Under the pieces are notes generated by a model. The model worked only from the letters and a program-made list of their open reading frames with translations. It was not told where the DNA came from and ran no database searches. Source: Caldilineae bacterium (lineage in GTDB: Bacteria > Chloroflexota > Anaerolineae > JAAEKA01). From it: a stretch of 64,000 nucleotides of DNA. The position numbers and the translations under genes are program-made. The stretch covers positions 573 through 64,572 of the forward strand of contig JACKBK010000017.1 of NCBI GenBank assembly GCA_020634555.1. The letters run 5' to 3'. Shown here one piece after another: positions 1 to 64,000 of this stretch; the stretch's first letter is position 1; each line of letters opens with the position of its first letter.

Positions 1-1
1 G

Positions 2-1041
2 TTAGGGATCGGTCTTGGCTATCTGGGGTCGTTCATCGGCGTCGCCACCGGCCTGCTCTTCCTGGACCGCATCGGCTACACCGGCATCTTCCGGGCGACG
101 GCGCTGCTCTTCCTGCTCTTTGCCCTGCCCTGCTTTCTGTTCGTCAGGGAACCGCTGCTGCACGGAGCTGGCTCGCTGGCCAGGGTGGTGCGCGGCGCGT
201 TCTCACAGACCTACGGCCGCGGCATTCGCACCATCGACAACTGGCCGCGCTATTTCGCGCTCTGGGCCGCGATCGGCGTCGCGCAGGGCGCGCTGGCAGT
301 GCTGCTGGTGGCGCTGGCCGGCAGGCAGCCGCTCGCCTGGTTCCTGCTGATCGGCGCGCTGGCCGGGCTGGTGGAATCGCTGGTGCTGCTGCCGGTGGTG
401 GGACCGATGCTGCACGCGACCCGCTACCGCGGCCTGGCGCGCTTTCTGGTCGGCCGCGTTTTTTATACCGACCCCATCAACACGTTGATCGTCTTCATGG
501 GCATCTACGCCATCAACGAGGTCGGTTTCAGCCAGGGGGAGACGCAGGGGTTGTTGCTGATCAGCATCGCGGTGGCGGTGGCGGGCGGCATCCTGTGGGG
601 TGTGGTGGTGGATCGCATCGGCCCCAAGCGCGCGCTGAACATCGTGCTGGTGATGTGGATGGCCGCGCTGGCGGCCGTGGCGCTGATCGCTCTGCTGGAC
701 CTGTCGCGCTGGCTGTTCTGGGGCGTGGCGACGGTGGCTGGGGTTGCGCTGGGCGGCACCTGGGCGGCTGACCGGCCCTATCTGCTGCGTCTGGCGCCAC
801 CGCAGTTCGTGGGCGAGTTCTACGGCTTGCATGCGCGATGGTGGGACGCTTTGCAGCGATCATCGGACCGTTTCTGTGGGGCTATGTCGCCGACACGCTG
901 GGACTGGGACGGCCGGCCGCAGTGCTAAGCCTGCTGGTGTTTATCGTGATCGCGTTCGTCATCCTGCAAGGCGTCGACGACCGGCCGCGCAACTGGGCCG
1001 GGGAGGCGCGTGATGGAGAGCGATCTTCAAGCACTCCATAA
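2..1041 (+). pseudogene. MFS transporter (UMF1-like). The 5' end lies outside the window and the reading frame breaks near 830-840.
   Basis: Frame 2 reads LGIGLGYLGSFIG...FYTDPINTLIVFMGIYA...PPQFVGEFYGLHA. The expected continuation (M)VGRFAAIIGPFLWGYVADTLG plus a last TM helix lies in another frame (ORF 838..1041). The profile is multi-TM hydrophobic. Confidence 0.6.
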
Positions 1042-1916
1042 AAGCTTGTTACTTGCTCAACCGCCACGTACTTGCGCAGCCACGCCAGCGTCCGCTCCCA
1101 CGCCAAGGCAGCCGCTTCGGGGTTGTAGCTGGTGCGCGTGTCGTTGAAGAACGAATGCTGCGCGCCGTCGTAGATGTAGAACTCGTTGGGGATGCCGGCG
1201 GCCGTCATTGCCTCGCCCATCGCTTCCACCCGTGACGCCGGAATGCCGCTGTCCAGGCTGCCGTAGTTGCCCAGCACCGGCGCCTTGACTGTCGCGGCCT
1301 GCTGCGCGCTCAGCGGCGAGCCGTACCACGGCACCGCCGCGCCCAGCCGATCCTCTACCAGCGCGACCTGCAAGGTCAGCCCGCCGCCCATGCAGAAGCC
1401 GGTGATGCCGACCGTCGGGCCGGCCACGTACTCCTGCGCCAGCAGGTAATCGACACCGCTGCGAATCTCCGCGACCGCCGTGTCCTGGTCCATCTCCATC
1501 ACCAGCTTGCGCGCCTCGTTGGGTTCGCTGGTCACCGCGCCATGGTAGAGGTCGGGCGCCAGGGCGACAAATCCCTCGGCCGCGAAGCGGTTGGTCACGT
1601 CCTTGATGTGATCGTTGAGTCCCCACCACTCCTGGATCACCACCACAGCCGGGTAGACGCCATCGCCGGCAGGGCGCGCCACGTAAGCCATCAGCGTGTC
1701 GCCGTTGCCGTCCGGGTATTCGACCATCTGTGTCAGGATGCTGGGTCCGTCAGGTGTCGCTGTCAGAGTTGGCTCAGCGGCAACCGGCTCCAGAGTCGCG
1801 ACGACCACCGGCTCTGTCGGTCCGGTCACCGGCGTGCAGGCGGCCAGCACCGTCGACGCGGCGGCAAAGCTGCCCAGCGCCGCGCCTGCCTTGGTCAAAA
1901 ACTCGCGCCGGCTCAT
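882..1916 (-). CDS. Dienelactone hydrolase family protein with a twin-arginine (Tat) signal peptide
   Basis: MSRREFLTKAGAALGSFAAASTVLAAC (RR motif) is followed by a DLH-like core (VVVIQEWWGLNDHIKDV, GITGFCMGG, GAQHSFFND). The start was set at the ATG at 1916. The last ~55 codons overlap the convergent MFS gene and look non-native. Confidence 0.75.
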   Translation of the reverse strand: MSRREFLTKAGAALGSFAAASTVLAACTPVTGPTEPVVVATLEPVAAEPTLTATPDGPSILTQMVEYPDGNGDTLMAYVARPAGDGVYPAVVVIQEWWGLNDHIKDVTNRFAAEGFVALAPDLYHGAVTSEPNEARKLVMEMDQDTAVAEIRSGVDYLLAQEYVAGPTVGITGFCMGGGLTLQVALVEDRLGAAVPWYGSPLSAQQAATVKAPVLGNYGSLDSGIPASRVEAMGEAMTAAGIPNEFYIYDGAQHSFFNDTRTSYNPEAAALAWERTLAWLRKYVAVEQVTSFYGVLEDRSPSRASPAQLRGRSSTPCRMTNAITINTSRLSTAAGRPSPSVSAT

Positions 1917-2079
1917 CTCGCCGACCTGAAACGACCGCACCAGTTCCATTGTGTAGACTCGATCCATCGTTTGCCTCCGTGGTAGGTTTGTGAGGTTGTG
2001 TTAGCTGTGTACTGCGTAGCCAGCGATGGTGCGCTGTGTGGCGTGGCTCAGGTTCGACGGCTGCTGGCGTGCAGGAATT

Positions 2080-2556
2080 TCAGTCGCGCTGGACGACATG
2101 TTGCGTCGCGCCGGGTAGGTTATCAAGCGCAGTTCGCAGGAATTCAGGATGCAAGGCTATGGATTCGATCTCGCGGCGGTCAAACCACCGAAAAACGATT
2201 GGAATAATACCTTCCATGCCGTTGATCGGGCCATTGCGATGGGCTGCCAGCCAATCCTCGGGCAAGCGCATCAGCCAGTAGAGGCCCATCTCGTGGAAAA
2301 CGTATCCGTCGAAGCGGAAGAAGTTCTCGACCACCCACAACAACCGGTCCGCTCTGGCAGCGACGCCAAGTTCCTCCATCATCTCGCGCTCCAGCGACTC
2401 CGTCGTAGCCTCGCCGAACTCACAACGTCCACCGGGCAGAAACCAGAAATCGCCGGCCGGATCCCGTTGCAGCAGCACACGGTCGCCGTCCATCGCAACG
2501 CCGGCAACGCGCAGATTGAATCGCCGGTCGCCGTCGTCAAACGTGATCATGGTCAT
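2080..2556 (-). CDS. NUDIX hydrolase
   Basis: Nudix box GGRCEFGEATTESLEREMMEELGV. The ATG at 2556 is preceded by AGGAGG. Confidence 0.8.
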   Translation of the reverse strand: MTMITFDDGDRRFNLRVAGVAMDGDRVLLQRDPAGDFWFLPGGRCEFGEATTESLEREMMEELGVAARADRLLWVVENFFRFDGYVFHEMGLYWLMRLPEDWLAAHRNGPINGMEGIIPIVFRWFDRREIESIALHPEFLRTALDNLPGATQHVVQRD

Positions 2557-2580
2557 CGAGGCATGTTCCTCCTGCAAATA

Positions 2581-2613
2581 GAACGGCGGCCCAGGCGTGC
2601 TGGGCCGCCGTTC
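2581..2613 (-). terminator. Hairpin terminator downstream of sodA
   Basis: Perfect 14-bp stem gaacggcggcccag / ctgggccgccgttc with a 5-nt loop, 37 nt after the sodA stop. Confidence 0.55.
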
Positions 2614-2649
2614 GTGAATCAGCGGGTAAATTGCGTTGCCGCTTGCAGG

Positions 2650-3330
2650 CTAGCCAAAGATCTTGTCCCAGCTTGATTTGATCCGCCCGACGAAACCGGA
2701 GATGCCCAGTGCAACCTGGACAGCGCTGTAGTTGCTGCCGACTGCGTCCCAGTTTACCACTTCCCACCAGGCCGTGATGTAGTTGCCGCGCAGATTCTGA
2801 TACTTCAGGTAATACGCGTGCTCCCAGACATCCAGACCGAGGATCGGGATCAGTCCTGCCGAAACCGGGTTGTCCTGATTGGCAGTGGACGAGACCACCA
2901 GACCACCGTCGCCGTTTACCGACAGCCAGGCCCAGCCGGAGCCGAACCGCGTCGCGCCGGCCTTGGAGAACTGCTCTTTGAATGCGTCAAAGGAGCCGAA
3001 GGTGGAGTCGATGGCTTCCGCCAGCTTGCCGCTGGGTACGCCGCCCGCACCTGGCTTCATGACCTTCCAGAACAGCGAGTGATTGGCATGGCCGCCGCCA
3101 TTGTTGCGCACTGCGGTGCGAATGTCGGCCGGCACGCTGTCCAGGTCAGCCAGCAGCTCGTAAAGGTCCTTCTTCTGCAGATCGTCATGACCCTCCAGAG
3201 CCTTGTTCAGGTTGTTGACGTAGCCGGCGTGGTGCTTGTCGTGATGGATGCCCATGGTCCTGGCGTCGATATAAGGCTCCAGTGCATCCTGCGAATAAGG
3301 CAGGTCAGGCAGTTTGTAAGGGTATCCCAT
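2650..3330 (-). CDS. sodA: Fe/Mn superoxide dismutase with a ~25-aa C-terminal extension
   Basis: [38 protein letters not shown] and [18 protein letters not shown] are hallmark SOD motifs. Confidence 0.9.
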
Positions 3331-3466
3331 TGGTGTGTCCTTTCTCTGGTTGAAACGGTTGTTTTTGGTGTCCTCAGTGTGTGAGGGGAGAGTTTAATGT
3401 AAAACCCGGATTCTACTATAACACAGATTCACTGCGCGTGCTAGAGTGATTCCTTCCAGTCTGGCA

Positions 3467-6400
3467 TCAATGGTCTGTCAGCCAGCGCAGCGCGAGCGAC
3501 ACCACCTGGCCCGACCGGCGCAGTTTCACTTCATCCAGCTTGTCGGCGGTATCCTTGGTTGTGTTGGCATCATCGTTCGCATCGGCCCAGATCACCAGCG
3601 TGGCAGGCAGGCCAGCACGCTGGAAGGTCGTCTGGTCGCCGATGTCCTCGACCTGTTTCACATCAGCGCGTGCGTTCAGCACTGTGGACGCGAACGCCAA
3701 CGACTGGTTGGTCAGTGCCTCGCGGCTGCGGTCGCCCTGATAGGTCAGGAAAAAGCCGCGGCCCGCGCCCACATCGTCCAGGTTCAACACGCCCAGCGTC
3801 GCCGTCAGCGGCACCGACGGGTTGGCAAGATAGGCGCGCGAGCCGGCCTGGTTTATCTCGTCGCCGTCCCAGGCGGCAAAGAGCACCGGGCGGGCGGGCT
3901 GCACACCGGCCGCGTGCCAACTGCGCGCGATCTCCAGCAGCGTCGCCACACCGGCCGCGTTGTCGTTGGCGCCGGGATAGATCGTGCCTGCACCGTCCGT
4001 GCCCGTCCCATCGAAGTGGGCGCTGACGATCACTACTTCGTCGGCCAGCGCGGGGTCGCTGCCCGGCAGCAAGCCCAGTACGTTGGCGCCGGTGCGTGCA
4101 GTGACCTTGTCCAGGGGAACGGAGGCGTCGGCGGTCAGGTTCAGCCGCAGCGCGGCCGGCGCGGTGTTCAGATCCACCAGGCTGTGGTCGGAGAAGGCCA
4201 GCAACCGCTCAAAGGCGTCTTTAGTTAGTTCCAGCACCGGGATTGTCGGCGTCACGATTTGGCCTACGTCGATGGGCGTGCGCGAGTTCATTTCGTTAGG
4301 ACCGGGCGCCGTCAGCAGAATCAGCGCGCCCGCGCCCGCCTCGGCGGCGTTGCGTATCTCCACGTCCAGCGGCTCTGACGGGTCGCGCAGAACGATCTTG
4401 CCATCCAGCGACATGCCGCTGTAAGTTGGGTCGCGCACCCACACCACCGGCCCGCTGGCTTGTCCTCCCAGCGCATGGCCCTCAATCCGCTCCAGAAAGT
4501 CCTCCCGGTAGGCAAGCTCCAGCGTCTCGTCATTGTGGTGAAACGCCAGCACCGGCGACGCGATCGGGGCAGTATGGCTGATCGGGAAGGTCTGAAGGAA
4601 CGTCCCGTTGTCGCCTGCGGGCTGCAACCCCAGCTCGGCAAACGCGTCGGCAACCTCTCCTGCCGCGTTTTGCCCGCCGTCCGTCCCCGTCTCGCGGCCA
4701 GCGAACTCATCACCGGCCAGCCGGGTCGCCTCGCCAAGCGCGCGCTGGGCGTCGAAGCTCTCGGCCAGCGCCAGCCACTCGGCCGGCGCATGCAGCACGC
4801 CAGCGGTCGCCAGCCAGTCCTGGTCGAAGTCGTCCAGCGAAACGCCCAGCGCGGACTGCATGGCCGCGTCCATCGTCGCTTCGCTCGCCAGCGCTGCCAG
4901 CAGCCGGCTCAGTCCATCGGTCCCAAAGCGTTGGATCAGATAACTGCTGGCGTCCCACGCCTCGGCTTGCGCCAGGGTTCTGGCAGTCGAAGTCAGCGCG
5001 TCGGGATCGGGAAGCTCGCCCAGCGGCCAGAGGCGGTTCTGCTGGACGGCCAACGGTATCTTGCCTGCCAGCCGGTTCGCCTGTTGCCAGCCAATGTCGG
5101 GATCGATCCATTGCAGTGCGATTCGGCCTAGTCCAGCCCGCAGCCAACGGCTGTCTGTCGTTGATGGCACGCCAAGCTGACCCAACAGATGTTCCGTCAA
5201 CGCATCGAGCAGGTTGTTGCGCACCTCCGCCGCGGCTGCGGCGCCCTGTTGAGGATTGACAACTGCGTGCAGCGACCCGCCGGGAACGGAGACAGCAGTC
5301 ACGCCCGCGGGGAGATCGTGCCTGGCAGCCAGGCTGAGCGCCAGGTCGTTGGTGTACAGCTTGATGGTCAGAGGCGCCGGGTCTATGCCAAGCGCAGAAG
5401 CCATGGTCCGGTAGGCGTGGTCCAGCAGCGGCGCCAACGCCTCGGCCAACGGTTGGCTGGCGGCCGGATACAACAGGGTCACAGACCCCTCCTGTGTCGC
5501 CGCCCACGACGGGCCGCCATAGGTCAACTGGCCGTCTTGCAGCGGCAGCCAGACCGTCTGCCGAACCTGCCGCTGTTTGCCGTCGCCGGTTTGCCAGCCT
5601 GCCATCAGGTCGGCCAACATGCCATCCGCTGTCAGGCCCTTGAGTTGTCCGGTCAGCTCGAAACCGGCCAGCGGTGTCGCCAGATCCTGGCTGCGGTCGA
5701 ACCAGGCCGCGTCGTCGGCCAGTTGGATCGGGTCGGTCGGGTCGCTGGTGGCCAGGAACGCGGCCCGGTCGCCTGTCTCGACAGCGGCCTGTCGCCGCGC
5801 CAGCAGGTCGTCGATCTGCGCCTGCGCGCCGTCGATGCGGTTCCGCCAGCTCTCCTGCCAGCCCGCATCGAAGTCGGTCGCTGACTGGCCCAGCGCCTGC
5901 TGAAACGCCCGCTCCTGGCCATCCACATCCGATGTCCGGGCCAACGCGGCTGCCAGGTCGCCCGCTCCTTGCAGGCCATGCTGCTCCAGCAGGTAGCCGG
6001 TCATCGCCCAGGCGGCCGCGTTCCAGAAGGGCGTCTCCGCCTCATCGCTGAGCGCCGACGGGAAGTCTACGACGTTGAAGGACAACGGGTCTTGCAACAT
6101 CTGGCGCAGCACCGGCAGATATTTCTCGGCCAGCGCTTCCCGGTCGCTCTGGGCGACAAGATAGTCCGGCAACGCCCGCCAGAGCCAGGGTGCCTGTGTT
6201 TCGCTGAGACCTGTCTGCGCCAGCGCGAGGAGTGTCAACGTGTCGGTCAGCGCCCTGGTGCGGGTGATGTCGGCGCGTGCTACGACGTGCGCCTGGTTCC
6301 CGGCTGCCCAGGCAGTGACGGTTTCAGGCAAGGTCAGCCCCGCGGCGGCCTGCAATGCTTGGTGCGACGGGTGCAGGATCAGTGTGGCCGCTGGACGGCG

Positions 6401-8500
6401 CGTCGCCAGGCCTAGCTGCCGCGCGATGGTTGCCCGCTGGATGGTTGCTTTGTCCAACACCTCGGGCGCGATCTCGGCCAGGCTGGGCGGGTAGGCCAGC
6501 GTCAGCCCATCGCCGGCCAGGTGCGGCATGGCGGGACCGTCCAGACGCCAGCCGTCCGCGTCGTGGGTTGCCAGGACCGTGCCGTCGACGCGCTCGCGCT
6601 GCCCGTCGGCCGGGGTTAATTCGTAACGGACGGTGGCGGTCGCCACATCGCCGGCCACAACGGCATCTACGAGGCTGGCCGACAGGCTCTCCGGCCGGTT
6701 GCTTGCCAGCGTATCCCACCAGGCGGCATCCGCGGCGCGCTCAGCCGCCGTGCTGGTCGCGAGGAAGGTGCTCCGGTCGCCAGCGTTGAACGCCTGGGCG
6801 CGCTGGTCCAGCATCGCGGTCAGCTCCGGCTCCGCTGCGGCCAGGCTGAGCAGCGTCATCCCGGCCAGCTCGCCCACAGCTTGCAGCTTGTCCGGCTCGA
6901 TGACCGCGGGTACGTCCAGTGGCCGGTGGTAGTGCGCCAGCTTGGGGTTGTTCTCCTGGTCCTCGCCGAACCAGATCACCATCGACGCATCGACGCCTGA
7001 CAGGCGGAAGGGCACGTGGTCGCTGCGGCCGATGTCGCCCAGGGTGGTGGTGATGCCGAAGGTGGGCGCCAGGCCGATCAGCCGGTCGGCCACCGGCCCC
7101 GGCCCGTCCACGGCCAGCTCGTCGGCGCCCGCGCCCACCATGTCCAGGTTGAGCATGGCGACGGTGTCTTCCAACGGCACGGTCGGCTCTTCGGTGTAGT
7201 GGAACGATCCCCACAGCCCTTGTTCTTCGGCATCCCAGCCGGCGAAGAGGACGCTGCGCCGCGGCCGGAAACCGGCTTCGTGCCACGTTCTTGCGATCTC
7301 CAGCAAGGTGGCGATGCCGGAAGCGTTGTCGTTGGCGCCTGGGTAAACTGCGCCTTCGCTGGTTTCGCAGGTCTCAGGCGCGTCGATTGCCGTGCGCGTG
7401 CAGAACTCGCCGGCCGGGTCGCTGCCCAGATGGTCGTAGTGGCCGCCGACAACTACGACTTCGTCCGCGAAGGCCGGATCGCTGCCGGGCAGAATTCCCA
7501 GCACGTTGCGGCCCTCGACGCCCTCCCGTTGCTCCAGCGCGACGCTCAGGTGCGCGGTGGTCTCCAGCGGCAGCCCGGCGAACTGGATCGACAGATCATC
7601 GATCGTGTAGCCGCTGCCGGCCAGCAGATCGTCCACGACGGACGGGTCGATGAGGAACGTTGGCAGCGGCACGGGCACCAGCGGCACGTTGTAGCGGCCG
7701 ATGCGGTCGATGGGCGCGTCCGGATCGCCGATCAGCAGCAGGCCGGCCGCGCCGTGTTCGATGGCGTTGCGGGTCGGATCCTCGCCGCCGCCCTGCCGGC
7801 AAAGCGCCACCGCGCCAACGGCGTCGATCACGTCGAAGTCCTCGTGGCGGCAGTAGTTGGCCCAAACCACCGGACCTTCAGCGTCGCCCTGCCCGGCGTA
7901 GTTGCGGATGTAGGAACTGTAGTCGTGGCGAAACTCGTACGGTCCCGGCTGCCTGGCCGTCGGGGCCAAACACCTCCAGGACCGGCGGTGCGGTGTAAGT
8001 GACAAAGAAATCGAGGGGAAACTGCTGGAAATAGCTGCGGCTGCCGTCGGCCTGGAGGTCGCCGGCCGGTTCGAGGCCATAGGTCGCAAATGCGTCGGCG
8101 ATCGTCTGGCCAGCTGCCTGGTTGCCCTCTGTACCGGCCCGCCGGCCGTCGAAGGGCGCGGCGGCCAGTTCAGCGATGCGCGCTTCAGCGGCCGCGCCGT
8201 CGAAGCTGCGCGCCAGGGCAAGGTAGTCCACGCCGCTGGACGGATCGTTGGTTGCGTCGCTGATCCACCAGGCAGCTTCGTCGGGCGCGGTGGTTACGTC
8301 TTCGGACACTGGCTGTGCCGGGCCGTCGCCGTCGGGCGCGGCGTCATCGGCGGCCGGCTCGCTTCCAGCGCGATGCTGGCTGGCTGTGTCAGGCGCCGAT
8401 TCTGCTGATTCCACCAATAGCCCAGCCCGGCGCCCCAGACAAGGAGCGCTATCCAGACGATGATCAGCAGCCGGCGGTGTTTAGCGGTTGTGTCAGGCAT
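3467..8500 (-). pseudogene. Giant (~1670 aa) membrane-anchored protein with two PA/M28 aminopeptidase modules. It is split over three frames by two apparent 1-nt indels (~8400 and ~7950).
   Basis: ORF 8294..8500 gives an N-terminal TM anchor (RRLLIIVWIALLVWGAGLGYWW). ORF 7878..8417 continues it, and ORF 3467..8221 carries HYDHLGSD / GANDNASGIATLLE / WDAEEQGLWGS / LNLDMVG / RSDHVPF (an intact M28 site). A second module has HFDGTGTD / GANDNAAGVATLLE / WDGDEINQAGS / GDQTTFQ (degenerate). Confidence 0.65.
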
Positions 8501-8530
8501 ACAGTTTCAGTCGTAACACTTCTCATCCGT

Positions 8531-9330
8531 CATGCCCGCCTCCGCAGGAGTGACGCCGTCGCAATCGTCATGCCCGCGAAGGCGGGCATCCAGAGGGCGT
8601 TGTTGGGCAAGTTGACTATGTCTTGCATCCAGTGCGTCCTGGACTCCCGCCTCCGCGGGAGTGACGCCGTCGCATTCGTCATGCCCGCGAAGGCGGGCAT
8701 CCAGAGGGCGTTGTTGGGCAAGTTGACATGTCTTGCATCCAGTGCGTCCTGGACTCCCGCCTCCGCGGGAGTGACGCCGTCGCATTCGTCATGCCTGCGA
8801 AGGCGGGCATCCAGAGGGCGTTGTTGGGCAAGTTGACATGTCTTGCATCCAGTGCGTCCCAGGACTCCCGCCTTCGCGGGAGTGACGCCATCGCATTCGT
8901 CATGCCCGCGGCGGCGGCATCCAGAGGGCGTTGTTGGGCAAGTTGACATGTCTTGCATCCAGTGCGTCCTGGACTCCCGCCTCCGCGGGAGTGACGGACG
9001 TCGCGCTGTCATGCCCGCGAGGGCGGGCATCCAGAGGGGCGTTGTTGGGCAAGTTGACATGTCTTGCATCCAGTGCGTCCTGGACTCCCGCCTCGCGGGA
9101 GTGACGCCGTCGCATTCGTCATGCCCGCGAAGGCGGGCATCCAGAGGGCGTTGTTGGGCAAGTTGACATGTCTTGCATCCAGTGCGTTCTGGACTCCCGC
9201 CTTCGCGGGAGTGACGCCGTCGCATTCGTCATGCCCGCGAAGGCGGGCATCCAGAGGGCGTTGTTGGGCAAGTTGACATGTCTCGCATCCAGTGCGTTCT
9301 GGACTTCCGCCTTCGCGGGAGTGACGGATG
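8531..9330. repeat. Tandem array, ~7.2 copies of a 109-111-bp unit built from two REP-type hairpins
   Basis: The motif tcatgcccgcga recurs at 8568, 8679, 8789, 8900, 9009, 9119 and 9229. Each unit holds hairpin A (catgcccgcgaaggcgggcatc), hairpin B (gactcccgcctccgcgggagtgac) and a conserved linker (cagagggcgttgttgggcaagttgacatgtcttgcatccagtgcgtcctg). There are no unique spacers. Confidence 0.9.
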
Positions 9331-9371
9331 CAATAAAGGCTGAACACTACGTCTCATCCTCTTTACCGCGG

Positions 9372-10657
9372 TCAATGGAACACAGGTTGCCATGCCGGGT
9401 CGTAGTTGTTGCCCTGATCGGCGGTTACCTGCGTTGGGTCGCTGCCCAGATCGTCCACCAGCCAGAGATTGGAGTCGCCACTTGGTTCGAAGTTCTGGCC
9501 TACGGCGCGGTATGGCTGGGCAGCGAAGACCACTTGCGTCCCGTCGGGCGACATGGCGGGGTGAAAGCCGGGTCGGCCACCCGCTGCGATACCGCGTCCA
9601 GCGCATCAAGCGCCACGTCCAGGATGACGATGTTGGGCGCGGATCCGCCGGTAAAACCGGAGAAGACCAGCCGGCTGCCGTCGCGGCTCCATGACAGGCC
9701 GCTGATGGCCTGAAAACCCAGCCCGCCCATCTGGAACGCGCTCTCCTGGCCGCTCTCAAGGTCGTGCAGGAACAGCCGCCGTCGTCGTCGCCCTGTGTCC
9801 TCAAACTCGCGCCAGATCGCCATCTGTGTACCATCGGGCGACAGCGCTGCCAGCTCCACCTGCCCGGCGCTGACCAGCTCGGGTGGACCGCCCGCCACCG
9901 GCAGCGCATACAGGCCGTCCTCGCCGTTGACGTCGAGCAGCAGATAGAGCGTTGCTCCGTCGGCCGACCACTGGAGAACACCGTTGCCGAAGCGCGGACT
10001 GGGTGCGACCCCTTCCAGCCCGGCCAGCAGGTCAAGCGGTTCAGCGTCAGGGTTGGCCAGATCGATCAACAACAGGCGATGCTGGTCCTCCAGGTTTGGC
10101 TCGCCGTCGTCGTTGCCGTCTTCGACGACGTATAGCGCGGCCTGGTCAGCAACCGGGTTCTCGGCGCCAGCGATGGGCCAGCCGTCGCCCGCGATGATCG
10201 AGCGCTGGTCGGCCCCATCAGAGGCCGCGGACATGGCCGACCACGAGGGCGCGGCATCCAGGCCTTGCTCGATGCGCAACCACACCAGCCGGCTGCCGTC
10301 CAGCGTCCAGGAGGGCGAGCGGTCCTCGGCCGGATGGTCGGTAATACGCTGCGGTTCGGACCCATCGGGCCGCATCGTGTAGATCTCGGCGTTGCCGTCG
10401 CGGTCGGAACTGAAGGCGATCAGGCCGTTGTCGGCTGGAACGCCCAACGTGGCGACGCGGGTGGGCGCGGCATCTGTCGCGCTTGTCTCCTCGGAGGATT
10501 CCTGGCCCGCAGAGTCAGTCACTGCCGCGGACGGCGCGGCAGCGAGCGACTCCGGCAGCGAGCGGGCGCGCATCCCGAGGAAAACGGTGACGGCCAGCAA
10601 GCCCAGCGCGGCGAACGCGGTGATTGTCCAGGCAGCGCGAATTGCGTTTCGGGTCAT
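9372..10657 (-). pseudogene. TolB-like / PD40 beta-propeller repeat protein with an N-terminal TM anchor. One apparent 1-nt deletion lies near 9570.
   Basis: IAFSSDRDGNAEIYTMRPDGSEPQRITDHPAEDRSPSWTLDGSRLVW is a PD40 repeat. The last repeat (MSPDGTQVVFAA...NLWLVDDLGSDPTQVT) is in another frame (ORF 9372..9554). The break falls in a ccggg run. Confidence 0.65.
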
Positions 10658-10665
10658 GGTTGGTT

Positions 10666-13161
10666 CTACCAGCTCGCGTCGCGGCTGGCTGTTATCAACG
10701 TCAGGTTGACGGCTTCGCCGGCCTCGCGCAGCAGCTCTGCATCCAGCCGTTCCAGGGTATCATCGGCCAGCGGCACAGCGGAGTCGGTTCGCTGCACCAC
10801 GATCATCGGCAGATTGCGGCGCAATATTTCCTGGTAACGGTGGCTCAGCGGCTCGTTGCGCTCCACCGGCACGTCCAGCGTTGATGCGTTGCGCTCGAAC
10901 AGGTCGGAGACACGCTGCGGCCCGTCGCTGATCTCCAGCCGATCTCCACCCGACGCCAGGCGCGCCAGGCTGAACCCGGCCACGTCAACCAGCGTAGCAG
11001 CCGGTCCGGCGTAGTTGGTGGCGAAGGCGTCGGCGCCGGAATAGTCCAGATCTGAGCCGGTGAGCGCCACGAACAACACGCTGCGGCGCGGGGTGTAGTC
11101 CTGCTCGTGCCACAGCCGTCCGATCTCCAGCATCGCCGCGACCGCCGCCGCACTGTCATCGGCGCTCTGGTAGACCACGCCGTCGGCCGAGGCGTCGCCG
11201 AGCGAGTCGTAGTGCGCCAGCACGACCAGCAGATCGCGGTTCAGCGCCACGTCCTGGCCCGGGTACATGCCTATTACGTTGCGCAGCTCAATCGAGCGCG
11301 GCTCGCTAAGCTCGACCTGGATCTGTGCCTGGCTGGTCAGTGGGATGAGCTGCCACGGGTCTTGTCCCTTTTGCGCCTCGATGTTGCTATCCACAGCTGC
11401 GAGGCTGGATCCGCTGGCCGCCAGCAGCCGGTCAGCCGCGTCGGGCGTGATAGCCAGCACCGGCAGCGTTGGCCGGCGCCCATAGTCCGCGCCAAACTCG
11501 GCCAACTGCACCTGATCGCGCAGGCCGTACGCGTCATCTTCGATGATTAACACGGCGCGCGCGCCGCGGATCAGCGCCTCGGTGGAGAAGCCTTCCGGCG
11601 CGTTGTCGCCGCGTACCAGCACAACCTGGTCGCGCAGATCCATGCCCGCGAAGACCTCGACCGGCCACTGGCGTTGCTCCGGGTCAAAGGTGACAACTGT
11701 GACCGGTGCAGTAGTCGCGCCGCTGCCGCCATGGCCGTCGATGCGGAAGGCGAAGTCGTCCAGGTGAGTGAACTGGGCCAGCGGCTGGCCGTCAGCATCC
11801 AGCAGCGCCATCGTAGGCGGCGAGAGCGCCTCAACCAACCGGGTGTTGAAGGTCTGGAAGTAGGAACGGCCGCCGCCGCCCGGCTGCATGCCATATTCCT
11901 CGAAGCGCGCGGCGATGTAGTCGGCGGTCTCGTCGTTGCCGGTGGTGCCGGGGCGCCGGTCGCCGAAATCGACGATGGCGGCGGCATGTGCGAGAGCTGC
12001 ATCGCCGTCGAAGTTGCGCGCAAGCTGGGCATAGGAGGGCGCGGGACCGACGTGGCCGACGATGTACCAGGTGGCGGCGACGACCACGCCAACAACAAGC
12101 AACATCTTTTTGCTGAGGATAAAGTTGGTATTGAAGCTGCCGCGTTCCATGAGGCGCCGCAGACCTTCGCCCAGCGCGTTGAAGCCCAGCACCGCCAGAA
12201 AGAAAGCCAACCCCGGATAGAACACCATCCACGGACGGCCGCGGGCCCAAACCCGGCTGTCGGCCATCATCGCGCCCCACTCGGGGATGTCAGGGATGGT
12301 GGCGGAGGTGATGAAGTTGTTCTCCTGGGCCGTGCCGCCGCCCATGAAGACGCCAACGAAGCCCAGTTCGCCCAGCAGCAGCAGGGTGGCGCCCATTTCC
12401 AACAGGCTGATGACGACCAGCGCCGGCAGGATGTTGGGGAGGACGTGGCGAATGGCAGTCTGCGCGCCGGTGAGCCCCATGGCGCGCGCGCCCTCGATGA
12501 AGGGCCGCTGGCGTAGCGTGATGAACTCACCGCGGATGTACTGCGCGATCTCGCCCCAGCCGACGACGCAGAGTGCAATCAGGAAGACGATGATGCCGCG
12601 GCGGATGTCCAGCGCAAAGATCAGCAACATGCCGGTGAGCAGCAACGGAATCGAGCTGGTGACGCCGACGGTGCCCATGATGGCGTGGTCGCTGGCCTTG
12701 CCCTCGTTCCAACCGGCGATGATACCCAACACGGTGCCGAGAATGACCCGCGCCAGGGTAATAAAGGTCGCTGCCACCAAAGTGTTTCGGGCGCCGTAGA
12801 GCAGCAGGCTGAGGATGTCCCGGCCCCACTGATCGCTGCCCAGTGGGTTTGTTTCGGAGGGTGGGAATGGCGGCGCCTGCAGCTCGCCATCGACCATCGT
12901 CAGTGTCGTGGTTCCAACGAGATACGGGTTTTCCGGCGCCCACAGAGGACCAAAGAGGACTAGGAAGAAAAGTGCGACCACGATGGCCAGTCCGACCATG
13001 AGAGGGATGTTCTGGAGGACCTTGCGCGGCGTGACGCGGCGTCTGACGGTCTGCTTTTGTGGCTCCGGCTCCTCTTCATCCGGGCGCGGCGGCTTGAGCA
13101 GCTCGCTGTAGTCGAGCCGGCCGTTCAGGATGCGTTTCAGGGAACGAGTGGGGTTGGTCAT
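10666..13161 (-). CDS. Peptide ABC transporter permease (OppC/DppC-like) fused to a C-terminal extracytoplasmic PA/M28-like domain with degenerate catalytic residues
   Basis: The N-terminal ~370 aa reads NPLGSDQWGRDILSLLLYGARNTL...EGARAMGLTGAQTAIRHVLPN (BPD inner-membrane component). An extra TM helix follows, then AHYDSLGD / SADDSAAAVAAMLE / FVALTGSDLDYSG, where the usual EE pair is replaced by SD. Confidence 0.8.
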   Translation of the reverse strand: MTNPTRSLKRILNGRLDYSELLKPPRPDEEEPEPQKQTVRRRVTPRKVLQNIPLMVGLAIVVALFFLVLFGPLWAPENPYLVGTTTLTMVDGELQAPPFPPSETNPLGSDQWGRDILSLLLYGARNTLVAATFITLARVILGTVLGIIAGWNEGKASDHAIMGTVGVTSSIPLLLTGMLLIFALDIRRGIIVFLIALCVVGWGEIAQYIRGEFITLRQRPFIEGARAMGLTGAQTAIRHVLPNILPALVVISLLEMGATLLLLGELGFVGVFMGGGTAQENNFITSATIPDIPEWGAMMADSRVWARGRPWMVFYPGLAFFLAVLGFNALGEGLRRLMERGSFNTNFILSKKMLLVVGVVVAATWYIVGHVGPAPSYAQLARNFDGDAALAHAAAIVDFGDRRPGTTGNDETADYIAARFEEYGMQPGGGGRSYFQTFNTRLVEALSPPTMALLDADGQPLAQFTHLDDFAFRIDGHGGSGATTAPVTVVTFDPEQRQWPVEVFAGMDLRDQVVLVRGDNAPEGFSTEALIRGARAVLIIEDDAYGLRDQVQLAEFGADYGRRPTLPVLAITPDAADRLLAASGSSLAAVDSNIEAQKGQDPWQLIPLTSQAQIQVELSEPRSIELRNVIGMYPGQDVALNRDLLVVLAHYDSLGDASADGVVYQSADDSAAAVAAMLEIGRLWHEQDYTPRRSVLFVALTGSDLDYSGADAFATNYAGPAATLVDVAGFSLARLASGGDRLEISDGPQRVSDLFERNASTLDVPVERNEPLSHRYQEILRRNLPMIVVQRTDSAVPLADDTLERLDAELLREAGEAVNLTLITASRDASW

Positions 13162-13274
13162 GAGGTAGGTGATGGATGGCGGATAGCAACAGTTCAGTCG
13201 TCAGTGGTCAGTGATCTGTCCTCGGAGCTCGATTGTGGCCAGTAATTCGTCGCTCTCCGGCCATCAGCTATCTG

Positions 13275-14192
13275 CTACGCTACTGTCTCACGAATACGCG
13301 GGTCGATGTAACGATAGAGTACGTCGAGGACCAGGTTGACCACCAGGAAGGTCGTGCCCAACGCCAGGGCCAAGGTGGCGACGACTTCAACCTCGCCGTT
13401 ACGGATGCCGGTCAACATCCGGTCGCCCAGCCCCGGCCAGCCGAAGAAGAACTCGACAACGGGAAGCGCTCCCAGAGCGAAACGCAGCGAGATCGCGCCG
13501 GCGGTCAGGATCGGCACGGCGGCGTTGCGGAGCGCGTGGCCGTTGACGACCTGGCGGCGGCTCAACCCCTTGGCGTTGGCGGTGCGGATGTAGTCCTCGA
13601 AGAAGATGGCGCCCAGCGTGACGAAGGTGACGCGGGTGATGTAGGCAACCGGCCGGGCCGACAGGACGATTACCGGGAAGATCATATGACGCCAGTCCCA
13701 GCCAAAGCCGCCCGCGAAGGCGATGCGCAGCCCGTAGCGCTGGATCAGGTTGATGGACAGCACTTGCAGGAGCATGGCGACGAAGAAGGACGGAATGGAG
13801 ATGCCGACGATGGTGGCGGACAGCAGCATAAAAGACGCCGTGGAGGACTGGCGCAACGACGCCAGCATTCCGAACATCAGTCCCAGCGCCAGCGAAACGA
13901 TAAGCGATGTGACCAGCAGCCCCATGCTCTTGAAGTAGGTGTCCAGCAGAACCTGCGTCACAGGAACGGTGCGGTCGCGGCTGATCTGGACGGTGCCGAA
14001 GTCGCCTTTGACAGCGTTGCCGATGAAGCGTTCGGTGTCCTCAACCGCGGCCTGCGCATGACGAGCGATGCGAAAATCGCCGCGCGGCGCGGTTGAGTTA
14101 CGCGTCATGCGCATACCGAGGAAGACAAAGAAGACGATGGCAATGGCAACGATCAGGATGAACGCCAGGCGGCGAAAGACGAAGGATAGCAT
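13275..14192 (-). CDS. Peptide ABC transporter permease (OppB/DppB-like)
   Basis: MLSFVFRRLAFILIVAIAIVFFVF..., YIRTANAKGLSRRQVVNGHALRNAAVPILT. It lies immediately upstream of the OppC-like gene on the same strand. Confidence 0.85.
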   Translation of the reverse strand: MLSFVFRRLAFILIVAIAIVFFVFLGMRMTRNSTAPRGDFRIARHAQAAVEDTERFIGNAVKGDFGTVQISRDRTVPVTQVLLDTYFKSMGLLVTSLIVSLALGLMFGMLASLRQSSTASFMLLSATIVGISIPSFFVAMLLQVLSINLIQRYGLRIAFAGGFGWDWRHMIFPVIVLSARPVAYITRVTFVTLGAIFFEDYIRTANAKGLSRRQVVNGHALRNAAVPILTAGAISLRFALGALPVVEFFFGWPGLGDRMLTGIRNGEVEVVATLALALGTTFLVVNLVLDVLYRYIDPRIRETVA

Positions 14193-14279
14193 TGCGAGAA
14201 GCTCTGCGGTTTCAACCGCAGTTTGATACAGGGAAGCTTACCGATGAACCTTAAGCATTTAAGTCGGTAAGTGGCTCGA

Positions 14280-14405
14280 CACGCCCGCCGGGATGCTGCG
14301 CAAAACCTCCCGGCTACCAAGTGGAAGCCCTTTCAGGGCTGCGCAGCCCAGGCCCGGAGGGCCTTACACCTGGTAGCCGGATCCGTTTACGGTCGGGCGG
14401 GCGTG
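14280..14405. repeat. Nested inverted-repeat element in the leader/promoter region of the oppB-like gene
   Basis: Outer stem cacgcccgcc / ggcgggcgtg and inner stem ccggctacca / tggtagccgg enclose small hairpins (agccct-ttc-agggct, ggccc-gga-gggcc) and a gggctgcgcagccc palindrome that competes with one of them. Confidence 0.6.
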
Positions 14406-14465
14406 GTAAAACTCGCGCCGGCCTCTTCCAACACTCGCGACCTGGCTGGCAGGTTCAATGCGCCG

Positions 14466-16061
14466 TCACGCCAGTTGTGGCAGGATGAACCAGGACAGCG
14501 CAGCTATGTCCAGAAGCGCGAGCAACGCAAATGGCAGAATAAACGCGGCCGCGTCCAGGCGTTGCCGCCAGCGGGTCGAAACTCGCAGCCAGGCCAGCGA
14601 CCACACCACGAAAGCCGCGCCCGCGCCGCCCAGCAGCGCCACGCTCCAGGTGTTGACGCCAGCGCGCAGCCATCCAATCACACCGGCCAGCGCCGCTGAT
14701 GCGATCAACACGAAGCCTGCCCAACGCGCTGCAGCCGGCCGTAGCACCTCCTGCCACCCCAACGCGACGGCCAGTCCAATAGCCGGCAGAGCGGGAAACA
14801 GGTAGCGACCTTGCGGCTGGACGAAGATCAAGTTGTACGACAGGTAGATGCCGATGGTCAGCAGCGCTGAGAGAGCGAGAAGGGTCAGTGACCAGACGCG
14901 AAAACGTGAAACGTTAGGCGTGAAACGTGAAGTCTCTGATACGACGCCTGTGCGTAATGCCGGATTAGGGCTTGCTTTGGTCTGTGATGCTCGGAGCTTT
15001 CTTGCTGCCAGGACGATGCAACCTGTCAGCACGGCGAGGCTGAACGCCAGCAGCAGGGTGTAGAGGCGCCCGTCCATCCAGACGCCCATCCAGCCAAAGA
15101 CGCCCCAGAAGCTGTCGTGGCTCCAGACAAGGAAGCGCTCCAGGACCGCGCCGGCGCCGGACTGGGCCAGCAGATCAGTTGTGCGCAGTTGGCCGACCAC
15201 CACCGTATCGTGCCAGCGGCGCGCCAGGATGTCAAAGTGGCCGTAGACCGCCGCGTTACGCGCGTACCACGGCAGCGCGATCAGCAGGGCGGGCAGAAAA
15301 ACGAGGATCAGATGAAACGTGAAACGTGAAACGTAACCGGCGGCGCGGTGCTGGCGTCGTGCTTCGTACCCGGCGATCAGCAGGGCGGCGAGGAGCACCG
15401 GCGCGGCCACGTACGCGCTGACCTTGGTGATCAGTGCCAGTCCCAGCAGCACACCCAAAATCAGCGCGTCCCATCCACTCGGCGCACGCGGCCCCAGCAT
15501 CGCCAGCTTGACGTAGCGGATGGACAACAGGAGAATCGCCGCCAGCAACACCTCGGCCAGCGCATCGTTGTTCACCGAGGCGGCAATGGCCAGGTGCATG
15601 GGCAGGAAGGCCACAAAGGCAGCCGCGCCCAACGCCAGATACGGCCGCCCAGGAAAAATCGTAACCGCGATGGCATAGGTCAGTACCACCAGCAGCGCGC
15701 CTAGCGCGGCTGAAAACAGACGCAGCGCGGCCAACTCACCACCTGTGGCCAAAAACACCGGTCCGGCTAGCAGGTAGTAGAGGGGTGGTTGATGTGCCTC
15801 GTAACGTACACCGACGATGGAACGCTCCGGTGGGAATCTGGAGGCTTTAAGCTGGTCCAGATAGGCCTGATCGTAGTCGCCCATGCGCAGGATTGGAAAC
15901 TGGCCGGTGGTGGCAAGCTCGTGGACGTAGTTGTAGTGGGCCGGTTCATCGGGAGCCTGCCAGGCAGGCACCTGCACGGCGTAGAGCGTGGCCAACAGCA
16001 GGTACAGCACAACAATCAGCGCGAGCCACACTTTGGGGTGTTGAGGAGACATCTCCCGCAT
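14466..16061 (-). CDS. GT39/ArnT-PMT-like membrane glycosyltransferase (multi-TM)
   Basis: VPAWQAPDEPAHYNYVHELATTGQFP is followed by >10 hydrophobic helices. The start was set at the ATG at 16061 (MREMSPQHPKVW). The upstream part of the ORF translates a polypurine tract. Confidence 0.7.
   Translation of the reverse strand: MREMSPQHPKVWLALIVVLYLLLATLYAVQVPAWQAPDEPAHYNYVHELATTGQFPILRMGDYDQAYLDQLKASRFPPERSIVGVRYEAHQPPLYYLLAGPVFLATGGELAALRLFSAALGALLVVLTYAIAVTIFPGRPYLALGAAAFVAFLPMHLAIAASVNNDALAEVLLAAILLLSIRYVKLAMLGPRAPSGWDALILGVLLGLALITKVSAYVAAPVLLAALLIAGYEARRQHRAAGYVSRFTFHLILVFLPALLIALPWYARNAAVYGHFDILARRWHDTVVVGQLRTTDLLAQSGAGAVLERFLVWSHDSFWGVFGWMGVWMDGRLYTLLLAFSLAVLTGCIVLAARKLRASQTKASPNPALRTGVVSETSRFTPNVSRFRVWSLTLLALSALLTIGIYLSYNLIFVQPQGRYLFPALPAIGLAVALGWQEVLRPAAARWAGFVLIASAALAGVIGWLRAGVNTWSVALLGGAGAAFVVWSLAWLRVSTRWRQRLDAAAFILPFALLALLDIAALSWFILPQLA
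14901..14935. repeat. Degenerate 5 x 7-bp tandem (consensus GAAACGT) inside the GT39-like CDS
   Basis: aaaacgt gaaacgt taggcgt gaaacgt gaagtct, read directly. Confidence 0.7.
15314..15334. repeat. Perfect (GAAACGT)x3 heptanucleotide tandem inside the GT39-like CDS
   Basis: gaaacgt gaaacgt gaaacgt, which encodes ..VSRFTFH.. on the minus strand. Confidence 0.8.
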
Positions 16062-16087
16062 TTTACCGCAGCCCCGACAGCGCGGCA

Positions 16088-16261
16088 AAGAAGGACAGAG
16101 GGAGACAAGGGAAAGGGGGGAAACTAGGGAAGTAAGGGAAAAGAGGGAAAGGGGAGAGAGTGGGAAAGGAGGACCGACGATTGGGGATTGGCAGTTTGCT
16201 GTTTCACGCATCAAGTTTCCCTTCTTTCCCTCCTTTCCTTCCTTTCCATCTCCCTTTCCCC
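16088..16261. repeat. Polypurine tract (16088-16172) and polypyrimidine tract (16215-16261) in inverted orientation within a divergent promoter region
   Basis: agaaggacagagggagacaagggaaaggggggaa...gggaaaggagga versus tttcccttctttccctcctttccttcctttccatctccctttcccc. They are partly complementary. Confidence 0.7.
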
Positions 16262-16264
16262 GGA

Positions 16265-16293
16265 TTGACAGCTCGCCAGCGGTCGTTTAGAAT
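16265..16293 (+). promoter_or_regulatory. Sigma70-type promoter for the C39-like/TPR gene
   Basis: TTGACA, 17 bp, TAGAAT. Confidence 0.6.
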
Positions 16294-16340
16294 GGCTGAA
16301 CCACAGAACTGTTTGAAACGTGTAGTGTCTGGTGAACGAG

Positions 16341-17744
16341 ATGGCAGAGACGAGATTTCTTGGACGAATCGAGCAACGACCGGGACGCTGGCTGGTCTTG
16401 ATGGGTGTGGCGCTGTTGCTGGTGCTGGCAGCTGTGTTGGCCTGGGGCAGCTTGCGCTACGGCGGCGTTGCCGGTCTTGTGCAACGGGTGCGCCTGGAAT
16501 TTGCCCAGCCTGTGGAGCATCCGGCGCTGGTGCCTACACCGCTGGCGGCCGCGGAGGATGGCAACGCAAAGGCGATGGCATTGCTGGCCAACACTGCCAC
16601 GCCGACCGTCACATGCGCGCCGCCAACCGCTACACCTACGTTGGCTGCTACCCCAATTCTCGAAGCGGCCGCGGCAGACCAGTTGCTCGCCGAGCATCTG
16701 GAGTCTCGTCCAACCAGCACCCCCCCTGCGACCGCAACTCCAACAGAGACGCCTCTTCCCACCGACACGCCCGTTCCGACGCCGCAGGTCGCGCCCGGCG
16801 CCGGGGTTGTCCTGACCGGCCTGAACCACTATTGGCAAACGTGGAACAACTGTGGGCCAGCCACGCTTTCCATGAACCTCAGCTACTACGGCAGCCAGGT
16901 TAAGCAGGCCGAGGCTGCCCGCTTCCTCAAGCCCGACAGCGACGACAAGAACGTCAGCCCGCACGAGTTGGTGGCCTTTGCGCAGCAGCAAGGGCTACAC
17001 GCCCTGGCTCGGGTGGACGGCGATCCGCAGCGGTTGCGCCAGTTTATCGACGCCGGCATCCCGGTGCTTATCGAGACCTGGCTGGACCACGATGGCGGCA
17101 TGGGGCACTATCGCCTGGTGACCGGCTACGACGACAGCCGCGAGGAGTGGATTGTCTACGACAGCTACATCAGCGAGGGAATCGATCCCAAAGGGCCATA
17201 TCCCGGCATCCGCATGAGCTATGCCGACTTAGCCCGGCTCTGGCGCGCCTTCAATCGCACCTACGTGCTGGTCTACGACGATGGGCGTGCCGCGGCGGCT
17301 GAAGCCATCGTCGGTGAGGACATGGATGACCGGACGATGTGGGAGCAGGCGCAGGAGTTGGCCCAGTCTGACGCACAGGCGAACCCGCAGGATGCATTCG
17401 CCTGGTTCAACCTGGGCAGTAGTTTGGAGGCGCTGGGCCGGCCCGCGGACGCTGCAGTAGCTTTCGACCAGGCACGCGTCATCGGCCTGCCATGGCGCAT
17501 GTTGTGGTACCAGTTCGCGCCCTTCCGTGCCTACTACGACTCCGGCCGCTACGACGAGCTGATCGCTGTGGCCGATGCTACCATCGCCACCGCCGGCAAC
17601 ATCGAAGAGACCTTCTACTGGAAGGGCAGGGGGTTGCAGGCGCTGGGAGATCTGGAGGGTGCGCGCCGGGCCTATCAGCGGGCTGCAGAGTTGAACAGCA
17701 ACTACGCCGACGCGGCTACCGCGTTGACTGAACTTGGCGGCTGA
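16341..17744 (+). CDS. Membrane-anchored peptidase C39-like domain protein with C-terminal TPR repeats
   Basis: TM helix, Thr/Pro linker, YWQTWNNCGPATLSMNLSYYG...GMGHYRLVTGYDD (papain-like C39 fold motifs), then TPR-like AWFNLGSSLEALGRPADAAVAFDQA. A GTG at 16332 is an alternative start. Confidence 0.75.
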   Translation: MAETRFLGRIEQRPGRWLVLMGVALLLVLAAVLAWGSLRYGGVAGLVQRVRLEFAQPVEHPALVPTPLAAAEDGNAKAMALLANTATPTVTCAPPTATPTLAATPILEAAAADQLLAEHLESRPTSTPPATATPTETPLPTDTPVPTPQVAPGAGVVLTGLNHYWQTWNNCGPATLSMNLSYYGSQVKQAEAARFLKPDSDDKNVSPHELVAFAQQQGLHALARVDGDPQRLRQFIDAGIPVLIETWLDHDGGMGHYRLVTGYDDSREEWIVYDSYISEGIDPKGPYPGIRMSYADLARLWRAFNRTYVLVYDDGRAAAAEAIVGEDMDDRTMWEQAQELAQSDAQANPQDAFAWFNLGSSLEALGRPADAAVAFDQARVIGLPWRMLWYQFAPFRAYYDSGRYDELIAVADATIATAGNIEETFYWKGRGLQALGDLEGARRAYQRAAELNSNYADAATALTELGG

Positions 17745-18058
17745 TCGGGAAATCACATGTTTTGAACATGAGCTAAACTCTTTACTCGAGGGGATCGCAC
17801 TCTGGTGGCGGAAGATTACCGGTGTACAGAGTCGAGCTTAGCAACTACAGCAGAAGCCAGGGGGTCTGACAACCGAGTTGAAGGGTGAAACTCTGCTCAA
17901 TGCCAGTGTTGACGCGCCGCTAGCCGCCAACCCCATTTGACAGGAACTAACGCGGCGCGTCAATCGTCTGATTACAAAGACCTCTTGAACAGTTTCCTAC
18001 AGTCCCTAACGCTTTACCTCACGTTTCACTACCTCAAGTTTCTCAAGGAAGAAGCACC

Positions 18059-19666
18059 ATGTCCTACCTCGACCTCACCCGCCGGCTGGCTGGCGATCCC
18101 GAACAACTGGAGCTGACGTACCAGCAAGCTGCCGTGGCCGGCCAAGCCCAGGCATTCTCCGAGGCGGTCGAGTCCGCCTACCGCGACGACCCCGACAATC
18201 TGCTTTACGCCGCCTGGCACTATCGGCTGGCGCACACGGCAGCCACTGCAGCCCGGCGTGTCATCGCGTGGAACTGGGCGATTCCGCTGGCGGTGCTCAA
18301 CGGGCTGTTGCTCTGGTTACTATCCGACGAGAACCGCTTCACGTTGGAGGTCGCCAACCCGGTAACCGGCGCATCGTACAACGTTCTCCCCCTTGTCGCG
18401 CTGCTGGCGGCGCCCATCAGCGCGGCGGTCATTGTCCTCTTCCTGACGTTGGCCGGCGATCGGCGTTGGAGACGCTTTGCTGCCGTGGCGCTGGGTCTGG
18501 CCGCAAGCGCTGTGTATGTGCTGCTCATCTTCCCCGTCATGTGGCCGCGCGTCTTCCAGGAACAGTACCTTGGCCTGATGGTGCTGCATCTGGGCTTGCT
18601 GGCGTGGGCGGGGATCGGAGTGGTAGCAATGGGTAGGGGGTTTGAGTCGGAGCAACGATTCGCGTTCCTGTTCAAGTCGCTGGAAGCGCTGGTGGTGGCA
18701 GGGCTGTTCGCCATCGTTGGCGGCATCTTCATGGGTATCACCTTCGGCTTATTCGGCGCGCTGGGCATCGACCTGCCTGATGCGGTGGCCCGGCTGTTTA
18801 TCGCCGGTGGAGCCGGGCTGATCATTGTCGTCGCGGTCGCGCTGGTCTACGACCCGGCAGTGCGACCGGCCGAGCAGTCCTTCGACGAGGGGCTGAGCAA
18901 GCTGATCGCCCTGTTGATGCGGCTCTTGCTGCCGTTGACAGTGGGCGTGCTGCTGGTCTACCTGGCGTTCATCCCCTTCAACTTCCGCGAGCCGTTCGAG
19001 AACCGCGATGTGCTGATCGTCTTCAACGTGATGCTGTTTGCGGTGCTGGCGCTGATGATCGGTGCGACGCCGGTGCGCAGCCAGGATGTCAGCCCTCGCG
19101 GCCAGATGTGGCTGCGCAGCGGCATCATCGCGCTGGCGCTGCTGGCGATTCTGGTCAGTGTCTACGCGCTGGCCGCGATCATCTATCGCACTTCCATCGA
19201 CCGGCTGACGCCCAACCGGCTGACCTTCATCGGCTGGAACATCATCAACATCGTGATTCTGGTGCTGCTGCTGATCAAGCAGTTGCAAGCCGGGCGTGAA
19301 CGCTGGCTGCCAGCCATGCACCGCACCTTCGCCGTTGCCACCGTGTTCTACATCGTCTGGACCATCTTTGGCATCATCGCGCTGCCGGTGCTGTTCCGCG
19401 GCGATCCAGCGCAGGTAGCCGGCCTCCCGGTGCGTGTTCAACAAATCGCCTACGAGGAGCCATATCCTGTCTTGCTGAAATGCTCGACCAGCCCACACAT
19501 CTATCTGCTGGAGGACGGCCAGAAGCGCTGGATCAAGGACATCGCCACCTTTGAAGCGCGCGGGTACCGCTGGAACGATGTCCGCTACGTCAACTGTGAC
19601 GACCTGGCAGCCGTGCCCGACGGCGTACCGATCCCGCCCGATGCCGGCCCGCCGCCGCAGCCATAA
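18059..19666 (+). CDS. Polytopic membrane protein of unknown function with a C-terminal soluble domain
   Basis: About 12 hydrophobic helices, RBS AAGGAAG before the ATG, and a C-terminal PHIYLLEDGQKRWIKDIATFEARGYRWNDVRYV segment. Confidence 0.7.
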   Translation: MSYLDLTRRLAGDPEQLELTYQQAAVAGQAQAFSEAVESAYRDDPDNLLYAAWHYRLAHTAATAARRVIAWNWAIPLAVLNGLLLWLLSDENRFTLEVANPVTGASYNVLPLVALLAAPISAAVIVLFLTLAGDRRWRRFAAVALGLAASAVYVLLIFPVMWPRVFQEQYLGLMVLHLGLLAWAGIGVVAMGRGFESEQRFAFLFKSLEALVVAGLFAIVGGIFMGITFGLFGALGIDLPDAVARLFIAGGAGLIIVVAVALVYDPAVRPAEQSFDEGLSKLIALLMRLLLPLTVGVLLVYLAFIPFNFREPFENRDVLIVFNVMLFAVLALMIGATPVRSQDVSPRGQMWLRSGIIALALLAILVSVYALAAIIYRTSIDRLTPNRLTFIGWNIINIVILVLLLIKQLQAGRERWLPAMHRTFAVATVFYIVWTIFGIIALPVLFRGDPAQVAGLPVRVQQIAYEEPYPVLLKCSTSPHIYLLEDGQKRWIKDIATFEARGYRWNDVRYVNCDDLAAVPDGVPIPPDAGPPPQP

Positions 19667-19678
19667 CCCTTTGGAGAA

Positions 19679-19717
19679 CAATCAACAGGCCCCGCCAATG
19701 ACGGGGCCTGTTGATTG
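19679..19717. terminator. Bidirectional hairpin between convergent genes
   Basis: Perfect 16-bp stem caatcaacaggccccg / cggggcctgttgattg with a 7-nt loop. Confidence 0.7.
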
Positions 19718-19734
19718 TTGGGATCTGTTCATCC

Positions 19735-20664
19735 TCAAACAAAAAACGGAGGACTGGTAGCGATGTAGTTGTTGAAGTGGCCGAAGGGCCGGTCGAACAT
19801 CACCTGCGCGACGAAGCTGTCGATGTGAAAGCCGCGGCCAAGCACATAGTCCACGACCGCAGTGTTGATCATCGGCACCTCGATGCCGAAGTGGCCGCGG
19901 CCCGACTCGGATTCAGCGCGCGCGGCGGTGGACTCGGCGTGCGCCAGCACCGCCGGCCAGTAAGCCGGTTCCAGCAGCGCAAAGGGGCCGTTGTTCCGCC
20001 CCTCGTAGCCGTACCCCACCACGCGACCGGCGCGACGGTAGAGGTAGCCCTGGCGATCGCTCAACAGCCAGCGGTGGTCCGCGTCGCGACGAAACCCCAC
20101 CACCTCGCGATCGATGATAGCCAGCGCGGCCAGTACCTCATCAGCGGATGCTGTCACCGGCTCGAAGACAAGGTCAGTATCGACGGCCACGTCCTCCGGC
20201 TCGCGCGACCAGTAGTAGAGCGGGAACCGGGGATACGTACCCAGCTTCATGTACAGCGCCTGGGCGCGCGGGTCGGGCGACGCGATGATCAGCTTGCTCT
20301 CCACCGGGCCGGACGGCGCGACACGACGCAGCAACTCGCTGCCCAGCCCGGAGGACTGGGCGTCCGGCTTGACAAACAGCTCGGTCAGTTCCCAGCAGCC
20401 ATCATGGACGATGGAACGGGAAAACCCTACGACCTCACCTGCCTGCTCAGCCAGCCAAAACTGGTCGGCCGTCTGCGCCAGGTGCTGGTACAGCGAGCAG
20501 TGTCGGCTCCATACCGCGGCCAGCGCGTCGGGGTCGTCAAACCTCATTGGACCGGTTTCACCGAGCCGCCGGACGAGATCGGTCACCGACTCCTCGAACA
20601 GGTAGAACACCGCGTAGGAATCGTCGATGGTGCCGCGGCGGAAGGTAACTTCGGAATCGTTCAT
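19735..20664 (-). CDS. GNAT family N-acetyltransferase (two-lobed)
   Basis: FRRGTIDDSYAVFYLFEESV..., VVGFSRSIVHDGCWELTELFVKPDAQSSGLGSELLRR (acetyl-CoA binding motif Q/RxxGxG). The start is uncertain (ATG 20664 or GTG 20700). Confidence 0.7.
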   Translation of the reverse strand: MNDSEVTFRRGTIDDSYAVFYLFEESVTDLVRRLGETGPMRFDDPDALAAVWSRHCSLYQHLAQTADQFWLAEQAGEVVGFSRSIVHDGCWELTELFVKPDAQSSGLGSELLRRVAPSGPVESKLIIASPDPRAQALYMKLGTYPRFPLYYWSREPEDVAVDTDLVFEPVTASADEVLAALAIIDREVVGFRRDADHRWLLSDRQGYLYRRAGRVVGYGYEGRNNGPFALLEPAYWPAVLAHAESTAARAESESGRGHFGIEVPMINTAVVDYVLGRGFHIDSFVAQVMFDRPFGHFNNYIATSPPFFV

Positions 20665-20737
20665 AGATTGGTAGTGTGGAAGAACTTGTTCAGCGCCCAC
20701 AAGGTAACTGCGTCAGGACGATTTCTTGACCTTGCCC

Positions 20738-21571
20738 TTAGTCCGGCTTGCTGGTTTCTTCTTCCATCACCGCGTCCGCAAGGTCGGCCATGGCCTCGGC
20801 GGCGCCCAACTGCGCTGCGCCACCAGCGATCTCGGACGTGGCATCCATCACCAGATCTTCGGTAACCTCGCGAATCTCTCGCGCCGCGGCCATCTCGGCC
20901 CTGCCCTCGCTGCGCAGTTCGCGTCCGACTTCATCGGCCACTTCGCTCAGAACAGCGGCCTCTTCAGCGGCTTCGATGCGCATCATTCCCTCGCCCACCT
21001 CGTTGCTGCCCAGGTCCTCCACAGAGGCGCCGGTCTCGGCCAGGGCGCGAGCCAGGGCACGGGTTGCGCCGAAACGGTGGATGGTGTCGGCTGAAAGCTC
21101 GCGCATGCGGCTGCCCAGCGACTCGAGGAACTCAGCCAGCAGCGGCATGTCCAGGTCGTATACCACGTCACCGACCGCCTGCAGTTGCCCGCCGATGGAT
21201 GCCAGCTCCATGCCCAGCGCCAGGTCCTCCCGGCTCAACTCGCCGACAAGGGCGCTTTGCACAGCAATGTCATCCGATGCGGACAACAGCGCCACGCCCT
21301 GGGCGACGTCATCCACGCCGGCCTCTGCCATCACCGAGCTGATCGCGGCCAGGTTGCGGGCGCTGCGCTGGCTGGCTTCACCCTCCACCATCTTGCGCGT
21401 TGCGTCTCGCATGACCTGCCGTCCGAACTTGCTGGTTTCCACTGCCGCAGCCATGGTCTCCAGGCCGTCGTCGATATCGGCGACGCCGGCCGTCGCAGTT
21501 GCCTCGCTCAACGCCGTGACAGCCTCGGCCGCCTGCGCATTATCCGACTTTTTCTTGCTCTTGCCTGCCAT
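20738..21571 (-). CDS. Acidic Ala/Glu/Asp-rich hypothetical protein
   Basis: Strong RBS AAGGAGG, N-terminal MAGKSKKKSDNAQAAE, and internal degenerate repeats (VADIDDGLETMAAA, VDDVAQGVALLSAS, GDVVYDLDMPLLAEF). I recognised no family. Confidence 0.6.
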   Translation of the reverse strand: MAGKSKKKSDNAQAAEAVTALSEATATAGVADIDDGLETMAAAVETSKFGRQVMRDATRKMVEGEASQRSARNLAAISSVMAEAGVDDVAQGVALLSASDDIAVQSALVGELSREDLALGMELASIGGQLQAVGDVVYDLDMPLLAEFLESLGSRMRELSADTIHRFGATRALARALAETGASVEDLGSNEVGEGMMRIEAAEEAAVLSEVADEVGRELRSEGRAEMAAAREIREVTEDLVMDATSEIAGGAAQLGAAEAMADLADAVMEEETSKPD

Positions 21572-21612
21572 AGGTCAATCCTCCTTCTGCAGTTTAATTG
21601 TGAAGTCGCGCC

Positions 21613-21641
21613 ATTATAGCATCCGAGTTGAGCACGCACAA
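21613..21641 (-). promoter_or_regulatory. Sigma70-type promoter for the acidic protein gene
   Basis: On the minus strand: TTGTGC, 17 bp, TATAAT, ~40 nt upstream of the ATG. Confidence 0.6.
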
Positions 21642-21954
21642 GAATATTTGCGGCAAACCGTGACCCCCTTCGGGATACGGCCGGTTTCGACGTGCCAGGG
21701 GCTATACCGTATCGCTCCAAACGGACAAGGGCAGCGAACGCGAGATGTGTAGGGAAGAACGCCGACGAAGCGCTGTGCTTTCTGGCGTGCGTGATTGGAG
21801 CTGGCTACGCGGGGTAACCCACAAGTGCCTGGTTCGTTTCCTCAACGCGCCTTGGCGCCCGCCGCTCGCAATCCTCCATTCTCAGTACTTGCCCGGAGCA
21901 AAATCGGGGCGACCACGAGACTAATTCATGGCCGCCTTTTGCCTCCCAAAACGA

Positions 21955-21983
21955 TTGACAGGCGTTCCTCCGGGTACTATGAT
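21955..21983 (+). promoter_or_regulatory. Sigma70-type promoter for the propeller-repeat gene
   Basis: TTGACA, 17 bp, TATGAT. AGGAGG RBS at ~22051. Confidence 0.65.
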
Positions 21984-22063
21984 GGATATATCACCCCCGA
22001 CGCGTCGATCGGGACACAAGGGTCCAGGGATGACGCATCCTCTCACCAACAGGAGGCAAAACC

Positions 22064-24316
22064 ATGAGGATCGAACGTACTTCCGCCGGTTGGCTACGTT
22101 GGCTGGTAGTCGTCGTAGTGATCATGCTCCTGCCCGCCGGGGCCTTGGCCGGAACAGCCATCGACAGTCAGCCAGGCGAATCGCCGGCTGCGTCACCTAC
22201 GGTCAAGGACTGGGCCGATGGCTTTAATCAGACTGATTTCAACAACGGTCCGCTCGCGGTGGCCGAGGATGGGGCGGGCAATCTCTACATCGGCGGCGCC
22301 TTCACCCGCGTCTTCGGCGTGGAGGCTAACCGCATCGTCAAGTGGAACGGCAACGACTGGCTGCCCTTGGGCCAGGGAGTCAGCAGTTGGGTACGCGACA
22401 TGGTCGTGGCGCCCAACGGCGATCTGATCGTAGGCGGCTATTTCGAGGAAGCTGGCGGCGTAATCGTGAATCGGGTAGCCAGGTGGGATGGCCAGCATTG
22501 GTCCGCGTTTGGCTCAGGCATCAACGACAAGGTAGAGGCCATCGCGCTGGATAGTGACGGCAACCTCTACGCAGCGGGCCTGTTCTCCATGGCAGGTGGC
22601 GCGCCAGCCAACAACGTGGCTATGTGGAACGGCAGCCAGTGGTTGCCTCTGGGCAGCGGCTTGAACGGCTACACCTGGGACCTGGCGGTCGATTCTGAGG
22701 GAGATCTGATCGCAGCAGGCTTCTTCACGCAAGCGGGAGGCGTGACCGCAAACCGCATTGCCAAATGGGACGGCGCGAGTTGGTCTCCCCTGGGCAGCGG
22801 CATGGACCTGGGAATCACCACCATTATCCTTGACTCGCAGGACCATGTCTTCGCAGGAGGAACCTTCAACAGCGCAGGTGGGGCAGCGGCCAACAAGATC
22901 GCCATGTGGAATGGCAGCAATTGGTCATCGCTAGGCTCAGGCATGAACGACACAGTGTATGCCCTGGCGATTGATGCAGCCGGTAAGCTCTACGCGGGCG
23001 GCGATTTCACGACCGCGGGCGGCACGGCTGTCAACCACATCGCCAAGTGGAACGGCAGCGCCTGGACGGCCCTTGGCAGCGGCACGGACAGCCGGGTGGG
23101 TTTGTTAGGCTGGTTGTCGGGCAATTTGGTGGCGGGTGGCGGGATCGAGGTCGCCAACGGGGTGACATTAGTGCGTCTCGCCTGGTGGCAAGGCGGCCAG
23201 TGGCACCGGTTCGGCGACGGTAATGGACTGCGAGGCGGCCCTGCCCATGCCATGGCTGCCGATTCGTCCGGCGATATCTATGCGGGTGGATCGTTCGACG
23301 TGGCCGGATGGACATACTCGCCGGTGGTGGCACGCTGGGATGGCGCGTCGTGGCATGACGTGGGCGGCGGCCTTAGCGACAACTTGTTGGACCGGGTAGC
23401 GGCGGTAGCGGTGGACTCAAGCAATAACGTGTACGTAGGCGGGGAATTCGACACGGCCGGCGGCCAGCCGGCGCTGAACATCGCTATGTGGAACGGCAGC
23501 GCCTGGTCTGGCCTCAGCACTGGCCTCAACGATCAGGTACAATGCCTGGCAGTCGACAGCCAGAACCGAGTCTATGCCGGCGGGCAGTTCACACAGATGA
23601 TTCGTATGTGGGACGGCGTGCAGTGGCGTTACCTGGCAGGCGGGCTGGACGGTAATCTCGGACCGTACGCTCTGGCCGTTGACGCCGCCGACACCCTCTA
23701 CGCCGGCGGCACGTTCACGGAAGCAGGCGGCAGCTCGGTCGACCGCCTGGCAAAGTGGGACGGGGTCCGTTGGCGGGAAGTGGGAGGTGGTATGGACGCG
23801 TCTGTCAACGCACTACTCTTTGACGAGGCGGGAGACCTGATCGTGGCCGGAGGCTTCACACAGGCTGGCACGCTTCCAGCCAATCGCATCGCGCGGTGGA
23901 ATGGGACGGCATGGTCGACGATGGGCAGTGGACTCAACGGCACCGTGCGGGCGCTGGCTCTCGACAACGAGGGCAACATCTACGTGGGCGGCGACTTTAC
24001 CGAGGCAGGCAACCAGCCGGCCAGCCACATCGCCATGTGGGACGGGGCAACCTGGCACGCGCTTGGTCAGGGAGTCGATGACCAGGTAACAGCGCTGGCG
24101 GTCGATTCGGAAGGTGACCTGCTCGTGAGCGGCTATTTCTTCAATGCCGGCGGCCGGCCCTCCACCTATTTGGCGAAGTGGACCGAAGCCACACCGGCCA
24201 CGCCAACCGCGACGGCCACGCCGACACGAACCGCCACGCCAACTCCAACAGCTACACCCACGCCGACGCCGGATCTCATGCCGTTTTGGCTGCCGTTGGT
24301 CGTGAGGCACGGCTAG
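22064..24316 (+). CDS. Secreted 13-blade beta-propeller repeat protein (SBBP/delta-60-like repeats) with a Thr/Pro linker and a short hydrophobic C-terminus
   Basis: Signal peptide, then 13 copies of ~47 aa: (A/V)xW(N/D)GxxWxxLGSGxN..V.ALA.D..G.LYAGG.FT.AGG..AN. It ends TPTATPTPTPDLMPFWLPLVVRHG. Confidence 0.8.
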   Translation: MRIERTSAGWLRWLVVVVVIMLLPAGALAGTAIDSQPGESPAASPTVKDWADGFNQTDFNNGPLAVAEDGAGNLYIGGAFTRVFGVEANRIVKWNGNDWLPLGQGVSSWVRDMVVAPNGDLIVGGYFEEAGGVIVNRVARWDGQHWSAFGSGINDKVEAIALDSDGNLYAAGLFSMAGGAPANNVAMWNGSQWLPLGSGLNGYTWDLAVDSEGDLIAAGFFTQAGGVTANRIAKWDGASWSPLGSGMDLGITTIILDSQDHVFAGGTFNSAGGAAANKIAMWNGSNWSSLGSGMNDTVYALAIDAAGKLYAGGDFTTAGGTAVNHIAKWNGSAWTALGSGTDSRVGLLGWLSGNLVAGGGIEVANGVTLVRLAWWQGGQWHRFGDGNGLRGGPAHAMAADSSGDIYAGGSFDVAGWTYSPVVARWDGASWHDVGGGLSDNLLDRVAAVAVDSSNNVYVGGEFDTAGGQPALNIAMWNGSAWSGLSTGLNDQVQCLAVDSQNRVYAGGQFTQMIRMWDGVQWRYLAGGLDGNLGPYALAVDAADTLYAGGTFTEAGGSSVDRLAKWDGVRWREVGGGMDASVNALLFDEAGDLIVAGGFTQAGTLPANRIARWNGTAWSTMGSGLNGTVRALALDNEGNIYVGGDFTEAGNQPASHIAMWDGATWHALGQGVDDQVTALAVDSEGDLLVSGYFFNAGGRPSTYLAKWTEATPATPTATATPTRTATPTPTATPTPTPDLMPFWLPLVVRHG

Positions 24317-24358
24317 TACCACGTCAATCACGAAAAGAAGGTCGATGGTAGCGAGCCG

Positions 24359-25615
24359 CTACTGCTTCCGCAGCCACACGCTCACCCGATCCGGCTGCAT
24401 TGTCTCCTGTACCACGTTCACCAGCTCGGCCGTCAATGCATCCAAATCTGTCTCGTCGCGCGCCGTGAGGGCGAAGCGCGCCAGAACTTGCTGGGCGTTG
24501 TATTTGCGGCGAAAGAAGCGGCGGTCGATGCCGGCCTGCAGGCGACGGCGCAGGGGAGTAAACAACGCCGCGATGACCAGCGTCGATATCACGATTGCCA
24601 GCGCCGACTGCTGACCGCTGACGGCCGAGAAAAGGCTGCTCAGCAGCGTGACCACTCCAAAGAACACCAGCGCCAGCAACGCGGTCAGCGAAGCATACAC
24701 CAGCGTCTTGCGGACGATCACATCGATGTCCCACAGCCGGTAGCGCAGAATGGCAAAAGCAACGCCGGCCGGAATCGCCAGGTAGCAAAACATGTACAGC
24801 GGCAGGAAGACAAGCAACATGAAAGCCAGGCGCTGAGGAGTCTGCGTGTCGGGAGGGAACCAAACCGTTACCATGGCGAAAGGGACGAACAGAAGGCAAC
24901 TGGCTAAAAAGCCGCCCACGACCCACTTGGTCTGCTGCTTTTCGGCAGGGCTGGACACCCGGCGGTAACGATACACGGCTGCGTAGGCGGCGAGAACGAT
25001 CCACAAGCCGAATCCCAGCAGCGTCAGCAAGGAAAACAGGTTGGTGCTGACCACGACGCCGACAATGGTAGGCAGCAGGGTGATCGGCACTGTGAGCAGC
25101 AAGATGAGAGGCAGGACCCATTTCGTCCAGCGCGGCACGAAGCGCCCGTTTGGAAAGATGAAAGGCAGGAGGACAAAAACGACGCCTGGGATCGCGTACA
25201 GCGCGCTCACCAGCGGCATGGCCGGTCCCAGGTTTTGTATCCCTTCGACGGCGAACGTGACCAACATCAACGAAAGCAACTGCGCCATCCAGTCGTCTGA
25301 ACGGCGCAGGAAGATAAGCAGACCGACCCCGATGAACGCTAACTTAATGGCAATCGAAACCGCGAAAAAGTAGTCCAGTACAAGACTGGCAGACAAGCCC
25401 AACTGATCGGCCAGCGCCACGTCCTCGCGGGTGATCGACCACGGACCGCAGACCGCCTCAGGGTTGACGCAACTCGGCAACGGCTCGCGCAGGCTGATAG
25501 CGATGCTGACCAAAGCAACGAGAAGCGACAGCCCGGCTACCACGATCCACAGGATACGGGTGAAGTTGAGCCAGGGCTGTCGCAGTCGAGTTGATGGAAC
25601 AGTTTCCGATGTCAT
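24359..25615 (-). CDS. Polytopic membrane protein resembling the N-terminal sensor half of a histidine kinase, with no kinase domain
   Basis: About 10 TM helices, then RRRLQAGIDRRFFRRKYNAQQVLARFALTARDETDLDALTAELVNVVQETMQPDRVSVWL and a stop. No HisKA or HATPase motifs. Confidence 0.65.
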   Translation of the reverse strand: MTSETVPSTRLRQPWLNFTRILWIVVAGLSLLVALVSIAISLREPLPSCVNPEAVCGPWSITREDVALADQLGLSASLVLDYFFAVSIAIKLAFIGVGLLIFLRRSDDWMAQLLSLMLVTFAVEGIQNLGPAMPLVSALYAIPGVVFVLLPFIFPNGRFVPRWTKWVLPLILLLTVPITLLPTIVGVVVSTNLFSLLTLLGFGLWIVLAAYAAVYRYRRVSSPAEKQQTKWVVGGFLASCLLFVPFAMVTVWFPPDTQTPQRLAFMLLVFLPLYMFCYLAIPAGVAFAILRYRLWDIDVIVRKTLVYASLTALLALVFFGVVTLLSSLFSAVSGQQSALAIVISTLVIAALFTPLRRRLQAGIDRRFFRRKYNAQQVLARFALTARDETDLDALTAELVNVVQETMQPDRVSVWLRKQ

Positions 25616-25668
25616 TCGCGCTCCTGTCTGAGCAACCGGTCAAAGCTGGTAATCCTGAGAAAACAGGC

Positions 25669-25800
25669 TAGGGTGTGTACAAACTCGGTTGATTGGTGTT
25701 CCCTGCGGTCTTTGCTTGCACCCCGGCAGGGACCGACCGCTCCGGGGGCCGCACGGTGGCTGCGCACAGACCTCGCTCAACCCGTTTTGAATACACCCTA
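25669..25800. mobile_element. MITE-like palindromic element, copy 1
   Basis: Terminal inverted repeats tagggtgtgtacaaactcggttga / tcaacccgttttgaatacacccta. They are related to the ends of the element at 39871-39974. Confidence 0.55.
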
Positions 25801-25844
25801 ATCGTTACAACAAACATTTAACGAAAAACCGCTCGAATCAGCGC

Positions 25845-25920
25845 ACGAAAAAGCCAGCAACCGTGAAACGGAAACCTTGAGAGTTGTGTACGGCCCCGCG
25901 GGTTTCACGTTTCACGGTTG
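25845..25920 (-). terminator. Rho-independent terminator of the 1051-aa gene
   Basis: 19-20-bp stem caaccgtgaaacg(g)aaacc / ggtttcacgtttcacggttg, followed on the minus strand by ctggcTTTTTcg. The stem is built from ACGTTTC heptamers. Confidence 0.65.
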
Positions 25921-25939
25921 ACGCTGCATTGCAAGCCTG

Positions 25940-28900
25940 TCAATCCTCGCGACCTGCCAGTCGGCTCTTGCGTCGCCAGCTCGTGAACAGCCTGGAGGCA
26001 AACAGCAGCAACAGCAGTACGGTCCAGGCCAGTAGCCCGTTCAGCGGGTTGCCAGCCGCAGCATCGAAGGATGCCAGCGTCACCGCCGTCGGTGTCTGTA
26101 TGGTCGCGCTGACCGGACCGTGGCGGGTTGTATGGCCGCCTACATCTACATCCTCCAGCCAGTACCAGGCCGTCTGCCCCGGTGTGACGTCCGCGTCGTC
26201 GTACTGGTATGTGAAGCCTTGTGCGCTGCCCGGGGCCTGCGACGGCACGTAGGCCAGCAGGGTCGCGCTGTCCCAGACGCCGTCCAGCGAGCGATACAGG
26301 TTGAAACCGGCATTATCGATCTCGCTCACCGTCTCCCAGGAAACCCGGATCGCGTCCGGGCGTGCCGCCGCACCAAATGCGGCCAGCGTCACCGCCAGCG
26401 GCGTGCAGGTGTCAACACAGACCTGCCCCTGGTTGCCCAGGCCGTCGGTGTACGTGTAGGGTCCCGGCTGGTTCATCTCACGCTGGTAGGTCTGGCCCGG
26501 CTTAAGCATGCCACCATCCCAGCCCAGCGTGGTGCTGATAGGATTGAGCACGCTCAGCGGTTGCAGCACCGGGTTGTCGGTCTGCGTCGCCAGGTCGGCC
26601 GGGCTGAGGCCGTCCACCTCGGCTTGCCACTGCACCGTCGTGCCGGCCGGCACGGTGACGCTGGGCGGTTGCGGCCCGCCGGCGGTCAGCAGGATCTCGG
26701 TCACAGTTTCGATGGCGGGTGGCTCGGTCCAGGGTGTGTAGGGTACATTGACGTGGACGATTTCGTTGACGACGGTGATCACCGGGCTGCGCCATGGCTG
26801 ATAGCCCGGCTTGCCGTCCACCTGCAGATAGTACTGGCCGGGCGGGGTGAAGAAGGCAAAGTAGCCGTCCGCGCTGGTCACCTGCGGGTTGATCTGGTTG
26901 TTGTACAGCCCGGCCGGCCACGGCGTCCAGCCGCCCCACTCCGGCAGGTACTCGTAGAGCGTCACCGTGACGCCGTCGATGGCGTGCGCGGTCGGGTCGT
27001 TGGGATCAAAGCCCTGGGTCACGTCGAACACGTAGCCGTCGGGATCGATCAGGATGCGCCCGTTGGACGAGACGTAGTTGCCGCCGCAGTCGGCCCAGAA
27101 GACGACGTTGTGCGCACCGCCGGTAATGGCGAAGGTGTAGTCGGGAAACGCGCCGGTCGGATCGTAGCGGTGGTTGTCGGCGATGACCCAGATGCTGCTG
27201 GGCTGTCCGGTTGTGCCCGATTCGGGCGGGCAGTTGCAGCCATACAGATGCAACGTCGTGTTCCAGAAGCCATAGACGCCTGGGATGCGCCAGTTCTGGC
27301 TGGCGAACTCACCGCTGTTGTTGCGGAAGCCGAACACCAAATGCTGGCCGGCTTTCGGCCCCACCGTGGGCGTGCCCTCCCACTCTGAGCGCTGCGGGCA
27401 CCAAAAGCTGAGCGGCGGCCGCAGCGTCACGACAGAGCTGGGAGCGCTGCACGCGCCGCCGGGAATGCACGCCTGAACCGTCAGCAGTTCGGTCGCGCTG
27501 CCGCCGTAGGTGTAGGCGATGCTGAAGCGGCCCTCCGCGTCGGCCTGCGTTTGCAGCACCTGCACACCGTCGATGAGCACCAACACGTCCAGATTCGGCT
27601 GGGCCACGCCGCTGACATCGACATCGCCGGGGCACAGCTCGCCGCTGCCCGGCTCGGTCAGCAGCGGCGCCATGACGGGAATCTGCGTGGTCGCTTGCGC
27701 CTCAAGCTGGTAAGGGCCGGCGTGTAGGGTCGCCGTGTTGGTGTACACCCCGCCTCCTACAGGATTGTCATAGCTGGCCGCCATGCTGATCAGCCCAGAC
27801 TGGCCGCGGGCGACCTGTCCCTCCGGCTGCCACGTCAGCGTCTGGCCGGCCTGGCCGAACGTCATGGCCGGCGTGTGGGATTCGCCGGTAAGAGTCATAC
27901 CGGTCGGCAGCTCGTCGTCGATCGTCACCGACAGCGGCGACGCGTTGGCGTCCGGGCTGCCGTAGTAGTACGACAGGAAGTAGTCTTGGCTAAGGCTATG
28001 CTCCAGCACGCCGCTCTGCGGGTCCGCAGTTACGGACCAGCGCGGCGCCAGCGCGCTCTTGTCGAAGTGGAACTGGTTCTCCGGCACACGGCTGAAGGTG
28101 TAGATCATATCGCCGGTCCAGTCGGTGACGAAGATATGGTTGCCGTCCGGCGTCGTGTCAACCCCGGCCCACAGCACGCCGGCGAAGCCGGTGACCATCT
28201 CACTGACCGCGCCGGTGGTCGGGTTGACGCGCAGCAGGCGGGGAGGGGTCGCGTCGACGACCCACAGGTCGCCTGTCAGCGGATCAATGGTAATGCCGCG
28301 CGGATCGGCAATCGGCGTCTGTGTGGTCACAGGCGTCAGGGTAGGCCCGTCATCCAACCGGAAGATTGTGCCATCCGCCGTGCCCAGCGGATCGACGATG
28401 TAGATCGCCGAGGAACTGATGGCGACATCGACCGGGTCGCCCAAAGGGCCAACGCTCTGGGCGTCGGTGTAAATCAGCACTTCGCCTTCAGCTGTGTCCG
28501 GCGACCAGCGCCAGATGTAGTCCCCGCCGCTATTGGCGCCGCGGTCAACCAACAGCGCCTGGCCGGCGCTGAGAATCGGCCCTGTATAGTCGGCCGGCGC
28601 GACTGCCATACCCACAGGGTCATCGTCGCCGCTGCCCAGACCGCTGAGCCATGTTGTGCGCGTCGTGGTGCCGTACGCTGTCCGATATACCCCGCCGCCG
28701 TAGTCTTCTGAGAGAAAGATGTCGCCGTCGGTCGGGTCTACAAACACAGCAGACGGCCGGTCGGCCGCGGTGATCGACGAGATCGTGCCATCGACGTTGA
28801 CGCGGTTCAGGTTGCCGCCGCCGCCACTGGATGGTCGGCGTCCGTAGTAAAGCAGACCATCGATGGGGTTGTAGTGCGCTCCTACCGGATCCGCTGCGGC

Positions 28901-29095
28901 TGTGGCGGTGCTGATCACCCAGCCCGGTTCCACAATGCTTATCTCGTCAGGCGCGCCAGGAGCGGCCAGTGCCTGCGGCGCGTAAGCTGCCAGCAATCCA
29001 GAGAGCAGCGATACACACAGCAAGAGCCGCAGCGGCAAGCTATGAACGATCCTCATTTTCTGAAAAGTGGCGGGTCGTGTGTTGTTTCGTTTCAT
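25940..29095 (-). CDS. Cassette A: large secreted multidomain protein (N-terminal beta-propeller, Ig-like/carboxypeptidase-regulatory-like and cupredoxin-like repeats) ending in the conserved C-terminal anchor module
   Basis: Signal peptide LSGLLAAYAPQALA, propeller-like strands (IYIVDPLG, LWVVDATPPRLLRV, HIFVTDWTGDMIYTF), and the C-terminal 153 aa PLAVTLAAF...GFNLYR...PSQAPGSAQG...YWLEDVDVGG...PTAVTLASF + TM + RRKSR. Confidence 0.8.
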   Translation of the reverse strand: MKRNNTRPATFQKMRIVHSLPLRLLLCVSLLSGLLAAYAPQALAAPGAPDEISIVEPGWVISTATAAADPVGAHYNPIDGLLYYGRRPSSGGGGNLNRVNVDGTISSITAADRPSAVFVDPTDGDIFLSEDYGGGVYRTAYGTTTRTTWLSGLGSGDDDPVGMAVAPADYTGPILSAGQALLVDRGANSGGDYIWRWSPDTAEGEVLIYTDAQSVGPLGDPVDVAISSSAIYIVDPLGTADGTIFRLDDGPTLTPVTTQTPIADPRGITIDPLTGDLWVVDATPPRLLRVNPTTGAVSEMVTGFAGVLWAGVDTTPDGNHIFVTDWTGDMIYTFSRVPENQFHFDKSALAPRWSVTADPQSGVLEHSLSQDYFLSYYYGSPDANASPLSVTIDDELPTGMTLTGESHTPAMTFGQAGQTLTWQPEGQVARGQSGLISMAASYDNPVGGGVYTNTATLHAGPYQLEAQATTQIPVMAPLLTEPGSGELCPGDVDVSGVAQPNLDVLVLIDGVQVLQTQADAEGRFSIAYTYGGSATELLTVQACIPGGACSAPSSVVTLRPPLSFWCPQRSEWEGTPTVGPKAGQHLVFGFRNNSGEFASQNWRIPGVYGFWNTTLHLYGCNCPPESGTTGQPSSIWVIADNHRYDPTGAFPDYTFAITGGAHNVVFWADCGGNYVSSNGRILIDPDGYVFDVTQGFDPNDPTAHAIDGVTVTLYEYLPEWGGWTPWPAGLYNNQINPQVTSADGYFAFFTPPGQYYLQVDGKPGYQPWRSPVITVVNEIVHVNVPYTPWTEPPAIETVTEILLTAGGPQPPSVTVPAGTTVQWQAEVDGLSPADLATQTDNPVLQPLSVLNPISTTLGWDGGMLKPGQTYQREMNQPGPYTYTDGLGNQGQVCVDTCTPLAVTLAAFGAAARPDAIRVSWETVSEIDNAGFNLYRSLDGVWDSATLLAYVPSQAPGSAQGFTYQYDDADVTPGQTAWYWLEDVDVGGHTTRHGPVSATIQTPTAVTLASFDAAAGNPLNGLLAWTVLLLLLFASRLFTSWRRKSRLAGRED

Positions 29096-29160
29096 TGCAA
29101 GTATTCCTCCGTAGTAAGCGACTGCTGCGAAACAGGTTCAGGCAAGAAATTCATCGCTGG

Positions 29161-29198
29161 CTGGGGTAGCAGGCGAGTTTTCCCGTCCGCTACCCCAG
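29161..29198 (-). terminator. Intra-operon hairpin (possible attenuator) between the lipoprotein gene and the 1051-aa gene
   Basis: 10-bp stem ctggggtagc / gctaccccag with an 18-nt loop and no clear U-tract. Confidence 0.35.
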
Positions 29199-29212
29199 CA
29201 GCGTTTGAGGCT

Positions 29213-30169
29213 CTAGCCCTCCACCGCCAGCTCAGCTACCATGCCCATCATGAAGTGGGGCGCGCCATCGGCGTTGGACGAGGGGATGAAGCACAGAAGG
29301 CCATAGTGCTTGCCAGCCTCCAGATTGGCCGTGAAGTAGGCTTCACTGTCGGTGGCGATGGCGCCAATGCCGCCCACAGGCATGCCCGGCGGGGGACCAG
29401 CCGGGGCGTCGGATGCCATGGCAGCCAGGAAATCCTGCACGCTTGCGCCCGGCGCCAGTTCAATCAGCGAGAGTTCGTGCGGCTCGGTGCCTGTGTTGAC
29501 GACCTTGATGGTCTGGTCGCCTGGAGCCACGGTCTGGTCGGAGATCTTGAACTGGTAGTCCACCAGTTCCACGGTCAGGTCAGCATCAGGCGCCTGGGCC
29601 GTCGCGCCGCTGGCGGCGGTGACGCTGAAGGGCTTGATCAGTCCCTTTGCAGCGTGGGGAATCCCGTCAGGGCCGGGGATCACATCGATTACCACGTAGT
29701 CGCCTGCTTCCAGATTCACCATGGTAGAGGCACTGGCGCCCGGCATCACGCCGGTAGGCCCACCCGCGCTGGCCAACCACTCGGGCACGCCGGTTAGCTC
29801 GCCCTGCAGCGCAGCAGCCAGGTCGTTCATGGTCTTGCCCTCCAGGAAGCGGAAAAGCTGGGCCTGGTGTTGGTCCTCGCCCTGGTTGGTCAGTTCGACG
29901 CGCGTCCAGCCAGCCGGTGTGCTGTCCGGCCCGCTGAACCCGGTCTCGGTGGCGGTGAAGCTCACCGCGGGGATGGACGGCGCCTCGGCAGCCGGAGCCG
30001 GGGCCTGGCAGCCGGCAACCGCGAGAGACAGGACGCTGAGTATCAACAGGAAAATGGTCAAGTTGGTCTTTCGGTAGAACACGGTACACTCCTTGGATTG
30101 AAATAGGGTTTCCACTTGGATCACAAACATTTGGGGGTTTCGCAGTGATCTGCCAGACGGCAGTGTCAT
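29213..30169 (-). CDS. Cassette A: lipoprotein with a cupredoxin-like C-terminal Cys...His..Met motif
   Basis: Lipobox LSLAVAGC. The C-terminus LLCFIPSSNADGAPHFMMGMVAEL resembles the C-x-H-x-M ligand loop of blue copper proteins but with a longer Cys-His spacer. The ATG at 30169 overlaps the stop of the upstream small gene (ATGA). Confidence 0.6.
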   Translation of the reverse strand: MTLPSGRSLRNPQMFVIQVETLFQSKECTVFYRKTNLTIFLLILSVLSLAVAGCQAPAPAAEAPSIPAVSFTATETGFSGPDSTPAGWTRVELTNQGEDQHQAQLFRFLEGKTMNDLAAALQGELTGVPEWLASAGGPTGVMPGASASTMVNLEAGDYVVIDVIPGPDGIPHAAKGLIKPFSVTAASGATAQAPDADLTVELVDYQFKISDQTVAPGDQTIKVVNTGTEPHELSLIELAPGASVQDFLAAMASDAPAGPPPGMPVGGIGAIATDSEAYFTANLEAGKHYGLLCFIPSSNADGAPHFMMGMVAELAVEG

Positions 30170-30402
30170 CGCTTGCGTTGTTTTTCGTCGGGTTGTCCTC
30201 CTGTAGCGCTATCGGCGGGCTGTCGGCCCGAAATTTCCAGCGTCTCGTTCGTCATCTCCCCCAAGAAGGCCACCAGATCGCTCAATGCGCCGAAACTGTA
30301 TCGTTCCTTGACGTATGCGTTCTCCAGCGTTGCGTGCCATGGTTTGTCGTTGCCTGTGCGCCAGAGTCGCAGGACGTAGGCAAAGTAGTCTTGGTTCGAC
30401 AT
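30166..30402 (-). CDS. Cassette A: small (78 aa) conserved protein, paralog of 42483..42701
   Basis: YVLRLW...WHATLEN...KERYSFGALSDLVAFL aligns with FVLTCW...WRYSLER...GERLGFADLRELMAYV. In both cases it is the first gene of the operon and has a 4-nt ATGA overlap with the next gene. Confidence 0.6.
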   Translation of the reverse strand: MSNQDYFAYVLRLWRTGNDKPWHATLENAYVKERYSFGALSDLVAFLGEMTNETLEISGRQPADSATGGQPDEKQRKR

Positions 30403-30416
30403 GAGTAGACGATCTC

Positions 30417-30448
30417 AGTATAATTGGGCAACCGGTTGCCAGTTTGCC
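30417..30448 (-). promoter_or_regulatory. Cassette A: candidate activator-dependent promoter (-10 TATACT preceded by GGCAAAC/GGCAACC boxes)
   Basis: Minus strand reads ggcaaacTGgcaaccggttgcccaatTATACT. The proximal box sits 17 nt upstream of the -10, as in cassettes B and C. The boxes are 8 bp apart, not 11. There are only 14 nt from the -10 to the ATG. Confidence 0.4.
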
Positions 30449-30587
30449 GGGATGGCAGCTTCCAGGAGATGGCGGTTTTTGCCGGACGGCGTTCCTGACC
30501 CTCGCAGCTCGCTGCACACCTCGATCAGATGGCTTCAGCATACAGCATGACTCTTCAGGAAGTCTTTATTTTCCCTTCAGGAAAGCC

Positions 30588-33500
30588 ATGACCCGATCAG
30601 GATTGGCGATTTTCCTGCTGGGAGGTGTGCGAATCGAGTTGGACAGTTCGCCCGTCACCGGGCTTGCCTCACGCAAGGCCGAAGCCCTGTTGATCTATCT
30701 GGCCTACGAGCAGCAGGTCAAGAGCCGCGAGTTCCTGGCCGGAATGCTGTGGCCTGACTCCTCCCAGGCGCGGGGATTGGCCAACCTCAGCGTCGTGTTG
30801 ACCAGTCTGCGCAAGCAACTGGACCCTTTCCTCCACACAACGCATCAGACGATCGCCTTCGTTCACGATCGAGATTACACCCTGGATGTGGCTGATTTCG
30901 AGAGGGACATCGGTAACGCCCGGCGTCTGCAACAGCAACAGGGGCAGATAACCCGTGCAGCGGCGGCCTTGCTGATCAGCGCCACCGAGGCCTACCGGGG
31001 AGATTTTCTGGCAGGTTTCTCGATTCGACAAGCGCCCGATTTCGAGGCGTGGGCCTTGCTTGAACAGGAGCGATTGCGGCGGCTGGCACTGGAGGCCATG
31101 CACGACCTGGGCAATTTCTACATGGGGCGCGGCCAATTCACCACCGGCATCGAACAGGTTAACCGGTTGCTTGCATTGGACCCGCTGCGAGAGGATGGCC
31201 ACCGGTTGCTGATGCGCCTGCTGGCGCTGGACGGCCAGCGCGCGTCAGCCCTGGCGCAGTTCGACCGCTGTTTCGAGGTGCTGCGCGATGAACTGGGCGT
31301 CGAGCCAGACGACGAAACAGCCGCGTTGTATGAGGCAATTGCCAAGGACGAATTCCCGTCCGGCCAAGGCGTCCGGGAAGCAGCGCCTGCCATAGCTGCA
31401 GGCCAGGTTCCCGTCGCGCCCTCACACAACCTGCCCCACATCCCCACCCCGTTCGTGGGCCGCGAGCTAGAACAATCCCAGATCGCTGCCCGGCTGGACA
31501 GCCTGGACTGCCGTCTGTTGACGTTGACCGGCCCCGGCGGAATCGGCAAGACGCGGCTGGCCCTGCAAGCCGCGGGCCAGCGCCTGGCCACCTATCGCGA
31601 TGGCGTCTGGTTTGTGGGGCTGGCCGCACTGGACGACGCAGCCGGCATCCCATCGGCCATCGCCTCAGCCATGGGCTTCGCTTTTTCGGGGCCGGCCGAT
31701 CCCGCCAACCAGTTGGTGGATTTCCTGAGAAACAAGGAAACGCTGCTGCTGCTGGACAACTTCGAGCAACTGATCGGCGACCAAAGCCTGGATCTGGTCG
31801 CGCGCCTGCTGGCCGAGGCGCCGGGGACCCAGATGCTTGTCACCTCGCGCGAGCGGCTGAACCTGCAAGCCGAGTGGATCGTCGATGTGAGTGGACTGCC
31901 CTATCCGGCCGATTCCGCCGATCCCCGGGCCGGCCACTATGCCGCCGTGCGCCTTCTGGTACAGCACGCCCAACGCCTGCGAACAGACTTCAAGCTGGAT
32001 GCCACCAACCAGGCAGCCGTGGTGCGCATCTGCCAGATGGTGGATGGCATGCCTCTGGCCCTGGAACTGGCCGCGTCCTGGATCAGGGCCCTGGCGCCGC
32101 AGGAGATCGTCGCCGAGTTGGCGCGCGGCCTGGAAGTGCTCACTACCACAGCCCGGGATCTGCCGGCCCGCCACCGCAGCATCCGGGCAGTGTTTGACTA
32201 CTCGTGGCAATCCCTCAGCCAGGAGCAGCAGGTTGCCCTGATGCAGCTTTCGGTGTTCCGGGGCGGATTCACGCGAGAAACCGCAGCCGCGGTGGCAGGC
32301 GTAACGGCTGGCGTGCTGCTGGCATTGGTGGACAAATCGCTGGTGCGCCCCTTGGCGTCAGGCCGCTTCCTTAAACATGTGCTGACCAACCAGTACGCGG
32401 AGTCGCGCTTGGCCGAGCACCCCCAGCTTGAACGGCAGGTACATGCCGACCATGCCCGCTATTTCGCCGAGAGGCTGCAACGGCAGGAGCACGGCTTCTA
32501 CGGTTCCGATGACCGGAACGCCCTGGGTTGGATGGTGGCTGAGGAGGAGAACATCCGGCGCGCCTGGCGCTGGGCCGTGGCCGAACAAGACCTCACGCTC
32601 GTTGGCCACTTCCTGGAAAGCTTCCTTTATTTCTTCGACATTCAAGGACGCTACCGGGAAGGCGCCGAACTGACGCAGGAGGCGCTGGCAGCGCTGGCGC
32701 CCATTGACGGCGAAAGCGAACCCCGGTTTCGCCGGGTGCTGGGGCGGCTGACGGCTCTGGACGGCGGATTCCGCTTCCGCCTGGGCGATTTCGAGGGTAC
32801 CCGGCTCCAGGCTGAGCGCGCCGTTGCGCTGTTGGAGCCTTTCAGGCCGTTGCTGGACCTGGGCCACGCCTTTTTGTACCGGGGCATCGGCTTCTATGGC
32901 CTGGGCGATCTCGACAGATGCCTGGCGGATTCGCTGAGAGCCAGGGATGCCTATCGTGAGGCAGGCCATGCCTGGGGTGAGGGAGCGGCGCTGGACAACG
33001 CCGGCACCATCCTCTCCCTGCAAGGCCACCATGATGAGGGCCGCCGTCTGCACCTTGAGGCGCTGGAGATCGCCCAGAAGCTGGGCAGCCGCTACCTCAT
33101 GGCCGCTCTCCTGGGTGATCTGGCCAACATCGAAACGGCGGCTGGAGATCATGACAAGGCGCTGGACTATGCTGAACGCTCCCTGGCCGTGATTGAGGAG
33201 ATGGAACGGCCCTACATGACCGCCACTATCTCGCGCGCCCTGGGCGACATCGCCCTGCAAAGCGGTGACTACAGCGCGGCAGAAGAACACCTGGCCAAAG
33301 CCCTGGCTATCGCCCGCAACACCGGCAACCGCCTGGATCTGGCTGATGCCTTAGTACAGCTCGGCGCTGTCCACATGGCCCAGAAGCGCTATGAACTGGC
33401 AACCGAGGCCTACCAGGAGGCAGTTGCCACGGCAGGGGACATCCAGGCGCGCCTGATGGTCGCCGACGCGCTGGCAGGCTTGGGCGAGGTTGCAATACAC

Positions 33501-33704
33501 AGGGGAGCGCCGCACAAGGCTGTGACCCTGTTGGCTTTCGTGGTCACCAACGGTGTAAGCCGGGCCGAGACTTGCCAGAAGGCCGAAGCGCTGTTGCAGG
33601 AGGCATCCACCCTGCTTTCACGCGATGCGTACCAGAATGCTGAAAAGCGAGGACAGGCGCTGACTTCCGATGCCGCCATTGCCCTCGTGTCCAGGTACAC
33701 CTGA
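30588..33704 (+). CDS. Cassette A regulator: AfsR-like SARP (OmpR-type wHTH + BTAD), NB-ARC/STAND ATPase and TPR
   Basis: RKAEALLIYLAYEQ...LWPD, PDFEAWALLEQERLRRL, LDPLREDGHRLLMRLLALDGQRASALAQFDRCFEVLRDELGVEP (BTAD), Walker A GPGGIGKTRLAL, LLLLDNFEQL, and C-terminal TPR-like repeats. RBS AGGAAAG before the ATG at 30588. Confidence 0.85.
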   Translation: MTRSGLAIFLLGGVRIELDSSPVTGLASRKAEALLIYLAYEQQVKSREFLAGMLWPDSSQARGLANLSVVLTSLRKQLDPFLHTTHQTIAFVHDRDYTLDVADFERDIGNARRLQQQQGQITRAAAALLISATEAYRGDFLAGFSIRQAPDFEAWALLEQERLRRLALEAMHDLGNFYMGRGQFTTGIEQVNRLLALDPLREDGHRLLMRLLALDGQRASALAQFDRCFEVLRDELGVEPDDETAALYEAIAKDEFPSGQGVREAAPAIAAGQVPVAPSHNLPHIPTPFVGRELEQSQIAARLDSLDCRLLTLTGPGGIGKTRLALQAAGQRLATYRDGVWFVGLAALDDAAGIPSAIASAMGFAFSGPADPANQLVDFLRNKETLLLLDNFEQLIGDQSLDLVARLLAEAPGTQMLVTSRERLNLQAEWIVDVSGLPYPADSADPRAGHYAAVRLLVQHAQRLRTDFKLDATNQAAVVRICQMVDGMPLALELAASWIRALAPQEIVAELARGLEVLTTTARDLPARHRSIRAVFDYSWQSLSQEQQVALMQLSVFRGGFTRETAAAVAGVTAGVLLALVDKSLVRPLASGRFLKHVLTNQYAESRLAEHPQLERQVHADHARYFAERLQRQEHGFYGSDDRNALGWMVAEEENIRRAWRWAVAEQDLTLVGHFLESFLYFFDIQGRYREGAELTQEALAALAPIDGESEPRFRRVLGRLTALDGGFRFRLGDFEGTRLQAERAVALLEPFRPLLDLGHAFLYRGIGFYGLGDLDRCLADSLRARDAYREAGHAWGEGAALDNAGTILSLQGHHDEGRRLHLEALEIAQKLGSRYLMAALLGDLANIETAAGDHDKALDYAERSLAVIEEMERPYMTATISRALGDIALQSGDYSAAEEHLAKALAIARNTGNRLDLADALVQLGAVHMAQKRYELATEAYQEAVATAGDIQARLMVADALAGLGEVAIHRGAPHKAVTLLAFVVTNGVSRAETCQKAEALLQEASTLLSRDAYQNAEKRGQALTSDAAIALVSRYT

Positions 33705-33725
33705 AACGGAGAGGGCATCCTTTGA

Positions 33726-33760
33726 AAATGACCGGCGCTTGCGGAAAGTGCCGGTCATTT
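33726..33760. terminator. Bidirectional hairpin between regulator A and the convergent cassette B structural gene
   Basis: 11-bp stem aaatgaccggc / gccggtcattt with a 13-nt loop. Confidence 0.6.
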
Positions 33761-33784
33761 GAGTCTGTGCGCGCGAGATGAAAG

Positions 33785-36238
33785 TCACTTTCGGCCAGTG
33801 GCTGTCACCTTCCGACGACGAATCCCCAGACCGGCGACGGCCAGCGCGACCAACAGCGCAACCCCGGCCAGCGCGCCACCCGCGGGTTGCTGCGTCGCGG
33901 CGTCGAACGCAGTCACCGTCACCGCTGTCGGCGCCTGCATGGCCGCGCTGACCGGCCCATGACTGGTTGCAACACCGTTCAGACCAATGTCCTCCAGCCA
34001 GTACCAAACTGTTTGGCCAGGCTGCACATCAACGTCAACATAGCTGTAAGCGGAACCCTGCGCGCTGCCAGGGGCCTGGGAGGGAATGCTGGCCAGCAAA
34101 GTCGCGCTGTCCCAGTTGCTGCTCGCGCCGCGATAGAGGTTGAAGCCAGTGTTGTCCAGCTCGCTGACCGTCTCCCAGGTGACAAGGATGTGATCCGGCT
34201 GCGCTGTCGCGTCGAAGGATGCCAGGGTGACTGCCAGGGGCACCGCGTCAGCGAACACGTAGGCTGCGCCCTGGTAGTTGTTCACTCCAATGCGTTCGGC
34301 AAAGGCTCCGACAAGGATCGTCCCCGAGCGAACGCCTACGCTTTGGCCGAAAAAGGGATTGTTGATCGCGCTGCCGCTGAGGAGCTTCTCGGCCTCTGTG
34401 AAACCAGTGACCTGGTCGCCCGTTGAGCGCACAAAGGCGTAGGCCGATCCCCGTGGATCGTCGCCCGCAGCGCCCACAACGAGAACGTTGCCATCGATAT
34501 CGACTGAGCCGCCAAACTGGTCACTGGCGGCTGCGTCGCTGGCTGACAGCTTCTCCGTTTCGTTCCCCGTCGCCCACCCGCTAACTGGTTTTTCGAAGAC
34601 GTAGACGGACCCGGCATCGGCAATGGAGCCGACGTGATCCGCGACAGCTCCCACCACGATGGTGTCGCCGCTGATGGCTACGTCCTGGCCAAAGAAGTCG
34701 CCGGCAGCCCCGTCGCTGGCGGTCAACTTGGCGGTTTCGTTGGAGGTGCTCCACGATCCGGCGGCAACAAACACGTAGGCCGATCCCTGGTCGGCGTTGG
34801 CGCCGATGTCGTCGCTGCCAGAACCCACGACAACGACGTTGCCTTCGATGTCCACGGACGCGCCAAACTGGTCGTATTGCTGGCCGTCGCTGGCGGTCAG
34901 CTTGGCCGTTTCCGTACCGTTGGCCCAACCGCCACCCGGCTTCACGAACACATAGGCAGCGATGTAGGTCCCCGCTACGATGCTGTCGCCGTCGATTGCC
35001 ACCGATCTGCCAAGCGCGGCGTTGGTGGAGGCATCACTCGCGGTCAGCTTGGCCGTCTCCGTGCCACTGGCCCAACCGCTGCTCGGTTTCTCGAAGACGT
35101 AGACCGCGCCGGCTCCGGACGGGGCAGCCACAGGCGAGCCAACCACAACCGTGTCACCGCTGACGCCGACCGACGTGCCGAAGGTGTCGTAGGCCGCGCC
35201 GTCGCTGGCGGTCAGCTTGGCCGTCTGGACACCTGTGACCCAGCCCCCGCCTGACTTGACGAAGACGTAGGCGGAGCCGCGGTTCCAGCCTCCGCTTCCT
35301 ACGTCGTCGCCTGGTGCGCCAACCACCACCGTATCGCCGTCGATCGCGACTGACCTGGCAAAGTCGTCGAACTCGGCGCCGTCGGATGCCGTCAGCTTAG
35401 CCGATTCGGTGATCGGGTCCACGATCAGCGGATAGACTGCGTTCGAGTCGTCGATCAGGATGCGCAAACGCCGGTCGCCTGCCAGCTCCAGCCGCGCGGG
35501 CACAGCCTTGCCTTCCGCATCAAAGACGTACAGCTTGCCGTAGCGCAAGACCGTTGCACCGGACTCGTCAGCGAATTCGATGGACGGGCCTGTCTGCCGC
35601 GGCGTCAGGTCGCCCCTGACCGCCATCTCGATAGCCAGAAGACCGGCCGCGTTGCTGGCTGGGCGCGTCAACAACGTGAACCCCTGCTCCAGCCCGCCTG
35701 GCCCGTTTGTCCACCACTCGCTCAGTCCGGCATTCCACCGGTAGGTGAGGCGTTCCGCGTCAGCGCTGGCTGAGGGCATACCGGCCATGGGCGTTACATT
35801 GTCCTGGTATCCGTAGCCGGTGAGCGCCAGCCCCCAGCGCCACGACTCGCCAGTGGCCGATGTAACCTCGACTGTGCCCGTCTCGGCAAAGGTCACGTTC
35901 CAGCCCTGTCGCCGGTTTGGCGCCCAGTAGTAGGGTGAGGCCACGCGCTGATCGGCTGCGCGCCACACCAGATGATACTCGGCCTCGGCAATGGCGCCCT
36001 CGACGACATGCCAATCTGCCGGCGAGAAACCCACTGGAACCTGTCCGGGAACAACCATCTGCGTCCCGGCAAACACTTCGGCCTCTTCAAAAGCCGCGGA
36101 GGTCGATGCGGGCACAGTTCGCTGCCGTGGCAGGACAGGCGCGCCCAACGCCGTCAAAACGATCAAGATCGCAAGAAGCGCGTTTAACAAGCCTCGCGGC
36201 AAGGCAAGGTTGGGAATCGAAACAGATACATAGGACAT
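33785..36238 (-). CDS. Cassette B: secreted 7-blade FG-GAP-type propeller protein ending in the conserved C-terminal anchor module
   Basis: RBS AGGAGG before the ATG at 36238. Seven repeats (T)AKLTASDG..(F/Y)D.FG.SV.I.GD.(V/I)VVG...D. C-terminal 151 aa PLAVTLASF...GFNLYR...PSQAPGSAQG...YWLEDIGLNG...PTAVTVTAF + TM + RRRK. Confidence 0.85.
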   Translation of the reverse strand: MSYVSVSIPNLALPRGLLNALLAILIVLTALGAPVLPRQRTVPASTSAAFEEAEVFAGTQMVVPGQVPVGFSPADWHVVEGAIAEAEYHLVWRAADQRVASPYYWAPNRRQGWNVTFAETGTVEVTSATGESWRWGLALTGYGYQDNVTPMAGMPSASADAERLTYRWNAGLSEWWTNGPGGLEQGFTLLTRPASNAAGLLAIEMAVRGDLTPRQTGPSIEFADESGATVLRYGKLYVFDAEGKAVPARLELAGDRRLRILIDDSNAVYPLIVDPITESAKLTASDGAEFDDFARSVAIDGDTVVVGAPGDDVGSGGWNRGSAYVFVKSGGGWVTGVQTAKLTASDGAAYDTFGTSVGVSGDTVVVGSPVAAPSGAGAVYVFEKPSSGWASGTETAKLTASDASTNAALGRSVAIDGDSIVAGTYIAAYVFVKPGGGWANGTETAKLTASDGQQYDQFGASVDIEGNVVVVGSGSDDIGANADQGSAYVFVAAGSWSTSNETAKLTASDGAAGDFFGQDVAISGDTIVVGAVADHVGSIADAGSVYVFEKPVSGWATGNETEKLSASDAAASDQFGGSVDIDGNVLVVGAAGDDPRGSAYAFVRSTGDQVTGFTEAEKLLSGSAINNPFFGQSVGVRSGTILVGAFAERIGVNNYQGAAYVFADAVPLAVTLASFDATAQPDHILVTWETVSELDNTGFNLYRGASSNWDSATLLASIPSQAPGSAQGSAYSYVDVDVQPGQTVWYWLEDIGLNGVATSHGPVSAAMQAPTAVTVTAFDAATQQPAGGALAGVALLVALAVAGLGIRRRKVTATGRK

Positions 36239-36346
36239 TATTACCTCCTGACAGATACAACTCTTGGCGACAACCTGCAAGTCGTGGGTGCTCAGACATC
36301 CGGCGGGCGTTTGACGCGCGCCGGTTCTTGCACTAAACTTCCGTCC

Positions 36347-36381
36347 AGCATACACCCCTACTCTTTGACAACTCTTTGACT
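36347..36381 (-). promoter_or_regulatory. Cassette B: SARP-type promoter (two 11-bp-spaced direct repeats, then 8 nt, then a -10)
   Basis: Minus strand reads aGTCAAAGAGttGTCAAAGAGtaggggtgTATGCT: 9-nt core, 2 nt, 9-nt core, 8 nt, -10 hexamer. It faces the FG-GAP gene. Confidence 0.55.
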
Positions 36382-36495
36382 CGCTGTCCCGGTGCCTGCC
36401 ACTGTGGCAGTGACCGGTACCTCCACCGAGGGAAGCGACTGCTGTTTCAAGTGACAGTCACTGGCGGAAAGTGACTGCCATTGCCGACGACACCA

Positions 36496-39400
36496 ATGCT
36501 GCCTATGAACGGCCACCCGATCCAGATCCGATTGCTTGGCCCACCCCAGGTCTTGCGCGATGGTCAACCCGTCGAGGGCTGGCGATCGCGCAAGGCGCTG
36601 GGGCTGCTGGGCTATCTCGCGCTGAGCGACGGACCGGTGACGCGACCGGCGCTGGCTGAGCTGTTGTGGCCCGCCAGCGATGAGTCCCGGGGCCGCGCCA
36701 ACCTGAGCTGGGCGCTGAACCACGTTACCGGCTTGTTGCCCGGCTGTCTGGCCGCGGACCGCCACACGTTGCGGTTTGTCCGCGACAAAGCCGGCATCTT
36801 CCTGGACAGCGACCACTTTCGCCGCCTGAAGCGGCGCAACACCGTCGAGGCGCTGGAGGAGGCAGTATCGCTGGTGCAGGGCGAGCTGCTGGACGGGTTC
36901 TCGCTGGACGGCTGCCCCGATTTCGAGCTATGGCTGGTGCAGGAACGAGAACGTTGGCAGCGTTTGGTCGCTGACGCCTGGTCGACGCTGATCGCCCACC
37001 ATCGCTTCGCCGGCAACTACGAAACGGCCGTTGCCTATGCACGTCGCCTGCTGGCCTATCTTCCCTGGCAGGAGTCGGCGCACCGCCACCTGATGCTGCT
37101 GCTGGCGCTCAGCGGAAGACGCAGCGCGGCGCTGGCGCAGTACGAGATCTGCCGCCGCCTGCTGGCCGAGGAGCTAGGCGTCAAACCATCGGCAGAAACC
37201 ACGAGGCTCTACGAGGCGATTCGTTCGGGCGACGAGACCCGGCTGGCGGCGGCAATCGCAGGTGCAGAACCCAAGTCGCCGGTTCTGGCGGCAACACCCG
37301 GCGCGCGCTCGACTGCGCCGCGTCACAACCTGCCTCGCCAGTTCACGTCCTTCGTGGGCCGTGACCGAGAGCTGGCCGCCATCGCCCGGCGCCTGCATGA
37401 GCCTGAAACCGGCCTGATCACCGTGACCGGTCCCGGCGGTGTCGGCAAGACCCGCCTGGCAGTTGCTGCGGCCGCGGCGCATCTGGGTCACTTCGCGGAC
37501 GGCGTCTTCTTCGTCCCCCTGGCGCCACTGACTACCCCAGACCGGATTGTGCCGGCGCTGGCCGGCGTGCTGCAGTTCCCCTTTGACCAAAGACCTGATG
37601 GGGCAACGCCCGAGGACCAGTTGCTGGACTGGCTGGCCGGCAGGCAGGCGCTGCTGGTGCTGGACAACTTCGAGCACCTGACCGGCGGACCAGACTTCTT
37701 GCTTCAATTGCTGGCGCGCGCGCCAGAAGTCAAGCTGCTGGTCACCTCTCGCCACCACCTGAACCTGCAGGCTGAAACGCTGTTGGAGATCGCGGGCCTG
37801 CCCGTCCCGTCGGCCGGTGAAGACGATGCTGCCGAAACATATCCGTCGATGCGGTTGTTCGTGGATCGGGCGCGACGGCGGCGGTATGACTTCGAACTGG
37901 CCGCGCACGAGAGACCGCTGGCGGCCCGGCTATGCAGCTTATTGGCCGGCTATCCGCTGGCGTTGGAGTTGGCGGCCGCGCTGGTGGCCAGCCAGCCGTT
38001 GGAACAGATACTGGCCCAGGTGTCGGAAAATCTGGACATCCTGAAGACCTCCATGCACGATGTCCCGGCGCGCCATCTCAGCTTGCGAGCCGTTTTTCTT
38101 CACTCCTGGCATCTGCTTTCGCGGGAGGAGCAGGCTGCCCTGGCGTCGCTGGTCGTCTTTCGCGGCGGCTTCAGCGTTGACGCCTTCACCGCTGTCAGCG
38201 GCGCGCCGGAAGCGACCCTGCGCGGGCTGGTGCAGAAATCGCTGGTACAGGCGCTGGACGGCGAACGCTTCGATCTGCATTCGCTGATCGTCCAGTATCT
38301 GCGCGAGACACTGGACGACACAACCTACCATCTGGCCGGCAGTCGTCACAGCGCGTGGTACCTTGGCCGCGCCCAGGTTGATTCGCCACAACTGCTGGGC
38401 GAGGGCCAGCAGGCCGCGATGGCGCGCCTGCGCCAGGACCAGGACAACCTCAGTACGGCCTGGCAGCGCGCTGTCCGGCGTAAAGACCTTGCCACCATCC
38501 GCTCATCGGTGAGTGATCTGTACCGCTACTGGACGCGCCAAAACCACCTGCAGGCGGGAGTCGCTTTCTTCCAACGCGCCGCCGATGCGCTGGCCGAGAT
38601 TGATCCCGTGCTGGCTGCCGGTCTGCGGCTGCGGGCTATCGGCTGCATCCAGTGGGAGAGCTATCGCCCCGAGCACCTGGACCGTGCGCTGCGAGACCTT
38701 GCCGTTGTGCGCAAGGCAGGCAATCGTCACGATCTTGCGGCAGCCCTGTTGATGGCCGGCCGTTGCGCCGCCTACGCGATGAAAAACAGCGAGGGCAGCG
38801 AGCGAGACCTGCTTGCCGAAGCCGAAACGCTGCTTACCTTCCTCGATGACGATGAAGGAACGAGCGAGATCGCGATTCTGTGGGGGTATGTAGAGCAGCA
38901 ACTGGCCAACTACGCCGAAAGCCGCCGCTGGTATCGGGAAGCCGCCGCGGCATTGCGCCGGCGGGGCGACCAACAAAGGCTGGCGTTCGTTCTCTTCAGG
39001 CACGCACGCATGGCGTTTATGGCCGACTCCTTCGACGAGGCCAGCGAACTGGCCGGTGAGAGCCTCGCGCTGCATACCCGCATCGGCGACCAACGAGGTA
39101 TCCTGGACAGCCAGGTGACACTGGGGTTGGTGGCGTATCAGGCCGGACTGCTCGACAAGGCAGGTGTGTACTTCGAAGAAAGTCTGGAGCTTGCCCGCTA
39201 TCTTGGCAACCGGGCGCGCGTCGCTAACAACCTCAACAACCTTGGCGTGATCGCCCATCACCAGTGCCGCTACGACGAGTCGCAGAGTTGGTTTGAACAG
39301 GCACAGGCCGAGTTTGAAGCCATGGGCAGCCCGTTGGGCGTTGGGCTGGTGTTGACCAACTGGGGCCTGCTTGCCGAGGAAATGGGCGACCTGGACGAGG

Positions 39401-39825
39401 CTGAGAGTCTCTTGCAGGCCGCGCTGGCGGTCCGCCTGCGGGTTGGCAAGACCCGCGACGTGGTGATTACCCGGATCAATCTGGGGTTCGTGGTGGAAGC
39501 CAGAGGCGAGGTCGAGGCGGCGCTGGACCAGTTCCACCGGGCAGCACGCACCGGCATTGACAAAGCAATGCCGGGCTGGACCGTGGATGCGCTGGCCGGC
39601 ATCGCACTGGCGCGGTTGGATGCCGGCCGGCTGGAAGATGGCGTCGCGCTGGCCGGGCTGGCGCTGGCCGCCGAGTCCCTGGCTCCCTACGCCCGCAAAA
39701 AGCTTAACGCGCGGCTGGAAGCGATGCGCGTCGAGATCTCGCCGCAACGACTGGACCATATGCTGGCTCAAGGGCGCGCGCTGGATCTCGACGCCACCGC
39801 GCGAGCGATCATCGAAGACCGGTGA
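36496..39825 (+). CDS. Cassette B regulator: AfsR-like SARP, NB-ARC/STAND ATPase and TPR
   Basis: IRLLGPPQVLRDGQPVEGWRSRKALGLLGYLAL, PDFELWLVQERERWQRL, QESAHRHLMLLLALSGRRSAALAQYEICRRLLAEELGVKP, GPGGVGKTRLAV, LLVLDNFEHL, TPR-like C-terminus. The start is uncertain (TTG 36481, ATG 36496 or ATG 36505). Confidence 0.85.
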   Translation: MLPMNGHPIQIRLLGPPQVLRDGQPVEGWRSRKALGLLGYLALSDGPVTRPALAELLWPASDESRGRANLSWALNHVTGLLPGCLAADRHTLRFVRDKAGIFLDSDHFRRLKRRNTVEALEEAVSLVQGELLDGFSLDGCPDFELWLVQERERWQRLVADAWSTLIAHHRFAGNYETAVAYARRLLAYLPWQESAHRHLMLLLALSGRRSAALAQYEICRRLLAEELGVKPSAETTRLYEAIRSGDETRLAAAIAGAEPKSPVLAATPGARSTAPRHNLPRQFTSFVGRDRELAAIARRLHEPETGLITVTGPGGVGKTRLAVAAAAAHLGHFADGVFFVPLAPLTTPDRIVPALAGVLQFPFDQRPDGATPEDQLLDWLAGRQALLVLDNFEHLTGGPDFLLQLLARAPEVKLLVTSRHHLNLQAETLLEIAGLPVPSAGEDDAAETYPSMRLFVDRARRRRYDFELAAHERPLAARLCSLLAGYPLALELAAALVASQPLEQILAQVSENLDILKTSMHDVPARHLSLRAVFLHSWHLLSREEQAALASLVVFRGGFSVDAFTAVSGAPEATLRGLVQKSLVQALDGERFDLHSLIVQYLRETLDDTTYHLAGSRHSAWYLGRAQVDSPQLLGEGQQAAMARLRQDQDNLSTAWQRAVRRKDLATIRSSVSDLYRYWTRQNHLQAGVAFFQRAADALAEIDPVLAAGLRLRAIGCIQWESYRPEHLDRALRDLAVVRKAGNRHDLAAALLMAGRCAAYAMKNSEGSERDLLAEAETLLTFLDDDEGTSEIAILWGYVEQQLANYAESRRWYREAAAALRRRGDQQRLAFVLFRHARMAFMADSFDEASELAGESLALHTRIGDQRGILDSQVTLGLVAYQAGLLDKAGVYFEESLELARYLGNRARVANNLNNLGVIAHHQCRYDESQSWFEQAQAEFEAMGSPLGVGLVLTNWGLLAEEMGDLDEAESLLQAALAVRLRVGKTRDVVITRINLGFVVEARGEVEAALDQFHRAARTGIDKAMPGWTVDALAGIALARLDAGRLEDGVALAGLALAAESLAPYARKKLNARLEAMRVEISPQRLDHMLAQGRALDLDATARAIIEDR

Positions 39826-39870
39826 AGGTGAGAGTCACCTCCTAACTGCGCCAGGCAGCAGCAAACCACT

Positions 39871-39974
39871 TGGGTGTATTTGAATCTGGTTGAGGGAGGT
39901 CTCCTGACCGAGCGGCTCCCGGAGCGGTCAGGAGACCGCACGGAACACCGCTCAACCGAGTTCAAATACACCCA
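39871..39974. mobile_element. MITE-like palindromic element, copy 2, flanked by a 7-bp direct duplication (AACCACT)
   Basis: Ends tgggtgtatttgaatctggttgag / ctcaaccgagttcaaatacaccca, internal stem ggtctcctgaccg / cggtcaggagacc, and AACCACT at 39864-39870 and 39975-39981. Confidence 0.7.
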
Positions 39975-39980
39975 AACCAC

Positions 39981-40670
39981 TTAACTGCGTTTCTGCCGGT
40001 ATGTCACAACCGGTAGGGCAGCCAGCGCCGCGAACAGCACCGCCGGCAACAACCACACCGGCGCAACCGGAGTCTCACCTGCGCTGGCCGTCAGTACAGC
40101 CATGGTAACTGCGGTCGGACCTGCCAGCGCAGCCGTGACCGGGCCGTGCACCGTTCCCTGACCGCCAAGGTCTACATCCTCCAGCCAGTAATAGTAGGTC
40201 GGACCCGGCTCCACCTCCGCGTCCCGGTAGTTGTACTCAAAACCCTGCGCGCTGCCTGGGGCTTGAGAGGGCACGAAGGCCAACAGGCTTGCACCGGCCC
40301 AGTCATCATTGGTGCCGCGGTAGAGGTTGAAGCCGGTGCAGTCGATCTCACTCACCGTCTGCCACTCAACCAGAATGCTTGCGCCATCTTGCCGGGCGGT
40401 GAATCCGGCCAGTGTCACGGCCAGAGGCGCTTGCAGGCCGGGCTGCCAAAACCCGCCGCGTACAGTGTACCCGCCGCCTGAGACCGTCCCCGCTGCCGAA
40501 CCGACGCTGCCCCGCAACAGATACGCGCCTGCGCTGCTGGCTCCGCCACCCTGTGTGGTTGACCTGGTGACTGTCCACCCGCCGCCACTCTGAGCCATGG
40601 CCGTCGTCGCTGGCAAAGCCAGCAGCAGAACGGCAACAGCGGCGACGAAAGTAACGCATCGTTTGATCAT
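39981..40670 (-). CDS. Cassette C: small secreted Gly-rich protein consisting mostly of the conserved C-terminal anchor module
   Basis: Signal peptide ALPATTAMA, SGGGYTVRGGFWQPG motif, then 148 aa PLAVTLAGF...GFNLYR...PSQAPGSAQG...YWLEDVDLGG...PTAVTMAVL + TM + RQKRS. Confidence 0.75.
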   Translation of the reverse strand: MIKRCVTFVAAVAVLLLALPATTAMAQSGGGWTVTRSTTQGGGASSAGAYLLRGSVGSAAGTVSGGGYTVRGGFWQPGLQAPLAVTLAGFTARQDGASILVEWQTVSEIDCTGFNLYRGTNDDWAGASLLAFVPSQAPGSAQGFEYNYRDAEVEPGPTYYYWLEDVDLGGQGTVHGPVTAALAGPTAVTMAVLTASAGETPVAPVWLLPAVLFAALAALPVVTYRQKRS

Positions 40671-40701
40671 GGTTGTTCCTCGCTTTCTCTTTGTCAGTCT
40701 G

Positions 40702-42486
40702 TCAGAAGACCACGATCATGATGTCCTCGGCGTCCTCCGGGAAGTCCGAGGTGTCGGTGATGGTGCAGTAGAGCTGCTGCGCGCCATCCGGCCAGCAGTT
40801 CACATAGCCCAGCCTGCGCAGCCCTGTTGAGGACGGCAATTGATCGGTCACTGTCGCTATCCAATAGCGCCCGGTGAGCGGGAAACCGAAGTTGACCGCG
40901 CAGCTGTCATCATCGGAGTCGGTAAGGAACGAGATCGTCGTGCCGTAGACAGACTGGCCGTGGATCAGCCCGGAGTCGCTGCCGTCGCATCTGCCAAAAG
41001 CAGCCGCCTTGGCCAGGCCTAACTGGCCAACTGGCTGCCAAAGCGCGCCCGAGTCGTCCACGTTGAACACAGGGCTGCCGGATTCATCCTGTATCTGGAA
41101 GTCGGAGTCCTCGTCGCCCCCACCGATGTCCAGCATGACCGTCACGTCGTCATCGCTGGCGAAGACCAGATCGCCGCTGACGTAGTTGGGATCGGTGCTG
41201 ATGCGGCCATCGTCATCCGTGCCGCTGTTGCCGCCAAGCACGAGGTCAGGCACTAGGTCCCCCTGGCTGCGGGCATAGAGGCCGCCGCCTTGAGGCACCG
41301 AGGTGTTGGCCCCGTCGTTGACGAACTCGCCACCGTAGTCCTCAGAGTCGGTGGTCCGCGCATAGACACCGGTGTTGCCGGCATCGGCCACATGAATGCC
41401 GTCCTGGCCGGCCGTCTCCACGTGAATTCCGTGCGCTCCCGGATTGACGACGCGCACACCGTCGGCAACAGTGTTGCCCACCTGCACGCCGTCGTCCAAC
41501 GCCGATGCAACCTGCACCCCATCGCCGGCAGGCTGGTCGATGAACACCCCGTTGCCGTCGGCCGTGCTCACCGACAGACCGTCGCCCCCGGCATAGTTGA
41601 CGGACAGGCCATCCTCGGTAGCCGAGTTAACGTGGACTCCGTCGGTCCCGGCCACGTCCACACGCACGCCGGCCTGGTTGGCGCTTTCGACCAACACGCC
41701 GTTGAACACCCCTGCGGACACCTTGAGACCGTCGCTGGTCTTGACGCTTCCGATCACTTCCAGGCGTTCGCTGGGAGCAGGCGTCCCCATGCCAACCCTG
41801 CCGTCCTGCTTGACCCACAGTTGGTCGGTGATGCCGAAGCGCAGCACCCAGGCGTTGGTCGTTGGCTGATAATAGTGATACGCCTTGAGCTGCCCCTCGT
41901 TGGCGTAGCCGTAGAACGCCCAAGCGCCGGGATCGGTGGTATTGACGTACATGCCACCCCGCCCATCGCCGGGCGCGTCCACACCGAAGGCTTCCCTGCT
42001 TTCGATGGGCGAGTCGCGCCCAACACCTACGAAGGGCAGACTCTCATCAGTGTAGAGTCCAGGCAGCGCCAGTGCGACCGGCGACGGCGTCATGGACTGG
42101 CGCGGGCTCAGCACAGTGCCGTTCACCGTGATTTCCAGATAACGGGCGCCGCCGCCGAACGCGCCGCTGCCGAAGTCCAGCTCGGCCGTAAACAACCCTT
42201 CGTCCACCAGAACACCCGTCAATGCCGCTGCACCGCCGATCTGGTTGCCTGCGCCGCTGGCTGTGGGATCATCCCACAAGGTAAAGGTGAAATCGACCGC
42301 ACCTGTGATGGGACCGGCCGTGTCTTCCAGATATCCCTGGTAGGTGAAGGCTGTACCTATCGTGCTTCGGACCGCGTTTGGACCTGCTTCGGGCAGGCGA
42401 GGTCCTTCCTCCTGAGCCAGCGCAATACCTGCCGGGGTGAGGAGCGCGAGCAGCGTTGCCAGCAGAGCAATCATCGTTCGTTTCAT
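40702..42486 (-). CDS. Cassette C: secreted protein with a tail-fibre-like N-terminal domain and a central xxDG(V/L)xV beta-helix-type repeat region
   Basis: Signal peptide LLTPAGIALA, FTYQGYLEDTAGPITGAVDFTFTLWDD...GLFTAELDFGSGAFGGGARYLEITV, and ~12 repeats such as GTDGVHVNSATEDGLSVNYAGGDGLSVSTADGNGVFIDQPAGDGVQV. It has no C-terminal anchor module. Confidence 0.75.
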   Translation of the reverse strand: MKRTMIALLATLLALLTPAGIALAQEEGPRLPEAGPNAVRSTIGTAFTYQGYLEDTAGPITGAVDFTFTLWDDPTASGAGNQIGGAAALTGVLVDEGLFTAELDFGSGAFGGGARYLEITVNGTVLSPRQSMTPSPVALALPGLYTDESLPFVGVGRDSPIESREAFGVDAPGDGRGGMYVNTTDPGAWAFYGYANEGQLKAYHYYQPTTNAWVLRFGITDQLWVKQDGRVGMGTPAPSERLEVIGSVKTSDGLKVSAGVFNGVLVESANQAGVRVDVAGTDGVHVNSATEDGLSVNYAGGDGLSVSTADGNGVFIDQPAGDGVQVASALDDGVQVGNTVADGVRVVNPGAHGIHVETAGQDGIHVADAGNTGVYARTTDSEDYGGEFVNDGANTSVPQGGGLYARSQGDLVPDLVLGGNSGTDDDGRISTDPNYVSGDLVFASDDDVTVMLDIGGGDEDSDFQIQDESGSPVFNVDDSGALWQPVGQLGLAKAAAFGRCDGSDSGLIHGQSVYGTTISFLTDSDDDSCAVNFGFPLTGRYWIATVTDQLPSSTGLRRLGYVNCWPDGAQQLYCTITDTSDFPEDAEDIMIVVF

Positions 42487-42701
42487 CGGTTGTCTCCCTT
42501 CATTTCGTTTTCAGAGTCCTCAAGGCTGCGCCGAACGTACGCCATCAGCTCGCGCAGGTCCGCGAAACCCAGGCGCTCGCCCTGGCTACCGATACGTTCC
42601 AGCGAATAGCGCCAGGATGTTTGCAGCGACCTCGGTATCGTTGACTCGGACCAGCAGGTCAAAACGAACGTTTGGCGCCGGCTCTTGCGCTGAGATGACA
42701 T
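42483..42701 (-). CDS. Cassette C: small (72 aa) conserved protein, paralog of 30166..30402
   Basis: RBS AGGAAG before the ATG at 42701. MSSQRKSRRQTFVLTCWSE...WRYSLERIGSQGERLGFADLRELMAYV. ATGA overlap with the 594-aa gene. Confidence 0.6.
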   Translation of the reverse strand: MSSQRKSRRQTFVLTCWSESTIPRSLQTSWRYSLERIGSQGERLGFADLRELMAYVRRSLEDSENEMKGDNR

Positions 42702-42899
42702 TGTCTTCCTTTCATCCAGGCTATCAGCGGGCCGTTGCCCGCAAACACAACAACTTCTTCCCATGGGAAAACACCACGATCTGCATCTCACCGGACCCTA
42801 CATCCTCCGGTTTAATGCACGCTATCTGGATGTTCCTGACTGCGATCATGGTTTCCTCCTTTGTTAGTTGCGCCGTAACAACTCAGCCGACAGAGTGGT

Positions 42900-42964
42900 G
42901 TCATTCCCGCGAAGGCGGGAATCCTGGGCTGCGAGGAGTGGATTCCCGCCTTCGCGGGAATGAC
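42900..42964. repeat. Inverted pair of REP-type hairpins
   Basis: tcattcccgcgaaggcgggaatcc ... ggattcccgccttcgcgggaatga. This is the same hairpin type as unit A of the 8.5-9.3 kb array. Confidence 0.75.
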
Positions 42965-43035
42965 AGGTGAGCAGTTACATTGCGCCTCGATCAAGTCCGA
43001 CGGAGATGTGTGCTGGCCTCATTGGGCCAGCGCAT

Positions 43036-43064
43036 TTGCTCCATCCTCTTGTCAAGTGTATAGT
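43036..43064 (+). promoter_or_regulatory. Candidate sigma70 promoter for regulator C
   Basis: TTGCTC, 17 bp, TATAGT. It overlaps the opposite-strand -10 of the cassette C promoter. Confidence 0.4.
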
Positions 43065-43095
43065 TTATGTGTCCCTCGTTTGCATATCGTTTGCA
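43062..43095 (-). promoter_or_regulatory. Cassette C: SARP-type promoter (two 11-bp-spaced direct repeats, then 8 nt, then a -10)
   Basis: Minus strand reads TGCAAACGAtaTGCAAACGAgggacacaTAAACT, the same 9-2-9-8-hexamer geometry as cassette B. Confidence 0.5.
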
Positions 43096-43130
43096 GGTGC
43101 CAGATATCCGCAACCGCTATCGGGAGAACA

Positions 43131-46100
43131 GTGAACCCTCGGCAGACTCAACAACCGTCAACCATCCGATTGCTGGGACCGCTGCGGCTCGAGAACCAGG
43201 AAGAGGTAATCACCAACTTCCGGTCTCGCCGCGTTGCCGCGCTGATAGCCTATGCCGTTGTCGAAGCGCGTCCCATCCCACGCGCCGGGTTGGTGGAACT
43301 GCTCTGGCCGGACAAGCCAGAAAAACAGGGACGAGCCAACCTGCGGTGGGCGCTCAACCAGGCAAGCAAACTGTTGCCGGGATGTTGGGAGATCGACCGC
43401 CAGGTTGTGGGGTTCGATCCTGGCCAAAACTGTTATGTCGATCTCCACGCGTTGGAGGCGGCGTTGACCCAGGACGACACCGACATACTGGCACACGAAG
43501 TCGCTGCCGTACAGGGCGATTTCCTGGCGGGCTTCTACCTCGACAATTCGCCCGAATTCGAGAACTGGATGGTCATGGCACGCGAGGCGTGGCGGCGGCT
43601 GATCGAGAATGCGCTGACGCGGCTGATCGACCACTACGCGCACACCAGGCAGTACAGCGACGCACTGCGGTTTGCCCGCCAGCGCCTTGCCATGGATCCC
43701 TGGGTAGAAGAGTCCCATCGGACGGTGATGCAGCTGCTGGTACGGCTGGGCGAGATGGACGCAGCGTTGGCCCAGTTCGAGAGTTGCCAGCGCATTCTGG
43801 CTGATGAATTGGGGGTTGGACCGACGGCTGAAACAGTGGCCCTGGCGCAACGCCTGCGCCAGTTGGCGGCCGGCCCGCGCCATAACCTGCCTGCCCAGCC
43901 TACGCGCTTCGTAGGCCGCGAAGCTGAGCTCGATCTGTTAGCGCAGTGGTTGGCCGATCCCTCTTGCCGAATGATAACCCTGGTGGGGCCAGGCGGTGTG
44001 GGAAAAACGCGCGTGGCGTTGGCAGCGGCGGAACAACAGGCGTCGAACTTCCTTGACGGCGTTACCTTCCTGGCGCTGGCACGGGTCAACCCCGCCAGTG
44101 TGGACGATGCGGGGATTCTTCTCATCACTGCTTTGGTCGATGCGCTGGGGTTGTCGTCTTCCCGGCAACAGTCGCCGCGCGAACATCTGCTCGCTCACCT
44201 GACGAACCAGGAGCGGCTTTTGGTGTTGGACAATTTTGAGCTGCTGTTGGGCGGCGTTGACGTGCTGGTGGAGATTGTACAGCGCGCCCCCGGCGTGAAG
44301 CTGCTGGTAACTTCACAGGAAAGACTCAACGTGCGTTGGGAGCGCATGCTGGCCATCGACGGGCTTCCCTGTCCGGCTTCCGGGGCCGATCCACACTGGC
44401 AGGAGTGCAGCGCAGTGCAGTTGTTTGTCCAGGCCGCGCGCCGGGCGAATCCCGCCATTGCCATCAGCGCCGGTGATCGGGAGTCGGTGGTCCGCATTTG
44501 CCGGCTGGTGGAGGGGTTGCCGCTGGGATTGGAGCTGGCTGCTTCATGGGTGCGCGTCCAAAGCTGCGCTGCGATTGCCGATGAAATCCAGCACAGCTTC
44601 GATGTCCTCAAGGCGCATCAACGCGACCGTCCTGCCCGCCAGCAAAGCATGCGTTCGGTCTTCGACCATTCCTGGCAACTTCTCTCACCGGCCGAACAGG
44701 CGACATTGAGCCAGATAGCGATCTTACAGGGAGAGTTCACCTTCCCGGCCGCATATGAGGTAGCCGGTGCGACCTGGGAGGTGCTATCGACGCTGGTCGA
44801 CAAATCACTTTTACGTCAGAGTTCGGTAATCGAAGCCGACAGGTCACAAGAGACAGCACACCGCACCGGTCGTGCCGAGATAGCTTTTGCGCTGCACGCG
44901 CTGGTACGCCAATACGCCTTCGAGCGCCTGAAAAGCGACCCGGCGCAGGAGCTGGCCGCTCGTCAGCGCCATGCCCGTTATTACGCCGCACTGCTGGCGG
45001 AGAACGGCAGCCACCTGCGCAGCGGCCCGCAGCAGACCATCGCCATGGCCCTGATGGAGCGGGAGATCTCAAACATCCGGGCTGCCTGGGAGTGGGCCAT
45101 CGCACAACCGAAAGTGGAGCTGATCACCCAACTGCTGCCAGAGCTTGCCTTCTACTTCGACCTCCGCAATCCGGCCGACGGCGCCCAGTTGATGAACCGT
45201 TCAGCAAAGGTGTTGTTGGACGCCAGTTCACGAGAACCGGCCGTGGAACTGGCCAGAGCACGCATCCTGCTCGATCAGGTTCGATTTGCTCTGGCAACCG
45301 GCAAACGCCGCGATGAGGCCGTGCATGAGATGCAGGCATACCTGGCCTTGTTTGAACAGAAGGAGGCGCACCACGACATTGCCCGAACGCTGCACTATCT
45401 GGGCAATGCTTACTACCCCGATCAACTGGAGCGGGCGACTTGCTATTGGCAGCGCAGCCTCGAACTCTACCGGCAGACAGGCGACCGCTGGGCAATGGCC
45501 CGGATACTGATGAATCTAGGTGTAACCGCCGGCACCTTCAACCAGGCGCGCACGTTTTACCGGGAAAGCATGCGACTGTGCCGTGCGCTGGATGACCAGG
45601 TGCTGGAAGGACATCTGATGTTCCACCTCGCGAACATCGAAGAACAGTTGGGCAACTACGCCGCGGCTGAAGATCTGGCAGCGAGATCTGTCGAACAGCT
45701 ACGAGCGGTCGGCGACCCCTACAATTTATTCATCGGTCTGATCAACCTGGTTGCTGCGCTGCAAGGCCAGGGAAAGCTCGACCAGGCGCGCCGCTCTCTC
45801 CACGAGGCCGAGGTGATCACTCAAATGTCGGGAACACACTGGAACAGGATGTTGCTGGCGTTGTATTGGGGCCGGCAGACGCTGGCGGAGGGTGACGTCG
45901 AGAGGGCCGAACGGCTGTTTCAAGGCTCGCTGGCAGACGCCGAGTCGACGAAATATGTCGGGCACATTCAGCAATGCATGATCAGCCTTGGCCGGATCTG
46001 CCTGGATCAAGGGCGTGACATCGAAGCCCGCGACTGGTTTGAGCGAAGCCTGCAAGCCAACGATCAGCAAGACCGCAAGAGCGGCACCTGCCGGCTGGAA

Positions 46101-46268
46101 GCATTGGTACATCTCGGGGAAATCGAACTGCGGGCGGGTGAGGCAGCCGGGTCAAAAGCCCACTTCCAGGCCGCGTACGACCAGGCTGTGGCAATCGGCG
46201 CAGAAGTTGTATGGCGCCGCCTGATGCACCGGCAGAACCATGCTCACCAGCCCCAGGGCACACACTGA
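43131..46268 (+). CDS. Cassette C regulator: AfsR-like SARP, NB-ARC/STAND ATPase and TPR
   Basis: GTG start after GGGAGA. IRLLGPLRLENQEEVITNFRSRRVAALIAYAVV, PEFENWMVMAREAWRRL, EESHRTVMQLLVRLGEMDAALAQFESCQRILADELGVGP, GPGGVGKTRVAL, LLVLDNFELL, TPR-like C-terminus. Confidence 0.8.
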   Translation: MNPRQTQQPSTIRLLGPLRLENQEEVITNFRSRRVAALIAYAVVEARPIPRAGLVELLWPDKPEKQGRANLRWALNQASKLLPGCWEIDRQVVGFDPGQNCYVDLHALEAALTQDDTDILAHEVAAVQGDFLAGFYLDNSPEFENWMVMAREAWRRLIENALTRLIDHYAHTRQYSDALRFARQRLAMDPWVEESHRTVMQLLVRLGEMDAALAQFESCQRILADELGVGPTAETVALAQRLRQLAAGPRHNLPAQPTRFVGREAELDLLAQWLADPSCRMITLVGPGGVGKTRVALAAAEQQASNFLDGVTFLALARVNPASVDDAGILLITALVDALGLSSSRQQSPREHLLAHLTNQERLLVLDNFELLLGGVDVLVEIVQRAPGVKLLVTSQERLNVRWERMLAIDGLPCPASGADPHWQECSAVQLFVQAARRANPAIAISAGDRESVVRICRLVEGLPLGLELAASWVRVQSCAAIADEIQHSFDVLKAHQRDRPARQQSMRSVFDHSWQLLSPAEQATLSQIAILQGEFTFPAAYEVAGATWEVLSTLVDKSLLRQSSVIEADRSQETAHRTGRAEIAFALHALVRQYAFERLKSDPAQELAARQRHARYYAALLAENGSHLRSGPQQTIAMALMEREISNIRAAWEWAIAQPKVELITQLLPELAFYFDLRNPADGAQLMNRSAKVLLDASSREPAVELARARILLDQVRFALATGKRRDEAVHEMQAYLALFEQKEAHHDIARTLHYLGNAYYPDQLERATCYWQRSLELYRQTGDRWAMARILMNLGVTAGTFNQARTFYRESMRLCRALDDQVLEGHLMFHLANIEEQLGNYAAAEDLAARSVEQLRAVGDPYNLFIGLINLVAALQGQGKLDQARRSLHEAEVITQMSGTHWNRMLLALYWGRQTLAEGDVERAERLFQGSLADAESTKYVGHIQQCMISLGRICLDQGRDIEARDWFERSLQANDQQDRKSGTCRLEALVHLGEIELRAGEAAGSKAHFQAAYDQAVAIGAEVVWRRLMHRQNHAHQPQGTH

Positions 46269-46434
46269 ATTAGTCGGACTCCGCGGCATATGTTGCCGGC
46301 TGGCGGGACCCCGTCCTCGGAGGAACGAGATCAACCAGTTGACGCCTGTATCGTCGTTGATCAGGTTGACGGAAGGCGACCCTTTCGAGTAAACAGATCT
46401 CGAGCAATCGCCTGCGTGCTGTTCAACGTCAGTG

Positions 46435-46463
46435 TTGCGCCTCAACAGGAGGTCAGGTATAAT
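46435..46463 (+). promoter_or_regulatory. Sigma70-type promoter for the YtxH-like gene
   Basis: TTGCGC, 17 bp, TATAAT. AAGGAG RBS at ~46489. Confidence 0.7.
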
Positions 46464-46503
46464 CGCGACGCAACAGCAATCCAACCTTTAAGGAGCTTCC
46501 CCA

Positions 46504-46758
46504 ATGTTCGGTTCACTCATAAAGTTGGCAGGCGGTCTGATTATCGGCGCGGCGGTGGGAGTGGCCGCGGCCGCCATCCTGGCGCCCAAGCGCGGCGAGG
46601 AGATGCAGAACGACATCAAAGCCTACCTGGACGAAGTACGCAACGCGGGCGCAGTCGCTGAGGCGCAACGCCGGGCTGAACTTCAGTCGAAGTTCCGCGC
46701 GGCCAAGCAGTCCGGCCCCGCCGAGCTCGACATCAACCTCAACATCAATCGCGATTAA
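46504..46758 (+). CDS. YtxH-like small membrane-anchored stress protein
   Basis: N-terminal helix GGLIIGAAVGVAAAAILAPKRGEEMQNDIKAYLDEV is typical of YtxH-domain proteins. Confidence 0.7.
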   Translation: MFGSLIKLAGGLIIGAAVGVAAAAILAPKRGEEMQNDIKAYLDEVRNAGAVAEAQRRAELQSKFRAAKQSGPAELDINLNINRD

Positions 46759-47596
46759 TAGCTTCGGCGCCGGCCTGGCAGTGCGGACAGAAATGTGTGC
46801 TGCGCTGTGCGATTCGCACTCGCTGGATGGTGGCGCCGCAGACCCGGCACGGCTCACCGGCCCGCCCGTACACCTGATGGCGGTCCTGGTAGCGGCCTGT
46901 CATGCCGGCAGGCCGGCGATAGTTGGTGATACTGCTGCGCCCCAACGTGCTGCCCCCCTCGCGGATGGCCGTCGCCAGCGTCTGGCGGATGGCGCTGTGC
47001 AGCCGGTTGCAGTCGGCCAACGTCAGCGCATATCCAGGGCTTAGCGGGTGAATGCCGGCCTGAAACAGCGCTTCGTCGGCGTAGATGTTGCCCAGGCCAG
47101 CCACCACGGACTGGTTCAGCAACAGCCCCTTGATAGCAGCCCGGCGGCCTTGAATTCTGGCAAACAACTCAACAGGGGTAAACGACTCGCTGAGCGGTTC
47201 AGGACCGAGTTTCTCCAGCGCGGCCTGCGGCGTGCGCGTCAGGAGAAAGCGGCCAAACTTACGGGGGTCCTGGTAACGCAACTCCGCGCCGTCGCTCAGC
47301 GCGAAAACAAGGTGGTCATGGACGCCGGCCGGCTCTTCCGGCGCTGCCACATGCAACTGGCCGGTCATCCTCAAGTGGACCATGAGCGTCTGGCCGTCGT
47401 CCAACGCAAAGAGCAGATACTTGCCCCGACGGTCGGCATTGACGATCTGGCGGCCCAGCAGACGTTCCGTGAACTCCTCCGGTGGCATCCCGCTCAGCAG
47501 GCGCGGCCAGCGGATATCGACTCCTTCAAAGCGCCGTCCCACCAGCAGTGGTTTCAGATCGCGTACAGTGTTCTCGACTTCCGGCAGTTCTGGCAT
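46745..47596 (-). CDS. mutM: Formamidopyrimidine-DNA glycosylase
   Basis: MPELPEVE N-terminus and a C-terminal zinc finger CRVCGATIQRVRIAQRSTHFCPHCQ. Confidence 0.9.
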   Translation of the reverse strand: MPELPEVENTVRDLKPLLVGRRFEGVDIRWPRLLSGMPPEEFTERLLGRQIVNADRRGKYLLFALDDGQTLMVHLRMTGQLHVAAPEEPAGVHDHLVFALSDGAELRYQDPRKFGRFLLTRTPQAALEKLGPEPLSESFTPVELFARIQGRRAAIKGLLLNQSVVAGLGNIYADEALFQAGIHPLSPGYALTLADCNRLHSAIRQTLATAIREGGSTLGRSSITNYRRPAGMTGRYQDRHQVYGRAGEPCRVCGATIQRVRIAQRSTHFCPHCQAGAEAINRD

Positions 47597-47602
47597 GGGG
47601 GT

Positions 47603-47608
47603 ATTCTA
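47603..47608 (-). promoter_or_regulatory. Candidate -10 (TAGAAT) 6 nt upstream of the mutM ATG, implying a leaderless or near-leaderless transcript
   Basis: Minus strand reads ggtgTAGAATacccccATG. There is no Shine-Dalgarno sequence. Confidence 0.4.
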
Positions 47609-47654
47609 CACCAGCAGCAGCCCGCCAGCGAAACCGGCACGTCTGCCTATTTCA

Positions 47655-47753
47655 CCCCTACTCCTACTCTTACTTCTACTCCTCCTCTCATTCCAGATTT
47701 GAGTACGAGGATGAGTAAGAGTAGGAGTAGAGAGGAAGAGTAGGAGTAGGAGG
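47655..47753. repeat. Polypyrimidine / polypurine inverted repeat (imperfect long hairpin)
   Basis: cccctactcctactcttacttctactcctcctctcat ... atgagtaagagtaggagtagagaggaagagtaggagtaggagg. Confidence 0.7.
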
Positions 47754-47765
47754 AAGAGATAAGAA

Positions 47766-47797
47766 GACGAAAAAGCGCCCTCCATGTGGAAGGCGCT
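47766..47797 (-). terminator. Rho-independent terminator of the anti-sigma gene
   Basis: Minus strand reads agcgccttcc-acat-ggagggcgct followed by TTTTTcgtcttctt. Confidence 0.7.
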
Positions 47798-47822
47798 GTG
47801 TAGTTGCCAAAAGTTAGTTCCG

Positions 47823-48398
47823 TCAGAGCCGGACCAGACGCCAGCTTGCAGCCAGCAACAAAAGCAGCAGGACCGCAAGTCCAATCTCCAGCGCCAACAG
47901 CGTAGCAGGCGGCAGGCTCAGGAACGTAGTCTGCGATTGGACGCCTGACTCGGTCGTCGCTGTCTTGGCCGCGAGAATGCCCGTTGGGTCTCCCTGGTCG
48001 GGCGCCAACCCGCCAGACGGCGCCACCAGCGCACTGGATGGCCCATCGCCGACCAGTCGCCACTGAGTGCTCACATCGCCAACTACAAACACAAGCAGCA
48101 ATACCGCGACCATCGCCGCGGCCAACCGCAGATGCATCGGCTGCAGCCATGCCAGCCAACCGGCCGGCTGCGGCGAACGAACACCGGCCATCGACTCGTT
48201 CAGCGTGAACGCTCGCGGCACAGGAACACGCGGCGTCTCCGCTAAAAGCTGGCGGGTGTAGGCCAGGGTTTGCAGGTCGCGGCGGCTAGCCGCGTCCTGA
48301 TCCACCAGCGCGGCCAGCCGCGCCTCATCTCCGGGCGAAAGCTCTCCGTCCAGCGACGCCGAAAGCAGTTGATCACGATCGTTAGTGCGGTAGTTCAT
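47823..48398 (-). CDS. Putative anti-sigma factor (single TM helix), cotranscribed with the ECF sigma
   Basis: LSASLDGELSPGDEARLAALVDQDAASRRDLQTL is a typical anti-sigma N-terminal helix, and a TM helix LRLAAAMVAVLLLVFVV is present. It lies immediately downstream of the sigma gene. The start is uncertain (ATG 48398 or TTG 48422). Confidence 0.55.
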   Translation of the reverse strand: MNYRTNDRDQLLSASLDGELSPGDEARLAALVDQDAASRRDLQTLAYTRQLLAETPRVPVPRAFTLNESMAGVRSPQPAGWLAWLQPMHLRLAAAMVAVLLLVFVVGDVSTQWRLVGDGPSSALVAPSGGLAPDQGDPTGILAAKTATTESGVQSQTTFLSLPPATLLALEIGLAVLLLLLLAASWRLVRL

Positions 48399-48463
48399 AG
48401 GGTGGTTGAGTACTTTGGGCAATCCGTTATACCTGTTGACAAAATCCGTTGACTATTTGTCCG

Positions 48464-49054
48464 TCAGTCGTTTTCTAGACGATAGCGCGACGGTAAAAGT
48501 TCCTGCCGCTCCAGCAAAAAATCGCGCAGTTTGGCCCGCGCCCGACTTAGCCGCGACTTGACGGTGCCCAGCGAGGTGCCCATCGCCTGCGAGATCTCCT
48601 CGTAGCTAAGTCCTTCGATGTCGGACAGCACCAGCACCGTGCGCTGTTCGATGGGCAGTGTCGCGATCCCCTGCTGAATGAGCGCCGACAACTCCTGGCG
48701 CAGCGTGTAGTCCGAGGGCGCCTCCAGTGGATCGACCAGTTGGCCAACGTATTCCGGGTCAGTGGAGAGGTCCTCCAGCGAGCTGGCAGGCCGGCGCTGC
48801 ACTCGTCGCAGGTAGTCGTAGCATGAATTGGTAACGATGCGCAGCAGCCAGGCCTTAAACGACCCGCCGCGATACTGGCCCAGATTGCGATACGCCTTGA
48901 TAAAGGCCTCCTGGGTAGCATCCTGGGCCGAGTCCCCTGTGCCGAGAATACGAAAGGCCAGATTATACGCCATGGACTGGTAGGAAAGGACCAATTGGTT
49001 GAACGCAGACAGATCCCCGCGGCTTGCTGCCTCGATCAGACGTTGCTCATCCAT
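48464..49054 (-). CDS. ECF-type RNA polymerase sigma-70 factor
   Basis: Region 2 DATQEAFIKAYRNLGQYRGGSFKAWLLRIVTNSCYDYLRR and region 4 LPIEQRTVLVLSDIEGLSYEEISQAMGTSLGTVKSRLSRARAKL. The ORF upstream of the ATG at 49054 is an antisense translation of the tRNA. Confidence 0.85.
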   Translation of the reverse strand: MDEQRLIEAASRGDLSAFNQLVLSYQSMAYNLAFRILGTGDSAQDATQEAFIKAYRNLGQYRGGSFKAWLLRIVTNSCYDYLRRVQRRPASSLEDLSTDPEYVGQLVDPLEAPSDYTLRQELSALIQQGIATLPIEQRTVLVLSDIEGLSYEEISQAMGTSLGTVKSRLSRARAKLRDFLLERQELLPSRYRLEND

Positions 49055-49076
49055 AGAAGTCGGATTAGTGATAAGT

Positions 49077-49105
49077 TTGACGAAATAGATTGCATGGGCT
49101 ATACT
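49077..49105 (+). promoter_or_regulatory. Sigma70-type promoter of tRNA-Leu
   Basis: TTGACG, 17 bp, TATACT, ending 18 nt before the mature tRNA 5' end. Confidence 0.65.
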
Positions 49106-49122
49106 CGTGACGATTCTGCAAT

Positions 49123-49207
49123 GCCGAAGTGGCGGAACAGGCAGACGCGACGGTCTCAAAAACCGTTGAGCATCACGCTCATGTGGGTTCGAGTCCCACC
49201 TTCGGCA
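49123..49207 (+). tRNA. tRNA-Leu (anticodon CAA), class II with a long variable arm
   Basis: Hand-folded: acceptor GCCGAAG/CTTCGGC, anticodon stem ACGGT/ACCGT with loop CT-CAA-AA, variable arm TGAGC-ATCAC-GCTCA, T arm GTGGG-TTCGAGT-CCCAC, discriminator A. CCA is not fully encoded. Confidence 0.9.
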
Positions 49208-49307
49208 CCTGGTTGGAACCGAGATATTATACGTCGGCTCGACCATTTTGCTAAGTTTGAAGGAGTGAGAAGGGAATTGGCCGCCCGGCGGTGCGATTCC
49301 CTTGTCT

Positions 49308-50612
49308 ATGTCAGCTTTGAAAACAACACATCACGCAACGCATCGACGGCGGTACAGCTTTTTGGCTGCGCTGCTGTTGGCGGCGGTGGTCCTCAGCGGA
49401 TGTCCCGCTGGCGACAATGGGGCGGGCAGCCCTGCCACAGCCGAAGAACGTAACGCATCCATCATCGCCATCGCCGACCAGTTCTCGGCTACCCAGGACC
49501 TGGAAGCCGCGCAAGTGGCCCTCAACGCGCTGGATCTATCTGCTGCCCCGCAAGCGGTGCTGGCCCTGGCCGAGTCCTATATCGCGTTGGGCCAGGACAG
49601 CGGCACGACCCTCAAGCTGGTGAACCTGGCCGAGGGTCTGGGCATGTCCAGCCGCATGACGAATGACTTCGTGGCCGCGGCCGCAGCCAGCGGCGCCGAT
49701 GTTCCGGTCGCGCTGGAGCCGCCAGCCACCGACACCCCGGTTCCGACCGACACTCCGGAACCAACGGCTACGTCCACGGACACGCCGGCTCCTACCGACA
49801 CGCCCACCGAAGTCCCAGAACCCAGCGATACGCCGACGGAAACTCCTGTCCCGCAGCCAGTAGTCGTTGTCGACTCGCAAATGAACGTGCGCGGCGGTCC
49901 CGGCACCAGTTATCCGATCCTGGATCAAGTGCAGGCCGGCGACGAACTAGTGGTCTCAGCGCGCAGCCAGGACGGTGAGTGGTGGCAGGTCATCTTGGCC
50001 AACGGCAGTGAAGGCTGGTTGGCAGCGTCGCTGGTGACGCCCAGCGGACCGACCGGCGATGTGCAGGTTGCGCAAAACGTCGCGCCGCCGCCTACCGCGC
50101 GGCCCACAAACACAGCCGCAGCGCCACCGCCGGCAGCCGCTCCAACCGATACGCCTCGCCCCCAATCGTCAACACCATACGTGCTAACTGAGTTCCGCCT
50201 CAGACCAGTTGGCCAGGACGCCCAGCGCTGCACCGGCGGCGACCACAACATCTTCGTCAAGGTCGTCGACGCCGGAGGCAATCCGATCGACGGCGTGCGT
50301 GTTCGAGAAATCTACACTGGTCAGATCCATGTTACCGGAGACCAGGGGAAGGGACCAGGCAGAGTGGAGTACGACATCTACCGCGGCGGCGGCGGCGTGG
50401 TAGAGATTATCGATGAGGCCGGCAATCCGCTCAGCCCGCAAACGCCCGGCATGAGCGCCGATTGGCCCGCATTCGACCTGATACTTGGCGGTGGTTACTG
50501 CAACTGCAAGCCTCATCCCGATGCGGACAGTTGCCGGGCGGACCTTGAGAGCAAACAATATCTGTTTGCCGTTGGCCACTACGTCTACGAAGTAACGTTC
50601 CAGCGCTCATAA
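49308..50612 (+). CDS. Lipoprotein with a TPR-like region, Thr/Pro linker, bacterial SH3 domain and a C-terminal Cys-containing domain shared with the next gene
   Basis: Lipobox VVLSGC. SH3-like VVVVDSQMNVRGGPGTSYPILDQVQAGDELVVSARSQDGEWWQV. C-terminal CTGGDHNIFVKVVDAGGNPIDG...KGPGRVEY...YVYEVTFQRS. Confidence 0.75.
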   Translation: MSALKTTHHATHRRRYSFLAALLLAAVVLSGCPAGDNGAGSPATAEERNASIIAIADQFSATQDLEAAQVALNALDLSAAPQAVLALAESYIALGQDSGTTLKLVNLAEGLGMSSRMTNDFVAAAAASGADVPVALEPPATDTPVPTDTPEPTATSTDTPAPTDTPTEVPEPSDTPTETPVPQPVVVVDSQMNVRGGPGTSYPILDQVQAGDELVVSARSQDGEWWQVILANGSEGWLAASLVTPSGPTGDVQVAQNVAPPPTARPTNTAAAPPPAAAPTDTPRPQSSTPYVLTEFRLRPVGQDAQRCTGGDHNIFVKVVDAGGNPIDGVRVREIYTGQIHVTGDQGKGPGRVEYDIYRGGGGVVEIIDEAGNPLSPQTPGMSADWPAFDLILGGGYCNCKPHPDADSCRADLESKQYLFAVGHYVYEVTFQRS

Positions 50613-50727
50613 CACATCCATCTGCGCCGGACAACAGGCCAACCACCTGACAAGCTCGTTCCGCTATCGTCCGTTTGCGATACCAAATGCTTGTCTCTAA
50701 CCCTTGAAGAAAAGGAGATGCGCCCCC

Positions 50728-53385
50728 GTGACATCTCAGTTTACTAACCGAGTGCCGCTATTCGCTGGCCTCGGGCCGCCACAGCTTTCAGCCATCGAAG
50801 AACGCTTCACCACCGTCCAGTTTGGCGCAGGTGAGACGATCTTCAAGGCTGGCGAGCCGGCGACCCGGATGTTTGTCATCGACAGCGGCTACGTGCGCCT
50901 TGTGACCGACCGAGGCGTGGCCCTGGCAACTCTTGGGCCGGGCAGCACCCTGGGTGACCAGGATATGCTTGCCGAACAGGCCTACGCGTCCGGCGCGCAG
51001 GCCATGGGCGCGGTCACTGCCCAGTCACTCTCAGGCCGGGACCTGGAGCAACTGGTGCAGCGCGACCCGAACCTGGGACTGGCGCTTAGCCGCTCAGCCG
51101 GCATGCCCGTGGCCGCCTTGCGCAACTACGTCCTCAGCCGGCTGCAATCTGTTCCTGGCTGGCGGCGAGCAAGCCGCGCCGCGCTGCTGGACGCCGAGCA
51201 ACGCCTGACCGTCACTGACGCGGCCGCCGGCCAGCGCCTCTACTCCGCCGGTGATCCGCCCAGCGCGCTCTACATTCTGGAGCGCGGGCAGATGCGCCTC
51301 AGCGACCCTAGCGGCGCGTTCGGAGACATCAGCGTTGGCGCTGGAGCTGTCTTCGGCGACATGGAGCTGTTGACCGGCAAGCCGGCGACCCGCACTGCCG
51401 AATCGATGGCGGACGCCACGCTCTGGACGCTTAGCGCCCAGGCGTTTGCCGATCTGACCACGGAATACCCGGAGCTACGCTCTGCGTTGAGCCAGGAGCT
51501 CAGGGCGCCTCTTTCCCTCGAAGACCAAAAGACTGCCATCGAGCGCCTGCGCCAGTTGCCAACCTTCAACCGCTGGCCGGACGAGGTGATGCAACAACTG
51601 GCAGCCGCTCTGCTCCTGCAACATGTGCCTGCCGGCGAGCTGGTCTACCGCAAGGGCGACCCTGGCAACGGCATGTATCTGATCGAGCGCGGCCAGATCG
51701 AGCTGCACAGCGACGGCGAGATGCTGGCTCGCCTGACCGCCGGCAACGACTTCGGCGAGATGGCACTGGTTTCAGGTCGCCCGCGCACCGCCAACGCGCT
51801 GGCCGCCACCGACAGCAACCTCTGGGTGCTTTATCGCAACGACTTCGAACGCCTGCTGACCCGATACCCGTCCGTCCAGGCCGCGGTGACCGAAACGGTG
51901 GCCCAGCGGCTGGCTTCAGCCGACGAGGCGTTCTTCGACAGGCATCTGCGCCAGATCACACTGCTGTCGGGCCTCTCCCGCAGCCAGATCGAGGCCGTTC
52001 GCCGTCGGTTGCAGGCTGCCCGCTACCGCGCTGGCGAGGTGCTGTTCTACAGCGGCGACGAGCCAGCCGGCCTGTTCCTGGTCGAGCGCGGCCAGGTCAG
52101 TGTCGACGTGCCGACCGGTACAGGAGACACCACCGAGGTTATCTTCAGCGACGGTGATATCTTCGGCGAAGGCGCCCTGCTGCTGGATGGCTCGCGAACC
52201 TCAACTGCCCGCGCCATCACTGATTTGGATGTCTGGCTGCTGCGCCGCGAGGACTTCGAAGACCTCATGTTGCAGTATCCCAGCCTGGCGCTTAACCTGA
52301 GCCGGGTGTTGGAGAACCGCCTGCGGTCCAACAATCTGACCCCAGTGGCCGCCCCGGCGACACGCAGCAAAGCAACAACTGCGGCAGTTGCCACAGCAGC
52401 GGTTGCCACAACTGCTGCCAAGCCCGCGGCCCGGCCCGCCCAACCTGCGCCGCCGCCAGCAGCCTCTCCCCCAAAGACCGATGGCCTGGGCAGCCGTATC
52501 CGCGGCGGCATCGACTGGTTCCAGGAGGCCAGCACGATGACCAAGATACTGGTCGTGGTGCTGCTGCTGATGCTGGTATATATCTGCGGCTTTGCGTTGC
52601 CCTACATGGCCCTGGTGCGGCCGGTTTCGGCGGCGGAAGCGGAGGTTCGTGAGATCCAGATGTCGGCAGCGATGCCGGCCTTTGGCGGCGTTGAACTGCC
52701 GCCCACCCCGACGCCAGAACTGGGTGTGCTGGCCGTTGCCATGTTGGGAGGAGATCTGGCGCCGACGCCGACCTTCACGCCGTGGCCCACCGAAACGCCG
52801 ATCCCGACTGACACCCCGACGGTGACGCCCACGCCGACCTTCACGGCAACGCCGACCGATACGCCGTTGCCGACGGCTACACCCACCTTCACGCCGGAGC
52901 CGACCAACACACCGGAGCCTGTGCGACAGGCAGCCCCTGTGGCAGAAGAAGCCCAGCCGGAGCCTGAGGTGCGAGCCGCAGCGGTCGAGGCGCCCCAACC
53001 ATCCGTGGAATGGCGTCTGGTCTCTGCACGACGCCTGACACCGTGCGAGAATCGCGGCAAGCACAACATCTTCGTGACAGTGCTGGATGCTGCCGGCAAC
53101 CCATACGACGGCGCGCTGGTGGTTCAGTCCAACCGCGGTGACTATGGGAACATCCTTGACCGGATGCCAAGCGGCACCAAGGGGCCGGGGATGGCGGAGT
53201 TCATCATGTGGAAGATCGCCGAATACTCGGTGTTCATTGCTAACCCCGATGGAACACCGGCAAGCACCGAGTTTGCCGAACCGGTGCACTCCAACTTCAC
53301 CGATGAAGTAGAGTGCAGCGACGGCGGCGGCGGCAACACCCTCTTCCACAACTCCTTCGAGGTAATCTTCCAGCGAACGAGTTGA
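50728..53385 (+). CDS. Transmembrane protein with four cytoplasmic cyclic-nucleotide-binding (CAP-ED) domains, one TM helix, a Thr/Pro linker and an extracytoplasmic C-terminal domain
   Basis: Four repeats of the cNMP fold (for example [36 protein letters not shown]). [28 protein letters not shown]-terminal [23 protein letters not shown]...KGPGMAEF...[14 protein letters not shown] start after AAGGAG. Confidence 0.8.
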
Positions 53386-53406
53386 CAAACTGAGACAACC
53401 TTCAAG

Positions 53407-53437
53407 GGCGAGAGCAAGCCATGCTCTCGCCTTTTTT
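53407..53437 (+). terminator. Rho-independent terminator
   Basis: ggcgagagc-aagccat-gctctcgcc followed by TTTTTT. Confidence 0.8.
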
Positions 53438-53539
53438 GTCGCCAAGGACGCGTTGCTTCGCTTTGTTCATGTCGCCGCATATGCTATAATCGCCATGGTG
53501 ATACTACTTCGCACTCTGCGTCTGGAAAGCACTCTTCGC

Positions 53540-54727
53540 ATGTCCGTATGCCGGTTGGCGGTCAACCTATTGCCCCTGAAGCTCCTCGCCGTTTCACTGA
53601 TCGCTGTGCTTGCGTTGGCAGCCTGCAATCGAAGCACCACACCGGAGGCGACACCATCCCCGCTGCCAGTGCCCGCTACGTCTGAGGTAGCCACCGCCAT
53701 TCAGCCAACCGCTACGCCGACCAAAGCGCCGACGGCAACCCCCGCACCCTCTCCTTCGCCCACCTTTGATCTGATGACGTTTCTGGCGACCAACGCGGCC
53801 CCGGAAGGCGTCTCGCCGTTCACCGGGCTGCCGGTGGCCGACGCAACGGTGTTGGACAGGATGCCTGCCGCGGTCAAGATATCGAACTCCCCACTTGCTC
53901 GCCCGCAGTCAGGACTGAGCGAGGCTGATGTGGTCATCGAGCATTTGGCTGAGGGCGGGATCACCCGATTTACCGCTATCTATCACAGCCAGGACGCCGA
54001 ACGCATCGGGTCGGTGCGCAGCGCGCGCCTGATCGACCTTGAGATACCGGTGTTGTTCGACGCCTTCCTGGTCTATTCCGGCGCCAGCGGCGATGTTGAG
54101 CGCATGATCGAAAACTCCGACTTTGCGCCCTTTACCCTCTCGGACGAGCGCAAGGATCCCGGCTTCTACCGGTTGGACGTTCCGGGGCACGCCTACGAGC
54201 ATACCCTGTTCACCGACAGCGAGATCCTAACACGCGTGGCCGAGCAGGAGAACTGGACGGGACCGCCGCGTTCCATGGGCTGGGCCTGGAGCGACTCGCC
54301 GCCCGACGACGCGCAGCCGGCCGTGGCCATTGAGATTCCGTACAGCAGCGAGTACTCTGATGTACAGTACGACTACGATTCCGAGGCAGGCGTTTACCGC
54401 AGATCAATTCTGGGCGAGCCGCACATAGACGACCTCACAGGCGAGCAACTGGCGACGCCAAACGTCGTGGTTCTGTACGTCAACCACGTGCCGACGCTGA
54501 TTGTCGAGGATTTGCTGGGATCGAAATCGGTGCAGATTCAGCTTTGGGAGCAGGGCCGCATGCAGCTCTTCCGAGACGGCACGGTCCAGGAAGGAACCTG
54601 GACGCGACCGCGGCGCGAGGATCCGCTGGTTTTCCTCGACGAAGATGCTAACGCTCTGGAACTGAAACCAGGCCCTGTTTGGATAGAGATCGTTCCCCTG
54701 GACATGGAAGTCACGGTGGGGGAGTAG
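53540..54727 (+). CDS. DUF3048-family lipoprotein (YerB-like)
   Basis: Lipobox LALAAC. PAAVKISNSPLARPQSGLSEADVVIEHLAEGGITRFTAIYHSQDAERIGSVRSARL. Confidence 0.75.
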   Translation: MSVCRLAVNLLPLKLLAVSLIAVLALAACNRSTTPEATPSPLPVPATSEVATAIQPTATPTKAPTATPAPSPSPTFDLMTFLATNAAPEGVSPFTGLPVADATVLDRMPAAVKISNSPLARPQSGLSEADVVIEHLAEGGITRFTAIYHSQDAERIGSVRSARLIDLEIPVLFDAFLVYSGASGDVERMIENSDFAPFTLSDERKDPGFYRLDVPGHAYEHTLFTDSEILTRVAEQENWTGPPRSMGWAWSDSPPDDAQPAVAIEIPYSSEYSDVQYDYDSEAGVYRRSILGEPHIDDLTGEQLATPNVVVLYVNHVPTLIVEDLLGSKSVQIQLWEQGRMQLFRDGTVQEGTWTRPRREDPLVFLDEDANALELKPGPVWIEIVPLDMEVTVGE

Positions 54728-54821
54728 CCCAGCAAACTGTACCCCGGCTTGCGGAAATGGAGCGGCCTTCTGGGGTACAGTGAGCTAGCCGCGGGCTACT
54801 TCCTGCGGCACTGGTGACAAG

Positions 54822-55916
54822 ATGACAGCAAGCAACGCAGAACCAACACTACTGTTGGCCCAGGAAAACACAGCCGCGCATTTACAGTACGACTTGCAGC
54901 ACGAGGTGCGCGACGTATTCGAGGTACACAGCGCGGCTACCAGCGGCAGCAAGACACCGGCCTTCGAGTTTCATGGCCGCCTACTGGTCGCGCCCGACGT
55001 TGCCTTAACCACCCTCGAAGAACGCTTCCGTCCCTTCGGTTATACTCCCTTCCTGCATCGCAAAAACGAGACGGATCTGCTCAGTGCGATTCCCGGCATT
55101 GCTGAAGCCGGTCGCCAACGGGTCTGGATCAACGTTGTGCTGGCTATCGCGACCCTGTTCACCACCATGCTGGCCGGCGCACAGTTGGCCGGCGCCAACG
55201 TCCTGCGCCATCCGGTCAGCATCCTGGAGGGGCTGCCCTTCGCCTTGACACTGATGGTGATCCTCGGCTCCCACGAGCTGGGGCACTATTTCATGGGCAG
55301 GTGGCACAAGGTGCGCGTCACCCTGCCATACTTCATCCCCGTGCCGGCCTTCCTCGGCACCTTCGGCGCGTTCATCCAGATGCGCAGCCCAATCCGCAAC
55401 CGCGCCCAACTGTTCGATGTTGGGTTCGCCGGACCGATCGTGGGCTTTGTGGTCGCGCTGCCGCTGCTGATCATCGGCCTGCTGCTGCCGCCTGTGGGCA
55501 GCCCCTACCTGCGAGTCGGCGACTCCCTGTTGACGGGCTTCCTCTCCGAGTTGCTGCGGCCAGAGTTCGTCGGGCGCGGCTATGGGCTGAACCCGGTTGC
55601 GCTGGCGGCCTACTTCGGCATCCTGTTGACCGGCGTTAATTTACTGCCGGCCGGCCAGTTGGACGGAGGCCACATCGCCTACGCGATCTTTGGGCGAGCA
55701 GCCCGGCCGCTGGGTTTCGCGGTCATCGTTGGACTGCTGGTGATGGGCACACTCTTCTGGCGCGGCTGGTACCTCTGGGCCGGATTGATCTTCCTCACCG
55801 GCCTGCGCCATCCGTCGCCCCTGGACGAGATTACTCCGGTGGACACCGCCCGGCGCATCATCGGCATCGGCGCCTTCGTCCTGCTCCTCCTGACATTTAT
55901 TCCCGTTCCCAACTGA
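54822..55916 (+). CDS. Site-2 protease family (M50) membrane metalloprotease
   Basis: HELGHYFMGRWHKVRVTLPYFIPVP and a downstream NLLPAGQLDGGHI motif. Multi-TM. Confidence 0.8.
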   Translation: MTASNAEPTLLLAQENTAAHLQYDLQHEVRDVFEVHSAATSGSKTPAFEFHGRLLVAPDVALTTLEERFRPFGYTPFLHRKNETDLLSAIPGIAEAGRQRVWINVVLAIATLFTTMLAGAQLAGANVLRHPVSILEGLPFALTLMVILGSHELGHYFMGRWHKVRVTLPYFIPVPAFLGTFGAFIQMRSPIRNRAQLFDVGFAGPIVGFVVALPLLIIGLLLPPVGSPYLRVGDSLLTGFLSELLRPEFVGRGYGLNPVALAAYFGILLTGVNLLPAGQLDGGHIAYAIFGRAARPLGFAVIVGLLVMGTLFWRGWYLWAGLIFLTGLRHPSPLDEITPVDTARRIIGIGAFVLLLLTFIPVPN

Positions 55917-55989
55917 CGGCGATGGTCTGCGTGTTCATTACACAACACGCATTGGTTGCTCCCTCTCCTCCCGGCTTTCCCGTACTTGT

Positions 55990-56628
55990 CTACACCAGAT
56001 CTTGCTGCAAGGCGACAGCCACCGCCTCGGCGCGATTAGAGACCTCCAACTTGGAGAGGATGTTGCTGACGTGCGCCTTTGCTGTGGAACGGCTCACGAT
56101 CAGGCTGGCGGCGATCTCAGGGTTCGACTTCCCCTGAACCATCAGCGCCAACACCTCCAGCTCGCGCGCGGTCAGATCGAAACCGACCGCTGGATACTCC
56201 TGCTTTGGCTGAATTAGCGCCTGGACAGCCTCCGGCGCGAGAGTGGACCGGCCAGCATGAGCCGCGCGGATGGCTGCGGTGAGATCATCGACACTGACAT
56301 TTTTGAGCAGATAGCTGATCGCGCCGGCCGCCAGCGCCTCCTGCACAAGGGTCTTCTCCTCGAAGCTGGTCAGCGCGACTACCTGAATGGCAGGCCAGCG
56401 GCTGCGAATCGCGCGCGTAGCCGCCGCGCCGTCCATCACCGGCATCATCAGGTCCATCAACACCACGTCGGGGTGCATCGTCTCACACATGGCGATAGCT
56501 TCCTGCCCGTTGCGGCCCTCTCCGACCATCTGCAGATCAGGGGCGACCATCAGAAAGGCTGCCAGGCCGCGACGCACCATGTCGTGGTCATCGATGACCA
56601 GCACGCGGATCGGTTCACTTTGCTGCAT
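55990..56628 (-). CDS. NarL/LuxR-family response regulator
   Basis: Receiver IRVLVIDDHDMVRRGL...VVLMDLMMPVMDG. HTH LTARELEVLALMVQGKSNPEIAASLIVSRSTAKAHVSNILSKL. RBS GAGGAG. Confidence 0.85.
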   Translation of the reverse strand: MQQSEPIRVLVIDDHDMVRRGLAAFLMVAPDLQMVGEGRNGQEAIAMCETMHPDVVLMDLMMPVMDGAAATRAIRSRWPAIQVVALTSFEEKTLVQEALAAGAISYLLKNVSVDDLTAAIRAAHAGRSTLAPEAVQALIQPKQEYPAVGFDLTARELEVLALMVQGKSNPEIAASLIVSRSTAKAHVSNILSKLEVSNRAEAVAVALQQDLV

Positions 56629-58414
56629 CTTGGGACTCCTCTGGTGATCCTGGCGCGGCGGCTTGCCAGACCACGGTGATCGTGGTGCCTTGCCCCGCAT
56701 CGCTATCCAGTGTCAGGGCCGCACTGATCGCCGAAGTACGCTCGCAGATGATGCCCAGCCCCAGGCGGTCTGGGGGAACTGCGTTCACATCGAACCCGAT
56801 CCCATCGTCGTGGATGACCAGCCAGGCCGTGCTGTTCCGTCCACTGTCATCAACATCCCTGCAACGCAGTTCGACCAAAGCGTGCTCTGCGCGGGCATGC
56901 TTCACGACGTTGTTCAGTGCTTCTTGGGCAATGCGGTAGAGCGCGATGCGAACATCGTCGGGGAGCTCGCAGGCCGGATCGACGGTTACCTGCACAGCCA
57001 TGCCCGTGCGGCCCGCCACAGCTTCGGCCAGTTGCCGCAGCAGGTCGCCGAGATCGGCCTCTGCCAGCACGTTGGGCCGTAGCTCCAGCAGCAGGGTGCG
57101 CATCTCAGCCAGCGCGCCGCGGCTCAGTTGGCGCAATTCCTGCAGCAGCTCGCGGCCGCGCGCCTGGTCCATCTCCCAGGTGGCCGGCAGTACCTCGGCC
57201 AGCAGGCTGGCCGAAAAGAGGGTCTGGGTCACGGCATCGTGCAGATCGCGCGCCAGCCTGCTGCGTTCCTCCAGCACCGCGGCCTGCTGAGCCTGCTCGT
57301 AGAGCTGCGTGTTCTCGATGGCCGCGCCGGTCTGGTGGGCCAGCGATTGGAGCACCTGCAGGTCGGTCTCGTCGAACGCGTCTACCCTGCGGCTCTGTAC
57401 GTCGAGCACGCCGATCACCCGCCCCTTGACCAGGATCGGCACCACGATCTCGGACAGCGCCGCGGTGCCTTCCATCCTGACGTAGCGGTCGTCCAGGCGC
57501 ACGTCAGACACCACAATTGCCTGGCCGGTTTGCGCGACCCAGCCGGTAAGCCCCTGGCGACCGATTTTCAAACGGGATGGCTTGAACTTGAAGTCCATCG
57601 ACTCCCACAGGTTACCCGCGCCGACGCGATAGACGACCTCGTCTCCTTCCACCAACCCAATGCCAACGTGGTAGTAGTCGAAAGTGTCGCGGACCAGATG
57701 CGCCACGCGCGTCAGGATCTCGTCCACCGGCATAATGGTGGTGATCTCGCCGCTGACCTCGCCGATGACGCGAAACTGGTCGGCCCGCCGCTGCTCGGCT
57801 GCGTAGAGCTGGGCGTTGCGGATTGCCGTGGCTGCCTGGTCGGCAAACGACTGCAGCAGATCGAGGTCCCCTTGGTCGAAGCCTGATTGGCCGTTGCGCT
57901 TGTTGACAACGACGAGACTGCCGATCACGCGGCCAGACACCTCCAGTGGCGCCAGCGCAGCGTTGCGCACCTGCCGCTGATCCACCCATGCCTTGGCCGA
58001 ACGGTGGACGCGCGGGTCTGCGCCCAGACTGTTGGAGACGTCCGCCTGTTTGTTCAGCGTTACCCAGCCGGAAAGGCTCTCACCCAACGGAGACCGCTCG
58101 CCGATTGCGAAGGTCATAGAACCGCATCCGGCCACCACCTCGTCCTCGTATGCTTCCCAGCGAACGAGGTTCAGCAGCCCCCCTTCCCCGGAAAGCAGTG
58201 AGGTCGCCTGTTGGATGATCAGCCGCAGCAGGCTTTCCTGATCCAGCGTGCTGGCGACGGCGCGTGTCGTCTCCTGCAAAGCTGTGAGCTGCGCAACTCG
58301 CCGCCGCGTGTCGTCGACCAGCCGTTGATTGTTGGCCGCGCAGTCAGCGACCTCCCGCTCCAGCTCTTGAATGCGGGCAGCCAGCGCCTCAGCCGACCCA
58401 GATTGCCAGCTCAT
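56615..58414 (-). CDS. Cytoplasmic sensor histidine kinase (coiled coil, two GAF domains, HisKA_3-type dimerisation domain, HATPase)
   Basis: H-box ERSRLARDLHDAVTQTLFSASL, N-box EALNNVVKHARA, G-box IHDDGIGF...GLGII. It overlaps the regulator gene by 14 nt. Confidence 0.85.
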   Translation of the reverse strand: MSWQSGSAEALAARIQELEREVADCAANNQRLVDDTRRRVAQLTALQETTRAVASTLDQESLLRLIIQQATSLLSGEGGLLNLVRWEAYEDEVVAGCGSMTFAIGERSPLGESLSGWVTLNKQADVSNSLGADPRVHRSAKAWVDQRQVRNAALAPLEVSGRVIGSLVVVNKRNGQSGFDQGDLDLLQSFADQAATAIRNAQLYAAEQRRADQFRVIGEVSGEITTIMPVDEILTRVAHLVRDTFDYYHVGIGLVEGDEVVYRVGAGNLWESMDFKFKPSRLKIGRQGLTGWVAQTGQAIVVSDVRLDDRYVRMEGTAALSEIVVPILVKGRVIGVLDVQSRRVDAFDETDLQVLQSLAHQTGAAIENTQLYEQAQQAAVLEERSRLARDLHDAVTQTLFSASLLAEVLPATWEMDQARGRELLQELRQLSRGALAEMRTLLLELRPNVLAEADLGDLLRQLAEAVAGRTGMAVQVTVDPACELPDDVRIALYRIAQEALNNVVKHARAEHALVELRCRDVDDSGRNSTAWLVIHDDGIGFDVNAVPPDRLGLGIICERTSAISAALTLDSDAGQGTTITVVWQAAAPGSPEESQDAAK

Positions 58415-58592
58415 GGTTGGTCTAAACTCCCTTAAACAAGCCCGGCCATCCCGTTGGATCTGGATGGCCAAAACATCTCTTCGTTCAGTATATCACAGGA
58501 CCGGCAGCGAAACAACGCATAGTTTCGACATCGCCATGTGACAGGGGTGAACGAAGCAATCTACATCCAGATTGGTGATCCGGTTCTGGCCC

Positions 58593-58640
58593 AGAATAAC
58601 GGAGCGGCGGGCCGCCATTGGCCCGCCGCTCCGTTATTCT
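58593..58640 (-). terminator. Perfect 20-bp hairpin downstream of the sugar ABC operon (no U-tract)
   Basis: agaataacggagcggcgggc / gcccgccgctccgttattct with an 8-nt loop. Confidence 0.5.
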
Positions 58641-58673
58641 CTTCGTCCGGTGGTGCCTGACGGTCAACCCGGT

Positions 58674-59678
58674 CTACTTCCCTCGCCGGCGAATGATGTC
58701 GATGTAAACCGCCAGTACCACGATGACACCGGTGATGACCATCTGCCATTCCTGGGGGACGCTCAGGATGCGCAGGCCGTTGGTCAGGGTGCTGATGATC
58801 AGCGCGCCGATGACCGTGCCGAGGATGGTGCCCTCGCCGCCACTGAGGGAGGTGCCGCCGATAACCACCGCGGCGATGGCTTCCAGCTCGTAGCCGATGC
58901 CCAGCGCCGGCTGGGCCGAGTTCAGGCGTGAGGCGATCATGACACCGGCCAGGCCGCTGAAGGCGCCGCCCAGCGCATACACAGCCGTCAACCAGTTGGC
59001 GACGTTGACGCCGGAGAGCCGCGTCGCCTCCTCGTTGCTGCCGATGGCGACCGCATAGCGCCCCAGTACCGTTTTGCCCAGGATGAAAGCTGCCACCAGC
59101 GCTGCGCCAAATAAAATGAACACCGCGTTGGGAACCGACAGTCCGGGGATCAGCGCGCCGACCACCGATCCCATCATGATCTCCCGAAAGACGGGCGTGT
59201 CGTTGAAGTAGATCGGTTTGACGTCAGAGATCACCAGAGACAGCCCGCGGGCGATCATCATCATGCCCAGCGTGGCGATAAAGGGCGGAATCTTCATGCG
59301 GGCTATCATCAACCCGCTGATCAGCCCGGCCGTGGTTCCGGTCAACAGGCCGACGATGATGCCAACAGGGATTGGCAGACCGCGGTTGGTGACAGCCACG
59401 CCGGTCATGACGGCCGACAGGGTCATGACAGTGCCGACCGAAAGGTCGATGCCGGCGGTGATGATGACGAAGGTCACGCCCAAGGCCAAAACACCGTTGA
59501 CCGCTGTTGCCACCAGGATGCTGCTGACGTTGTCCGGGGTGCGGAAGAAGGGCGATGCAAGAGAAAAGAAGATGAAGATAATGATCAGGGCTGAGAAGGC
59601 CAACAACTTCTGGGCTGCATCGGCCCGAAGAAAGGAGCGTTTGGAAGTCGCCGCGGTCTCGCCAGTTTGTGTTGCCAT
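58674..59678 (-). CDS. Sugar ABC transporter permease (RbsC/XylH-like)
   Basis: AFSALIIIFIFFSLASPFF...GIDLSVGTVMTLSAV...IGGTSLSGGEGTILGTVIGALII. Confidence 0.8.
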   Translation of the reverse strand: MATQTGETAATSKRSFLRADAAQKLLAFSALIIIFIFFSLASPFFRTPDNVSSILVATAVNGVLALGVTFVIITAGIDLSVGTVMTLSAVMTGVAVTNRGLPIPVGIIVGLLTGTTAGLISGLMIARMKIPPFIATLGMMMIARGLSLVISDVKPIYFNDTPVFREIMMGSVVGALIPGLSVPNAVFILFGAALVAAFILGKTVLGRYAVAIGSNEEATRLSGVNVANWLTAVYALGGAFSGLAGVMIASRLNSAQPALGIGYELEAIAAVVIGGTSLSGGEGTILGTVIGALIISTLTNGLRILSVPQEWQMVITGVIVVLAVYIDIIRRRGK

Positions 59679-59680
59679 GG

Positions 59681-61243
59681 TTAGCCTACTCCATTCTGTT
59701 CGATGCCCTGGTCGTTGGTTGGCTCGCCGTTGGCGCTCACCAGGACTCGCCGCTGGGTTGCATATCGCATAATCTCTTCCTGCGTCGCGTCTGCCGAGGA
59801 AAGCTCGCCCGTAATGCGCCCCTCGCACATGACGACGATCCGGTGGCTCATGCGCAAGATCTCAGGCAGTTCCGACGAGATCATGATGATCGACTTGCCT
59901 TGCTGTGCCAAATCGTTGAGCAGGTGGTAGATCTCGCTCTTGGCGCCCACGTCGATGCCGCGCGTCGGCTCGTCGAAGATCAGGATCTCCGTGTCGGCGG
60001 TCAACCATTTACCGATGACCACCTTTTGCTGGTTGCCGCCGGAGAGGTTGCGCACTCGCTGCTCAACGCTGGGAGTCTTGATCTGCAAAGTATCGACGTA
60101 ATGTGTGGCAGTGTCCCGAATCGCGGTTTGATTGACGGTACCCAGCCTGCCCAGGAACTTGCTGAACCCTGCCAGCGCGATGTTTTCCTCGACGTCCATG
60201 CCCAGCGCCAGACCGTATCGCTTGCGGTCCTCGGAGAGATAGCCGATGCCGTGGGCCACTGCATCCTTGGGCGACTTGATCTGCACAAGCTCCCCGTTGA
60301 CGAAAAACTCACCGGAGTCCACCGGATCTGCACCGAAAACCGCCCGCGCAACCTCGGTACGTCCGGCGCCCATCAGCCCGGCAAACCCCAGGATCTCGCC
60401 TTTCTTGAGTTGGAAACTGACATCACGGATGACATCGCCCCGGTTCAGGTTCCTGACCTCCAGCGCAATATCCTGGCTGGGTTTTTCCGGAATCTCCGGC
60501 GCAGCCTCGAAGATCGTCCGGCCCACCATCATCGAAATGATCTGGTCGATAGAGCACGTTTGGGCATCGACCGTGTCGATGGTGCGACCATCGCGCATGA
60601 CAGTGATGCGGTCAGAGATCTGCTTGAGCTCCTCCAGGCGATGGGAGATATAGACGATGCCCACACCCTTGTTGCGCAGCTCCCGGATGATGCGAAAAAG
60701 CTCGTCGATCTCTGCTTCGGTCAACGCGGCCGTCGGCTCGTCCATGATCAGCACTTGCGAGTTGAAGGAGAGCGCCTTGGCGATCTCCACCATCTGCTGC
60801 TTGGCAACCGTCAGGTCAGCGGCCTTGGTGCGCGGGTCCAGGTTGAGCCGCATGGATGCGAACAGTTCCTTTGTCTGGGCGTTGAGCTTGTTCTCATCCA
60901 GCATGAATCGGACAACCCCGCGCGGCTCGCGGCCGATGTAGACATTTTGCGCCAGGGTCAGGTGGTTCATCAGGTTGATCTCCTGATGGATCATGCTGAT
61001 ACCCAGGTCTTGAGCCGCGCGCGGCGATGGAATCTCGACCTCGTTGTCCTTCAAAATAATTTGTCCGGCATCCATGCGATAGATCCCGGACAGTATTTTC
61101 ATAAGGGTCGATTTTCCGGCGCCGTTCTCTCCCACCAGCGCGTGTACTTCGCCGGTCCGGAGGTCGAACCTCGCCTCGTCCAGCGCACGCACGCCAGGAA
61201 ATGACTTGTCGATTCCCTGCATTTTGACCAGGTAGTCGCTCAT
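59681..61243 (-). CDS. Sugar ABC transporter ATP-binding protein with duplicated ABC domains (RbsA-like)
   Basis: Two Walker A motifs ([18 protein letters not shown]) and two signature motifs ([24 protein letters not shown]). Confidence 0.85.
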
Positions 61244-61283
61244 GGAGAGTCCTTCATGAAGAAGTTGTGATAACCGCTCACCC

Positions 61284-61500
61284 GTCACTCCCGCGAAGGC
61301 GGAGTCCACTCTTCACGGGCGTTAGTACGGACTGACGCAAATTGGTCAGCAAGGCCGTCGCCTGTGTTCCGGCCGGTCTCCTGACCGGCTCCGGGTTCGA
61401 CGGATGCAATGACTGGCCCCGAAGCGGGTCAGGAGACCGGTCGGAAACGCCGGACAAATTAGGCGGAATTGTACAAGACTCCCGCCTTTGCGGGAGTGAC
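61284..61500. repeat. Composite nested palindrome in the rbsB-rbsA intergenic region
   Basis: Outer inverted REP-type hairpins gtcactcccgcgaaggcggagtc (61284) and gactcccgcctttgcgggagtgac (61477) enclose the stem ccggtctcctgaccgg (61373) / cgggtcaggagaccgg (61425), which is related to the core of the MITE-like element. Confidence 0.7.
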
Positions 61501-61615
61501 GCAACAGGCAAAGGCTGTGCCGGCGCCACTTGTGGAAAAATGCAGGGGCGGGCGAGGAAATCCCGCCCCTGCGTTGCCAAAGTGGCGCCGGCCTGCACAG
61601 GCCACCCCACGCGGT

Positions 61616-62650
61616 CTATTCGTAGAGCAGTGGTTTGATCTCGTCAGAGTCGATGTTGGTGGCGTCGTACCAGAAGAATCCGGTGTCGATCACCTTGTCC
61701 AGCGTCTCGCCGTTGATGGCCTTGACGGCAGCTTCAACACACTTGTAGCCGATTCCAACCGGGTTCTGTGTGATCGCGCCAGCCTCGACGCCGCCCTTGA
61801 TCGCGTCGATCTGCTGCTTGCCGGAGTCGTAGCCGATGACCACGATCTCGCCTTCCTTGCCCAGCTCGTTCACCGCGTTGAGAACGCCGATGATGGAGCC
61901 TTCGTTGGCGCCGAAGTAGCCTTTCAGGTCAGGGTTGGCCTGAATGACAGCCTTGGCCAGGTCGGTGGACTTGAGCTGGTCGCCGCCGCCGTAGTCCAGG
62001 TTCACGATCTCGATATCGGGGTACTTGGCTTCGATCTCATTCACGAAGCCGTCACGGCGGTCGATGCCGGTGCGGCTGGTCTGGTCATGGACCAACACCG
62101 CCACCTTGCCGGATTCACCGATCAGCTCGGCCATCTTGTCGGCAGCCAGGGCAGCCGCTGCGATGTTATCCGTCGCGGCGGTGGCCAACGGGATATCGCT
62201 GTCAACACCGGAGTCGAAGCCGATGACCGGAATACCCTTGGTCTGGGCTTCTTCCAGCAACGGGATCATGGCCTGGCTGTCAACGGCAGCGAAGCAGATC
62301 GCGGCGGGGTTCTTGGCGATGGCGGCCTGAAGCATTTCGTACTGCTTATCGACCATGGCCTCCGATTCCGGGCCTTCGAAGGTGATATCGACATTGAAGT
62401 CAGCAGCGGCCTGCTCGGAGCCAGACTTGACCGCCTGCCAGAACTGGTGCTGGAAGCCTTTGGAGATGACCGGGATGTAAGGCTTGGCAGCCTCGTCGCC
62501 ACTAGCAGCCTCATCGCCGCTGGCTGCCGGTGCAGTGGTAGCGCTGGACGAGGAGGTGTCAGTGGTGGCTGCCGGTGCGGCGCAGCCGGCAACCATGGCA
62601 AACACAACCAATGCAGCCATCAGCACGAACAGAAGTTTGTGGATCTTCAT
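61616..62650 (-). CDS. Sugar ABC transporter substrate-binding lipoprotein (RbsB-like)
   Basis: Lipobox MVAGC, Ser/Thr/Ala linker, then the periplasmic-binding fold IPVISKGFQHQFWQAV...GIPVIGFDSGV. RBS GGAGGA. Confidence 0.8.
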   Translation of the reverse strand: MKIHKLLFVLMAALVVFAMVAGCAAPAATTDTSSSSATTAPAASGDEAASGDEAAKPYIPVISKGFQHQFWQAVKSGSEQAAADFNVDITFEGPESEAMVDKQYEMLQAAIAKNPAAICFAAVDSQAMIPLLEEAQTKGIPVIGFDSGVDSDIPLATAATDNIAAAALAADKMAELIGESGKVAVLVHDQTSRTGIDRRDGFVNEIEAKYPDIEIVNLDYGGGDQLKSTDLAKAVIQANPDLKGYFGANEGSIIGVLNAVNELGKEGEIVVIGYDSGKQQIDAIKGGVEAGAITQNPVGIGYKCVEAAVKAINGETLDKVIDTGFFWYDATNIDSDEIKPLLYE

Positions 62651-62810
62651 TGAATCCTCCGATTCTGAGAAGTGGAAATTGATGCTCCCCGAGGGAGCTA
62701 CGACACAAGGCGGTAGAGTTGGCACATGGTGAGCGGTGTTTCGCAAGCGCAGGAGATGGGCAAGGCGCCAGGCGCCTGATGAGTGATTGCGAGGACGAAT
62801 TGCGCTTGTT

Positions 62811-62871
62811 TTATCGATACCATGTTATCGATTGTCCGGCATAAGATACACCAGTTTGCACTGCTTGTCAA
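62811..62871 (-). promoter_or_regulatory. Promoter of the sugar ABC operon with two TTATCGAT operator-like boxes just downstream
   Basis: Minus strand has TTGACA, 17 bp, TATCTT (62871..62843). The boxes ttatcgata (62811-62819) and ttatcgatt (62825-62833) are 14 bp apart. Confidence 0.5.
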
Positions 62872-63052
62872 GACGTGGCGCACGGCTTCAGAACCACTTC
62901 GCGTGCGCCTCTTTGTCTCACCCGCCTGACCTGCCGGCCGGTTGGTGAGGCGAATGTCGTTGCAGGTCTGGCGGAATCGCCAGAGAGGTGTTTTGATGGT
63001 AAACTGCGCCGCGGTTACCTGCTGTGCAACACCGTTTGGAGTGACTATTTGC

Positions 63053-63643
63053 ATGATACGAGTTCATCCCTCGGCTGATGTTTCTCCCTTGGCCACCATC
63101 GGCGAGGGCACACAGATCTGGCACCAGGCCCAGGTTCGGGAACGAGCCCGGATCGGCCGGGACTGCATCCTGGGAAAAGATGTCTATGTGGACAGCGACG
63201 TCGTTGTCGGCGACCGTTGCAAGCTACAGAACGGCGCGCTGCTCTACCACGGCGTCGAGCTGGCCAGCGGCGTGTTCGTCGGCCCGGGCGCAATCCTGAC
63301 CAACGACCTGCTGCCGCGGGCGATCACACCGGACGGCGCGCTCAAGAGCGACGCCGATTGGCAGGTCGGGCACATCACGGTCGGCTACGGCGCATCGCTG
63401 GGTGCCGGCTGCGTGGTCCTGCCGGATGTCACCATCGGGCGTTTAGCCATGGTCGGCGCGGGCGCAGTTGTAACGCGCAGCGTTCCCGACCACGGCCTGG
63501 TGCGCGGCAACCCGGCCCGGCTGGCCGGCTACGTCTGCGCCTGTGGCCAGCACCTGATCGAGAACAGCCAGCATCGCGGCAGCTTTCGCTGTTCTACCTG
63601 CGGCCGCGAGTATCAGATTACACAGGAAGGAGACCGGGCGTGA
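63053..63643 (+). CDS. Left-handed beta-helix (hexapeptide) sugar N-acetyltransferase (WbpD/WxcM-like)
   Basis: IHPSADVSPLATIGEGTQIWHQAQVRERARIGRDCILGKDVYVDSDVVVGDRCKLQNGALLY hexapeptide repeats. Confidence 0.75.
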   Translation: MIRVHPSADVSPLATIGEGTQIWHQAQVRERARIGRDCILGKDVYVDSDVVVGDRCKLQNGALLYHGVELASGVFVGPGAILTNDLLPRAITPDGALKSDADWQVGHITVGYGASLGAGCVVLPDVTIGRLAMVGAGAVVTRSVPDHGLVRGNPARLAGYVCACGQHLIENSQHRGSFRCSTCGREYQITQEGDRA

Positions 63644-64000
63644 CGCAACCAGTCCGAATCGGCGTAATCGGCGTCGGCAACATGGGCCAACACCACGCGC
63701 GTATCTACGCTTCCAGCCCCGGCAGCATCCTGATTGGCGTTGCCGACACCAACCAGACGCGGGCCGAGGAGATCGCCGGCCGCTACAATGTGGCCGCGTT
63801 CACCAACTACCTCGACCTGCTGGATCAGGTCGAGGCAGTCAGCATCGCCGCACCTACCACCCTCCACCACCGCATTGGACTGGACTGCCTGTCCCAGGGC
63901 ATCCACCTGTTGATGGAAAAGCCGCTGGCCGCGTCTGCCGCCGAGGCCACCGAACTGGCCGCCGCGGCTGAGAAATCGGGGATGGTCTTGCAGGTCGGCC
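63640..64000 (+). CDS. Gfo/Idh/MocA-family NAD-dependent sugar oxidoreductase (WbpB-like), 3' end outside the window
   Basis: My own translation from the GTG at 63640 gives VTQPVRIGVIGVGNMGQHHARIY...VEAVSIAAPTTLHHRIGLDCLSQGIHLLMEKPLA. A GTGA overlap joins it to the previous gene. Confidence 0.7.
   Translation, partial: MTQPVRIGVIGVGNMGQHHARIYASSPGSILIGVADTNQTRAEEIAGRYNVAAFTNYLDLLDQVEAVSIAAPTTLHHRIGLDCLSQGIHLLMEKPLAASAAEATELAAAAEKSGMVLQVG

What the first reader, a model, noticed from the sequence alone, without database searches (positions are those of the whole stretch)
25940..46268. Three tandem paralogous cassettes, each pairing an AfsR-like STAND regulator with a divergent operon for C-terminally anchored surface proteins
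Seen in sequence: the same plan repeats three times within 20 kb.
- Cassette A: 1051-aa protein, lipoprotein and 78-aa protein on the minus strand, divergent from regulator 30588-33704.
- Cassette B: 7-blade FG-GAP protein on the minus strand, divergent from regulator 36496-39825.
- Cassette C: 229-aa protein, 594-aa protein and 72-aa protein on the minus strand, divergent from regulator 43131-46268.
All three regulators have an OmpR-type wHTH plus BTAD, an intact P-loop (GPGG(I/V)GKTR) and LL(L/V)LDNFE(Q/H/L)L, then TPR repeats. Established knowledge: this is the AfsR/SARP-STAND architecture, in which the ATPase/TPR part gates the DNA-binding part. Inference: these are three signal-gated switches, each controlling its own surface protein set. 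I do not know of this regulator-cargo pairing being described.
Basis: partly seen in the sequence, partly recalled or inferred. Interest (0 to 1): 0.85.

Follow-up and report, generated by a model that had tools for sequence, protein, structure and literature searches.

The report
AfsR-like switches driving surface-protein operons
Three related AfsR-type (SARP–ATPase–TPR) regulators in a Chloroflexota genome each sit back-to-back with an operon for secreted or membrane-anchored proteins and have their own predicted binding site there, and the partner this regulator clade keeps across genomes is an unannotated ~70-residue protein, not the surface proteins.

Summary
Three full-length paralogous regulators (32-35% identity; BTAD + NB-ARC + TPR; collinear with AfsR, profile E 7e-57) each lie divergent from an operon of secreted or anchored proteins. 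One protein per operon carries a shared C-terminal module, here shown to be an FN3-like domain followed by a TM helix and a basic tail.

New evidence supports local control. Each intergenic region has a perfect 9-10 nt direct repeat at 11 or 22 nt spacing. These are three of only four such repeats in the 64 kb window. Read on the cargo strand, each is followed 7-10 nt later by a TAnnnT hexamer, which is SARP-promoter geometry. Box sequence co-varies with the regulator's predicted recognition helix across nine loci.

The proposed regulator-module pairing is not general. None of 80 metagenomic regulator loci has the module, and only about 6 of 79 module loci have a divergent regulator.

The conserved partner is a 65-80 aa protein family (β3α fold, no Pfam, about 9,500 clusters). 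It is the first gene of cassettes A and C and is absent from B. It was directly divergent from such regulators in 7 of 11 sampled contexts and in 11 of the 20 closest regulator loci.

I rate this a new variant of a known kind, of moderate to high interest.

The parts
25940..29095 (-). A1: 1051-aa secreted protein with C-terminal FN3-like module + TM + basic tail (cassette A cargo)
   Evidence: ORF. Weak CarboxypepD_reg and DUF6923 hits. Module 62-66% identical to those of B1 and C1. Orthologue 80% identical in L001, 68-71% in L002-L004.
29213..30169 (-). A2: 318-aa predicted lipoprotein (lipobox LAVAGC), weak cupredoxin/EfeO-like similarity
   Evidence: Its start overlaps the stop of A3 by 4 nt. 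Absent from the orthologous cassettes L001-L004.
30166..30402 (-). A3: 78-aa member of the conserved small-protein family (β3α), first gene of operon A
   Evidence: HMM E 2e-24. AF2 core pLDDT >90, strands 9-14, 23-28 and 34-37, helix 40-57. No Pfam, NCBIfam or PADLOC hit.
30396..30424 (+). σ70-like promoter TCGACA-17-TATAAT (11/12), candidate promoter of RegA
30537..30583 (-). Box A: TTCCTGAAG (30583-30575) and TTCCTGAAG (30561-30553), 22 nt apart, then 10 nt, then TATGCT (30542-30537)
   Evidence: It is the only perfect repeat of 9 nt or more at 22-nt spacing in the 64 kb window and is unique in the window.
30588..33704 (+). RegA: AfsR-like regulator (wHTH-BTAD-NB-ARC-TPR), 1038 aa
33785..36238 (-). 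B1: seven-repeat FG-GAP β-propeller protein with C-terminal module + TM + basic tail; the only cargo gene of cassette B
   Evidence: FG-GAP_2, 7 stretches, E 4.5e-95. Module. Start at 36238 with RBS GGAGGT.
36347..36380 (-). Box B: GTCAAAGAGT-T-GTCAAAGAGT (36380-36360), 11 nt apart, then 7 nt, then TATGCT (36352-36347)
   Evidence: The same GTCAAAG repeat followed by TATGCT occurs in orthologous locus L001 at 1942-1975, and the recognition helix there is identical.
36496..39825 (+). RegB: AfsR-like regulator, 1109 aa
   Evidence: Orthologue 70% identical in L001.
39981..40670 (-). C1: 229-aa protein: signal peptide, Gly-rich linker, FN3-like module, TM, basic tail
   Evidence: AF2 gives a β-sandwich at residues 86-181 with pLDDT >93. 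FN3-like PDB matches at E 4e-6.
40702..42486 (-). C2: 594-aa secreted protein, no family match
   Evidence: Its start overlaps the stop of C3 by 4 nt.
42483..42701 (-). C3: 72-aa member of the conserved small-protein family
   Evidence: HMM E 9e-31. RBS AAGGAAG.
42724..42849 (-). 41-aa ORF with strong RBS (AGGAGG), uncertain
   Evidence: Read from the sequence. No Pfam hit.
42899..42965 (.). 26-nt perfect inverted repeat (GC-rich palindromic element) inside the predicted leader of operon C
   Evidence: The same palindrome family occurs in the 110-bp tandem array at 8535-9326.
43062..43095 (-). Box C: TGCAAACGA-TA-TGCAAACGA (43095-43076), 11 nt apart, then 8 nt, then TAAACT (43067-43062)
43131..46268 (+). 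RegC: AfsR-like regulator, 1045 aa (GTG start)

Best explanation
The region holds three paralogous AfsR-like 'large SARP' transcription activators: an OmpR-type DNA-binding domain, BTAD, an NB-ARC/STAND ATPase and a TPR sensor.

Proposed mechanism (inferred): each regulator binds as a side-by-side dimer to its own pair of direct repeats, one or two helical turns apart. The repeats replace the -35 element of a divergent promoter, lie 7-10 nt upstream of a TAnnnT -10 hexamer, and switch on the neighbouring operon. Gating of the DNA-binding part by the ATPase/TPR part is inferred from the STAND family, and the signal is unknown.

Outputs in this genome are secreted, lipid-anchored or C-terminally anchored proteins. 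The anchor is an FN3-like stalk, a TM helix and a basic tail.

Two of the three operons (A and C) begin with a 65-80-aa β3α protein. Across genomes, this protein is what stays next to this regulator clade, not the surface proteins. I infer, at lower confidence, that it is a regulatory partner or first target, functionally analogous to afsS for AfsR. The downstream genes would then be exchangeable outputs.
For: Architecture:
- BTAD, NB-ARC and TPR are present in all three regulators.
- The family profile matches AfsR 8k60 at E 7e-57 over positions 6-580.

Cis elements:
- Each intergenic region has a perfect 9-10 nt repeat at 11 or 22 nt spacing.
- The whole 64 kb window has only four such repeats, and three lie in these ~870 bp of intergenic DNA.
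- Each box is unique in the window.
- Read on the cargo strand, each box is followed by TATGCT, TATGCT or TAAACT at 10, 7 and 8 nt.
- This fits the published SARP rule: repeats 11 or 22 bp apart, with the 3' repeat 8 bp from the -10 element (PMC10936776; PMC11301090).

Same geometry elsewhere:
- L001a, L001b, L002 (two boxes), L003, L004, L160, L162 and L080 show the same geometry, always pointing at the small ORF or the cargo.
- L071, L081, L095 and L108 have 11/22-nt-spaced repeats in the same position, but I did not read a -10 element there.

Protein-DNA covariation:
- RegB and its 70%-identical orthologue share the helix ANLSWALNHV and the box GTCAAAG.
- Four regulators with helix NNLRQ(A/V)L(T/S)NLRK (L001a, L003, L004, L160) all have (C/T)AAA(T/C)GAT boxes.
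- RegA, RegC and the L162 regulator have different helices and different boxes.

Regulator promoter: RegA has its own near-consensus σ70-type promoter, whereas I saw no -35-like hexamer upstream of the cargo-side -10.

Small protein:
- It lies directly divergent from the regulator in 11 of the 20 closest regulator loci that have upstream sequence.
- From the small-protein side, 7 of 11 contexts are directly divergent from a regulator and 3 more lie in the divergent gene string.
- All four hits in the ~1.1 Mb of module-selected loci are next to a regulator.

Conserved adjacency: orthologous cassettes occur in at least five other genomes.
Against: - No expression, binding or TSS data exist. The -10 assignments and the strand of each box are read by eye.
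- In cassettes A and C the boxes lie only 5 and 36 nt from the regulator's start codon, so an autoregulatory role cannot be excluded.
- Spacing from box to -10 varies (7, 8 and 10 nt).
- A 26-nt inverted repeat and about 200 nt separate box C from the first ORF.
- Cassette B, L001b and L004 lack the small protein, so it is not required for the arrangement.
- The small protein has no structural or sequence relative of known function (best PDB fold match E 0.67), so its role is a guess.
- The Asp of the AfsR 'HD' switch motif is not kept (V, S and A in the three paralogues). Gating may therefore differ from AfsR.
Confidence: 0.68

Rival explanations
1. The direct repeats are operators for the regulator genes themselves (autoregulation). 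The regulators act mainly on distant targets, as global AfsR does, and adjacency to surface-protein operons is incidental.
For: Boxes A and C lie 5 and 36 nt upstream of the regulator start codons. On the plus strand, box C is followed by AGATAT and an RBS. In the AfsR-like census of Actinomycetota, 58% of regulators are 'ectopic', that is, not next to a gene cluster.
Against: In 8 other loci the same geometry points at the small ORF or cargo, on the strand opposite to the regulator. L002 and L004 carry a box directly upstream of the cargo gene, 300-400 nt from the regulator. RegA has a separate near-consensus σ70 promoter. Box A would place a plus-strand TSS inside the RegA coding sequence. 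The divergent adjacency is kept across at least five genomes, even where the cargo passenger domain has been exchanged.
Confidence: 0.15
2. The small ORF encodes a signalling or precursor peptide sensed by the TPR domain, so the cassette is an RRNPP-like quorum-sensing or RiPP-type unit.
For: A TPR-containing regulator is paired with an adjacent small ORF in many loci. A radical SAM gene lies about 7 kb downstream in L162. RegA's TPR region resembles a RiPP TPR protein (HaaT).
Against: The small protein has no signal peptide or leader-like N-terminus. It has a confidently predicted globular β3α core (pLDDT >90). Conservation lies across the folded core, not in a short C-terminal peptide. Tandem two-domain versions exist (P0232, P0235). 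No modifying enzyme or exporter is consistently adjacent.
Confidence: 0.07
3. The STAND proteins are anti-phage sensors (Avs/bNACHT-like) and the neighbouring genes are effectors.
For: STAND NTPases with TPR sensors are common in defence systems. Three tandem paralogues resemble a defence island.
Against: PADLOC gives only generic TPR hits and none to Avs or other STAND defence models. The N-terminus is a DNA-binding SARP domain collinear with AfsR. The neighbours are secreted structural-type proteins, not nucleases or proteases. The flanks are housekeeping genes such as Fpg, SOD and ABC permeases.
Confidence: 0.03

Closest known systems
AfsR of Streptomyces coelicolor (large SARP: SARP-NOD-TPR) and its target afsS
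   Same: - Same domain order, collinear over about 600 residues (profile E 7e-57).
- Intact Walker A and B motifs.
- The invariant His of the MHD-like motif is kept.
- Predicted operators are two 11-bp direct repeats replacing the -35 element, a few bp upstream of the -10 element.
- In cassettes A and C and in most related loci, the gene directly driven encodes a small protein of 60-80 aa next to the regulator gene, as afsS is for afsR.
   Different: - The host is Chloroflexota (Anaerolineae/Caldilineales), not Actinomycetota.
- No biosynthetic gene cluster is nearby; the outputs are secreted or anchored proteins.
- The NCBIfam AfsR equivalog scores 108 bits against a cut-off of 1430.
- The Asp of the F/Y-HD switch is replaced by V, S or A.
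- The small protein is divergent rather than downstream. It is a predicted β3α globular domain. Homology to AfsS was not tested.
Small and medium cluster-situated SARPs (ActII-ORF4, RedD, DnrI) and EmbR
   Same: OmpR-type DBD plus BTAD, binding direct repeats at 11 or 22 bp spacing. Local, pathway-specific control of adjacent genes. RegA aligns to EmbR 2fez.
   Different: Those proteins lack the NB-ARC and TPR parts (EmbR has an FHA domain) and control antibiotic or cell-wall arabinan genes in actinomycetes.
MalT and other STAND transcription activators
   Same: A signal-gated NTPase with a repeat sensor controls a DNA-binding domain. TPR_MalT similarity is weak.
   Different: MalT has a C-terminal LuxR HTH and binds asymmetric MalT boxes. 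Here the DBD is an N-terminal SARP domain.
C-terminal sorting or anchoring signals (LPXTG/sortase, PEP-CTERM, MYXO-CTERM, PGF-CTERM)
   Same: A conserved short motif (P-T-A-V-T), a spacer, a hydrophobic helix and a basic tail at the extreme C-terminus of secreted proteins, present in many copies per genome.
   Different: No NCBIfam or Pfam sorting-domain model matches. The conserved unit is an FN3-like domain of about 100 aa plus the tail. No sortase or exosortase gene is in the window.

Membership tests
Large SARP / AfsR-like regulator | N-terminal OmpR-type winged-helix DNA-binding domain | tested here: met
   The family profile aligns from position 6 to AfsR residues 25-614 (E 7e-57) and to EmbR 10-264. 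Pfam Trans_reg_C is sub-threshold for RegA (17.9 of 26.2 bits) and absent for RegB and RegC.
Large SARP / AfsR-like regulator | BTAD domain following the DBD | tested here: met
   PF03704 at E 1.8e-23, 5.7e-24 and 1.2e-14, all above the cut-off.
Large SARP / AfsR-like regulator | Central NB-ARC/STAND NTPase with Walker A and B | tested here: met
   NB-ARC is above its cut-off in RegA and RegB; RegC scores 20 bits against 23.5, with AAA_16 and AAA_22 hits. GPGG(I/V)GKTR and LL(L/V)LDNFE are present.
Large SARP / AfsR-like regulator | C-terminal TPR array | tested here: met
   TPR_12 at E 6e-24, 2e-24 and 2.5e-14.
Large SARP / AfsR-like regulator | F/Y-HD activation-switch motif in the NOD (bioRxiv 10.64898/2026.09.02.748808) | tested here: inconclusive
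   The alignment shows [FY]-x-[LMK]-H with an invariant His (H597 of RegA). The next residue is V, S or A in the window paralogues and P or E in relatives. Equivalence to AfsR's HD is inferred from the position after LVDKSL, not from a structure.
Large SARP / AfsR-like regulator | Target promoter with direct repeats 11 or 22 bp apart, 3' repeat about 8 bp from the -10 element, poor -35 | tested here: met
   at sequence level only. The rule is quoted from PMC10936776.
Large SARP / AfsR-like regulator | Activates transcription; ATPase activity | not testable with these tools
   Needs in vitro transcription and ATPase assays.
Large SARP / AfsR-like regulator | Actinomycete host and control of secondary-metabolite genes (the family's name-giving context) | tested here: not met
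   The closest relatives are Anaerolineae/Caldilineales MAGs. The neighbours are secreted proteins, with no PKS, NRPS or other BGC genes within 64 kb.
AfsR equivalog (NCBIfam NF053617) | Score at or above the curated cut-off | tested here: not met
   107.7 bits against a cut-off of 1430. These are relatives, not orthologues, of AfsR.
Known C-terminal sorting domains (LPXTG, PEP-CTERM, MYXO-CTERM and others) | Match to a curated sorting-domain model | tested here: not met
   No NCBIfam or Pfam hit on the module of A1, B1 or C1. The tripartite motif/TM/basic-tail layout is present.
Anti-phage STAND (Avs and similar) | Match to PADLOC STAND defence models; effector domain | tested here: not met
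   Only generic TPR hits.
RRNPP-type TPR regulator plus signalling peptide | Small ORF with an export signal that yields a short mature peptide | tested here: not met
   No hydrophobic N-terminus. The predicted core is a folded β3α domain with pLDDT >90.

The most novel reading that the evidence does not exclude
A non-actinobacterial clade of AfsR-like STAND activators forms an obligate two-gene unit with a previously undescribed β3α mini-protein. The family has about 9,500 clusters at 50% identity and no Pfam model. The mini-protein would be the regulator's first target and would feed back on it, or on RNA polymerase. This would make a self-contained switch onto which exchangeable output genes are grafted. 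In filamentous Chloroflexota the outputs include large cell-surface proteins whose passenger domains are swapped (FG-GAP versus Kelch) while regulator, operator and anchor stay the same.
Probability: 0.3. Interest if true: 0.75.

Novelty: new variant of a known kind. Interest (0 to 1): 0.6.

Why it matters
SARPs, and AfsR in particular, are studied almost only as antibiotic regulators of actinomycetes. The latest phylogenomic census I found covers only Actinomycetota. Searches of the paper library for SARP or AfsR together with Chloroflexota terms found nothing relevant.

This locus gives three things:
- AfsR-type switches in Chloroflexota, wired to cell-surface proteins rather than biosynthetic clusters.
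- Concrete, testable operator predictions, with natural helix-operator covariation that could help decode SARP DNA recognition.
- A large unannotated small-protein family tied to these regulators, which echoes the AfsR-afsS pair.

It also defines a widespread, uncurated FN3-TM anchor module of Anaerolineae and Caldilineae surface proteins. This matters for filamentous bacteria that are important in activated sludge.

Tried and rejected
- General regulator-module co-occurrence: rejected. None of 80 regulator loci has the module. Only L001 (two cassettes), L002, L003, L004 and L071 of 79 module loci have a divergent regulator.
- Small protein as an AP2/integrase-like DNA-binding fold, my guess from the β3α pattern: no support. 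The best PDB Foldseek match has E 0.67 and no AP2-type hit is listed.
- Known sorting signals for the module: no NCBIfam or Pfam match.
- Defence-system reading: PADLOC is negative.
- Structured RNA in the intergenic regions: Rfam at gathering threshold finds only one tRNA, at 49123-49207.
- Extra targets of the boxes inside the window: none, allowing up to 3 mismatches.
- P0231, a 3802-aa protein with 33 'repeats' of the small domain: inspection shows a low-complexity tandem translation, not a real relative.
- The scripting machine was lost. Planned statistics on repeat spacing across all loci, and an HMM scan of loci L160-L171 for the module, were replaced by the repeat finder and pairwise BLASTP.

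Full report
**1. Observation**

The three regulators are:
- RegA, 30588-33704
- RegB, 36496-39825
- RegC, 43131-46268

They align with each other over their full length at 32-35% identity, E 1e-129 to 1e-145. Each has BTAD, NB-ARC/AAA_16 and TPR_12. The quoted Walker A and B strings are present.

Pfam Trans_reg_C is not significant. RegA scores 17.9 bits against a cut-off of 26.2, and RegB and RegC give nothing. Two other results support the N-terminal domain:
- RegA aligns in one collinear stretch (residues 6-611) with AfsR residues 25-616.
- A seven-sequence family profile hits AfsR 8k60 at E 7e-57 over positions 6-580, and EmbR over 5-246.

The AfsR-like domain order is therefore real.

A1 (1051 aa), B1 (seven FG-GAP_2 repeats) and C1 (229 aa) share a C-terminal module of about 120 aa at 51-66% identity. 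A tblastn scan shows that the 64 kb window holds exactly three regulators and three modules, all within this 20 kb.

Composition (about 63% GC) and the flanking genes indicate an ordinary chromosomal region. The flanks encode SOD, Fpg, ABC permeases, an ECF sigma factor, DUF3048 and an M50 protease. The closest relatives are Caldilineales/Anaerolineae MAGs.

**2. The shared C-terminal module**

It has no Pfam or NCBIfam model.

An AlphaFold2 model of C1 built on 85 homologues shows:
- a seven-strand β-sandwich at residues 86-181, pLDDT >93;
- then the conserved P-T-A-V-T stretch, a hydrophobic helix and a basic tail.

Foldseek places the sandwich among FN3-like domains (PelI 3b4n at E 4e-6, C. 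thermocellum Fn3-like 3mpc).

The module is common. There are more than 1,238 database hits, all labelled 'hypothetical' and nearly all from Anaerolineae or Caldilineae. There are many copies per genome, for example at least ten loci in one HK-STAS-CHLO-17 MAG.

It is a generic FN3-TM anchor of surface proteins in this lineage. Whether P-T-A-V-T is a processing site is unknown.

**3. Is the regulator-module pairing conserved?**

*From the module side.* 79 genome loci with 10 kb flanks hold 114 module ORFs. Only these have a directly divergent regulator homologue:
- L001 (two cassettes)
- L002, L003 and L004
- L071

L008, L016 and L060 have a strong regulator hit elsewhere in the flank, and L014 has weak fragments.

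*From the regulator side.* 80 metagenomic loci encode relatives of the regulators. None carries the module.

It holds for orthologous cassettes:
- L001 is syntenic with the window. Its A1 orthologue is 80% identical, its RegB orthologue 70% and its RegA counterpart 45%, in the same order.
- L002-L004 carry A1-like cargo at 68-71% identity.

One detail is telling. The RegB orthologue in L001 sits next to a Kelch β-propeller with the same module, where the window has an FG-GAP β-propeller. The passenger domain was exchanged while regulator, operator and anchor were kept.

**4. Cis elements**

Each of the three divergent intergenic regions holds a perfect direct repeat:

| Cassette | Repeat (plus strand) | Positions | Spacing |
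|---|---|---|---|
| A | CTTCAGGAA | 30553 and 30575 | 22 nt |
| B | ACTCTTTGAC | 36360 and 36371 | 11 nt |
| C | TCGTTTGCA | 43076 and 43087 | 11 nt |

A scan of the whole window for perfect repeats of 9 nt or more found three at spacing 11 and one at spacing 22. Three of these four are the boxes above, and they lie in about 870 bp, or 1.4% of the window. Each box is unique in the window even with three mismatches allowed.

Read on the cargo strand, the geometry is uniform:

| Cassette | Box (cargo strand) | Gap | Hexamer |
|---|---|---|---|
| A | TTCCTGAAG-N13-TTCCTGAAG | 10 nt | TATGCT |
| B | GTCAAAGAGT-T-GTCAAAGAGT | 7 nt | TATGCT |
| C | TGCAAACGA-TA-TGCAAACGA | 8 nt | TAAACT |

This is the published SARP promoter rule. 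[quoted passage not shown]

The same arrangement recurs in related loci:
- L001b: GTCAAAG twice, then TATGCT.
- L001a, L002 (one box before the small ORF and a second before the cargo gene), L003 and L004: (C/T)AAA(T/C)GAT twice, then TAnnnT.
- L160: CAAATGAT/TAAATGAT, then TAGGAT.
- L162: TGAAAGG twice, then TACATT.
- L080: ATCATTT twice on the opposite strand.
- L071, L081, L095 and L108 have 11/22-nt-spaced repeats in the same position, but I did not read a -10 element there.

In every locus where I read the hexamer, the box points at the small ORF or the cargo gene, not at the regulator.

**5. Protein-DNA covariation**

I aligned the DNA-binding domains of nine regulators and compared them with their boxes.

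| Regulators | Predicted recognition helix | Box |
|---|---|---|
| RegB, L001b | ANLSWALNHV | GTCAAAG |
| L001a, L003, L004, L160 | NNLRQ(A/V)L(T/S)NLRK | (C/T)AAA(T/C)GAT |
| RegA | ANLSVVLTSLRK | TTCCTGAAG |
| RegC | ANLRWALNQASK | TGCAAACGA |
| L162 | ADISVLLSRL | TGAAAGG |

Regulators with the same helix have the same box, and regulators with different helices have different boxes. This is the best available computational evidence that the repeats are the regulators' own operators.

RegA also has a separate σ70-type promoter, TCGACA-17-TATAAT, matching 11 of 12 positions at 30396-30424. I saw no -35-like hexamer on the cargo side.

**6.

The 78-aa (A3) and 72-aa (C3) proteins are homologues. 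The consensus is Y-x-S-[FY]-[IL]-L-R-L-W ... W-R-x-S-L-E ... T-G-E-R-x-G-F-x-x-L-x-x-L-x-x-F-L.

An HMM built from six Anaerolineae examples found the family in these places:
- Between regulator and cargo in L001a, L002, L003 and L071.
- Directly upstream and divergent from the regulator in 11 metagenomic loci (L080, 081, 087, 090, 093, 095, 098, 102, 105, 106, 108).

Those 11 are among the 20 closest BTAD-bearing regulator relatives that have upstream sequence. None of about 16 more distant relatives has it.

Starting from the small protein, I sampled 11 genomic contexts:
- 7 are directly divergent from a BTAD-AAA/NB-ARC-TPR gene (L160, L162, L163, L165, L166, L169, L170).
- 3 lie further down the gene string that diverges from such a regulator (L164, L167, L171).
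- 1, the weakest member, does not (L168).

The genes that follow vary:
- cytochrome c plus cupredoxin;
- ECF sigma factor;
- β-lactamase-like;
- S8 protease;
- very large CarboxypepD_reg, BNR or Sortilin-like proteins.

Of the three large cargo proteins I compared pairwise, only the L163 one carries the module.

Other properties of the family:
- It has 9,499 representatives at 50% clustering with E ≤ 1e-3, and 3,711 with E ≤ 1e-10.
- It has no Pfam domain and no name other than 'hypothetical'.
- AlphaFold2 predicts three β-strands and a helix, with pLDDT >90 over residues 10-50.
- No PDB fold match is significant.
- A3/A2 and C3/C2 overlap by 4 nt, which suggests translational coupling.
- Cassette B, L001b and L004 lack the small gene. 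L004 still keeps the conserved leader sequence found upstream of the small ORF in L001-L003.

**7. Mechanism**

*Shown at sequence level:*
- AfsR-like architecture.
- Private SARP-type boxes with correct geometry on the cargo strand.
- Helix-box covariation.
- Adjacency conserved in relatives.
- Secreted or anchored cargo.

*Inferred:*
- Each regulator dimerises on its box and recruits RNA polymerase to a -35-less promoter, as in the AfsR cryo-EM complexes.
- The NB-ARC/TPR part gates this in response to an unknown signal.
- The small protein is a co-regulated partner or first target, analogous to afsS.

*A difference from AfsR:* the His of the MHD-like motif is invariant, but the following Asp of the 'HD' switch described for actinomycete AfsR-like proteins is V, S or A here.

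**8. Rivals**

- *Autoregulation only.* Boxes A and C are close to the regulator start codons. However, orientation in eight other loci, the second cargo-proximal box in L002 and L004, and RegA's own σ70 promoter all argue against it.
- *RRNPP or RiPP-like peptide signalling.* The small protein has a folded core, no export signal and no consistent modifying enzyme nearby.
- *Anti-phage STAND.* PADLOC is negative and the N-terminus is a SARP DNA-binding domain.

**9. Comparison and novelty**

These proteins are relatives of AfsR, not orthologues. The NCBIfam AfsR equivalog scores 108 bits against a cut-off of 1430.

Searches of the paper library for SARP or AfsR together with Chloroflexota terms found nothing relevant. 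The most recent census of AfsR-like regulators is restricted to Actinomycetota.

I classify the finding as a new variant of a known kind: AfsR-type switches outside actinomycetes, wired to surface-protein operons and coupled to an undescribed small-protein family.

**10. Limits**

- There are no expression or binding data.
- The -10 elements and TSS positions are predictions.
- The small-protein association rests on about 30 loci, not a full census.
- The scripting machine failed, which prevented wider statistics.

Noticed in passing
window 8535-9326: A 110-bp tandem repeat, 7.2 copies at 94% identity. Each unit has two GC-rich palindromes (ATGCCCGCGAAGGCGGGCAT and ACTCCCGCGGAGGCGGGAGT). It overlaps a mechanical 231-aa ORF with no Pfam hit. 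There is no Rfam match.
   Followed up: partly
window 42899-42965 and 61478-61497: Copies of the same palindrome family outside the array. One is a 26-nt perfect inverted pair inside the predicted 5' leader of operon C, and one is a single copy near 61.5 kb. This could be a REP/MITE-like insertion or an attenuator.
   Followed up: partly
window 42724-42849 (-): A 41-aa ORF (MIAVRNIQIACIKPEDVGSGEMQIVVFSHGKKLLCLRATAR) with a strong AGGAGG RBS, lying between box C and C3. It has no family hit, and it is unclear whether it is real.
   Followed up: partly
L001 2039-3940 versus window 33785-36238: The orthologous regulator (70% identical) and the same operator and anchor module are kept, but the cargo passenger domain is a Kelch β-propeller in L001 and an FG-GAP β-propeller in the window. 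This indicates passenger-domain swapping.
   Followed up: yes
L002 1269-1290 and 1658-1679: Two copies of the CAAA(C/T)GAT direct-repeat box lie in one cassette, one before the small ORF and one before the cargo gene. In L004 the small ORF is lost but its leader and a cargo-proximal box remain.
   Followed up: partly
L167 8001-9089 and L171 6001-7035: In two metagenomic loci the small protein gene is immediately followed by an ECF sigma factor gene. The window also has an ECF sigma gene (48464-49246, minus strand) about 2 kb beyond RegC.
   Followed up: no
window 49123-49207 (+): A tRNA gene overlaps the 5' end of the mechanical ECF-sigma ORF on the opposite strand, so the real start of the sigma gene is probably downstream of 49123.
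   Followed up: no
P0232, P0235 (database proteins): Tandem two-domain versions of the small β3α protein exist (140-146 aa). P0231 (3802 aa, '33 repeats') is a low-complexity artefact.
   Followed up: partly
window 50704-53385 (+): An 893-aa protein with four cyclic-nucleotide-binding domains and no other Pfam domain.
   Followed up: no
window 3467-8221 (-): A 1584-aa protein combining Peptidase_M28 (two stretches), PA and Peptidase_MA_2 domains. The next operon has an OppC-like permease fused to an M28 peptidase domain (10666-13161).
   Followed up: no

Follow-up and report, generated by a model that had tools for sequence, protein, structure and literature searches.

A C-terminal Fn3-like module with a membrane helix and Arg-rich end, a candidate membrane anchor of Anaerolineae-type Chloroflexota

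Three exported proteins encoded within a single 64-kb stretch of DNA (hereafter referred to as the window) are otherwise unrelated and have only their last ~150 residues in common, which raises the question of what this shared ending does. The earlier note on this DNA took it for a candidate C-terminal sorting or anchoring signal with PTAVT as its motif. Here we analyse the anatomy, fold, distribution and genomic surroundings of the ending. One part of the previous proposal stands, namely a distinct, conserved and apparently anchoring C-terminal module on unrelated exported proteins, whereas PTAVT does not hold as an independent signature. We lean towards the view that the module is a C-terminal type I membrane-anchoring cassette of Anaerolineae-type Chloroflexota, and our literature search found no published description of it.

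Three genes with a homologous ending

Gene 1 (25940–29095, minus strand) encodes a 1051-aa exported protein whose passenger matches β-propeller (DUF6923), DUF11, Big_6 and CarboxypepD_reg domains weakly. Gene 2 (33785–36355, minus strand) is an 856-aa open reading frame with a probable true start at the ATG at 36238, and its passenger consists of seven FG-GAP_2 repeats. Gene 3 (39981–40670, minus strand) encodes 229 residues, comprising a signal peptide, ~55 Gly-rich residues and the module. The module lies at the end of each protein, and inspection of the sequences revealed signal-peptide-like N-termini in all three.

The intervals assigned to the modules in the earlier note (25940–26401, 33785–34240 and 39981–40427) extend from the stop codon to the proline of PLAVT, and its motifs and coordinates are all exact, but only in the minus-strand reading; plus-strand translations of these regions are meaningless. 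As it had described, the three modules share PLAVTLA(A/S/G)F, W(E/Q)TVSE(I/L)D(N/C)xGFNLYR, an identical PSQAPGSAQG, (W/Y)YWLED(V/I) and HGPV(S/T)A, and all close with PTAVT(L/V/M), a hydrophobic helix and a basic end (RRKSR, RRRK or RQKRS). They are 53–60% identical to one another, with 68 invariant columns. The similarity between modules 1 and 3 is far beyond chance (BLASTP E 4e-49), whereas the passengers of proteins 1 and 2 upstream of the modules align with an E value of only 0.58: the modules are homologous and the passengers are not. A six-frame search of the whole window with a hidden Markov model built from the three modules retrieved these three and no others.

A BTAD, NB-ARC/AAA and TPR regulator (30444–33704, plus strand) is divergent from the operon of gene 1 and an upstream gene for a 318-aa exported protein (29213–30169, minus strand), the sole match of which is weak and EfeO-like (cupredoxin-type). 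A second regulator with BTAD, NACHT/NB-ARC and TPR domains (36481–39825, plus strand) is divergent from gene 2, and a third with BTAD, AAA and TPR domains (42960–46268, plus strand) from the operon formed by gene 3 and the gene for a 594-aa exported protein without family match, located 31 nt upstream of it (40702–42486, minus strand). The same pairing of the 594-aa gene with gene 3 is present on other contigs. Among the ~40 larger open reading frames of the window we found no sortase, exosortase or rhomboid domain, in agreement with the earlier note.

An Fn3-like domain and the remnant of a second repeat

The module consists of an Fn3-like β-sandwich, the segment PTAVTLxxFxA, a 7–9-residue spacer, a transmembrane (TM) helix and an Arg-rich end. 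In module 1, the Fn3-like domain (26105–26401, minus strand; residues 899–997) extends from strand A, PLAVTLAAFGA (26369–26401), to the terminal HGPVSA, and is followed by the trailing PTAVTLASFDA (26060–26092), a remnant of strand A from a second repeat now lost, and by the TM helix and basic tail (25943–26038), with the helix GLLAWTVLLLLLFASRLFT at 25982–26038 and the tail SWRRKSRLAGRED. On the same strand, module 2 comprises an Fn3-like domain (33944–34240; residues 706–804) with the leading strand PLAVTLASFDA, a trailing segment that reads PTAVTVTAFDA in the sequence (33899–33931), and the helix GALAGVALLVALAVAGLGI with the tail RRRKVTATGRK (33788–33877). Module 3, likewise on the minus strand, comprises an Fn3-like domain (40131–40427; residues 82–180), the trailing PTAVTMAVLTA (40086–40118), and the helix VWLLPAVLFAALAALPVVT followed by YRQKRS (39984–40058).

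An AlphaFold2 (AF2) model of the module 3 protein, based on a 107-sequence alignment, contains a seven-strand sandwich at residues 83–181 (pLDDT >90), then a coil that includes the trailing segment (block-mean pLDDT ~74–86), and then a helix spanning residues 205–225. Foldseek ranks Fn3 domains first (E 1e-5 to 1e-4), including those of PelI (3b4n; E 1e-5) and a C. thermocellum Fn3-like protein (3mpc), and the topology and core motifs are those of a fibronectin type III-like fold, although neither Pfam fn3 nor any other Pfam model matches the module by sequence. Similar to bacterial extracellular Fn3 domains such as the N-terminal Fn3 of PelI and 3mpc, the domain is a seven-strand sandwich with a strand-B Trp, a strand-C GF/Y-x-hydrophobic-Y-R motif and a strand-F tyrosine corner of the YYW type, and occurs singly or in tandem. 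It differs from them in its attachment to a helix anchor and in its VPSQAPGSxQG loop and terminal HGPVS, which are subfamily-specific.

The earlier note had read the returning PTAVT as part of a tripartite sorting signature, but three observations identify it as the first β-strand of a vestigial second Fn3-like repeat and not as an autonomous signature. In the tandem proteins P0122, P0123 and P0027, the junction ...HGPVS-x5-P(T/L)AVTL..F.A forms strand A of the following repeat; leading strand and trailing segment are paired in the BLASTP alignment itself; and position +11 is the most frequent one for the first Trp past the trailing motif, matching the spacing of the strand-B Trp within the domain. 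Because the same sequence serves as strand A of the next repeat in tandem arrays, the trailing PTAVT is a degenerate partial second repeat. Nor does the motif abut the helix in a short autonomous tail, as expected of a processed CTERM signal: PTAV begins 18–20 residues ahead of it, and in ~1 Mb of related DNA there was no case of the tail motif without the Fn3-like domain. The trailing P-T-A-V is conserved at 100/93/96/96%, compared with 88/81/90/86% for the true strand A, and AF2 leaves it unstructured. The proteins end 3–13 residues past the helix, with Arg at three successive columns (R96/R87/R61%).

Relatives of the module come almost exclusively from metagenome-assembled genomes (MAGs) of Anaerolineae-type Chloroflexota, where they are common; four MAGs contain at least 14, 13, 12 and 10 copies. 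The extreme C-terminal position seen in the window extends to these relatives, as the full module is terminal in nearly all of 113 open reading frames (78 loci) and in the best matches of two protein searches. By contrast, the Fn3-like part also occurs internally, in tandem arrays and, in another lineage, ahead of a type IX secretion system (T9SS) C-terminal domain (P0132), and its endings vary among a helix with RRR, nothing, a short LYLPLI-type tail and the T9SS domain.

Relationship to known sorting and anchoring systems

The module resembles the tripartite signals (LPXTG/sortase, PEP-CTERM/exosortase, PGF-CTERM/archaeosortase, GlyGly-CTERM/rhombosortase and MYXO-CTERM/myxosortase) in its location at the extreme C-terminus of unrelated passengers, its many copies per genome and its order of conserved motif, hydrophobic helix and Arg/Lys cluster. 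It differs from them in that its motif, a remnant repeat strand, is part of a folded domain of 100 residues rather than of a short autonomous tail, and it has no invariant Cys, GG, PEP, PGF or LPXTG and no established partner enzyme. When compared with the curated CTERM models, as the earlier note had proposed, and with sorting and Pfam models, the module reached the cut-off of none in Pfam or NCBIfam. The tails contain no LPXTG and match no NCBIfam or Pfam anchor model even at E values up to 10; the three window proteins have no PEP motif and no PEP-CTERM model match, and we found no exosortase domain in the window or among the families that recur as neighbours in related loci. PGF-CTERM and GlyGly-CTERM models also gave no match. 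The best MYXO-CTERM score (17.2 bits against a 20-bit cut-off) was obtained for one tail only, in an alignment confined to the helix and Arg cluster, and other tail scores were likewise sub-threshold (JDVT, 12.4 against 27 bits; PVV, 11.6 against 27; GG_III, 9.4 against 22). The JGI name 'MYXO-CTERM' for P0034 is unsupported, since the model score is sub-threshold and none of the three window tails contains a Cys.

The signal peptide, the single C-terminal helix and the positive charges behind it, as seen in the sequences and the AF2 model, predict type I single-pass proteins. Strictly tail-anchored proteins are ruled out by the signal-peptide-like N-termini and extracytoplasmic-type passengers of all three.

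The T9SS has been described for Bacteroidota (PMC5445135). Like its C-terminal domain, the Fn3-like domain is an 80–100-residue β-sandwich that ends diverse exported proteins; PorU-like C25 peptidases are encoded in gene clusters with proteins that end in it, and some of these peptidases bear it themselves, as PorU has its own C-terminal domain. Unlike in the T9SS, a TM helix follows the domain in the module, and the annotated genes of the loci, for which annotation is partial, include no further T9SS component. P0132 has a genuine T9SS C-terminal domain with the Fn3-like repeats upstream of it; this protein served as positive control for Por_Secre_tail (TIGR04183/PF18962; 44.6 bits), which does not match the three window proteins. 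Haft's 'choice-of-anchor' and pre-anchor domains (for example, PGF-pre-PGF) are located directly upstream of interchangeable C-terminal anchors, according to NCBIfam descriptions. The Fn3-like domain similarly precedes differing endings, although no choice-of-anchor model matches it. In P0142, Fn3-like repeats directly follow a choice-of-anchor Q domain and thus occupy the position of an anchor.

Membrane anchor or processed signal

In the membrane-anchor reading, the N-terminal signal peptides would direct Sec export, the single C-terminal helix would stop translocation and the Arg-rich end would remain cytoplasmic, giving type I topology. The passenger, whether FG-GAP repeats, propeller/Ig-type domains or a Gly-rich peptide alone, would be displayed on the surface atop a rigid Fn3-like stalk. 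PTAVTLxxFxA and the spacer, which correspond to strand A, the A–B loop and a strand-B Trp now at the helix start, may act as a juxtamembrane connector, and cleavage would be unnecessary. The distance between PTAV and the helix, unlike that in signals cut inside or at the membrane, appears to favour an anchor, as does a tail that matches no curated sorting model and seems inseparable from its domain. The ~740 genes around the 78 module loci include no prominent family of sortase, exosortase or rhomboid type, and their only multi-TM families are an unassigned 7-TM protein and subunit a of ATP synthase. Conversely, the trailing PTAV, at least as conserved as strand A, is more constrained than a plain connector would need; the strict RRR end, very short cytoplasmic tail and at least 10–14 paralogues per genome are equally typical of processed signals; and both the C25 gene clustering and the placement of the P0142 repeats where an anchoring domain is expected count against a plain anchor.

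Processing of the module in the manner of a classical sorting signal, by a C25 peptidase or some other enzyme, is possible, if somewhat doubtful. In the C25 variant, which we regard as rather unlikely, the Fn3-like domain, alone or together with the helix, would serve as a sorting domain, much as the T9SS C-terminal domain does, and be recognized by a secreted PorU-like C25 cysteine peptidase; the passenger would be cut, either at PTAV or close to the boundary marked by the leading PLAVT, and then released or moved to a wall or sheath component, with the helix merely holding the substrate at the membrane until cleavage. The C25 peptidase is the sole enzyme lead of this analysis: large C25 genes lie beside module genes in 7 of the 78 module-selected loci (7 MAGs), frequently as the next gene downstream in the same orientation. 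Their products match Pfam Peptidase_C25 (E 2e-79) and the NCBIfam T9SS sortase PorU model (E 3e-64, profile positions 8–737), albeit with PorU scores under the NCBIfam cut-off (217 versus 420 bits); among PDB entries, PorU (6za2) is closest to them in sequence (E 6e-21), and both catalytic residues, His and Cys, are invariant. In the reverse test, 43 of 80 metagenome loci selected only by a C25 gene (37/60 among those with at least six genes) contain at least one non-C25 gene with the Fn3-like domain, 1–5 genes away from the peptidase and almost always with the domain at the C-terminal end. The domain occurs in 63 of the 730 genes of these loci. The apparent enrichment is an estimate. The arrangement of P0142 fits such a role as well. 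However, the PTAVT–helix tail is missing from most of the C25-cassette genes that end in the Fn3-like domain, the 64-kb window contains no C25 gene, and the C25 proteins may simply be further cargo, because some carry the Fn3-like domain themselves.

Recognition of PTAVT by an unlinked enzyme (a sortase-like transpeptidase, an intramembrane protease of the rhomboid, CPBP or exosortase type, or a Thr-modifying glycosyltransferase), the new CTERM signal of the earlier note, appears improbable. The extreme conservation of PTAV, the Ala/Gly-rich helices ending in RRR and the many paralogues per genome would suit it, and the weak MYXO-, JDVT- and PVV-CTERM matches reflect the same helix and Arg design; yet the motif is distant from the helix across a variable spacer, repeat homology explains it, the tail always accompanies the Fn3-like domain, and no candidate of these enzyme classes turned up in the window or in recurrent neighbour families near module genes. 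In a further, highly improbable alternative, the trailing PTAVTL... would take the place of the leading strand in the next molecule, so that the Fn3 domains stack head to tail as fibres or a sheath. In its favour, leading and trailing strands are nearly identical, the trailing copy is conserved yet unstructured in the monomer model, and C25 peptidases, which prime strand-exchange pili in Bacteroidia, are genomically associated with the Fn3-like domain. Nevertheless, the 7–9-residue spacer would still tie every subunit to the membrane, tandem arrays already account for the duplicated strand, and AF2 confidently places the leading strand inside the domain.

A C-terminal module shared by three exported proteins

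The motifs listed in the earlier note are all present in the three intervals that it quoted, but they are encoded on the minus strand; plus-strand translations are broken by stops and otherwise nonsensical, and that reading was dropped. The intervals correspond to the last ~150 codons, including the stop, of three minus-strand ORFs: gene 1 (25940-29095, 1,051 aa), gene 2 (33785-36355, 856 aa, with a signal-peptide-like start at the ATG at 36238) and gene 3 (39981-40670, 229 aa). The encoded modules share 53–60% pairwise identity and 68 invariant columns, and those of proteins 1 and 3 match in BLASTP with an E value of 4e-49, whereas the passengers (the variable parts upstream of the module) of proteins 1 and 2 show no relationship (E = 0.58), confirming that a common module is carried by otherwise unrelated proteins. 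The passenger of protein 1 weakly matches propeller, DUF11, Big_6 and CarboxypepD_reg models, that of protein 2 contains seven FG-GAP_2 repeats, and that of protein 3 comprises ~55 Gly-rich residues and nothing else. A hidden Markov model (HMM) of the module detected no fourth copy in the window.

The module opens with strand A (PLAVTLAxFxA, the leading copy) of an Fn3-like domain that extends to HGPV(S/T)A. After four residues follow PTAVT(L/V/M)xx(F/L)xA (the trailing copy), a 7–9-residue spacer, a 19-residue hydrophobic helix and 6–13 Arg/Lys-rich residues. An AlphaFold2 model of protein 3, built from a 107-sequence alignment, predicts an N-terminal signal-peptide helix followed by a disordered Gly-rich stretch, a seven-strand sandwich (residues 83–181, pLDDT above 90), PTAVT within a coil (block-mean pLDDT about 74–86) and a C-terminal helix (residues 205–225). 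The sandwich matches Fn3 domains in Foldseek, such as those of the pectate lyase PelI (PDB 3b4n, E = 1e-5) and the C. thermocellum entry 3mpc, and the predicted fold of the module is that of an Fn3-type domain. Searched by sequence with the profile of the module, the PDB returned nothing beyond marginal matches to antibody light chains and phage Ig entries.

A word-filtered profile search retrieved 348 proteins, none with an informative name; all the named ones belong to Caldilineales or Anaerolineae MAGs. Scanning one genome per species yielded 208 matches, and all but three of the best 78 loci among these are labelled Chloroflexota. Most come from Anaerolineae-type orders (Caldilineales, Ardenticatenales, Thermoflexales, Anaerolineales and Ca. 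Amarolinea), and a few bear the label 'uncultured Chloroflexia' or Chloroflexota. The other three loci lie on one contig labelled 'uncultured bacterium' and on two short, probably mis-binned contigs. Contigs of two non-Chloroflexota MAGs carry the module, locus L018 (Planctomycetales, 2.3 kb) and locus L071 (Thauera, 7.3 kb), and are probably binning errors, because the L071 gene is identical to Caldilineales genes in loci L068 and L070. Four MAGs encode at least 14, 13, 12 and 10 copies. When 1.84 billion cluster representatives were searched exhaustively with HMMER, there were 52,947 matches at E ≤ 1e-3, 16,856 at E ≤ 1e-10 and 1,229 at E ≤ 1e-30, the wider Fn3-like family comprising about 53,000 clusters. 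The extreme C-terminal position of the module holds in related genomes: nearly all of 113 module ORFs have the full module as their last element, and it is again C-terminal in the best 150 exhaustive matches, which are 130–2,542 residues long.

Origin of the trailing PTAVT segment

Judged from sequence comparisons, the tail looks like a degenerate partial second repeat, the remainder of which has been replaced by the helix. Tandem-copy proteins are among the top matches of the exhaustive search; at the tandem junction of the homologue P0122 (...HGPVSAAVQGPTAVTLLSFTAEAQ...), PTAVTL serves as the second domain's strand A, and the homologues P0123 and P0027 have PLAVTL/PLAVSL at the equivalent position. 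In BLASTP, too, the trailing copy in module 1 aligns to the leading copy in module 3. Across 167 distinct modules, the column frequencies of the leading copy (P 88%, L 81%, A 90%, V 86%, T 73%, L 98%, A 92%, x, F 98%, x, A 99%) compare with those of the trailing copy (P 100%, T 93%, A 96%, V 96%, T 71%, L 78%, x, x, L 56%, x, A 85%). After the trailing ...L.A, the first Trp is most often found at +11, which is exactly the distance that separates the strand-B Trp from the leading ...F.A. The use of T versus L at strand position 2 to distinguish a strand that follows a domain from one that follows a passenger was discarded, as tandem junctions use both.

Across ~1 Mb of related DNA, every instance of the tail motif is accompanied by the Fn3-like domain. 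Given this and the repeat origin of PTAVT, motif, helix and basic tail do not form an autonomous short signal of the PEP-CTERM or LPXTG type, and the true unit is the whole 150-residue cassette. The trailing PTAV is strongly conserved although nothing folds after it. Insertion of this strand in cis into its own domain was rejected as geometrically unlikely, only 4–5 residues following strand G.

The earlier note regarded internal occurrence as counting against its proposal; this objection applies to the Fn3-like domain by itself and does not extend to the full module. The homologue P0124 contains nine tandem Fn3-like copies; P0132 (residues 156–668) has four followed by a genuine T9SS C-terminal domain (Por_Secre_tail, 33 and 44.6 bits); and in P0142 (residues 650–1021) a choice-of-anchor Q domain is directly followed by three Fn3-like repeats closing the protein. 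The layouts of P0142 and P0132 indicate that related Fn3-like repeats adjoin, or replace, different anchors across lineages.

Proposed anchoring, possible processing and the C25 cassette

Pfam and NCBIfam searches with whole proteins, modules and isolated tails gave nothing above cut-off, and no curated CTERM model reached its threshold, in line with the view that the module is distinct. One tail scores 17.2 against 20 bits with MYXO-CTERM, only the helix and Arg cluster being aligned, and MYXO-CTERM has an invariant Cys that the module tails lack. Further sub-threshold tail matches, to JDVT-CTERM, PVV-CTERM and GGIII, also involve the helix and Arg cluster, and those to 'invert_tail' NF058595 (14 against 37 bits) and PspM were rejected as helix or compositional matches. 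The JGI protein P0034 is named 'MYXO-CTERM domain-containing protein' by its source; this appears to be a false positive from the helix and Arg cluster, because its tail has the PTAVT, helix and RRR design and no Cys. The module has the tripartite look of CTERM sorting signals and would work like the C-terminal anchors of surface proteins, but it lacks the defining features of LPXTG, PEP-CTERM, MYXO-CTERM, GlyGly, PGF and the T9SS C-terminal domain. Full-text literature searches on the module motifs, Chloroflexi sorting signals, Anaerolineae sortases, PorU in Chloroflexi and SynChlorMet/C25/SPASM turned up nothing relevant, and the module family appears undescribed, with no model, name or paper.

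No sortase, exosortase or rhomboid was detected among the roughly 40 larger ORFs of the window, and the earlier note likewise saw no sortase-, exosortase- or rhombosortase-like gene there. Near the modules, membrane or secreted proteases are limited to a Peptidase_M50 protein (site-2 protease type; 54822-55916, plus strand) and a C39-like peptidase of papain fold that also has TPR repeats (16332-17744, plus strand); nothing ties either of them to the modules. In the surroundings of the 78 module loci (about 740 genes), the recurrent neighbours are ATP synthase genes (there through synteny), BTAD-STAND regulators and a cassette with an HprK-like protein, PqqD, an S24/S26-like peptidase, a radical SAM/SPASM enzyme, NTP_transf_5 and a 7-TM protein without assignment. 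A 9-TM neighbour family considered as an exosortase candidate proved to be ATP synthase subunit a, in conserved synteny.

Large secreted C25 peptidases belong to that cassette. They match Pfam Peptidase_C25 (E = 2e-79) and positions 8–737 of the NCBIfam profile for the T9SS sortase PorU (E = 3e-64, 217 bits, cut-off 420); their closest PDB relative is PorU (6za2, E = 6e-21), and the catalytic His and Cys are invariant. Counted with a C25 HMM (single-linkage clustering over-merged the 'C25' family), C25 genes occur in 7 of the 78 module loci, in 7 MAGs, several directly downstream of the module gene. When 80 metagenome loci were picked by the C25 protein alone, 43 contained at least one non-C25 gene with the Fn3-like domain (37 of the 60 with six or more genes), a neighbourhood count rather than an enrichment statistic. 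The domain, present in 63 of the 730 genes of these loci, lies almost always at the C-terminal end of such non-C25 proteins, whose genes are usually on the same strand as, and 1–5 genes from, the peptidase gene. This gene-neighbourhood association is real and is the best enzyme lead.

The conserved cassette (L027, L037, L041, L066, L067, L069, L076 and L083-L162; for example, L145:4928-16662 and L139:4860-16047), for which we found no description in the literature, lies on Anaerolineae-type contigs of 43–68% GC. It encodes, in order, a ~580–690-aa protein with a C-terminal Fn3-like domain, a radical SAM/SPASM enzyme, an HprK-like (ScmC-like) protein, a ~1000–1200-aa PorU-like C25 peptidase, an S24/S26-like peptidase and a further protein in which a short tail follows the terminal Fn3-like domain, with PqqD-like and NTP_transf_5 genes as frequent extra members. 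In C25 cassettes, the domain is followed by PTAVT, helix and RRR, by a stop right after HGP(V/I)S, or by a short LYLPLI.R / YLPLILY-type tail. Short hydrophobic endings without a helix (...LYLPLIRR, ...YLPLILY, ...LFLPQVGK) occur in several families of the C25 cassettes (for example, L143:1155-4001, L145:14299-16662, L155:6816-9677, L160:5047-8445 and L130:2203-3588).

The analyses establish the module's anatomy, predicted fold, distribution and repeat origin, whereas its topology, its anchoring function and cleavage or its absence are inferred. The most economical reading is a type I membrane anchor, which we consider the probable, if far from secure, explanation. An N-terminal signal peptide would direct the protein into Sec export, and the C-terminal helix with its Arg cluster would provide the stop-transfer signal; the Fn3-like domain would serve as a stalk, and the vestigial strand and spacer would form a juxtamembrane connector. 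The clustering of PorU-like C25 genes with genes ending in the Fn3-like domain in 43 of the 80 C25-selected loci would instead fit a processed sorting domain handled by that peptidase; we regard this as possible but doubtful, as the window has no C25 gene, most Fn3-ending proteins of the C25 cassettes have no helix tail, and a few C25 proteins bear the Fn3-like domain themselves and could therefore be cargo. Processing by another enzyme recognizing PTAVT is improbable, and strand exchange scarcely credible.

A plain membrane anchor would be ordinary, but the module family raises a concrete, testable question on surface-protein sorting in a poorly understood phylum. To our knowledge, almost nothing is known of how proteins are attached to the Chloroflexota surface; filamentous Anaerolineae dominate in activated sludge and many sediments. 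It is conceivable, albeit unlikely, that Anaerolineae-type Chloroflexota possess a so far undescribed surface-protein sorting system, in which the C-terminal Fn3-like domain with its three tail variants (PTAVT, helix and RRR; no tail; short LYLPLI-type) would be the tag, and the PorU-like C25 cysteine peptidase the sortase, with the S24/S26-like peptidase, radical SAM/SPASM enzyme, PqqD-like protein and HprK-like protein as cassette partners. Such a system would be related to the PorU step in type IX secretion but operate in a lineage without a described T9SS, and a functional C25 link would extend sortase-like processing of β-sandwich C-terminal domains beyond Bacteroidota and provide a testable enzyme–substrate pair. 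The module cassette marks a large unannotated surface-protein set (1,229 clusters at E ≤ 1e-30), and the annotation of these genomes would benefit at once from a model of the cassette.

Genes adjoining the modules in the window

Directly downstream of module gene 1 lies a gene (24359-25615, minus strand) for a 418-aa protein predicted to cross the membrane about ten times. It weakly resembles the membrane portion of PrsK, the XrtA/PEP-CTERM histidine kinase (E = 2e-4, 20 bits, cut-off 300), and lacks a kinase domain. Three paralogous BTAD + NB-ARC/NACHT/AAA + TPR (SARP/STAND-type) regulators (30444-33704, 36481-39825 and 42960-46268, all plus strand) are each divergent from an operon ending in a module gene, giving a threefold regulator and surface-protein arrangement, and 6 of the 78 related loci have similar regulators beside their module genes. 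A 594-aa exported protein without a family match is encoded at 40702-42486 (minus strand), 31 nt upstream of the gene for the 229-aa protein, which contains little beyond the module. This gene pair recurs on four other public contigs, and the 229-aa protein might be a membrane tether for the 594-aa protein.

Follow-up and report, generated by a model that had tools for sequence, protein, structure and literature searches.

The window, by which we mean the whole 64-kb stretch of DNA that was analysed, has a G+C content of approximately 63% and contains three paralogous cassettes, A, B and C. In each cassette, the gene of a regulator of approximately 1040-1110 aa on the plus strand faces an operon on the minus strand. 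The genes are arranged as follows.

30588..33704, plus strand: RegA, a large SARP-like regulator of 1038 aa (wHTH-BTAD-NB-ARC-TPR)
25940..30402, minus strand: cassette A operon (A1-A2-A3)
30402..30166, minus strand: A1, a small beta-beta-beta-alpha protein of 78 aa
30169..29213, minus strand: A2, a secreted, weakly cupredoxin-like protein of 318 aa
29095..25940, minus strand: A3, a surface protein of 1051 aa with the shared C-terminal anchor domain
36496..39825, plus strand: RegB, a large SARP-like regulator of 1109 aa with Ser71 in the predicted recognition helix
33785..36238, minus strand: B1, the cassette B target, 817 aa, a surface protein that contains FG-GAP repeats, a signal peptide and the shared C-terminal anchor domain
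43131..46268, plus strand: RegC, a large SARP-like regulator of approximately 1045 aa with a GTG start and an Arg at the position of RegB Ser71
39981..42701, minus strand: cassette C operon (C2-C3-C4)
42701..42483, minus strand: C2, a homologue of the small protein A1, 72 aa
42486..40702, minus strand: C3, a secreted protein of 594 aa
40670..39981, minus strand: C4, 229 aa, which carries the shared anchor domain

Over their first 300 residues, RegA, RegB and RegC are approximately 40% identical in pairwise comparisons, and independent gene calls in near-identical contigs return the same 1038-aa product for RegA. The C-termini of A3, B1 and C4 contain a common domain of approximately 120 aa, 51-66% identical over its length, after which come a hydrophobic helix and a basic tail; therefore, all three operons deliver anchored surface proteins. 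Domain and family searches reveal no biosynthetic genes in the three cassettes. An ORF of 41 aa with a strong Shine-Dalgarno sequence (C1, 42849..42724) was considered as the first gene of cassette C and rejected, because its frame is disrupted by indels of 2 nt and 5 nt in the orthologous locus L082, although the DNA is similar.

Inspection of the intergenic regions reveals direct repeats followed by a -10-like hexamer on the minus strand in each cassette:

36361..36380, minus strand: cassette B operator, GTCAAAGAG tt GTCAAAGAG, a direct-repeat pair with an 11-bp period
36347..36352, minus strand: cassette B -10-like hexamer TATGCT, separated by 8 nt from the proximal core
43076..43095, minus strand: cassette C operator, TGCAAACGA ta TGCAAACGA
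43062..43067, minus strand: cassette C -10-like hexamer TAAACT, within the conserved block TAAACTATACA
30551..30583, minus strand: cassette A operator, three 11-nt units, TTCCTGAAGGG, AAAATAAAGAC and TTCCTGAAGAG
30537..30542, minus strand: cassette A -10-like hexamer TATGCT, identical to that of B, 8 nt after unit 3

The sequence-only reading had quoted the strings of cassettes B and C, both of which are present in the window exactly as written, and had described them as a core, 2 nt, the same core, exactly 8 nt and a TAnnnT hexamer. Within the window, this description holds for both. The minus-strand cores of cassette B lie at 36380..36372 and 36369..36361, with the identity of the two repeats extending to 10 nt (GTCAAAGAGT), and those of cassette C lie at 43095..43087 and 43084..43076; the spacers between the proximal core and the hexamer are taggggtg and gggacaca, respectively, each of 8 nt. 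The geometry is not confined to B and C, as had been supposed, since cassette A has it too: its third unit is followed by the 8-nt spacer tcatgctg and the hexamer, and an exact 9-mer is shared by units 1 and 3 at a period of 22 bp.

If transcription starts 7 nt past the hexamer, the repeats of B and C fall exactly on -40 to -19 when the next 2 nt beyond each proximal core are counted in. For cassette B, the predicted start is at approximately 36340, which would leave a leader of approximately 100 nt before the B1 ATG at 36238 and would place the operator itself at about -40 to -21. The predicted starts of cassettes C and A are at approximately 43055 and 30530, the latter with a putative leader of approximately 128 nt before the A1 ATG at 30402. 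These -10 hexamers are identified solely by their match to the consensus, and little is established about promoters in Chloroflexota. A sigma-70 consensus scan of the B and C intergenic regions finds no -35/-10 pair on the minus strand, in agreement with the earlier statement that a -35 element is absent. The TTGTCA of cassette B, which straddles the 2-nt spacer and the proximal core, was discarded as a -35 box in that it lies only 13 bp from the -10.

Patterns of this kind might be chance matches or non-functional duplications, and replication slippage does make short tandem duplications. However, only three exact repeats of at least 9 nt at period 11 occur in the whole window, two of which are those of B and C, and the estimated chance expectation is approximately 0.4 per period. 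The 20-nt tandem patterns of B and C, with up to 3 mismatches allowed, are each found once in the window, compared with 0.08 and 0.03 times in dinucleotide-preserving shuffles. When both strands are scanned for the composite pattern (two 11-nt units matching at 9/11 positions or more, then 5-7 nt, then TAnnnT), three sites are returned against a shuffle mean of 0.25, and B and C are the two best matches over the whole window. The third site, at 15335, is in a coding region and speaks for chance in that it passes the scan, whereas the 0.03-0.25 sites expected from shuffles speak against it. This site and the third exact period-11 repeat (position 749) are inside long ORFs and were treated as chance.

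A comparison with orthologous loci reveals which parts of the intergenic regions are retained. In L001, whose regulator is 75% identical to RegB over the SARP region, GTCAAAGAGttGTCAAAGgG, the 8-nt spacer length and TATGCT are kept and the spacer sequence is changed (GTCAAAGAGttGTCAAAGGGgcaatggtTATGCT): the repeats match those of cassette B at 18/20 positions and the hexamer at 6/6, the spacer at only 2/8, and the upstream DNA differs by large indels. Three orthologues of RegC, which were reached via a protein search and are 82% (L082, TGCAAACGAtgTGCAAACGAagcctcgTAAACT), 65% (L081, TGCAAACGAtcTGCAAACGCagccgcaTAAACT) and 53% (L083, TGCAAACGAtcTGTAAACGAttatcagTAGACT) identical, keep TGCAAACGAnnTG[CT]AAACG[AC] and TAAACT or TAGACT. 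In all three, the spacer is 7 nt rather than 8, so the "exactly 8 nt" of the sequence-only reading does not stand as a constant; judged from the aligned loci, the spacing is 7-8 nt, with a tolerance of +/-1 that depends on the framing of the core. The RegC orthologue in L028 was left out of this comparison because it runs past the end of the locus sequence, and a RegC relative from a metagenome scan (48% identity over 62 residues, at a contig end) was too weak and partial to be used. For cassette A, the near-identical strains (L084-L091, 99.4-99.8% identical) offer no useful variation in the intergenic region. More distant loci with regulators 49-53% identical to RegA (L008 and L015/L040) conserve units 2 and 3, with AAAATAAAGAG-TT[TC]CTAAAG[AG]G followed by 8 nt and then by TAAGCT or TAGAAT. 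Among orthologues with 53-82% protein identity, the spacers and flanking DNA have diverged but the repeats and the -10 box are retained, which argues against chance matches and non-functional duplications.

One genome per species was scanned for related loci, which yielded 79 loci; 80 of the 310 genome matches were retrieved. All 79 are from metagenome-assembled genomes, most of them Chloroflexota by label (including Anaerolineae, Ardenticatenaceae, Caldilineae and Chloroflexia), and a few have other labels. Within 350 bp upstream of the regulator, an exact repeat of at least 8 nt at period 11 is present in 30 of 76 Chloroflexota loci; other periods from 8 to 26 occur in 0-3 of the 76 (3 for period 22), and the coding control contains no such repeat at period 11. 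The sequence of the repeat varies from locus to locus, for example, CACGTTTTCC, TCACACGCT, CTCGCTACG, TTCCACGCG and ATTCAAG. In roughly half of the related loci, the detection used here picks up no clear repeat. Conservation and the enrichment tests, with a family-wide excess that is specific to period 11, refute the chance explanation as far as sequence evidence can do so, and we regard it as having practically no probability.

The repeats are also oriented. A TAnnnT hexamer 6-10 nt past the exact run is found at 18 sites in the divergent orientation versus 1 in the orientation of the regulator (32 loci), and the full composite, as scored with a tolerant detector (at least 8/11 matches), is found in 39/82 loci in the divergent orientation, 5/82 in the regulator orientation and 0/82 coding controls. 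When the loci are anchored on the hexamer, the lag-11 identity is at least 0.67 from -19 to -8, except for 0.50 at -18, and it reaches background 6-7 nt before the hexamer. The 11-bp period is joined to a spacer of 8 nt in A, B and C and of 7-8 nt in the orthologues, which is the arrangement of a SARP-dependent promoter. As read from these loci, the SARP-type operator-promoter design is one that recurs across Chloroflexota.

The identity of the regulators was assessed by domain searches and structure prediction. The BTAD domain (Pfam PF03704) is matched with E-values of 2e-23 in RegA, 5.7e-24 in RegB and 1.3e-14 in RegC, all past the curated cut-off, and in all three proteins it directly follows the DNA-binding domain. 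Matches to NB-ARC, to AAA_16 or AAA_22 and to TPR_12 are found in all three as well, which corresponds to the central NB-ARC/NOD and C-terminal TPR regions of large SARPs. Pfam Trans_reg_C is sub-threshold in RegA (E = 0.0033) and has no match in RegB or RegC; the wHTH assignment is based on the predicted structure and on a phmmer alignment with AfsR, in which residues 9-246 of RegB align with the AfsR chains of 8hvr, 8k60 and 8jke (E = 2.7e-6). The AlphaFold model of RegB 1-270 (pLDDT 93.5) consists of a beta-sheet, helices H32-43, H50-57 and H63-80, and a beta-hairpin wing, an OmpR-type winged helix as in the SARP family. Among PDB structures, the model is closest to the AfsR SARP domain in transcription initiation complexes (8k60, 8hvr; E = 8.8e-13 to 2.8e-11, TM 0.67-0.76), with EmbR next.

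The NCBIfam AfsR model aligns over residues 7-899 of RegB, and RegB scores 112 bits against the AfsR equivalog NF053617, for which the cut-off is 1430. On these scores, RegB is AfsR-like in architecture but is not an AfsR orthologue. The claim that the regulators are SARP-type is borne out by the BTAD, NB-ARC and TPR matches and by the AfsR-like fold of the RegB model: RegA, RegB and RegC are large SARP-type proteins that are distant from AfsR and have a divergent winged helix. The actinomycete host and secondary-metabolite clusters of the usual SARP description are not found here; these features are typical of the family and do not define it.

In the alignment with AfsR, Ser71 of RegB corresponds to R87, at the N-terminal end of the recognition helix alpha-3; the neighbouring residue, T88, makes a base contact in the AfsR structure (PMC10936776). 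Residues at this position co-vary with the operator. Where the regulator has an Arg, CG is present in the core at 29 of 30 exact-repeat loci, and the sole exception has CG in the distal copy only. Where it has a Ser, CG is present at none of 6 exact-repeat loci, which contain AAG or GAG instead, and CG is likewise missing from five further Ser-type loci, whose repeats are imperfect. The Ser types belong to at least 6 separate clades of a neighbour-joining tree; in these counts, kinship is accounted for by the number of clades only. The closest contrast is between RegB and L001, with the helix ANLSWALN and the core GTCAAAGAG, and L002 and RegC, with the helix ANLRWALN and the cores GTCAAACGC and TGCAAACGA, respectively. 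Additionally, four out-of-sample loci that were picked via the small protein all combine an Arg with CG-containing repeats. The proposal that each regulator has its own operator variant is thereby strengthened.

Head-to-tail winged-helix activators of the PhoB/OmpR type likewise use 11-bp direct repeats that replace the -35 box, and it is conceivable that the repeats are bound by another OmpR/PhoB-type protein (e.g., a response regulator), with the SARP-like neighbour being coincidental. PhoP does share the afs box with AfsR (PMC10972967). However, the operator co-varies with the recognition-helix residue of the adjacent regulator in several clades, and members of this regulator family have such repeats beside them at many loci, with a sequence that differs from one locus to the next, which makes a different binding protein very unlikely. 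The pho box is approximately 10 bp from the -10 box, and PhoB contains a receiver domain but lacks BTAD, NB-ARC and TPR; in the regulators described here, Response_reg has no match, and an N-terminal winged helix is followed by BTAD.

The rule on which the sequence-only reading relied is stated in the literature: the direct repeats of SARPs have an 11- or 22-bp period, and the 3' repeat is 8 bp from the -10 box (PMC10936776). In the case of afsS, the promoter has a 22-bp afs box from -40 to -19, with its centre at -29.5, and the contact that sigma region 4 otherwise makes with a -35 box is taken over by two SARP protomers (PMC10936776). The cassettes resemble the AfsR/afs box system of Streptomyces coelicolor (8hvr, 8k60, 8jke) in the wHTH-BTAD-NB-ARC/NOD-TPR domain order, in the fold predicted here for the SARP domain (TM approximately 0.7) and in the two 11-bp repeats, which lie at -40 to -19 over a poor or absent -35 and approximately 8 bp from the -10. 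They differ in that the host belongs to Chloroflexota (Anaerolineae) rather than to the actinomycetes, the identity of the SARP domains is only approximately 26-27%, the repeats read nnnnnnACGnT or nnnnAAGAG rather than CGTT(T/C)ATCGNN, the regulator and its target form a divergent pair, and the targets are a small protein and surface proteins rather than a regulator of secondary metabolism. Pathway-specific small SARPs (ActII-ORF4, DnrI and RedD, with heptameric TCGAG-type repeats) also use two to three repeats at an 11-bp, sometimes 22-bp, period beside the -10, and cassette A is similar to these in its three units and exact 22-bp repeat; unlike the regulators here, small SARPs consist of wHTH and BTAD only, lie inside antibiotic biosynthetic clusters and have different repeat sequences.

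The SARP-type interpretation is supported by the footprinting, the family enrichment, the strand bias, the fold and the co-variation. From these sequence comparisons, it is probable that RegA, RegB and RegC each bind their own 11-bp repeats and activate the divergent operon from a promoter that lacks a -35 box. Each regulator would most likely bind its repeat pair as a head-to-tail dimer, and a trimer on the three units is possible for RegA. The bound repeats would cover about -40 to -19 of a promoter with a -10 but no -35, directed away from the regulator gene. If AfsR is taken as the model, the bound SARP domains would make up for the absent -35 contact and bring in RNA polymerase ("sigma adaptation"), and the divergent operon would be switched on to produce the small protein (A, C) and secreted or surface-anchored proteins, with the NB-ARC and TPR domains gating the activity on a signal. 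The binding, activation rather than repression, the positions of the transcription starts and the gating signal are what we infer; a box at -40 to -19 could be compatible with repression as well.

The regulators' own promoters bear on another explanation, in which the repeats are mainly autoregulatory, and the bound regulator blocks or roadblocks its own gene instead of switching on the divergent operon. In the B region, the consensus scan finds a single promoter, which is on the plus strand:

36311..36339, plus strand: candidate sigma-70-type regB promoter, TTGACG-17 nt-TAAACT, which faces the B1 promoter

Both hexamers and the 17-nt spacing of this candidate promoter are conserved in L001, in which the spacer sequence differs, and its -10 is 7 bp from the minus-strand -10 of cassette B. 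A regB transcript from it would cross the operator at about +15 to +35. Additionally, the conserved block TAAACTATACA of cassette C reads TATAGT on the plus strand, and the distance from the distal repeat to the start codon of the regulator is only 4 bp in A and 35 bp in C. Against a mainly autoregulatory function, a -10 occurs at a fixed short distance on the divergent strand (18 sites versus 1 and 39 loci versus 5, as above), and the divergent promoters have no -35 box, which is the setting where SARPs work as activators (PMC10936776). Autoregulation may well coexist with activation, yet it leaves the geometry unexplained, and as the main function of the repeats, it is improbable. With activation of the divergent operon as the preferred reading, a secondary hypothesis is that the regulator and target promoters may compete and that the bound regulator may damp its own synthesis too.

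The earlier estimate of a leader of approximately 355 nt in cassette C is arithmetically sound, in that the distance from the predicted start at approximately 43055 to the C2 ATG at 42701 is 354 nt, but it does not describe a general feature. Relative to L082 and L081, the leader of cassette C contains an insertion of approximately 125 nt, which includes the following element.

42903..42961: a pair of inverted REP-like palindromes (ATTCCCGCGAAGGCGGGAAT) in the predicted C leader, inside the insertion

Under the same assumption for the start, the leaders of the orthologues would be approximately 229 nt in L082, 128 nt in L081 and 0-2 nt in L083, whose ATG starts 8 nt past the hexamer; the long leader is thus lineage-specific. 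No Rfam family is found in the three leaders, and the sole Rfam match in the window is a tRNA at 49123-49207.

SARPs are described as mainly actinomycete (PMC10936776, PMC10972967) and as regulators of antibiotic production (PMC10936776). A literature search found no paper that treats SARPs and Chloroflexota together, which is an absence from the search results and not from the literature. The presence of large SARPs and their promoters in Chloroflexota, outside antibiotic clusters, is an extension of known biology and not a new principle. It indicates that the operator-promoter design is common in Chloroflexota and is associated there with surface proteins and conserved small proteins instead of antibiotic clusters, and it extends the reach of activation in the style of "sigma adaptation". 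Additionally, transcription units and regulons of uncultured Anaerolineae become predictable from sequence alone, and approximately 40 natural regulator-operator pairs with differing specificities constitute a data set for the reading of DNA by the SARP helix.

A conserved partner protein of approximately 70 aa, which the sequence-only reading did not anticipate, is a further observation. In the window, the targets comprise this small protein and surface proteins with FG-GAP, CarboxypepD_reg-like and anchor domains. A homology search with the single A1 sequence returned only itself, and a profile was needed to find homologues. With the A1 profile, 50 of the 79 loci, in addition to cassettes A and C, are found to carry a homologue immediately upstream of the regulator gene and on the other strand. 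Among 37 loci with the promoter geometry, 27 were scored as carrying the small gene, and three added C-type loci carry it too; the predicted start is often only 14-33 nt before the small ORF. In the reverse test, which proceeds from the small protein, all four long contigs (4/4) contain a divergent BTAD-NB-ARC-TPR gene 114-277 bp away, and in the same four, a -10-like box is preceded by repeats with a period of 11 or 22 bp.

The consensus of the small-protein family is Y.AYLLRLW...WRASLE.P.TGER.GFASL..L..FL. No Pfam or NCBIfam model matches the small protein, and every source name among its homologues is "hypothetical protein". The predicted model contains three strands and a helix, with a mean pLDDT above 90 over residues 11-50, and a fold search with it gave no significant PDB match (best E = 0.63). 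One tentative possibility is that the SARP-NOD-TPR regulator and the divergent beta-beta-beta-alpha protein of approximately 70 aa, under a SARP-type promoter, form a self-contained signalling module that is widespread in Chloroflexota, with the small protein as a dedicated partner, for example, a feedback ligand or anti-activator of the TPR/NOD sensor or a downstream effector. If this is true, dozens of regulator-operator pairs encode a readable specificity code, such as helix Arg with CG and Ser with AG. The genes located 3' of the small gene vary among the loci: surface proteins are encoded here, and acetyltransferases, proteases and methyltransferases are encoded elsewhere.

Across the related regulator loci, the residue aligned with position 71 of RegB, the large SARP-like regulator of cassette B, is either arginine or serine, and this alternation co-varies with the presence or absence of CG in the adjacent 11-bp repeat.

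Around 36706-36708: codon of RegB residue 71, located in the predicted recognition helix at its N-terminal end.

CG is found in 29/30 repeat cores of the Arg-type regulators and in none of the cores of the Ser-type regulators (0/6, plus 0/5 further), which are spread over at least six clades. The rule also holds in all four of the out-of-sample loci, and this position may represent a readable specificity determinant of SARP-type winged helices.

Large SARP-NOD-TPR regulators are directly adjoined by a divergent gene for a protein of about 70 aa with the consensus YLLRLW...WRASLE..TGER.GFASL..L..FL, and genes of this family usually come first downstream of the predicted SARP-type promoter.

30166-30402, minus strand: small-protein gene of this family.
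42483-42701, minus strand: small-protein gene of this family.

Family genes are also present in 50 of the 79 related loci L001-L079, in the RegC orthologue loci L081-L083 and in L092-L095, which were reached from the small protein, and are absent from cassette B and from its orthologous locus L001. The family, which is uncharacterised and annotated as hypothetical in every source, has no model in Pfam or NCBIfam; the fold is predicted to be beta-beta-beta-alpha, for which the PDB holds no significant neighbour.

The last gene products of the three cassettes (A3, B1 and C4) share in their C-terminal parts one domain of approximately 120 aa.

25940-29095: A3, domain at the C-terminus.
33785-36238: B1, domain at the C-terminus.
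39981-40670: C4, carrying the domain.

The domain, with 51-66% identity among the three proteins, follows the pattern PLAVTLA.F...WETVSEIDN.GFNLYR...PSQAPGSAQG...WYWLEDVD...HGPVSA..PTAVT and precedes a hydrophobic helix and a basic tail. No family model matched it; its probable role is anchoring at the cell surface. It is also encoded in L001, where the target gene adjoining the regulator otherwise differs from that of the window. Additionally, L001 (1-2838 and 5001-8321) contains, besides the RegB orthologue, a gene resembling regA (45% identical) whose relative position matches that in the window, so that the tandem cassette arrangement predates the split between the two organisms.

Two further elements are located upstream of regB.

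36311-36339, plus strand: candidate sigma-70-type regB promoter (TTGACG, 17 nt, TAAACT).
36455-36477, minus strand: inverted repeat CAGTCAC-N9-GTGACTG in the regB 5' region.

Both hexamers and their spacing are kept in L001. The candidate promoter faces the predicted B1 promoter with 7 bp between the -10 boxes, which suggests promoter competition or negative autoregulation. The inverted repeat, partly kept in L001 (CAGCCAC...GTGCTTG), lies approximately 20-40 nt ahead of the regB start codon, where it could form a structure in the 5'-UTR or serve as a second operator.

The predicted 354-nt leader of cassette C contains an ORF.

42724-42849, minus strand: ORF of 41 aa whose Shine-Dalgarno sequence, aaaggaggaaaccATG, is strong.

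In L082, the DNA remains similar across this region despite 2-nt and 5-nt indels that break the frame, which makes leader RNA the more likely reading than a gene. At another C-type locus, L083 (3840-3880, minus strand), by contrast, the small-protein ATG starts only 8 nt past the -10-like TAGACT, which implies an mRNA with little or no leader.

Palindromes related to those of a tandem array occur at 61478-61497 and, within the leader of C, at 42903-42961.

8535-9326: array of 7.2 copies of a 110-bp unit, 94% matches.

Each unit contains two GC-rich palindromes, of the ATGCCCGCGAAGGCGGGCAT and ACTCCCGCGGAGGCGGGAGT types, and mechanical ORFs overlap the array; a REP/BIME-like array and a repeated coding unit are the candidate readings. 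Three other features, unconnected to the promoter finding, are present in the window.

3467-8221, minus strand: 1584-aa multi-domain M28/PA/MA peptidase.
49123-49207, plus strand: tRNA gene.
50704-53385, plus strand: 893-aa protein with four cyclic-nucleotide-binding domains.
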